25,798 nucleotides of DNA. Origin: a virus. Lineage: Duplodnaviria; Caudoviricetes. The notes beneath the pieces were generated by a model. That model was given only the letters and a program-made list of their open reading frames with translations, had not been told where the DNA came from and did not search any database. The stretch lies in the IMG/VR virus record IMGVR_UViG_3300008255_000436, positions 1 through 25,798 of that record. One strand, written 5' to 3'. Shown piece by piece: positions 1 through 25,798 of the stretch. Both the position numbers and the translations under genes were made by a program. Positions within the stretch are counted from its first letter, which is position 1. Each line of letters opens with the position of its first letter.

Positions 1-4
1 CAAC

Positions 5-643
5 GTGCTGCCCCTGCGCCCCTCCACCCTGGAGTTCATGGTGGAGTACCACTTCGACGGTCAGGCCGAGGTCAAGATGGCCCTGGACGCCCGCGCCGAC
101 GTGGACAAGGCACGTGAGGACGAGATGGAGCGCAACCGCGCGATGTCCTCCGCTGACGACGCCGAGCAGGTCGTCCTGGACGGGCAGTCGGATGAGTGGA
201 CGTTCTTCGGCTACCAGAACGCTGGCATCCGCCAGATGGTGGACCTGGGCGACGTGCTGCTGGGCGACGAGATGGGCGTCGGCAAGACCGCCCAGGCCAT
301 CGGTGCCGTCGAGATGAGCGGTGAGTTCCCCGCCGTCGTCGTGTGCCCCCCGGTGGTGCGCGGCAACTGGAAGCGCGAGTGGAACAAGATCGTCCCCGGT
401 CGCAACATCATGGTGGCCGAGGGTGCTACCCCGTGGATGATCCCCGCTGACGTGGACGTCGTCGTCATCTCCGACGCCAGCATCGCCGAGTGGGTCCCGG
501 CCATCATCGACTGGAAGGGTGACGCGAAGGGTTCGCTGATCGTGGACGAGTGCCACCGCATCAAGCACGGCACCCTGATGGACGGCAAGCGCGCCAGCAT
601 CCGCGCCCAGGCCGTGGAGATGCTCGCAGAGCAGATGGGCTAG
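5..643 (+). CDS. SNF2-family helicase, N-terminal half (motifs I, Ia, II); frame is open at the window's 5' edge
   Basis: LGDEMGVGKT (Walker A), VVVCP (Ia), LIVDECHRIK (DExH). Strong GC3 codon bias. Ends at TAG 641-643 before motif III. Confidence 0.85.
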   Translation: MLPLRPSTLEFMVEYHFDGQAEVKMALDARADVDKAREDEMERNRAMSSADDAEQVVLDGQSDEWTFFGYQNAGIRQMVDLGDVLLGDEMGVGKTAQAIGAVEMSGEFPAVVVCPPVVRGNWKREWNKIVPGRNIMVAEGATPWMIPADVDVVVISDASIAEWVPAIIDWKGDAKGSLIVDECHRIKHGTLMDGKRASIRAQAVEMLAEQMG

Positions 644-653
644 GCCCTGAGGG

Positions 654-697
654 GCCGCTGGGGGAGGGCAGGGCACGCTCCCACCCTCCCCCGGCTG
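654..697 (+). terminator. GC-rich hairpin after the SNF2 N-terminal half
   Basis: GCTGGGGGAGGG...CCCTCCCCCGGC inverted repeat. Weak U-tract (TTTT at 725-728). Confidence 0.5.
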
Positions 698-759
698 CAA
701 GCCCGCAGAACGCCTCTCAGCGCGTTTTCCCAGGCCGTTTAAACGACCTGCAAGAGATC

Positions 760-810
760 GCAAGAGATCATGGAGAAGGGCTTGCGAGCCCCCCGGATCT
801 GTCGTACGCT
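760..810 (+). promoter_or_regulatory. SigA-like promoter overlapped by GCAAG-N16-CTTGC operator
   Basis: GCAAG 760-764, CTTGC 781-785. -35 TTGCGA 782-787, 17 bp spacer, -10 TACGCT 805-810. RBS GAGGAG 849-854 precedes ATG 863. Confidence 0.7.
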
Positions 811-862
811 TCAGCCCCCAACCGCACCCGACCACCAACCACAACCACGAGGAGCACCAAGA

Positions 863-1873
863 ATGCGCATCATGCTGAGCGGCACCCAGATCTCCAACGG
901 CAACCCGGAAGACCTCATGTCCGCGCTGTACGTCACCGACCGCCTGGTGGACGTCATCCGCGCTGCGGGCGGCAAGATCTACGGCGACCCCCGCGACCCC
1001 AAGAACCTGAAGAAGGCGTTCCGCTACACGTTCATGCGCTACGACGAGGCCGCTCAGAAGTGGGTCGCCGACCTCAACCGCATGCCCGTCCTGAACGACG
1101 CCCTCCGCGCGACCTGCTACATCCGCCGCGAGAAGAGCCAGGTGCTGACCGACCTCCCCGCGCTGCGTCGTGACACGATCGAACTGAACCTGAACGGCGA
1201 CCTGCGCAAGTACCGCCAGGCCGAGGAGGACATGGTCCGCTTCCTGGTGGAGCACGGCGGCGAGGACGCGCTGGAGGGCTACTACCGCGCCGAGGTGCTG
1301 GTGCGCATGGGCACCCTCAAGCGCCTGGCTGGCGAGGCCAAGATCAACGAGGCCATCGCCTGGGTGGACGACTTCCTCGCCTCCCGCCCCGACGCGCAAC
1401 TGGTCATCTTCGCCACCCACAAGAGCGTTCAGCACGGACTGGTGGAGCACCTGGAGGAGAAGGGCATCAAGACCGTCCACATCAACACCGGCAAGGGTGC
1501 CACCGACGAGGGTGGCCCGGTGGATCGCTTCCAGAAGGGCGAGGTCCAGGTCGCGGTCTGCTCCCTGGCTGCCGCCCGTGAGGGCATCACCATGACGGCT
1601 GCGGACACGCTGCTGATGGTGGAGCAGGGCTGGACCCCGATGGAGGCTGACCAGGCCGAGGCCCGGATCCACCGCCCCGGTCAGAACGCCGACCACACCG
1701 AGGTCGTCTCGCTGCTGGCTGCTGACACCTTCGATGAGGACCTGTTCGCCATCATCGGGAAGAAGCGCACCGTCGAGGCCCTGGCATTGCGCGGCGAGAT
1801 CAGCGAGGACCAGGACGAGGAGAGCGTCACCCGCCAGGTCATCACCAAGATGATGGAGCGCCACGGGCGTTAG
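863..1873 (+). CDS. SNF2-family helicase, C-terminal half (motifs III-VI)
   Basis: Starts MRIMLSGT (motif III). Also LVIFATH (IV), AAREGITMT (V), QAEARIHRPGQ (VI). Start moved from 770 to 863 because of the RBS and promoter. Confidence 0.85.
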   Translation: MRIMLSGTQISNGNPEDLMSALYVTDRLVDVIRAAGGKIYGDPRDPKNLKKAFRYTFMRYDEAAQKWVADLNRMPVLNDALRATCYIRREKSQVLTDLPALRRDTIELNLNGDLRKYRQAEEDMVRFLVEHGGEDALEGYYRAEVLVRMGTLKRLAGEAKINEAIAWVDDFLASRPDAQLVIFATHKSVQHGLVEHLEEKGIKTVHINTGKGATDEGGPVDRFQKGEVQVAVCSLAAAREGITMTAADTLLMVEQGWTPMEADQAEARIHRPGQNADHTEVVSLLAADTFDEDLFAIIGKKRTVEALALRGEISEDQDEESVTRQVITKMMERHGR

Positions 1874-1951
1874 GTAATGACCCTTCGGGGAGCAGGGTTT
1901 AAACGCTCCCCACCCCACATCACCAACCACAACCTGAGGAGCACGAGCAAC

Positions 1952-2248
1952 ATGTACCTGACCACCGACCACCACATGACCATCGACGTCACTGAGATGC
2001 CCCTGGAAGATCTCTTCGGACGACTGTTCGCCGGTCGCAGCGTAGTGCGCATCACCTACCTGCGGGGCCTGGACGACGACCTGGACGACCCCATCGTCCG
2101 CGCCGAGCAGGAGCGCATGGGTGACTACTTCATCATCCGCGCCGAGGGCGACGGGATGATCGTGAGGCCCTGGTACGACGACGACGACTCCATGGGAGTC
2201 GAGGAAGAGATGCCCTACGACGAGATCGTGAGCGTGATCTACCTCTAG
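1952..2248 (+). CDS. hypothetical acidic protein
   Basis: GAGGAG RBS at 1936-1941, high GC3, followed by a terminator. Confidence 0.75.
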   Translation: MYLTTDHHMTIDVTEMPLEDLFGRLFAGRSVVRITYLRGLDDDLDDPIVRAEQERMGDYFIIRAEGDGMIVRPWYDDDDSMGVEEEMPYDEIVSVIYL

Positions 2249-2259
2249 AACAAGAGCAC

Positions 2260-2303
2260 CCAACAGCCCCCCAGCCACATCGGCGGGGGGTTTGTTGTTG
2301 TTC
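2260..2303 (+). terminator. intrinsic terminator
   Basis: CAACAGCCCCCC...GGGGGGTTTGTTG stem followed by TTGTTCT. Confidence 0.65.
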
Positions 2304-2333
2304 TAGTACGATCGTGTCTCGGACAACGAACGA

Positions 2334-3785
2334 ATGGAACACAATCAAATGCGCATCTACCAGCAGGGTGGGGAGAACCCAACCTTCCGAAAGATCCTCT
2401 TAGAGCACACTGACACAATCGCGGTGTCGTGGTGGGGCATCAGGGCACGTATCCCAAAGACCAAGCCCTATGACCTGCGCTCTCGCCTGGGTGATTCAGC
2501 ATTCGTGATCGTGGGTGCAGGCAACCCCCAGGACCGCGACCCCGCATCCCTGGACATCGCCACTGGTGCGCTGCACGGCCTGGTGGAGGCCAACGTCCAG
2601 GAGATGGACTTCGCCATCGAGGTGGACGCCTACGCCGAGTACGACCGCATTCTGGACTGGCGCGAGGAGTTCTGGGATCACCTGCCCTCCGGGAAGTTCT
2701 GCCCGGTGTGGAAGCCAGGCTACGGGCTGGACGAACTCAAGCGCCTGTGTGTGACCTACCACCGGGTCGCTGTGACCGCCGCAGGACTGCACGATCCACG
2801 CGCTGCGGCGTTCTTGCGCACGGTCCGGGATGTCCACTTGCACGGGCTGGGAATCGCCGACATGGAGGCTCTGAGCGCGTTTCCCCTGGAGAGCGTCAGC
2901 AACAGCGCCTGGACCAACCCGATGCGCCACGGGGAGATCATCTACTGGGACGGCCAGCAGATCCGCCGCCACTCCAAGGACGAGCACGAGGAGGGCATCC
3001 GCAGAGCGCGTCAGTTCGCTCACAAGGTCGGTTTGGAGCCCAGCGCAGTGGATGCCAAGGACGGCATCGCAGCGCTTGCTGTGAGGGCGTACAGCGCATT
3101 GGCCCAGGACAGTGAGAATGCGGTAGTAGGTATTGCACCACTCAAGTCTGAAGATGACCTGTCTCAGTTGGACCTATCAGAACTTGTGATGGGGGAGGAG
3201 ATGCCCCTCAACCTGATCGATCTCGACAAGCCTGTATCACGAAAGCCAAAGCCGCGCGCCAAGAGCATCTTGCCCATCCTCTCAGTCACCCAGGAAGAGG
3301 TGCCAGATGAGGAGCACGGGGGGACGAAGAACGTTGATCGCATCAGCCCCAGTGGTCGCCAGTTGCTGGCGTGTGACAACTGCGCGCTGAGTGACAAGTG
3401 CCCCGAGTTCGATCCAGGAAGCGAGTGCGCGTTCGACATCCCCATCCAACTGCGCAGTCGAGATGACGTATCTCGATTCCTCAGTGCGCTCCTGGAGATC
3501 CAGGGACAACGAGTCATGTTCGGTCGCTTCATTGAGCAACTCGAAGGTGGCTACCCAGACCCGAACATCAGCAGCGAGATGGACAGGTTCTTCAAGGTGA
3601 TGCAGATCGCCAAGGACATCGAGGACAACCGCGACTACCTGAAGATCAACGTCGAAACCCGCGCCAATGCAGGAGTGCTATCACGCCTGTTCGGGAGCAA
3701 GGTAGGGGAACAAGCACGTGAGTTAGACGAGCCCATTGACACCTCTGCACTGACCACCAAGGTAGATGACCAGTTCGATCGATAG
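2334..3785 (+). CDS. TGT/DpdA-like TIM-barrel protein (catalytic residues look degenerate) fused to a Cys4-containing C-terminal domain
   Basis: PVWK...LKRLC...RVAV, HLHGLG and PLESVSNSAW...G resemble phage queuine-tRNA-ribosyltransferase-like motifs (PVWH, HGLG, SVDSSSW). C-terminal CDNC-x5-CP-x7-CAF. Start may be 2349 (MRIYQQGGE). Confidence 0.55.
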   Translation: MEHNQMRIYQQGGENPTFRKILLEHTDTIAVSWWGIRARIPKTKPYDLRSRLGDSAFVIVGAGNPQDRDPASLDIATGALHGLVEANVQEMDFAIEVDAYAEYDRILDWREEFWDHLPSGKFCPVWKPGYGLDELKRLCVTYHRVAVTAAGLHDPRAAAFLRTVRDVHLHGLGIADMEALSAFPLESVSNSAWTNPMRHGEIIYWDGQQIRRHSKDEHEEGIRRARQFAHKVGLEPSAVDAKDGIAALAVRAYSALAQDSENAVVGIAPLKSEDDLSQLDLSELVMGEEMPLNLIDLDKPVSRKPKPRAKSILPILSVTQEEVPDEEHGGTKNVDRISPSGRQLLACDNCALSDKCPEFDPGSECAFDIPIQLRSRDDVSRFLSALLEIQGQRVMFGRFIEQLEGGYPDPNISSEMDRFFKVMQIAKDIEDNRDYLKINVETRANAGVLSRLFGSKVGEQARELDEPIDTSALTTKVDDQFDR

Positions 3786-4360
3786 CAGGTATTTGCAAAT
3801 CTCGGTGTATGTGCAAGTGGGGTGTGACGAAAACTCACGGCGTTTAAACGCAGCACGTGCCCAGATGGGTAGTGGAATCACAACCCTTACGCACCCACCA
3901 GGCGACCAAACCCGCGCGGGGTGGAGAGCACACCAACTCTCCCTAGTCAAGGGGGAAAGACACATCGTCCTGATCCTCGCCTACCCCTTGACATCCCCCT
4001 CGTTGACCAAACCCGCGCGCCAGGGAAATCCTCCCCCTACTACATAGAGAGGGAGAGAGTCAAGAGGGAGAGGGAAAGACTGTCGATGTGTTGCCTGCGG
4101 TGTCCCCTGCTTGCTGGTGGCTAACAGTTGGGTGACTTCGTGGGCCTGTTACTTGTTACCCCTGACGATCTGTCCCCCTGAGGTCTGGCCACTTCACCCG
4201 CTGCCAAACTACAAAACGCCCGCGAATCCCGTTTTGGGGGGCAAATCGTCTTTTTTTCGTGTGACAAAACTCGAAATTTGTAACATTTCAGGAAAGTCAA
4301 GACCCAAAACCATGAAATTTCGCTTGACTTTCATGAAAACCTGTGATCCGGGGCGGAAAC

Positions 4361-4388
4361 CGCGCGCATAATAGCCCTTATGTCAACC
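4361..4388 (+). other. dif: XerC/XerD dif-like recombination site
   Basis: CGCGCGCATAA-TAGCCC-TTATGTCAACC has 11-6-11 architecture. Matches 9/11 and 8/11 to the E. coli dif arms GGTGCGCATAA and TTATGTTAAAT. Confidence 0.75.
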
Positions 4389-4438
4389 TGGGGCGGGTGC
4401 TTGCTCGAATTCGCACTGAAAACCGTCCGAATTTGGGG

Positions 4439-4498
4439 TGAAATCCGGTCAAATCGTCCTTTTTCGGCTGAAATCAGGACAAATCGACTTTTTCGACC
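4439..4498 (+). repeat. two imperfect 30-bp tandem repeats with 10-bp-phased AAATC/TTTT tracts
   Basis: TGAAATCCGGTCAAATCGTCCTTTTTCGGC and TGAAATCAGGACAAATCGACTTTTTCGACC. CAAATCG also occurs at 4242, 4515 and 4604. Confidence 0.8.
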
Positions 4499-4755
4499 CC
4501 CCCATCATTAAAGTCAAATCGTCCGGGGGTGGGCCGGGCAAGAACGAGATTTGTCTCAGGGGCACTAGGGGAGCCGTAAACCGTCTTACGGTAAAGCGGC
4601 GGGCAAATCGGGCCGGGGACTTTCCCATAAGGCAACCGGAAACCGGGCGGGCAGGGCGACCGGGCTGACCGTCGCATGGATCGGGCGGTAAGCGGGCCTT
4701 CAGTACAGGCGGGACAAGACCGCGCGAATTAGGGGCAGTCGTTTAAACTGCTCCA

Positions 4756-5322
4756 ATGGAACAGAATTCGCGCCAGAGTCACCTACCGTTTGAGATTCCC
4801 GATCTCGACACAGAGCAGGCGATGGACTTCCTGGAGGGTCGCAACGCGATGTTCCACGCCGGGAGGGGCGGATTCGACTTACGACCGACGCCTGCGCACT
4901 TCGGGACGATGAAGGCAGCGGTACAGCGCTCACGTGCGTTTACCTCTGACAAGACGCTGCTCGCAGAGAACGTCGGCGAGGTGTATCCCCGTACCTTGAA
5001 TGACATGGAAGCCAACATGGTGGAGATGGGGGCGTCTCGCGAGGTTGGACAACCCTCGTGGCACTGGAAGAGCGAGACACACCCCAAGATCTTCGAGCAG
5101 AAGCGCGGGCGGCTGAACGAGATGATCCAGGGAGTCGCAGCGGGGAAGTTCGGGGTCCAGTACACAAACGCGGTCGAGGACAAGGGGAACACCTCTCTGC
5201 TGACCTCCCCCAACAACATGAAGGTGGCCGGACGAGTTCCGACCGAGTGGTTGGACAACGGCACGTACGGAGACGGGCGCGTCGTGCGCGGTTTGAAGTT
5301 CCGCAGCGGAGAATGGGAGTAA
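4756..5322 (+). CDS. ADP-ribosyltransferase-like (ART-PolyVal-like) protein, paralog 1
   Basis: MFHAG...AHFGTMKAAVQR...QYTNAVEDKGNTSL. TAAACT -10 sits 6 nt before the ATG (leaderless). Confidence 0.6.
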   Translation: MEQNSRQSHLPFEIPDLDTEQAMDFLEGRNAMFHAGRGGFDLRPTPAHFGTMKAAVQRSRAFTSDKTLLAENVGEVYPRTLNDMEANMVEMGASREVGQPSWHWKSETHPKIFEQKRGRLNEMIQGVAAGKFGVQYTNAVEDKGNTSLLTSPNNMKVAGRVPTEWLDNGTYGDGRVVRGLKFRSGEWE

Positions 5323-5469
5323 CGCGCGGAAAAAGGAAGATCTTCTCTTGGTAGACAGAGTAGACGCAGGAGAATGGGGATAGAGGACGCCGAAACGCAA
5401 AATCCTCGGGTCGTCGCCCGAAGGGCGACTTGGAAACCGGGAAATCGCGCGTTCGTTTAAACTCACTCC

Positions 5470-6171
5470 ATGGCCCTAAACGACCGCCAATTCTCATTCC
5501 CTGGAATGCCAAAGGCATCGCCGACACCATTCGTGCCACATGGCAGTGGTGTGCAAAGCCATGACCAGACCTGGTATCACGCCTCCGAGAGCCCTACCTT
5601 CCGCGCGCGTGAGGATCTGGGTGGGATGACCGGTGGGGGGATGCACTTCGGGTCCCAGCAGGCGGCTGCGGAGCGGACATCCGAGAAGCACCTCCAGGTC
5701 CATGTCGGTGGCGCGAACACCCAGGGCTGGCCCTCACCCCGCCACGCCTCTCCCCCGCGCAAGTACATGCAGCACTGGCAGGTCAAGCCTGACGTCGATT
5801 ACGGGCACGGGACCTCCGACATGCTGGAGAACTGGCCCGACGAGGCCCCTGAGAACCCTCAGCCGTATGAGAACGACTACGAGGACCCCGGTTCGACCTC
5901 GCTGTGGGCGGATCCTAATCAGATGCAGCACGTGGGAACCGTCCCCAACCCCGCGCGGACTCAGGTAGATGGTCCTGGTGCCACGACCTGGCTGGACAGC
6001 GACTCCAACGAGACGACCCAGTTGAAGATCCCCAACATCAACGAGGAGCAGTTCGACAACGGACGTCCGAACCCCTACGCGCACGAGCAGTGGAAGTCGC
6101 CCAGCATCCACGCCGATGCGAAGTTCAACACCTCGGTCCTGCCGGGGAACCGTCTGTGGGACCGCTCCTAA
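5470..6171 (+). CDS. ADP-ribosyltransferase-like (ART-PolyVal-like) protein, paralog 2
   Basis: WYHAS...GMHFGSQQAAAER...YENDYEDPGSTSL. N-terminus LNDRQFSFPGM. TAAACT -10 sits 6 nt before the ATG. Confidence 0.6.
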   Translation: MALNDRQFSFPGMPKASPTPFVPHGSGVQSHDQTWYHASESPTFRAREDLGGMTGGGMHFGSQQAAAERTSEKHLQVHVGGANTQGWPSPRHASPPRKYMQHWQVKPDVDYGHGTSDMLENWPDEAPENPQPYENDYEDPGSTSLWADPNQMQHVGTVPNPARTQVDGPGATTWLDSDSNETTQLKIPNINEEQFDNGRPNPYAHEQWKSPSIHADAKFNTSVLPGNRLWDRS

Positions 6172-6202
6172 CAGCGCGGTGTTAACTTAACACCGGGTCG
6201 CA

Positions 6203-6253
6203 GCAAGAATTTCTCAAGAAACACTTGCATCCCCGCCTCAGACCGTCTAGGGT
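6203..6253 (+). promoter_or_regulatory. leaderless promoter with GCAAG-N16-CTTGC operator
   Basis: Operator 6203-6228. TTGCAT 6225-6230, 17 bp, TAGGGT 6248-6253, ATG 6261. Confidence 0.7.
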
Positions 6254-6260
6254 CTGGGGC

Positions 6261-6785
6261 ATGGACCACATCACATCATTCAACACCGAGGAAGAACTTC
6301 AGGAGTACTTCGCCAAGATGCGCGAAGCGGAGATCCAGGCGCTCTCCCAACTCCACGAGCAGCAGCGCCGCATCACCATGGCAGACGAGATGCCCGAGGA
6401 CGGCACCCGCTTCTGGATGAGCCCCCGGCTGGGCGACTACGGGGTCGTGATCTTCGGCCGCGCGCAGTCCTTCAGCGAGTCCAACGCCAACGAGATCCAG
6501 TCCGGTGCCGAGCCCGAGGAGGCCGCGTACTCCGACGAGGCCCTGCGGGACGCCTTCGCACGAGGGTACGTCTACGGCAACGCCTACTCCCCGCTGGAGA
6601 CACGCGGTGAGTTGGGGTCCACACACCTCAGCAGGGTGTGGCCCATCACCGAGGAGCAGTTCAACCAGGCCCAGGAGTGCAACTTCGACTTCCCCTCAAC
6701 GGTGGCGCTCGCACGACAGGACGGGGAGGACTGGCTCACCGAAGGCGTCCTGAACCTGGCGACACACCACGCCACCCTCCGGTAA
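6261..6785 (+). CDS. hypothetical phage protein (GYVYGNAYS...GELG..H motif)
   Basis: High GC3. Leaderless start at 6261 from the promoter position. Confidence 0.8.
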   Translation: MDHITSFNTEEELQEYFAKMREAEIQALSQLHEQQRRITMADEMPEDGTRFWMSPRLGDYGVVIFGRAQSFSESNANEIQSGAEPEEAAYSDEALRDAFARGYVYGNAYSPLETRGELGSTHLSRVWPITEEQFNQAQECNFDFPSTVALARQDGEDWLTEGVLNLATHHATLR

Positions 6786-6853
6786 CACCCCTGTGGTGGG
6801 GTACACGTTTAAACTGCACCTACCGTGTACCCCACTAAAGGAGTTGCATTACC

Positions 6854-7222
6854 TTGCGTTCCCTACCACCGTCTATTCCCCTTGGTGTCTTTCTACTAAT
6901 CATTGGTGCTGCTGTTGCGTTCGCACCGGACATTCTGATTGCGACACCCTCTCACGAGTTGTTGTTCAGCGTGGTACCCCAGGAGGTTATTGGGGGTGCA
7001 CAAAGCCTCATGGGAGCGTTAATGATCATCGGGGCCGCACGACGCTCTCCGAACACCATTAGGTTGGCTGCGGTGATCGAACTTGCTGCGGCGCTGACAT
7101 GGGCGACCACATCGATGGTTCCTCTGTTCCAGGGCAACCAGGCGAACATCCTGAGCATGGGTGTGTGGTTGTACGTCGCAGCGGATTGCTTTGCCACCGC
7201 GAAGGATCCGCGCACCATTTAA
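6854..7222 (+). CDS. membrane protein, about 4 hydrophobic segments
   Basis: Hydrophobic helices, GGAG RBS before the TTG start, lower GC3 than neighbours. Stop lies within ATTTAAAC. Confidence 0.65.
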   Translation: MRSLPPSIPLGVFLLIIGAAVAFAPDILIATPSHELLFSVVPQEVIGGAQSLMGALMIIGAARRSPNTIRLAAVIELAAALTWATTSMVPLFQGNQANILSMGVWLYVAADCFATAKDPRTI

Positions 7223-7227
7223 ACGCT

Positions 7228-7278
7228 GCAAGAAACGTTTGACAGGGTCTTGCACTCCCCTTCCTGGCGTGGCATCCT
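7228..7278 (+). promoter_or_regulatory. promoter with GCAAG-N16-CTTGC operator
   Basis: Operator 7228-7253 with internal TTGACA 7239-7244. TTGCAC 7250-7255, 17 bp, CATCCT 7273-7278. Confidence 0.6.
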
Positions 7279-7312
7279 CGTGGTGACCCGACCCCAACAA
7301 TAGGAGGAAGAG

Positions 7313-7618
7313 ATGCAGGTCACCGACCCCGCAGTAGTGAACCGACAGTTGATCCGCGAGGTGAAGGAGTCCACCATCGGCGCGGGGTTCCCCCCAGAAC
7401 TGGCTGACGAACTGACCGCCCGACTCAAGGCAATGGGTGTCGATCTCACCATCGACTACCACCGCGAGATCGCAGAAGCGTCATTCGCGTTCGTGCTCCA
7501 GATGATCAACGCCGGTTTGGGATCCGCACGTGTGGGAGGCGACAACGATGAGGTCGGCTTCTCCATGGGACTGGCCGCTGCCGCGAACGTTATCCTGCCG
7601 GACTCCGGGGACGAGTAG
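7313..7618 (+). CDS. hypothetical protein
   Basis: AGGAGG RBS and codon bias. Confidence 0.75.
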   Translation: MQVTDPAVVNRQLIREVKESTIGAGFPPELADELTARLKAMGVDLTIDYHREIAEASFAFVLQMINAGLGSARVGGDNDEVGFSMGLAAAANVILPDSGDE

Positions 7619-7954
7619 ATGGCGTCAGGGAGGTGTTTCGAGACGACCGTGGAGATGCTTCTGGACTTTCCCCCAGGAACATCTTGGCGAGTTGCCCACG
7701 GGATCCCGCTGAGACGTGGTGGTGAGGCAAAGGGGCTGCGCTACTGGCACGCCTGGTTGGAAAGCGACAGCGGATTCTGCATCGACGGGAACACCAAGGC
7801 GCTGATCCCCCGTGACCAGTACTACCAGTTGGGCAACATCGACCCCGACCAGGTGTGGTACTTCACGCGGCAGGAGATGGGGTTCGAGATAGCGGAACAC
7901 GAGCACTATGGTCCGTGGGTTGATGACTGGGAAGACCTAGTACAGATGGTCTAG
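7619..7954 (+). CDS. hypothetical protein, possible Cys-His-Asp (transglutaminase/papain-like) fold
   Basis: GRCF...HG...WHAWLE...CIDG. Abuts the upstream stop codon. Confidence 0.6.
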   Translation: MASGRCFETTVEMLLDFPPGTSWRVAHGIPLRRGGEAKGLRYWHAWLESDSGFCIDGNTKALIPRDQYYQLGNIDPDQVWYFTRQEMGFEIAEHEHYGPWVDDWEDLVQMV

Positions 7955-8116
7955 TTTACTTACCCTCGCATCCTTGGGTACACTTCTAATGTGATCCACT
8001 ACATGAGATCGAAGGATGTATTGATGTGTACCCCACTAACCTTTCCAACAGCAAGATCGTCCTCGCGTGGTTTCTCCTGACCTTTGGTTGGCAGATCCTC
8101 GTTCGAGGTGTTTAAA

Positions 8117-8165
8117 CGAAACCCCCTTCTCCACAGAAACTTGTAGGAAAGGGGGTTTCGCTTTC
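8117..8165 (+). terminator. intrinsic terminator-like hairpin next to GTTTAAAC
   Basis: CGAAACCCCCT 8117-8127 pairs with AGGGGGTTTCG 8150-8160, then CTTT. Confidence 0.6.
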
Positions 8166-8180
8166 CCAAAAGGCTGTCGA

Positions 8181-8312
8181 ATGAATGAAGATCTTATCCC
8201 CCGCCTACGCAAGAGGCTGTCCGTGTTCAAGACCCGAGGGCGTCGTTTTGTGCTTGTGGAGGTCAGGGAACTCGAAGAACTGCTAACCCTGATCGAAGAA
8301 ACTGAGGGATAA
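8181..8312 (+). CDS. small hypothetical protein (43 aa)
   Basis: MNEDLIPRLRKR...; fills the gap between the terminator and the next promoter. Confidence 0.45.
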   Translation: MNEDLIPRLRKRLSVFKTRGRRFVLVEVRELEELLTLIEETEG

Positions 8313-8314
8313 TC

Positions 8315-8354
8315 GCAAGTTTCCGTTGACAAGCCCTTGCGGAGGCCCTAGAGT
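8315..8354 (+). promoter_or_regulatory. leaderless promoter with GCAAG-N16-CTTGC operator
   Basis: Operator 8315-8340. TTGACA 8326-8331, 17 bp, TAGAGT 8349-8354, ATG 8362. Confidence 0.75.
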
Positions 8355-8361
8355 CCCGTAC

Positions 8362-8553
8362 ATGGACATCACACTTCGCTTCAGGGTCACCGAGATTTCC
8401 CTCGACACAGAGGACGAGGTCACCGTACTCTTGTCCCGCACCACACCAATGGGCCACCAGGAGAACCTGCGGGTGTCGCTCCCCGCCCGTCAGGGCAGGT
8501 GCGTCACCCTGGGATCCAACATCGACATGAAGATCCGACTGGACAAGGAGTAG
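8362..8553 (+). CDS. small beta-rich hypothetical protein
   Basis: Leaderless ATG and codon bias. Confidence 0.65.
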   Translation: MDITLRFRVTEISLDTEDEVTVLLSRTTPMGHQENLRVSLPARQGRCVTLGSNIDMKIRLDKE

Positions 8554-8557
8554 CACC

Positions 8558-8905
8558 GTGCCCACCAAGGCTGAGTTAGAGGTACAGATCGCCGATCTGG
8601 AGAAGAAGAACAAGGAGTTCCGAGAACTCCTTCGCGATCTTCCCGAATTGGTGCAGGGCGAAGGAAATGCCTACGCCGCTGACGTCGTCAGCCGGGTCCT
8701 CGCCGAGGAGATCGGTCCGATCTACCCGACCTACGAGGTCACGCTGGTCGTGCAGTTCCAGCGCACCTCCCAGCCCACCAAGACCGACATCGAGGGGTGG
8801 TTCGATGAGCAGTGGAGCAACGACACCATCTGCGGACTCCCGGACGAGGTCACGGGGTACGACATCATCAAGGCTGAGTCCCGCCTGGTGAAGGAAGGCA
8901 TCTGA
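8558..8905 (+). CDS. hypothetical protein with N-terminal coiled coil
   Basis: AAGGAG RBS, GTG start, TGATG overlap with the next gene. Confidence 0.75.
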   Translation: MPTKAELEVQIADLEKKNKEFRELLRDLPELVQGEGNAYAADVVSRVLAEEIGPIYPTYEVTLVVQFQRTSQPTKTDIEGWFDEQWSNDTICGLPDEVTGYDIIKAESRLVKEGI

Positions 8906-9267
8906 TGGCGCACCTCCGTGATCTCTCCGATGAAGTACGTGCCCTGTTCGCGAACAGCGCCATCATGTCGATCTGTCCGCACTGCGATGCCATCGCGGAC
9001 TGTCAGGTCGCCGGTCAGGAGGAGTCGATCCCCGGACCGGGGGATCTGGCGATCTGCTCCGGGTGCTTGAGCCTGGGGGTCTACGGGCGGTACGTCCCGC
9101 GAGACATCGAGTACAAGGGCAAGCCCGTCATCCAGGTCATGATTCACAATCCCAACCCGGAGGAGATGGATGCCTTCCTGGCCGATGAGAGGGTGAAGGT
9201 GGCGATCAACGCGATGAAGGTGGAGAGGGACATCCACAAGGTCGCCGAGAAGGTCAAGGCGGTTTAA
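8905..9267 (+). CDS. hypothetical Zn-ribbon protein
   Basis: CPHC...CSGC. The TAA stop lies inside GTTTAAAC. Confidence 0.75.
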   Translation: MAHLRDLSDEVRALFANSAIMSICPHCDAIADCQVAGQEESIPGPGDLAICSGCLSLGVYGRYVPRDIEYKGKPVIQVMIHNPNPEEMDAFLADERVKVAINAMKVERDIHKVAEKVKAV

Positions 9268-9270
9268 ACG

Positions 9271-9600
9271 ATGGGCATCCACGCCGACTGGGACGAAGCC
9301 GGGAAGTTGTACACACGCACCGACGTGTCAACGGCCTACGACGAGGGATTCCGGGAGGGAAATCGCACTGGGATCGACAAGAACGAGAGGTTCGGGTACA
9401 TCCTCATGGTATTGGGGCTGGCAGTTGTCGGCGCGATAATCGTAGGGGTCACCTACCTGCACCTCAACGACCCTCCGGGGCACAAGTGGGTGGACGTGGA
9501 CGGGCGTACCTGTGTCCAGATCCCACACCCCGACTTCTCCAGCACGTCAGAACTGACCCCGGAGTTCGTCGTCTTCTGTCAGAGAAACACACCGGAATAG
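9271..9600 (+). CDS. single-pass membrane protein
   Basis: Hydrophobic segment YILMVLGLAVVGAIIVGVTYL and two downstream Cys. Confidence 0.7.
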   Translation: MGIHADWDEAGKLYTRTDVSTAYDEGFREGNRTGIDKNERFGYILMVLGLAVVGAIIVGVTYLHLNDPPGHKWVDVDGRTCVQIPHPDFSSTSELTPEFVVFCQRNTPE

Positions 9601-9650
9601 CAAGAAATTCAACACGATCCCTTGCACAGGAGCGGGGGGAGGAGTACGGT
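9600..9650 (+). promoter_or_regulatory. leaderless promoter with GCAAG-N16-CTTGC operator
   Basis: Operator 9600-9625. TTGCAC 9622-9627, 17 bp, TACGGT 9645-9650, ATG 9657. Confidence 0.7.
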
Positions 9651-9656
9651 TACCGC

Positions 9657-10127
9657 ATGGACGAGTTCACAGTTACCAAGAAGTTGTCAGAGAGGGATTT
9701 CCTCAACCACATCGGGGAATCACTCGCACAGACCAGCATGTGGATGACCCCCTTCCGGGTCATGGAACGCGATGAGATCGCGCGTTTCGGAGAAGACGGA
9801 ATCCGGGATCTGGTCACCCAGGCCATGTCCCAGATGAACACCGACACCGATGATGCACTGCACGAGACGGTTGCCAAAATCGTCAGCACCGCGATGGTGC
9901 GTATGCAGTTGCTGGTCACCAGCATGACCCTGCTGGATCAGGACGGTGAGTCGCACCTGGAGCCACACCTCCCCACAGCGGATGAGCAGGACATCGCAGA
10001 GGCGTACACCGCGCTCATGGCGGAAGTCAAGCGTCGTGCGGAGGAGGGTGGATGTGGGAACCCCAACCACGACCACAGCGCGAATGTCGAGTCCGAGCGT
10101 GAGGTCCGGATGGGACAGTACCTCTAA
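9657..10127 (+). CDS. hypothetical helical protein
   Basis: Start reassigned to the leaderless ATG at 9657 (MDEFTVTKK). Confidence 0.75.
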   Translation: MDEFTVTKKLSERDFLNHIGESLAQTSMWMTPFRVMERDEIARFGEDGIRDLVTQAMSQMNTDTDDALHETVAKIVSTAMVRMQLLVTSMTLLDQDGESHLEPHLPTADEQDIAEAYTALMAEVKRRAEEGGCGNPNHDHSANVESEREVRMGQYL

Positions 10128-10140
10128 CTCCATCCCCGTT

Positions 10141-10175
10141 TAAACCGCCCCTACACCTAACGTGGGGGCGGTTTA
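10141..10175. terminator. hairpin overlapping GTTTAAAC
   Basis: TAAACCGCCCC pairs with GGGGCGGTTTA. Confidence 0.6.
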
Positions 10176-10242
10176 GCGTTGCCCCAGAAAGTCCCCGAGA
10201 TGGGGCTGGACAGGTGTTCGAATGCCTAGTAGCCTCAGGTGC

Positions 10243-10623
10243 ATGAGCACAACCGAAGCACCTGCCCCACCAACATCCGAACCGACCCAACAGGAACTCC
10301 TCGCGGAGTGGAACGTCAGCCACCTCTTCACGGTGGACGTCGCCACCCAGGACGAGAACGGGGAGATGACCCCCGTCTCCATCACCACCAACATCAGCGT
10401 GGTCGTCTACGCTGACTCCTTCCACAACGCGATCCACAAGGGCATCAAGGTCTTGCAACTGGACAACGTTGAACTGGAGGACTACGAAGAGAACAAGGTC
10501 GGCGTCGTGGCAGCAGTGATGCAGTCCTCCCCCGACCTCGTCCAGCCCTACGATCACCTCACGGGTGGTGAGATCCCCACCGACATCGCGGTGGAAGTCT
10601 GCGCAGAACCCAAGGACTTCTGA
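10243..10623 (+). CDS. hypothetical protein
   Basis: Promoter TGGACA 10207-10212, 17 bp, TAGCCT 10230-10235, leaderless ATG 10243. Confidence 0.75.
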   Translation: MSTTEAPAPPTSEPTQQELLAEWNVSHLFTVDVATQDENGEMTPVSITTNISVVVYADSFHNAIHKGIKVLQLDNVELEDYEENKVGVVAAVMQSSPDLVQPYDHLTGGEIPTDIAVEVCAEPKDF

Positions 10624-10871
10624 TGCGTCGGATCCTTCTGATCGTCGCCTTTCTCGTCCTTGCTGCTGGGTGTGAAGCAGTGCAGCCCTACTCCGACTTA
10701 GAGGGCGTGCCGGTCACTGACCCCGATGAGGCCATCATCCTGCGTAACGCAGACCAGTACCCCAACCTCAGCGTCCTCTGCTTCGGGGACACCGCAGTGA
10801 TCACCACCACGCGGGAAGCCGCGCCGGTCATCGATCGCGGAAGTACCTTCTGCACCAGCACACCCAACTGA
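10623..10871 (+). CDS. small lipoprotein
   Basis: Signal peptide with lipobox, MRRILLIVAFLVLAAG-C. TGATG coupling to the previous gene. Confidence 0.75.
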   Translation: MRRILLIVAFLVLAAGCEAVQPYSDLEGVPVTDPDEAIILRNADQYPNLSVLCFGDTAVITTTREAAPVIDRGSTFCTSTPN

Positions 10872-10882
10872 TCTAACAGGTC

Positions 10883-10918
10883 CAGGACCCCGCCAGACTC
10901 CGGTCAGGCGGGGTCTTG
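10883..10918 (+). terminator. hairpin terminator
   Basis: CAGGACCCCGCC...GGCGGGGTCTTG. Confidence 0.6.
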
Positions 10919-10982
10919 TCATGCGGGTAGAACGTCCAAAAAAAGTCTGGCAAACGCACGCTTTGTCCGTCACACTGGGTGC

Positions 10983-11495
10983 ATGAGCAACTCCATCGCA
11001 CAGACCCGCCGGGAGTGGATCCTCTCCCTCCGCAGCGGGGACTATCCACAGACCACAGGTCGTCTCCAGGATCCCGAGGGCTATTGCTGCCTGGGTGTCC
11101 TGGCCGAGATGACCATCGAACCAGCATGGCAGCCATGTGAGAACAACGACCCGTCCGACGACCTCTACTACCTCATCCCCGCAGCCGATGGGCTCAACCC
11201 ATGGATCGAGATGCCCCCGCCCGAGGTACTGGACTCCGTCGGGATCAGCGAAGGTGTCGCGGAGGAGTTCGCGGACTTCAACGACTCTGGTTACAACTTC
11301 CAGCAGATGGCCGCAGTGTTGGAGGACTTCTTCAACTGGGCCGTCGATGAGGGGATGGAGCCCGACGAGACGCTGTCCTACGAGGACTTCAAGGAGTGGG
11401 AGGCCAGCAAGAACCCGGAGTTCTGGGAAGAAATCGTGGCGATCAACCCCACCGCTACCAACCTCAAGCCCCGCATTCTCGCACTGGTGAACTGA
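10983..11495 (+). CDS. conserved phage protein (W..LRSG.Y.Q...YCCLGV family), function unknown
   Basis: Motif recognition. Promoter TGGCAA, 17 bp, CACACT, leaderless start. Confidence 0.8.
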   Translation: MSNSIAQTRREWILSLRSGDYPQTTGRLQDPEGYCCLGVLAEMTIEPAWQPCENNDPSDDLYYLIPAADGLNPWIEMPPPEVLDSVGISEGVAEEFADFNDSGYNFQQMAAVLEDFFNWAVDEGMEPDETLSYEDFKEWEASKNPEFWEEIVAINPTATNLKPRILALVN

Positions 11496-11500
11496 TCGTC

Positions 11501-11971
11501 ATGGATCTGTATCTCGACGTCGATGGGGTAGTGAACGCCCTTAGCAAGAACCACCCCAACACCTGGGAGCAGTGGCGGGTACAGATCGCCCACCCGGTTG
11601 ATGGAGACTTCTCAATCCGGTGGTCACCTGACATGGTCGAGCGTTTAAACGGTTTGGGCCTAAATGTGCTTTGGGTCACGACTTGGCAGCACGACGCGGA
11701 AGTCTGGATCCAGAACATGACTGGTATCGAGGCTTCCGGAGTGTTGCCACTCGACTATGAGCACTACGACCGGATGGCTAAGTTCACTGCGGTGTACCAG
11801 CACCGGTACCTCAGGGAAGGTGAACCGTTCATCTGGATTGATGACGTGGACATCCCACGGAAGGCCAAGGAAGTGTTCCCCGAAGCGCTTCTCATCCGTC
11901 CCACCGCTAACTACGGGATCACTCCGGGACACATTCGAGAAATGAGGGAGTTCATCCAACAACACACGTAG
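11501..11971 (+). CDS. HAD-superfamily phosphatase (Swiss-Army-Knife RNA-repair type)
   Basis: LYLDVDGV (DxD), WVTTW, FIWIDD. Confidence 0.8.
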   Translation: MDLYLDVDGVVNALSKNHPNTWEQWRVQIAHPVDGDFSIRWSPDMVERLNGLGLNVLWVTTWQHDAEVWIQNMTGIEASGVLPLDYEHYDRMAKFTAVYQHRYLREGEPFIWIDDVDIPRKAKEVFPEALLIRPTANYGITPGHIREMREFIQQHT

Positions 11972-11980
11972 ACTGGGTAC

Positions 11981-13042
11981 ATGTCTTCTGTTCATGGTCC
12001 ACAGTTCAGCCAACTATCCTTCCCCGGCATGAGCGCTCCTGCGAAGTCCGCAGTGGGCGCTTCTGTCGTTCCGGAACCAGGTGACGCGGGTTACGATCCC
12101 GGACCCAACGTGCAACGCACTGGACAGGTCACCGGTCAGTTGATGATGGACCTAGACACCAACATCGGCCCGTACCGCAGTGATGATGCGCTGGACCCCA
12201 AGCCGTTGGAGCACACCGAACACGGGATGGTCTATGACAGTGCCATGCCGGAACGTCACTGGTCCGTCGGTGGTGCAAACATCAACGACCCTGACGTGGT
12301 GAGCAAGTGGACCAGCGCGCCGACGCGGAAGATCAGCGCCGGGACCCCGATCTACACCGGGCAGCCTGCGGAGCACACTGCGGCCACCATCAACAGCGGG
12401 ATGGGCCAGTACGGGGGGTCGGAGTACGACAACGCGACCGAGCGCGCGTCAGCCTTCAGTGGCACCCACATCGAGATCGCGAACCAGTGGGGTGAGGTGG
12501 AGCACCGCTACGACAAGCGCGACATGAAGGACGGTCTGAAGGACAACCTGGCGCAGGCCAACGGTGACTTCCAGGCGTACCAGGCGAACTACGAGCACAA
12601 GAAGGCCAACGACGGGCAGAGCCTCGCCACCGACCGCCAGAACAGCGCATGGCAGCGGGGTTACGAGGACATCGACAATCAGCCCGCCAGCGATCTCGTG
12701 AGCACTGAGGACGTTGTTCGGGACTTCAATGACAACATGAGCCCCCAGCAGTTCGCACGTGCGGTGAAGCCGCAGCAGGCCGCAGGGCAGGCAGCAGCCG
12801 TGGACCTGGTCAAGGGACACCGTCGTCACTCCATCGACTCCATGCGCCACGAGGAGATCCAGAACAAGCCCTGGATGCTGGAGGACAGCAACGGGAAGTT
12901 GTGGGCCGTGGACGGAAACCACCGTGTTGCAGCCATGCGTACGCGCGGTGAGGGCGAGGTCGAAGCCCACGTCATGTCCACCAAGGACTGGGGTCTGGAG
13001 GGCCACGACCAGGCTCCCCAGGACGGCTGGCGGCGGATCTAA
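11981..13042 (+). CDS. protein with C-terminal ParB/Srx-like domain
   Basis: KPWML...LWAVDGNHRVAA...VEAHV. N-terminus VHGPQFSQLSFPGM. -10 TAGACT 11969-11974, leaderless. Confidence 0.7.
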   Translation: MSSVHGPQFSQLSFPGMSAPAKSAVGASVVPEPGDAGYDPGPNVQRTGQVTGQLMMDLDTNIGPYRSDDALDPKPLEHTEHGMVYDSAMPERHWSVGGANINDPDVVSKWTSAPTRKISAGTPIYTGQPAEHTAATINSGMGQYGGSEYDNATERASAFSGTHIEIANQWGEVEHRYDKRDMKDGLKDNLAQANGDFQAYQANYEHKKANDGQSLATDRQNSAWQRGYEDIDNQPASDLVSTEDVVRDFNDNMSPQQFARAVKPQQAAGQAAAVDLVKGHRRHSIDSMRHEEIQNKPWMLEDSNGKLWAVDGNHRVAAMRTRGEGEVEAHVMSTKDWGLEGHDQAPQDGWRRI

Positions 13043-13133
13043 CGCCGGTTTAAACGTCGTTAAACCAGATTCTTGAGAAATCTGGGGGGATGTCCTTGCC
13101 GCCCCCTGCCCGATCGCCTAAGGTAACCCGCAG

Positions 13134-13319
13134 ATGGCTACCAGCGAGACGACACGGGTACGGAGCACCTGGTGGTGCGAGCAGATGATGCACAACACGT
13201 GCCACCTGCACGCCATCGCGAAGAACGTCCCGTGTGCTTGCTCATGCCACGAAGCAGAAGAGCCGCCCAAGAAGGCGAACACCACCCCGCGCAAGCGACC
13301 TGTTCGCCGTAAACGGTGA
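13134..13319 (+). CDS. small Cys/His-rich protein with a basic tail
   Basis: WC....H..C...CACSCH. Promoter TTGCCG 13096-13101, 17 bp, TAAGGT 13119-13124. Confidence 0.6.
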   Translation: MATSETTRVRSTWWCEQMMHNTCHLHAIAKNVPCACSCHEAEEPPKKANTTPRKRPVRRKR

Positions 13320-13367
13320 TCGGGCAGTCCCGAACCCTGACCCCCTGACACGAGGAACCTACCTAAG

Positions 13368-13808
13368 ATGAGCAATCCCGCAGTGAACTACAAGACGATC
13401 CTCTCTCCCGAGGACATCGAGACTCGCCAGGCCATCGCCCGCGCGTTCGTGGACGAGGCGATGGAAGCCATGGATGCCTGGGTGCGGGGGGACATCCGGG
13501 AGATGGCAACCCACCTGGGTCACCTGGACGACCGGTCCTCGACCATGGCCGAGTTGGTCATGAAGGCCGCAGTCCACGGGAAGGACTACCACCTGATCGC
13601 CGATCTGGCTGGTGAGGATGTGGAGGTCGTGACCCGCACGCTCCAGGCGCAGGACTCCGTCAAGGAGGCCCTGAAGTCGGTGAAGGACCATCTCAAGGAT
13701 GCGAAGGAGAAGTCCGACGCAGGACAGTCCTCCACTGACCCGCTCCTGGACGCGATCCAGGGACTGAAGGGGCTGCTGGTGACGATCCAGGAGGCTAAGA
13801 AGCGCTAG
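13368..13808 (+). CDS. hypothetical helical protein
   Basis: GAGGA RBS and high GC3. Confidence 0.75.
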   Translation: MSNPAVNYKTILSPEDIETRQAIARAFVDEAMEAMDAWVRGDIREMATHLGHLDDRSSTMAELVMKAAVHGKDYHLIADLAGEDVEVVTRTLQAQDSVKEALKSVKDHLKDAKEKSDAGQSSTDPLLDAIQGLKGLLVTIQEAKKR

Positions 13809-13823
13809 CCGGTTTAAACGGCA

Positions 13824-13877
13824 GGGGCCTGTACGGGCTAGTCCGTCCGGAGTATTCCGGGATTCGTACAGGCCCCC
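13824..13877. terminator. long hairpin after GTTTAAAC
   Basis: GGGGCCTGTACG...CGTACAGGCCCC with inner CCGGAGTATTCCGG. Confidence 0.55.
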
Positions 13878-13925
13878 CAAACCCGCAAGAACACTGGACT
13901 ACAGCAATCACACCAACCCCCTACA

Positions 13926-13976
13926 GAAAGAAATTCTCCAAATGTCCTTGCAGACTCTTACCCGCTCCAGTAACGT
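13926..13976 (+). promoter_or_regulatory. promoter with variant operator GAAAG-N16-CTTGC
   Basis: Operator 13926-13951. TTGCAG 13948-13953, 17 bp, TAACGT 13971-13976. Confidence 0.65.
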
Positions 13977-14022
13977 GATCCTCGACGCAATCGAGAACAC
14001 GGAACAGGAAGGAGCGTCGGAC

Positions 14023-14625
14023 ATGCCGGCACTCTCGTACGAAGAGGTGGTTCGTAACTACCTCGCAGAGATCAACGACCCGGAGTCCCTGGTCGATGAG
14101 GCCGAGGTCAAGGCCGCAGAGAAGCAGTTGAAGGAGGCCAAGGACCCCATGGAGCGGATCCTGGCCCGCCAGGCGCTCCACGAGGCGCAGAACCCCCCGT
14201 CCTTCGAGGACCAGTTCATCCAGCACGCGAAGGCGTGGGCTGACAAGACCGGCATCGTCCGGGAGGTCTTCGAGGCAGAGGGCGTCAGCGCCCGTGTCCT
14301 CGACAAGGCAGGATTCGGTGGTGACCGTGGGGACAGCAAGCCCACCCACCGGGTCACCCGCGAAGAGATCATCGATCTCATCAAGTCCAAGGGAGAAGGC
14401 ACGTTCACTGTCCGTAGCATCACGGACGAGAGCGGTGCATCCCAGGCGACGGTCCGCAAGACCATCGCCTACCTTCAGGAGAACGCCACCGTCGAGGAGG
14501 CAGGTCCGGAGGAGACAGAAGAGGGGACACCCGGTCGCGCAGCCACTGCGTACCGTCTGTGCCCCGAGCCCGTCAAGGGTGGGACCGCCAAGAGGACCAC
14601 GCCCAAGAAGACGTCGGACGACTAA
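14023..14625 (+). CDS. DNA-binding protein with C-terminal winged helix-turn-helix
   Basis: TREEIIDLIK...FTVRSITDESGASQATVRKTIAYL...GRAATAYRL. GAAGGAG RBS before ATG 14023. Confidence 0.75.
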   Translation: MPALSYEEVVRNYLAEINDPESLVDEAEVKAAEKQLKEAKDPMERILARQALHEAQNPPSFEDQFIQHAKAWADKTGIVREVFEAEGVSARVLDKAGFGGDRGDSKPTHRVTREEIIDLIKSKGEGTFTVRSITDESGASQATVRKTIAYLQENATVEEAGPEETEEGTPGRAATAYRLCPEPVKGGTAKRTTPKKTSDD

Positions 14626-14676
14626 CCCGACCCCCTAGTTAGTCAACCAACACACACGCAACACGGAACAGGAGCA

Positions 14677-16212
14677 ATGCAAAACATGAGCGACACCGAC
14701 CTGATCAACGAGCCGAAGAGGCTCACGGTCCAGCAGCAGATCGACAAGGACATCCTCAGCCAGTTGGAGTTGCTGGCAGGTGGGCGCGTCTCCGATGACT
14801 CGCTGAACTTCCGGGGCACCGAGTTCGTCATCCCGGAGTCCATGACCACCACCGATGCGATCCACTTCCTGCGCAACTACCAGAGCACGCAGGAGAAGGT
14901 GATGGAGTTCTCCCGCACCTTCAACTACCGCCCGTGGGATGGTGCTGCCGCACTGGCGCGGGCGCTGAAGAAGGTGACCGGCAACGCTGCCATCGCGCAG
15001 TCCACGTTCTCCTTCTTCGGTGAGAACAAGCCGGAACTGCGCACCATCAACATCGGCCCGAACGAGACGCTTCAGGTCCCGTGGGGGATGTTCTCCATCC
15101 CGATGTGGGGTGACGAGGGCTCGCTGTACACCACCGCCTCGCTGCACCCCGACTTCGGTCTGGTGTTCGCGGTGCAGGTGCAGGCACCCCGCAAGCACCA
15201 GAAGAGCGTCGAGGGGCTGTTCCAGGCGATCGAGGCGGAACTCCGCACCGAGAGCATCTACCGGGGCCGTGCCATCGACGGGCAGACCAACGCCCAGTTC
15301 CTGGACCTCCGGGCCATCGACTCCGACCGCATCGTCTACTCCGACGACGTGATCACCCAGTTGAACGCCAACGTGTGGTCCGTGCTGGAGCACTCCACCA
15401 CCCTGCGCGAACTGGGTGTCCCCCTCAAGCGCGCTGTGCTGCTGGAGGGTCCCTACGGCACCGGGAAGACCCTCGGTGCGTTCCTGACCGCCAAGAAGGC
15501 CGAGGAGAACGGCTGGACCTTCATCTACTGCCGCCCCGGCAAGGATGACCTCCAGGAGACGCTGGCGACGGCTCGCCTGTACCAGCCCTCCGTGGTGTTC
15601 TTCGAGGACGTGGACACGGTGTCTTCGTCCGGTGACGATGACGCGGTGACCCGCCTGCTCGACATGTTCGATGGCATCCAGGCCAAGGGCACCGAGATCA
15701 TGGCGATCCTCACCACGAACCACGCCGAGCGGATCCACAAGGGCATGGTGCGCCCCGGTCGTCTCGACGCCATCATCCACATCGGTGCCCTGGACGCGCC
15801 TGGTGTGCAGCGCATGATCGAGTCCGTGGTCCCCGAGCACCTGCTGGGGCACTACGACATCGACCCGATCTACGCGGCGATGGAGGGCTACATGCCCGCG
15901 TTCGTCAAGGAGGCCGTGGAGCGTGCAGTGCGCTACAACATGGCCCGCAACAAGGGCGTTCCCACGGTGCTGGAGACGCAGGACTTCGTGGACGCGGCCA
16001 ACGGCCTGCGTGCCCAGTTCGACCTGATGCAGGCAGCCCAGGAGGGCACGCACAAGCCCGCCCTGGAAGTCGCCTACGGTGCAGCCCTGGAGGACGCCGT
16101 CCGCGACGTCCTGGACCGCACCAAGATGGTGGACCGCGATGGTGACGAGACGGGCTACGGCGCGTACTTCAACGTCGGCGAGAAGCCGCACGGGGTGACC
16201 TCGCGCGCGTAG
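14677..16212 (+). CDS. AAA+ ATPase (classical clade with SRH)
   Basis: GPYGTGKT, VFFEDVD, TTNHAERIHKGMVRPGRLD. Confidence 0.9.
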   Translation: MQNMSDTDLINEPKRLTVQQQIDKDILSQLELLAGGRVSDDSLNFRGTEFVIPESMTTTDAIHFLRNYQSTQEKVMEFSRTFNYRPWDGAAALARALKKVTGNAAIAQSTFSFFGENKPELRTINIGPNETLQVPWGMFSIPMWGDEGSLYTTASLHPDFGLVFAVQVQAPRKHQKSVEGLFQAIEAELRTESIYRGRAIDGQTNAQFLDLRAIDSDRIVYSDDVITQLNANVWSVLEHSTTLRELGVPLKRAVLLEGPYGTGKTLGAFLTAKKAEENGWTFIYCRPGKDDLQETLATARLYQPSVVFFEDVDTVSSSGDDDAVTRLLDMFDGIQAKGTEIMAILTTNHAERIHKGMVRPGRLDAIIHIGALDAPGVQRMIESVVPEHLLGHYDIDPIYAAMEGYMPAFVKEAVERAVRYNMARNKGVPTVLETQDFVDAANGLRAQFDLMQAAQEGTHKPALEVAYGAALEDAVRDVLDRTKMVDRDGDETGYGAYFNVGEKPHGVTSRA

Positions 16213-16231
16213 GGGAGCAGGCTCCTAGGTG

Positions 16232-16266
16232 GAAGGACCCCGGTTCGCCGGGGTCCTTCTGCTTTT
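16232..16266 (+). terminator. intrinsic terminator with UUCG loop
   Basis: GAAGGACCCCGG-TTCG-CCGGGGTCCTTC then TGCTTTT. Confidence 0.8.
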
Positions 16267-16283
16267 CGGATAGGATTGGATGC

Positions 16284-16553
16284 ATGACTACTTGCGCCAA
16301 CTGTTTAAACCCTGCGAAGTGGATCTCCACCCGCAAGTCACATGGTCCTGTCATCACGTGCACAACCCACCGTCCTGCTAATTGGGAAGCGTTGATGATG
16401 GTCCCCTTCAAGGAACCAGAAGAGGAGAAGCCCGTTGCGGAGGATCCAGAAGCAGAAGACAAGCCGAAGAAGACAACCACAAAGCGAACTGCCACCCCTA
16501 AGGTTTCTACCCCCCGGAGACGAAGTGCGCGCAAGACTGAAGAATCGACCTGA
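16284..16553 (+). CDS. small Zn-finger protein with acidic and basic tail
   Basis: CANC...CTTH. -10 TAGGAT 16271-16276, leaderless. Confidence 0.7.
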   Translation: MTTCANCLNPAKWISTRKSHGPVITCTTHRPANWEALMMVPFKEPEEEKPVAEDPEAEDKPKKTTTKRTATPKVSTPRRRSARKTEEST

Positions 16554-16605
16554 CCTAGAGAAGTCCTTCCAGAGGGACGTCCCTTCCGGTGACACACAGA
16601 ACTTC

Positions 16606-16830
16606 GTGATCACCGTAGAGACTCCGGATGGCAACCAATCCACCTCCGTGGTGGGTGTCACACGTGTCCTCGCGGTGGTGACTCGGATGCTCACAACCAT
16701 GGATGAAGACATGGGGTCCAGCATCAAGATCTCGTTCGCAAATGACAACGCAGACCTTGATGACACCGACCCCTCTCCGCTAGGATCTTCTCTGCAAGCG
16801 GAACTGCTGGAAATCGCACGAGGAGAGTAA
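16606..16830 (+). CDS. hypothetical protein (start uncertain)
   Basis: 3' part of ORF 16435-16830. GTG 16606 avoids overlap with the upstream gene. Confidence 0.5.
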   Translation: MITVETPDGNQSTSVVGVTRVLAVVTRMLTTMDEDMGSSIKISFANDNADLDDTDPSPLGSSLQAELLEIARGE

Positions 16831-17304
16831 GTGTCACTGGCCCGTAAGTTGCCCCCACCGTGGATGCGGGGCGCTGCACGTCCGGAGAACAGCATCTCCG
16901 ACGCCCCCGCACCACCGGGGTTGGCTCGCAAGATCCGACCCAGCGGGCGTCTGGGGAAGTACTTCACGCGCCCTGAGGAGCAGATGGCAGATGAGGCCCA
17001 GTCACCGGGCCTATCTCTCACTCAGGAGATCGGTGCGCGCCAGACCACGGGTATCGCCCGTCGCCGTGTGCAGTCCGATCTCCGTCTGCCCTATGACATG
17101 CAGCCCATGGACTCCTCACGGGTGATGCAAGCCGGTTATCGAGACGACACCCAGATCATCCGGGTGAACTTCGTGGATGGGACTCCGTGGGAGTACTACA
17201 ATGTCCCTCCCCAGGTGTGGTACCAGTTTCAGAAGGCACCGTCGCCTGGTCGTTTTATTAACAATGTCCTTAACGCCTATCCGTACGGACGAGGTAACTT
17301 CTAA
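16831..17304 (+). CDS. KTSC-domain protein
   Basis: SSRVMQAGY...VNFVDG..WEYYNVP..VW..F.KAPSPGRFIN. GAGGAG RBS. Confidence 0.8.
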   Translation: MSLARKLPPPWMRGAARPENSISDAPAPPGLARKIRPSGRLGKYFTRPEEQMADEAQSPGLSLTQEIGARQTTGIARRRVQSDLRLPYDMQPMDSSRVMQAGYRDDTQIIRVNFVDGTPWEYYNVPPQVWYQFQKAPSPGRFINNVLNAYPYGRGNF

Positions 17305-17315
17305 AGTGAGTAACT

Positions 17316-17771
17316 ATGAAGACGCACGAACTGGGACGACTATTCACGTATCGACAAGTTCTTCCCAAGAAGATCTCATTAGGGAAGACACTGGTAGATC
17401 TAGTAACCGCTCACGAGAAGTATCCGCCCTACCGGACAGGCAGAGCCGTCGCGGTTCGCGTCTCCCCCGGCCAGATCGTCGGAGTGGGATGGTGGGGAGG
17501 TTCTAACGCTGATCCTCGCAACGATGACGAGATCGATCAGCACTTTGCAGAAGCGTTGAAGACAAAGGAATACCGAGCGAATGTTCAAGAAGCGTCAGAC
17601 GAGTGGCAAGACCGCGCTAGAGATCGTTTCGAAGAGACTGTCAAGGCGCGTCAAGATGCTAACGACTCCCGACCTCGTTCAGTGGACAGACAGTACACTC
17701 TCGTTCATTGGGAAGAACCTCGCAAGGATGCAAGAGACGAGAGATCCGGAGCAGAAGAAGATCCATCTTGA
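17316..17771 (+). CDS. hypothetical phage protein
   Basis: Follows the KTSC gene. Its 3' 191 nt overlap the next ORF. Confidence 0.6.
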   Translation: MKTHELGRLFTYRQVLPKKISLGKTLVDLVTAHEKYPPYRTGRAVAVRVSPGQIVGVGWWGGSNADPRNDDEIDQHFAEALKTKEYRANVQEASDEWQDRARDRFEETVKARQDANDSRPRSVDRQYTLVHWEEPRKDARDERSGAEEDPS

Positions 17772-17865
17772 GGATGCTCTCCTGGATGCCCGGTCTGTGG
17801 TCGTACTGTTGGAAGAACTCCAAGATCGCGTAGAAGGTCCGATCGTACGGACCGGTTTGTACTAA
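17581..17865 (+). CDS. hypothetical helical phage protein
   Basis: Amphipathic helices; ends directly before a terminator. Confidence 0.65.
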   Translation: MFKKRQTSGKTALEIVSKRLSRRVKMLTTPDLVQWTDSTLSFIGKNLARMQETRDPEQKKIHLEDALLDARSVVVLLEELQDRVEGPIVRTGLY

Positions 17866-17868
17866 ACA

Positions 17869-17905
17869 AAAGACCCCCTCCGGGCGTAGAGGGGGTCTTT
17901 CTGTT
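17869..17905 (+). terminator. intrinsic terminator
   Basis: AAAGACCCCCTC...GAGGGGGTCTTT then CTGTT. Confidence 0.75.
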
Positions 17906-17969
17906 ACTGCTATTGGACGGGTCGTTTAAACGACTTTGCACATGGTAGCACAGTTGTCTGATCATGCTC

Positions 17970-18009
17970 GCAAGATTATGTTGACATCCCCTTGCGGGCG
18001 GGCTAGCCT
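17970..18009 (+). promoter_or_regulatory. promoter with GCAAG-N16-CTTGC operator
   Basis: Operator 17970-17995. TTGACA 17981-17986, 17 bp, TAGCCT 18004-18009. Confidence 0.75.
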
Positions 18010-18064
18010 AGGGCCATGCCAGATGTCCCCCCACAACTACGGATGTACAAAGAGTACAGCACAC

Positions 18065-18265
18065 ATGCGAACAGCCCTCATCGCCGGAGCCCTCGCGGCC
18101 CTCGCCGTCTTCACCCTCTCCATCTCCGGATCAGCAGGCCCTGGAGACGCGCTGCTCAACGCCTTCTCCATCGGGTTCCTACCCGTGTGGTTCTTCACCC
18201 TCGTGATCATCGGGTTCTTCAGGATCCTCAGTGATGCGTCCTACCACCTGTCCAAGCGTCCGTAA
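18065..18265 (+). CDS. small two-helix membrane protein
   Basis: MRTALIAGALAALAVF...FLPVWFFTLVIIGFF; C-ending codons in this frame. Confidence 0.65.
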   Translation: MRTALIAGALAALAVFTLSISGSAGPGDALLNAFSIGFLPVWFFTLVIIGFFRILSDASYHLSKRP

Positions 18266-18271
18266 GGGTCC

Positions 18272-18478
18272 ATGATGGAAATCAACCTCGTACACAAGGT
18301 CAAGCGTTCAGCGGACCTGGAGGTCCACATCCGGGAACTCGTCGTAGATGACGTGAATCTCGTGGACATTCGGGAGTTCATTGTCCCCACCACAACCTAT
18401 GGGCGTGGGATCCAGTTCCCCCGTGAACACCTGATGGACGTCATTGACGGTCTGGATCTGGTGCTTGAAGATGGCTGA
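18272..18478 (+). CDS. PC4/Sub1-like ssDNA-binding protein
   Basis: LVDIREF.....YGRGIQF followed by a C-terminal helix. Confidence 0.65.
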   Translation: MMEINLVHKVKRSADLEVHIRELVVDDVNLVDIREFIVPTTTYGRGIQFPREHLMDVIDGLDLVLEDG

Positions 18479-18737
18479 GGAGTACCATCCAGTCACCTGT
18501 CGCGTCTGCCACAAGGTAGTAGCGTGGTCGAAGACACCGCACTCGCCGGGGTTCATCTTCTGCGACAAGTTCTGTCTCAGTGACTACGGAGTCTCCACTG
18601 ATGAGACACGTGATTCCCTGATCGATGAACTCCTCCGCGCGGGTAAGTCGTCCTCTGAGGCGGCTGACCACCTAGGGATCACCCGGCAAAGAGTTGACCA
18701 GATCCACCGCAAGAGAATCCAGGAGTTGACTGTATGA
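18471..18737 (+). CDS. Zn-finger plus sigma70 region-4-like HTH protein
   Basis: CRVC...FCDKFC and SSEAADHLGITRQRVDQI. Start 18471 overlaps the end of the upstream gene. Confidence 0.75.
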   Translation: MAEEYHPVTCRVCHKVVAWSKTPHSPGFIFCDKFCLSDYGVSTDETRDSLIDELLRAGKSSSEAADHLGITRQRVDQIHRKRIQELTV

Positions 18738-18982
18738 GTGAATCCCCCACCCCCAACGATCTGTTGATGGCATTCGAGGCGCACTATCAAGGGTGCGGAG
18801 ACATGTCCTGTCCCGCCTGTGACATCTGGGTCATTGTTCAGACCTTCGTCTCCCACCGTGGGGCATCTGCGGCTGCTGCGACAACACCGGAAGCCGCGAT
18901 AAACGCTGCCTGCCTCTGTGAGGTGATGACGGGATCCTGCCCGATTCACGAGGGTGACCGGGAAGACGAGGTGACGCAGTAA
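18734..18982 (+). CDS. small Cys-rich protein
   Basis: H..GC...CPAC...CLC....CPIH. AGGAG RBS and ATGA overlap. Confidence 0.65.
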   Translation: MSESPTPNDLLMAFEAHYQGCGDMSCPACDIWVIVQTFVSHRGASAAAATTPEAAINAACLCEVMTGSCPIHEGDREDEVTQ

Positions 18983-18983
18983 C

Positions 18984-19520
18984 GTGAGTAACCGTCTACG
19001 AACGGCTTTGTTAGTTGCGGCGTTTCTGATCTCCGCAGCCGTGTCATTCGCGTTTGCAGAGAGGGCAGAAGCGCAATCCATTGAGTACGGATGTGAAACC
19101 TACGGTTGTCTGTATGGGCACAATCCAACGCACTACAGCCGTGGTCACAATCCTGACGAGTGGCCGAAGTACGCAACGTCCTACCAGTACCTCCCTGATG
19201 GCCCTGATGGGCGTTACTTCGTAGAGGTCCATTGGCCTGGGTCGTATGACCCCGCTAACCGCGCGAAGTGGGACCAGGTAGCGCAGTGCGAAAGCACGCA
19301 GCGTTGGCACATCAACACTGGCAACGGGTACTACGGAGGGATCCAGTTCTCGTTATCCACGTGGCACGCGTTCGGTGGTCAGATGTACGCCTACTACCCA
19401 CACCATGCCACCCCTGAGCAACAGATCGACATCGGTATCAATGTTGCCTACGAGGGCTACGATCGATACCGTCCCCAAGGACCAGGCGCGTGGCCCCACT
19501 GTGGAAGACCGTTACGATGA
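18984..19520 (+). CDS. rpf: secreted resuscitation-promoting-factor (Rpf)-type lytic transglycosylase
   Basis: WDQVAQCES..W.INTGNGYYGGIQFS.STW..FGG...ATPEQQI...QGPGAWPHC. Sec signal peptide ending AEA-Q. Confidence 0.9.
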   Translation: MSNRLRTALLVAAFLISAAVSFAFAERAEAQSIEYGCETYGCLYGHNPTHYSRGHNPDEWPKYATSYQYLPDGPDGRYFVEVHWPGSYDPANRAKWDQVAQCESTQRWHINTGNGYYGGIQFSLSTWHAFGGQMYAYYPHHATPEQQIDIGINVAYEGYDRYRPQGPGAWPHCGRPLR

Positions 19521-19566
19521 CCAGCCACGTTTAAACACTGCTACACTTCCAGCGCTGCTCCTAAGC

Positions 19567-19594
19567 GAGGCCCCTGCCTAATGGCGGGGGCTTC
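19567..19594 (+). terminator. hairpin between rpf and terminase
   Basis: GAGGCCCCTGCC-TAAT-GGCGGGGGCTTC. Confidence 0.55.
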
Positions 19595-19619
19595 GTCAAT
19601 TCTCAATAGAATCACAAGT

Positions 19620-21185
19620 ATGGAAAACGAATTCGAGACAAATGAGGACATCTTTGGTGAAGAAATTCCCCTCGATGGGTCCACACAACAACTAGTCGAT
19701 GAAATCTGCGCAAGGATGGTGTTATTCGCTGAAGAGTTAGCGGGACACGAACTCTTCGACTACCAGAAGCACCTGATTCTACGGATCTTCGAAAGCGTAA
19801 TCACTGGGGATGCTGAGACAGTCACAGGACTCCAGGCACGCCAGAGTGGTAAGACCGAGACGGTGGGATGTGCGGTCGCCACGATGATGATCCTCCTGCC
19901 CAAGTTGGCTCCCATGTTCCCTGAACTGCTTGGTAAGTTCGAAAAGGGCGTATGGGTTGGGTGTTTTGCACCGACTGGTGACCTCTCCGACATCATCTTC
20001 TCGCGCATCGTGGATCGACTCACCAGTGAGAACGCCACAGAGATCATGCTGGACCCCGAGATCAACGATGAGGTGGGCGGTAGGGGGAAGATCATCCGTC
20101 TGAAGAACTCGGGGTCGTTCTGTCGCAAGCAGACCGCTCACCCCAGCGCGAAGATCGAAGGTTCGTCCTACCACCTTGTGGTGATCGATGAGTCCCAGGA
20201 CTGCGACGACACCGTTGTCCGTAAGTCCATTCACCCCATGTTGGCGTTCTACGCGGGGACCATCGTCAAGATCGGTACTCCTTCTACCCGTAAGGGTGAC
20301 TTCTACAAGCAGATCCAGTTGAACAAGCGCCGTCAGGTGCAGCGCGGATCAAAGCAGAATCACTTCGAAGCCAACTGGCGTGCGTGTGCACGGAACAACA
20401 AGAACTACGCCCTGTTCGTGAAGAAGGAGATCGAGCGACTGGGGGAGGAGTCCGACGAGTTCCAGATGGCCTACAACCTCAAGTGGCTGTTGGACCGAGG
20501 AATGTTCGTCAGTGCCTCTGTGCTGGATCCTGACGACCCGGAGTTCCTGGGGGACAAGTCCATGCAGATCGTGGACCAGTGGTACGCCACACCCGTTGTG
20601 GTGGGCATCGACCCGGCCCGTGAACTGGACTCCACCGTCGTGACCGTGCTCTGGGTGGACTGGGAACGTGAGGATGCCTTCGGCTACCGCCACCACCGGA
20701 TCCTGAACTGGTTGGAGATCACGGGTGAGAAGTGGGAGGAGCAGTACGCCCAGATCTACCACTTCCTCCAGAACTACAACGTGCTCAAGATCGGTGTGGA
20801 CGCCCAGGGGATGGGTGACGCGGTTGCGGAACGGTTGCAGGTCGTCATGGGTCCCTACATCGAGGTCGAGAAGTTCGACTCCACCAGGCCCGCCCAGAGC
20901 GCGCGGTGGAAGAACCTCCAGTCTCTCATGCAGCGCCGCATGCTGATGTGGCCTGCCCATGCCTGGACACGTCGTCTCCGGACCTACAGGCGTTTCAGCC
21001 AACAGATGGCCGATGCCGAGAAGCACTACTTTGGTGACCACATGATGGTGGAAGCACCCGAAGAGGCTGGGGCGCATGATGACTATGTGGACAGTCTGGC
21101 AATTGCTGCAATGACTTCGACGTATGATGAGATGCCAGAAGTGGAGACAGTTGTAAATCCCTTTGCAACACATCGTCGTCGTTAG
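19620..21185 (+). CDS. terL: terminase large subunit
   Basis: ARQSGKTE (Walker A), LVVIDESQ (Walker B), IGTP, VGIDPA and HDDYVDS (nuclease). Start 19620 chosen from -10 TAGAAT 19607-19612; the ORF track gives 19581, which lies inside a hairpin. Confidence 0.92.
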   Translation: MENEFETNEDIFGEEIPLDGSTQQLVDEICARMVLFAEELAGHELFDYQKHLILRIFESVITGDAETVTGLQARQSGKTETVGCAVATMMILLPKLAPMFPELLGKFEKGVWVGCFAPTGDLSDIIFSRIVDRLTSENATEIMLDPEINDEVGGRGKIIRLKNSGSFCRKQTAHPSAKIEGSSYHLVVIDESQDCDDTVVRKSIHPMLAFYAGTIVKIGTPSTRKGDFYKQIQLNKRRQVQRGSKQNHFEANWRACARNNKNYALFVKKEIERLGEESDEFQMAYNLKWLLDRGMFVSASVLDPDDPEFLGDKSMQIVDQWYATPVVVGIDPARELDSTVVTVLWVDWEREDAFGYRHHRILNWLEITGEKWEEQYAQIYHFLQNYNVLKIGVDAQGMGDAVAERLQVVMGPYIEVEKFDSTRPAQSARWKNLQSLMQRRMLMWPAHAWTRRLRTYRRFSQQMADAEKHYFGDHMMVEAPEEAGAHDDYVDSLAIAAMTSTYDEMPEVETVVNPFATHRRR

Positions 21186-21196
21186 GAACAGGTTCG

Positions 21197-21958
21197 ATGC
21201 GCAGCAGACTTAAGTCATTCTATGCCCAGCACCCGGAGATGGCCCCTGCTGACCCATTGGGGAACATCGTTCAGGCTGGGAACACCTATGTGCAGAAGTC
21301 GGGACTCGACATCCCGCGCATTTCTCCCGGTGACTTCCGAAGTGTGTCTGCGAGTCCCCACGGACCCGCGATCGCGCGGGCGTATGGAAACCTTCCTGAC
21401 AATGATCCATCATCTCACCCGTCATTCGCAGCGATGCGTGAAGAGAACCACAGGCAGTTAGAAACGCTCACTTCACCGGTAAGTAAGGGTGGTGCTGGTT
21501 TAAACGTCAACGTCTCGAAGGAGGACCCGTACGACAGCCCAGCGGCGTTACGCCGGGACGTCATGGAGAACAACAACCTGACGGTGATGTCCACGGCCAC
21601 CACGGGGGGCCACCCGTACTTCTCCAACGACGACAACGATGCCTTCCGTGCGGTCCACGATGCTTACGGACACCTCGCCACAGGGCGTGGGTTCGACCGT
21701 CACGGGGAGGAGGCTGCCTGGTTGTCCCATAGCCGCATGTACAGCCCAGCAGCGCGTGGGGCGATGACCTCAGAGACGCGGGGACAGAACAGCGCCCTCA
21801 TCTACGGTACCCAGGACAACCCGCCTGGTGAGTTCGGACCACAGAAGGTCGGGCTGCTGCCCAGCGCGTTCTCCAACCCCTACCGGACCTCTCTGACGGG
21901 ACGAACAGCAGCGGCCCACATGCAGGGACAACAACTCCGGAACTTCCGTTCGGTCTAA
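21197..21958 (+). CDS. conserved phage protein with FRAVHDxxGH...GEE motif (possible zincin-like metalloenzyme)
   Basis: NDAFRAVHDAYGH...GEEAAW..H...ETRGQNS. Confidence 0.7.
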   Translation: MRSRLKSFYAQHPEMAPADPLGNIVQAGNTYVQKSGLDIPRISPGDFRSVSASPHGPAIARAYGNLPDNDPSSHPSFAAMREENHRQLETLTSPVSKGGAGLNVNVSKEDPYDSPAALRRDVMENNNLTVMSTATTGGHPYFSNDDNDAFRAVHDAYGHLATGRGFDRHGEEAAWLSHSRMYSPAARGAMTSETRGQNSALIYGTQDNPPGEFGPQKVGLLPSAFSNPYRTSLTGRTAAAHMQGQQLRNFRSV

Positions 21959-21981
21959 CCCTCCGGTGTACTATCTGGAGC

Positions 21982-22242
21982 ATGAGCACTCCCAACAAGA
22001 AGAACCAGCCGAAGCGACTTCGCTTCTCAGCAGAATCTCTCGCCAACCTTCTCGATCTCCCACAAGGTGTGGACATCAAGGGGGCTACCTATAGCGACCG
22101 AGACGGTGGATTAGTTCACTTCAGTGTTACTGATCCCGATCGGATCCTCCCCCAGGGAGACTCTGCCCTCCTCTACGAGTCAGTGGTAGACCTTCCGGGT
22201 TTCCGTCTCAAGGAGTTGGAAGAACTTCCCGAATTAACGTAA
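21982..22242 (+). CDS. hypothetical protein
   Basis: -10 TACTAT 21969-21974, leaderless ATG. Confidence 0.65.
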   Translation: MSTPNKKNQPKRLRFSAESLANLLDLPQGVDIKGATYSDRDGGLVHFSVTDPDRILPQGDSALLYESVVDLPGFRLKELEELPELT

Positions 22243-22301
22243 TCCCGGCAACCTTACGACTACACTCCAAGTAGCAAGGTTCCATCCTCTCAGGAGTCCT
22301 A

Positions 22302-22709
22302 ATGGATACTTATCAGAACATCGCACCTGCACCGCCCTACCCAGAGAAGGGGTACCCTCAGTACGAGCGTGCCATGGCTTTCAATGGTGTGCGGCGTGGT
22401 CCCATGCGCTTCCAGGAAGGTGTCGCAACTGACACCGACGTCCCGAATGACTTCATGGTCGGGATCCAGCAGGCACACATGCCTGCACCTGGGCGTATGA
22501 ACCGCAACTCCAAGGTGGACACCAAGTACCCCGAAGAGACGTTGCGTCAGCGCGCACACGTCGGGTCGGCTGCTTGGGTCGAAGGCCCTCAGTACCTCGG
22601 TGAGTTCGCGCACGGATCATTCGGTGACGCTGGACACATCCAGTACGAGCGTATCTTCCGTCCTGAGGGGAAGCAGTACTTCCCGAACCCAGCGCAGGTT
22701 TGGGACTAA
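22302..22709 (+). CDS. conserved head-module protein (RRGPMRFQEGVATDTDVP), probably structural
   Basis: AGGAG RBS. Lies between terminase and portal. Motif recalled from large actinophages, not searched. Confidence 0.7.
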   Translation: MDTYQNIAPAPPYPEKGYPQYERAMAFNGVRRGPMRFQEGVATDTDVPNDFMVGIQQAHMPAPGRMNRNSKVDTKYPEETLRQRAHVGSAAWVEGPQYLGEFAHGSFGDAGHIQYERIFRPEGKQYFPNPAQVWD

Positions 22710-22710
22710 C

Positions 22711-22804
22711 CCTCCCGCGTAGATAGCGTTTAAACGACTACGCGGGAGGTGATCCGGTATCTGCACACCGGACCGTCTGCAATGGCGGTCCGGTGCTTGC
22801 CGGG
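22711..22804 (+). terminator. two consecutive hairpins, the first enclosing GTTTAAAC
   Basis: CCTCCCGCGTAG...CTACGCGGGAGG and CACCGGACCGTC...GGCGGTCCGGTG. Confidence 0.55.
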
Positions 22805-22821
22805 TCTTAAGGGAGGATTGA

Positions 22822-23109
22822 ATGGCGAAGAACCCTCGACCATCCAAGGTTGGCAAGTTCACCCCACGGCCTGATGGGTTCTTTCCTCCAGAGAAGCGTA
22901 AGGTCAATCAGCAGGCGACCTTAGCCAATCGCGAGCAGTTCGGTGATGCTCCCGTCACCGACGAGCAGTGGGCCGACAGCGTCGTCCACACCCCTGTGCA
23001 GGGTCAGTTGTTCACTGGTGGGCACGAGCACCCATGGCCGCGCGGGTACTCCCCTGAGCGCCAGGCTGAGGTTCGCGGGGCGCTTGACACACGATCGTGG
23101 ACGTACTAA
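22822..23109 (+). CDS. hypothetical protein with QF/QGQLF motifs, possibly truncated
   Basis: GGAGG RBS. A promoter for the next gene is embedded in its 3' end. Confidence 0.6.
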   Translation: MAKNPRPSKVGKFTPRPDGFFPPEKRKVNQQATLANREQFGDAPVTDEQWADSVVHTPVQGQLFTGGHEHPWPRGYSPERQAEVRGALDTRSWTY

Positions 23110-23119
23110 CCTTAGTGAC

Positions 23120-23269
23120 ATGCACACGCTCACTGACAGGGAGATCGAACTCCTCACCTGCGAGGAGTGTCAGAAGTTCATGACACACGCAGAAGGATGC
23201 TCCGTCGCTGCTGTCGGACTGTGTGTCACCCCGCACCAGTCCACCCCCAAGATCGCCGATCCCCTCTAA
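23120..23269 (+). CDS. 49-aa Cys/His-rich protein
   Basis: TTGACA 23084-23089, 17 bp, TAACCT 23107-23112, leaderless ATG 23120. CEEC..H..GC...C..H. Confidence 0.6.
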   Translation: MHTLTDREIELLTCEECQKFMTHAEGCSVAAVGLCVTPHQSTPKIADPL

Positions 23270-23283
23270 CGCTCTCCCCCCGA

Positions 23284-23327
23284 CAAGGAGGAACCCCCAG
23301 CCCTCACGGGTTGGGGGTTCCTTGTTT
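23284..23327. terminator. bidirectional terminator between convergent genes
   Basis: AGGAACCCCCAGCCC...GGGTTGGGGGTTCCT followed by TGTTT. Confidence 0.75.
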
Positions 23328-23336
23328 AAACGGTTC

Positions 23337-23552
23337 CTAGAACTCCTTCACGAACACACGCACGCGGGAGATGTCGATGGACTTCGGGAGGTTCTGTGCA
23401 GCGGTGAGACGAACCTGGTCAGCATTCTTGGCGAACTGCCGTCCCTGCTCGTAGACCGTAGGGGCTCCGATGTAGTTGCCCTTCTCATCCTTCTCGGGCT
23501 CGATGGCGACAACGTAGACGAACAGACGGTACTCGCCGATTGCAGTGCTCAT
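23337..23552 (-). CDS. hypothetical protein, the only credible minus-strand gene (frame open to 23753)
   Basis: MSTAIGEYRLFVY... preceded by AAGGAAG. GC3 bias on the minus strand. Ends at the convergent terminator. Confidence 0.65.
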   Translation of the reverse strand: MSTAIGEYRLFVYVVAIEPEKDEKGNYIGAPTVYEQGRQFAKNADQVRLTAAQNLPKSIDISRVRVFVKEF

Positions 23553-23783
23553 GGTGGGGGGATCTTCCTTCTTTGGTGTCTGTAGTTGTGGGGTGTTGAT
23601 TGTGGTCTTGGTTGTAACCGATTCAAACGTGTTCGTGTAGGTGTGTGGGGCGTACGGAACGTACGGTCGCCGATTGTACGGTAGGGGAGGTGATGGGTTC
23701 GGGAACAGGTCAGGCCAGTAGTTGTGGCGGTGGGGAGTATTGTCTACGTACACATTTAGCCTCTTACAGGTAAGGTTGTATCA

Positions 23784-25514
23784 ATGGCTGGCATCGATTT
23801 TCACGCTCCTAATTTCCGTGCTGGTGGGTCTGACCTCACCATCAACATCAGCCCGTTGGGCTTGGTGGAACTGAGCGATGAAGAGTTTGAGGTACATGGT
23901 CCCCGCCTACAACGTTACCAGCATGCCTGGGCGTTCTACCTGGGTCACCACTGGTCGTACCGTCGTGAGGTCGGGGAACCTCAGATCACAGTTAATTACT
24001 GTCGCGCAATCAGTGACTACATCACCAACTTTACGTTTGGCAACGGGTTTCGTGTAAAGACGCCTTTGGCGACCGAGGCCATCGTACCCGGACTTCTCCA
24101 GCGTGTCTGGGAAGTTGACAACCACAAGGCTCAGGTTCTGTGGGAGATGGGCAACCAGGGATCCGTGGCTGGCGACGTGTTCGTCAAGATCGCTTACGAG
24201 GAGCCGTTCAAGGATGCTCTGGGCCGGTGGCACCCAGGACGGGTGCGGATCCTCCCACTGCACGCGGGTCACTGCTTCCCCGAGTGGCACCCACACGACC
24301 GCTCCCGACTGACGCGCTTCAAGTTGAAGTACCGCTTCTGGGGAACCACCCCCGAGGGAACGCGCCAGGTGTTCACTTACACCGAGATCATCACTGACGA
24401 TGAGATCCGTGAGTACGTCAACGATGAGTTGCTTCCTGACAGCCCTCGACCGAACCCATTGGGTGTCATCCCGGTTGTCCACATCGCTGACCGCCTGACA
24501 TCTGGTTCGCCGTGGGGTCTAGGTGACCTCACCGACCTGACACCGCTGAACCGCGAGTTCAACGAGAAGATGACCGACATCTCGGACATCATCAACTACC
24601 ACGCGGAGCCCGTAACCATCATCACGGGTGCCAAGGCATCTCAGTTGGAGAAGGGCTCCAAGAAGATGTGGGCAGGTCTTCCTGCTGACGCGAACGTCTT
24701 CAACCTCGAACTGGGTGGAAACCTAGCCGCGCCATTGGCGTACCTTGAGATCCTAAAGCGTCAGATGCACGAGGTCAGTGGTGTGCCTGAAACCGCGCTG
24801 GGGCAGAGCCAGCCGATCAGCAACACCTCCGGTGTGGCTCTTCAGATCCAGTTCGGGCCGCTGATGAACGTCTTCAACCGGAAGAAGATCCAGTACGGCA
24901 AGGGAATTGAGCGGATCAATGAGATCGCCATCCTCACTTTGGCGATCAAGGAGCCGGAAGTTCTCCAGTTCAACCCCGGTACCGAGGCCAACCTGAAGGC
25001 CGGTCAGTACCCCATGCTGGATCCTATGGATCCCTTGACCTACCGGAACGAAGTCGAGTTCCCATCGCCGCTGCCGCTGGATGTCCTGGTCAAGTTGAAC
25101 GAGGTCCAGGGTCGTATGGGTCTGGGTCTTGAGTCACGTCGTGGCGCGCTTCGTGAACTGGGCGAGGAGTTCCCCGACGAGAAGATCGAAGAGATCATGT
25201 CGGAGCGGATTGAGGACGCGAAGGAAGACGGCGCTCTGCAACTACTCCAGGCGCACATCCAGGCTGCGATCATGACCCAAACCGGGTTCATGCCAGTGGA
25301 GGGTGGAGGCTTCGAAGACCCCATGGCGGGTCAGACAGACGAGGCCGGTAACCCCATGTCGGAGAACGCTGGTCCTGCTGGTCGTCCCCCAACCCTTGAC
25401 GCCGGTATGAACCCACTGGAGGCCATCGGCAACCTGGCCGCAGAGTTGAACATCGAGGCGTACGGAACCAAGTTGGCTCAGCGCCGTAACCCCACAACGG
25501 ATAAGACCCCGTAG
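23784..25514 (+). CDS. portal protein (SPP1 gp6-like)
   Basis: 576 aa downstream of terL. NPLGVIPVVH, GLGDL..L..LN, SNTSGVAL. -10 TAAGGT 23771-23776, leaderless. Confidence 0.88.
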   Translation: MAGIDFHAPNFRAGGSDLTINISPLGLVELSDEEFEVHGPRLQRYQHAWAFYLGHHWSYRREVGEPQITVNYCRAISDYITNFTFGNGFRVKTPLATEAIVPGLLQRVWEVDNHKAQVLWEMGNQGSVAGDVFVKIAYEEPFKDALGRWHPGRVRILPLHAGHCFPEWHPHDRSRLTRFKLKYRFWGTTPEGTRQVFTYTEIITDDEIREYVNDELLPDSPRPNPLGVIPVVHIADRLTSGSPWGLGDLTDLTPLNREFNEKMTDISDIINYHAEPVTIITGAKASQLEKGSKKMWAGLPADANVFNLELGGNLAAPLAYLEILKRQMHEVSGVPETALGQSQPISNTSGVALQIQFGPLMNVFNRKKIQYGKGIERINEIAILTLAIKEPEVLQFNPGTEANLKAGQYPMLDPMDPLTYRNEVEFPSPLPLDVLVKLNEVQGRMGLGLESRRGALRELGEEFPDEKIEEIMSERIEDAKEDGALQLLQAHIQAAIMTQTGFMPVEGGGFEDPMAGQTDEAGNPMSENAGPAGRPPTLDAGMNPLEAIGNLAAELNIEAYGTKLAQRRNPTTDKTP

Positions 25515-25604
25515 CGTTTAAACGATGCACGCCGCTATGTCGTGATAACTTCGTGTTGAGGCACTAACCCGTACAAACAAACCTCACACACGGAGAAACG
25601 ATAA

Positions 25605-25798
25605 ATGGCAATCAACGCATGGGTCATCACTGATCCGACTACTGGCAAGACGTACCCTGTAATCGCTGGAGGAAGTGGGACTGAAACCCAGACTCCCCCT
25701 GTCGATGAGGCTTCTGGGTTTCCGGACGCTCGCAAGACCGAGGTCCACCCACTAGAGGCTGCCGCTGCCGCTGAAGTTGAGGCACAGCAGCGAGAAGC
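25605..25798 (+). CDS. probable capsid scaffolding protein, 5' part (runs off the window; not in the ORF track)
   Basis: GGAG RBS. MAINAWVITDPTTGKTYPVIAGGSGTETQTPP... follows the portal and becomes acidic and Ala-rich. Confidence 0.6.
   Translation, partial: MAINAWVITDPTTGKTYPVIAGGSGTETQTPPVDEASGFPDARKTEVHPLEAAAAAEVEAQQRE

Follow-up and report, generated by a model that had tools for sequence, protein, structure and literature searches.

In Cluster A mycobacteriophages such as L5 and Bxb1, many repressor sites (stoperators) are spread genome-wide, few of them in promoters, and a role in silencing for lysogeny and immunity has been proposed for them. As described in PMC6550527, they are asymmetric, oriented with transcription and have a consensus specific to each subcluster; their repressor is monomeric according to the title of PMC9283540. 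Genomes of Cluster O mycobacteriophages each carry more than 30 copies of an invariant, symmetric 17-bp repeat (two 7-bp arms and a 3-bp spacer). Most copies lie between genes and roughly one in three within them, without a tie to promoters, and the repeat is predicted to be bound by a dimer; the account in PMC4351075 gives its function as unknown and names no reader. The cyanobacterial octamer palindrome HIP1 (GCGATCGC) is over-abundant in coding and non-coding chromosomal DNA, with non-random spacing that is periodic at 10–90 kb, and is presented in PMC5861425 as selected, linked to methyltransferases and having no known binding protein. Subcluster B3 mycobacteriophages show an unexplained genome-wide excess of GATC/GGATCC, about four-fold for a 4- or 6-mer (PMC4841201). 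A preprint on Cluster AZ/EH actinobacteriophages (bioRxiv 10.1101/2025.05.26.655371) describes a family of SprT-like proteases, including Lizalica gp46, with an HExxH motif and a small C-terminal predicted DNA-binding domain; it suggests a role in lysogeny, predicts SPRTN-like crosslink repair for the AZ protein and states that cluster AZ has no known immunity repressor. Its main text contains no binding site, TTTACAC, TGTAAAC, palindrome or link between a grid and this gene.

The DNA analyzed here (25,798 nucleotides, referred to as the window) represents part of the genome of a groundwater phage that is BRock/Alone3-like. Relatives of this phage are 112–116 kb in length; therefore, most of its genome probably lies outside the 25.8-kb contig. 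No integrase was seen in the window, and no methyltransferase family was matched by Pfam. The octamer GTTTAAAC, a perfect palindrome, is present in 19 exact copies spanning positions 737–25523 (Table 1), compared to an expected count of 0.03–0.05, an excess of several-hundred-fold; dinucleotide shuffles gave a mean of 0.03 and a maximum of 1. The near-miss at 7217 (ATTTAAAC) is the only one-mismatch variant, with 2.6 expected. These values confirm the count given in an earlier, sequence-only reading of the window, whose GC estimate of 60–65% by eye lies slightly above the measured 59.8%. Nineteen of the 20 TTTAAA hexamers are located within the octamer. A G follows 24 of the 38 half-sites, resulting in the consensus (C)GTTTAAAC(G), and conservation around the sites stops at 8–10 bp, with no spacer. 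A lattice of 14–17 bp palindromes read by ParB/KorB was rejected based on this site length, on the lack of a Pfam ParB match in the window and on the shared-gene comparison described below, which favors the protein family phrog_6361.

With a hand-curated gene model (86% coding), 15 of the 19 sites are wholly non-coding (binomial p 2e-10), one lies over a stop codon (9262) and three are coding (11643, 16303 and 21498), in agreement with the earlier placement of most sites at gene boundaries. The gaps between sites range from 596 to 2491 nt (mean 1377, CV 0.38), and this spacing is more even than uniform placement (p 1e-5), one site per intergenic spacer (p 2.6e-4) or placement at any gene boundary (p 5e-5); when the 7217 variant is added, the CV is 0.44 (p 1.2e-4). 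The proposed near-even spacing with no gap above ~2.5 kb is thus upheld. The proposed hairpin link is not: pairing across the sites does not exceed that of flank-swapped sites (p 0.08–0.24 in four settings), and the association is therefore explained by intergenic position. The next plus-strand start is found 1 to 906 nt from a site, without the fixed distance of a promoter element; a promoter regex matched near one of the 19 sites, and two overlap leaderless −10 elements. Contigs of four runs, one of which is possibly the source and not all of which span each site, were aligned to positions 6000–25798 (14 of the 19 sites) and showed 24 differences, none inside a site. An assembly or engineering artefact was rejected on this basis, and the agreement contradicts an engineered or synthetic origin, which the sequence-only reading had named as grounds for refutation.

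Table 1. Location and context of the octamer sites and the one-mismatch variant in the window.
Feature	Position	Context
GTTTAAAC site	737..744	219-nt spacer separating two SNF2 helicase ORFs
GTTTAAAC site	1897..1904	intergenic; helicase stop 23 nt before
GTTTAAAC site	3842..3849	intergenic; 56 nt past stop of tRNA-ribosyltransferase-like gene
GTTTAAAC site	4741..4748	overlaps TAAACT −10 element, 6 nt before ATG 4756; leaderless-type start inferred
GTTTAAAC site	5455..5462	overlaps TAAACT −10 element, 6 nt before ATG 5470; leaderless-type start inferred
GTTTAAAC site	6807..6814	intergenic; stop 21 nt before
one-mismatch variant ATTTAAAC	7217..7224	overlaps stop of gene 6854–7222
GTTTAAAC site	8110..8117	intergenic
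GTTTAAAC site	9262..9269	its TAA is the stop of gene 8905–9267; next ATG 1 nt on
GTTTAAAC site	10138..10145	intergenic; stop 10 nt before
GTTTAAAC site	11643..11650	coding, HAD_SAK_2 gene; CGT TTA AAC (R-L-N), rare TTA codon
GTTTAAAC site	13048..13055	intergenic; stop 5 nt before
GTTTAAAC site	13812..13819	intergenic; stop 3 nt before
GTTTAAAC site	16303..16310	coding (C-L-N), 19 nt inside gene 16284 (leaderless-type start)
GTTTAAAC site	17924..17931	intergenic; within 14-bp palindrome GTCGTTTAAACGAC
GTTTAAAC site	19529..19536	between genes for Rpf-like transglycosylase and terminase
GTTTAAAC site	21498..21505	coding (G-L-N), phrog_3170 gene
GTTTAAAC site	22728..22735	intergenic; stop 18 nt before
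GTTTAAAC site	23324..23331	between convergent genes; 5 nt beyond stop of minus-strand gene 23337–23753
GTTTAAAC site	25516..25523	portal stop codon 1 nt before

Of 230 other viral loci chosen because they contain one copy of the octamer, 23 are enriched for it (p<1e-5); a control palindrome gave 0 of 75. The enriched loci span unrelated phages, with many belonging to one HTVC023P-type podovirus clade. The sequence-only reading had named a lack of enrichment in relatives as grounds for refutation. The portal/terminase relatives of the window phage contain 0 sites; this does not refute the proposal, because the motif recurs in unrelated phages. Additionally, the one-mismatch variant GTTTACAC was enriched in motif-rich contigs before the cultured phages were examined. 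Two phages that are 87% identical keep five of six sites, and comparisons between phages show that sites are often written in with an amino-acid change; judged from these sequences, the sites are selected at the DNA level. Even spacing was absent in several motif-rich contigs, namely G002, G003, G006, G007 and G014 (p 0.11–0.81).

These data also bear on a HIP1-like origin, in which methylation or biased repair would turn near-matches into the octamer with no docking. Like HIP1, the site is an octamer palindrome of strict sequence that occurs inside and outside genes, and near-matches to it are scarce (1 in the window vs 2.6 expected; 0 in G001 vs 5.3). However, no methyltransferase family was matched in the window or among 247 scanned proteins (a subset of the genes of motif-rich phages), the sites have a strong intergenic bias and repel each other, they are conserved and are also written in with amino-acid changes, and PMC5861425 argues that selection maintains HIP1 itself. 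Such an origin is therefore highly improbable.

The sequence-only reading nominated the wHTH (14023) and Zn-HTH (18471) proteins of the window as readers. It is quite improbable that one of these, the ParB-like-motif protein (11981) or another protein reads the site while compacting, packaging or ejecting the genome, with the other phages being convergent. The wHTH gives a confident winged-helix model (pLDDT 91), and no SprT-like gene was seen in the window, both of which suit this explanation; however, none of the three proteins has homologues in other motif-rich phages, Pfam gives no ParB family for the window, and convergence on the very same octamer, C/G flanks included, is unlikely. Moreover, the wHTH falls in a family of 416 clusters encoded on actinobacterial chromosomes, and the 8-mer has 0 copies in all four actinobacterial genomes examined that bear its relatives. 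The 10-mer is present in at most three copies in each of 151 Actinomycetota genomes, although the true host may differ.

The gene that best tracks the motif across motif-rich phages encodes a SprT-like zinc protease whose C-terminal domain is small (phrog_6361). As a presence/absence discriminator, the gene ranks first: the 31 motif-rich contigs or loci, most of them fragments, include 13 that carry it, compared to one of 11 motif-free relatives, and the shared-gene comparison revealed no other protein common to the motif-rich groups. Among loci of at least 8 kb, 10 are enriched and carry the gene, 22 are enriched without it, three carry it without enrichment and 142 have neither (odds ratio 21.5, p 2e-6, kinship ignored); it is absent from all 58 control loci. 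All seven strongly enriched, unjoined records that are at least 74% complete contain the gene (G002, G005, G006, G007, G179, G180 and G185). The counter-examples are G184 (95 kb, three sites) and G181 (34 kb, two sites), which carry the gene without a GTTTAAAC grid and were scored on GTTTAAAC only, and G019, rated complete, which has five sites (0.64 expected, one being the selecting copy) and no phrog_6361 match. G001, G009 and G014 (37–50% complete) also have grids and no match. In GenBank, 162 phage records match the SprT-like protein.

Seven cultured phages were chosen by phrog_6361 alone, and five of them contain a grid (Bogota 40 sites, Crewmate 21, Percival 16, Pan1 16 and 4A 14, compared to 0–3 in 11 comparison sequences). 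The mean gap in Bogota (1356) matches the density of the window. The Pan1 grid consists of GTTTAAAC (16 copies) and the other four mainly of GTTTACAC, which was counted as a grid variant only after the cultured-phage results had been seen; the strict GTTTAAAC prediction held strongly in one of the seven. In four whole cultured genomes, the grid octamers rank highest among the 8-mers and are evenly spaced (CV 0.43–0.57, p ≤0.004), and in three phages the asymmetric variant is found on both strands (14/7, 17/22 and 8/6). The two gene-chosen phages without a grid have a divergent C-terminus. ChiliPepper, CN1 and W07 possess the protease domain with a divergent C-terminus and lack the grid, and a C-terminal profile matches only the four grid carriers tested. 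A site is located just upstream of the phrog_6361 gene in G002, G005, G006, G015, L456, Pan1, Crewmate and Bogota. The earlier view that the sites fit a chromosome-wide function better than an ordinary operator is thus half right, since some sites elsewhere lie in promoters, including that of the candidate reader's own gene. Sites near promoter-like sequence number 4/21, 2/39 and 3/14 in cultured phages; here and in the window, their scarcity weighs against repression. Every cultured carrier has an intact HExxH motif, as does every aligned copy except that of G002; G002 still has 26 sites, and a grid can thus be retained without catalysis. Neither the full nor the C-terminal profile of phrog_6361 has a match in the window, and the link for the window phage is therefore by analogy only.

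Since this gene is present in most of the unrelated phages whose grid is identical or differs by one letter, the grid likely docks the SprT-like protein. In our main reading (probability about 0.45), the sites dock a SprT-like dimer that acts as a genome-wide repressor. Structure prediction for the G007 protein gave a homodimer score of 0.62 (best control 0.00). In a calibration that, in contrast to the dimer runs, did not include a Zn ligand, this value was attained for 20 of 30 solved pairs and for one of 23 solved single chains. At least 85% of contacts are the same between runs, with pLDDT of at least 74, and one of the three runs scored 0.13. In the model, a loose linker joins a zincin-type domain to a small hairpin-helix domain at the C-terminus, and the SprT-like protein is predicted to form a homodimer with an interface that includes residues 3–42. 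According to the preprint, a frameshift in the SprT-like gene of Liebe results in a 33-residue N-terminal truncation and clear plaques, while the near-identical Maureen forms turbid plaques, a contrast of one pair with three further changes between them.

For the window phage, the gene would reside in the part of the genome outside the contig, and its product would bind the 19 even GTTTAAAC sites as a dimer through the predicted small C-terminal zinc domain. At the few sites in promoters, that of the SprT-like gene among them, bound dimers may prevent initiation, and at the many sites within genes or at gene junctions they may impede read-through, leading to silencing for lysogeny, dormancy or superinfection immunity. 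A new site would be useful only where no other is near, which may account for the even spacing. Even spacing suits a coat or guard as well as repression. The data support the proposal that a strict, orientation-free, evenly spaced site serves a dimeric protein acting over the entire phage chromosome, with host-type DNA lacking the site; among the functions listed for it, stoperator-like repression is best supported, and compaction, ejection and packaging find no specific support.

Alternatively, the dimer on the grid could act as a DNA-activated protease and remove proteins that land on the phage DNA (host defense nucleases or translocases, nucleoid silencers, DNA-protein crosslinks), with the grid marking self and promoter sites serving only autoregulation. 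The nearly universal HExxH motif, even coverage with a minimum gap of 596, the majority of sites away from promoters, host-type chromosomes without the site, the SPRTN-like function predicted in the AZ preprint and the annotation (only) of a related CN1 gene as "antirestriction protein" are all consistent with this role. Nevertheless, G002 retains its sites with a catalytically dead copy and the clear plaques of Liebe point to lysogeny control, and we consider this role somewhat unlikely.

Zinc-protease anti-repressors exist, as in ImmA/ImmR and IrrE/DdrO. The SprT-like protease might likewise be a linked anti-repressor that cleaves a different, site-bound protein (a repressor or silencer of host or phage origin); direct binding would then not be needed to explain why gene and grid co-occur and why a site lies at the promoter of the gene. 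It is unlikely, as no second protein is common to the motif-rich groups, no tested host chromosome holds the site at density, and the grid tracks the C-terminal domain rather than the protease domain.

A broader form of the repressor reading is tentative and, taken as a whole, doubtful. A portable two-part system across phages of several bacterial phyla would combine a small gene for a sequence-specific, DNA-anchored metalloprotease with a GTTTA[A/C]AC grid that each recipient genome writes for itself despite amino-acid changes; the dimer would coat only phage DNA, silence it, cut landing proteins and be the missing cluster AZ/EH immunity repressor. The link between grid and gene turns an unexplained motif of an uncultured phage into a system testable in the cultured Bogota, Crewmate, Percival and Pan1, which have both grid and gene and whose hosts are harmless. 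A widespread phage protein known by annotation only thereby gains a possible DNA target, and cluster AZ, which has no immunity repressor in print, gains a candidate for one. If binding proves true, a protease-fold protein would read an 8-bp code genome-wide and would move among unrelated phages, each rebuilding its grid, which would be a new way for phages to mark and control their own DNA; and the pair would provide an orthogonal repressor-operator system for actinobacterial genetics.

No published description of the octamer grid was found in the searched literature. Like Cluster A stoperators, the window has many sites (19 in 25.8 kb), mostly outside promoters, and the same silencing role is proposed for them; in contrast, the site is not asymmetric but an 8-bp palindrome that is the same in unrelated phages (the cultured variant is found on both strands), and the protein proposed to read it has a metalloprotease fold and is predicted to dimerize. 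The grid shares with the Cluster O repeats a symmetric, invariant, mostly intergenic site that is not promoter-tied and is predicted to be dimer-bound, but it is 8 bp, unspaced and found in unrelated phages with a candidate reader, and it matches neither the arms and spacer nor the published sequence of those repeats, which belong to one cluster. The palindrome excess recalls that of subcluster B3, and is far larger (several-hundred-fold), in an octamer and evenly spaced. As with HIP1-type elements, an octamer palindrome at least 15-fold over-represented occurs in and between genes; unlike HIP1, it is phage-borne, spaced ~1.4 kb apart, tracks a phage gene and is absent from the tested host-type chromosomes. 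The candidate reader belongs to the same family as Lizalica gp46, and the window displays the even, strict octamer with C/G flanks that characterizes the system of phrog_6361 and its grid.

All 19 exact copies of the 8-bp palindrome GTTTAAAC counted in the sequence-only reading were recovered, compared with 0.03 in shuffled sequences, and the octamer and its flanked forms are the top-ranked 8-mers of the window. Nineteen of the 20 occurrences of TTTAAA lie within GTTTAAAC, and the near-miss noted at 7217 is the sole one-mismatch variant. Of 38 half-sites, 24 have a G immediately 3' of the octamer, and the flanked 10-mer form occurs six times in the contig. A hand-curated gene model places 15 sites in non-coding DNA, one across a stop codon and three within coding sequence (intergenic bias p = 2e-10). 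All three coding sites read xGT TTA AAC and include a TTA codon, which represents 20 of the 546 leucine codons in the window. The reported association with hairpins was rejected, since pairing across the sites does not exceed that obtained with swapped flanks (p = 0.08–0.24); a cruciform or hairpin function was discarded on the same test. A promoter element was dismissed because the distance from site to gene start is not fixed. Two further ideas are a primase site, against which the intergenic bias argues, and a HutC/GntR-type operator.

The near-even spacing also withstood analysis, with gaps of 596–2491 nt and a CV of 0.38 (p = 1e-5 against uniform placement), and the sites are more evenly spaced than expected under two gene-boundary null models (p = 2.6e-4 and 5e-5). 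Significance is greater for the shortest gap than for the longest, indicating that the sites avoid each other. Among motif-rich contigs of other viruses (G, L and W numbers denote such records or loci), even spacing was found in G009, G015, G001 and L179 and was not seen in G002, G003, G006, G007 and G014. Tight octamer clusters, unlike the even grid, occur near contig or genome ends in L189 and L439 (see table).

The grid of sites is a real and selected feature. An artefact or engineered PmeI sites were ruled out by the Alone3 gene order, the in-frame coding sites and the agreement of independent contigs. Contigs from four aquifer or groundwater runs, whose coverage is patchy and one of which may be the source of the window, show 24 differences from positions 6000–25798, with none in the 14 sites located there. 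The window is the entire 25.8-kb contig. Its portal is 55% identical to that of the Streptomyces phages Alone3, BRock and their kin (112–116 kb), and the window also encodes a terminase, an SNF2 helicase, a tRNA-ribosyltransferase-like protein and an Rpf-like transglycosylase. Judged by the Alone3/BRock-like and other genes, and by the relatives of the winged-helix (wHTH) protein at 14023 in Egibacteraceae, Euzebyaceae and one further Actinomycetota genome, the host is probably actinobacterial.

No close relatives of the phage were retrieved with portal, terminase, ribosyltransferase-like or Rpf-like queries. The expected enrichment in relatives was not found: the portal/terminase relatives contain no sites (0 in 16 loci, in whole Alone3 and in records G175–G178), but strong enrichment is present in other, unrelated phages. 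The flanked 10-mer occurs at most three times per genome among the 151 Actinomycetota genomes searched, in which a host highly iterated palindrome was not found either. Given the lack of sites in relatives and the rarity of the 10-mer in Actinomycetota, the motif is particular to this phage lineage and sets phage DNA apart from host-type DNA.

Lysine codons in the window are AAA twice and AAG 286 times, and the 25.8 kb contain a single TATA and no ATAT, an avoidance stronger than 60% GC suggests. A leaderless-transcript layout is found at 11 of 42 gene starts, including that of the portal. The second SNF2 ORF begins at the helicase motif expected next after the first, and the 219-nt spacer between them holds a −35/−10 pair and ribosome site for the second ORF, together with site 737. 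The short motifs listed in the table are common to several unrelated-looking proteins and are perhaps a shared targeting or clamp-binding signal. The phrog_887 product is a possible deazaguanine DNA-modification enzyme, and a close relative of its gene was absent from the viral contigs searched.

Coordinates of features in the window and in other viral loci
Feature	Record	Positions	Remarks
SNF2 helicase, two in-frame-separate ORFs	Window	5-643 and 863-1873	
Queuine tRNA-ribosyltransferase-like gene (phrog_887)	Window	2334-3785	
Region lacking a clear plus-strand gene (about 970 nt)	Window	3786-4755	AAATCG-type words repeated; possibly an origin or genome-end region
TANNNT 6-7 nt before ATG	Window	4756, 5470, 6261, 8362, 9657, 10243, 11981, 16284, 21982, 23120, 23784	
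Short Q-L/F-S/P-F-type motifs	Window	4756-5322, 5470-6171, 11981-13042, 22822-23109	QSHLPF, QFSFPGM, QLSFPGM, QGQLF
wHTH	Window	14023-14625	Helical N-terminal domain and C-terminal winged helix; no Pfam match
SprT-like copy	L147 (G002)	2108-2713	AQLCH in place of HExxH; genome keeps 26 sites
Octamer cluster	L189	1-430	6 in 430 nt, steps of about 48 nt
Octamer cluster	L439	11100-11180	3 in 70 nt

Viral contigs were scanned with three 14-base patterns containing GTTTAAAC and one control pattern around the palindrome GAAATTTC, and further copies were then counted; flanks were taken from 80 loci per scan, and one GTTTAAAC scan covered 44 of the 64 parts of the collection. Among loci of at least 4 kb, 4 of 79, 14 of 78 (one of them this phage) and 6 of 74 were enriched for the octamer at p < 1e-5. 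None of the 75 control loci was enriched for GAAATTTC, and GTTTAAAC is not in excess in them (11 against 19). The number of sites in whole motif-rich contigs reaches 47 (in 57 kb), and their GC content ranges from 34 to 69%. A single HTVC023P-type podovirus clade accounts for many of them, but G001, G005, G008, G009, L179, L189 and the window have almost no proteins in common with it or with each other. Cultured relatives of the motif-rich groups have 0–2 sites, which shows a patchy distribution of the trait within lineages. G008 consists of two related phages joined, one half with 29 sites, which are dense over the first 10 kb of that half, and the other with one; the record (L355–L360), rated 100% complete, comprises Bacteroidota-type podovirus genomes 65–85% alike in conserved proteins. 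Amino-acid changes often accompany sites at orthologous codons, and a relative with 87% identity retains five of six sites. By eye, some sites in other phages lie within −35/−10 spacers or just before TTGACA. Other words are also over-represented: the palindromes CGTTAACG in W12 (L411–L414; 14 against 0.5) and CCAGCTGG (17 against 2.6) and TCGTACGA (10 against 1.0) in W07 (L399–L402), which carries a distant SprT-like gene, and CTCGAG-containing 8-mers in G005 (L150–L152; about 50 against 6, besides six GTTTAAAC).

Protein clustering of 31 motif-rich and 11 motif-free sequences, the former without the weak or short G019, L223, L028, L098 and L181, gave as top family a SprT-like HExxH protein (13 against 1), which also has a C-terminal cysteine domain; all 12 aligned members match phrog_6361. 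No other small protein links the unrelated motif-rich groups. Among scan loci of at least 8 kb, 10 are enriched and have the gene, 22 are enriched without it, 3 have the gene and are not enriched, and 142 have neither (odds ratio 21.5, p = 2e-6, uncorrected for kinship). The gene is present in all seven strongly enriched, unjoined records of at least 74% completeness and in none of 58 control loci. It is missing from the motif-rich half of G008, which starts just short of the gene's position in an 87–92% identical relative. Several records count against the link: G184 and G181 carry the gene alongside three and two sites, respectively, G019 has five sites and no SprT-like match, and the half-genomes G001, G009 and G014 also have no match. 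Overall, these sequence comparisons link the grid strongly, across other phages, to a candidate SprT-like reader, a protein that would dock at the grid.

The SprT-like gene was not found in the window contig, which makes this the weakest step of the argument for the window; the phage probably encodes phrog_6361 outside it, and we infer the same reader here. The rival of a window-encoded or other reader has a slim chance. One such candidate, the wHTH protein, was rejected: the genomes of its relatives have no sites, a word search gives no near-length homologue, matches are to actinobacterial clusters (Atlas; phmmer), and fold-search matches are weak, generic winged-helix proteins, none at E 0.001 or better. 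The protein represents, in the phage, an actinobacterial chromosomal family of 416 clusters that has no name.

The SprT-like gene has 162 carriers in GenBank. Seven GenBank phages were chosen by SprT-like protein match alone. Pan1 contains 16 GTTTAAAC sites, one at the promoter of the SprT-like gene, and the other six contain 0–2. The one-letter variant GTTTACAC, already enriched in G002, G003, G007 and G008, was seen in DNA adjoining the gene in Crewmate, Bogota and 4A; it occurs 39 times in Bogota, 21 in Crewmate, 14 in Percival, 13 in 4A, once in CN1 and not in ChiliPepper, compared with 0–2 in ten comparison genomes. A grid is thus present in one of seven phages under the strict motif and in five under the widened one (post hoc Fisher p = 0.003). 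The motif is evenly spaced and supplies the top-ranked 8-mers in Bogota, Crewmate, Percival and Pan1; the mean gap of 1356 nt in Bogota agrees with that of 1377 nt in the window. ChiliPepper, CN1 and W07 keep the protease domain with a divergent C-terminus. A C-terminal profile matches only the four grid carriers tested (4A was not among them), so the grid tracks the C-terminal domain.

The G007 SprT-like protein was modeled (pLDDT 86.7) as a helix-strand domain (residues 4–131) joined by a loose linker to a small hairpin-helix domain that starts at residue 153. Its predicted homodimer scored 0.62, compared with 0.00 for the best control. In a calibration that, unlike this prediction, did not include zinc, 20 of 30 pairs of solved structure reached 0.62, as did 1 of 23 single chains of solved structure. 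Contacts agree by at least 85% between runs, with pLDDT of at least 74; one run scored 0.13. The models support a dimer, as the palindrome calls for, of a protein that is a candidate DNA reader only.

We tentatively propose, with a probability of about 0.45, that the SprT-like dimer on the octamer grid acts as a genome-wide repressor. The dimer would dock on each octamer through its two C-terminal domains, and the site at its own promoter would provide autoregulation. Initiation would be blocked at a few promoter sites, in the window at the −10 elements that precede 4756 and 5470 and at a position 19 nt inside gene 16284, and the remaining sites would impede read-through or give the protein coverage of the genome. 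Sites after stop codons would lie where their cost is least, and a new site would help only far from existing ones, leading to even spacing. A preprint on cluster AZ actinophages describes lysogeny for which no repressor is known, and reports that Liebe, whose SprT-like copy lacks 33 N-terminal residues, forms clear plaques, whereas those of Maureen are turbid (bioRxiv 10.1101/2025.05.26.655371). The missing residues map to the predicted dimer interface. Repression is favored because of these AZ observations and because G002 keeps its grid despite the loss of HExxH. The main rival, in which the same reader serves as a protease guard on self DNA, agrees with the usually intact catalytic residues and the small number of promoter sites; we consider it unlikely. 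That the SprT-like protein is instead an anti-repressor is rather improbable. Repression and the protease guard can both be tested in cultured phages.

As far as our literature search reached, the octamer grid is undescribed. The open-access literature searched yielded no account of the motif or of a connection between it and SprT-like genes; SprT-like phage proteins are covered there by the AZ papers. A term search did not find the motif in the main text of the AZ preprint, which mentions unshown repeats near the SprT-like gene (bioRxiv 10.1101/2025.05.26.655371). Compared with known systems, as described in the accessible parts of the sources, the grid resembles Cluster A stoperators in its working but does not meet their asymmetry and orientation (PMC6550527), and its layout resembles the 17-bp dyad repeats of Cluster O, although sequence and length differ (PMC4351075). 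B3 mycobacteriophages also have a palindrome excess, but a weaker one (PMC4841201). The octamer is over-abundant like HIP1 but, unlike HIP1, is not chromosomal in the genomes searched (PMC5861425), and a mutational origin of the HIP1 type is highly improbable.
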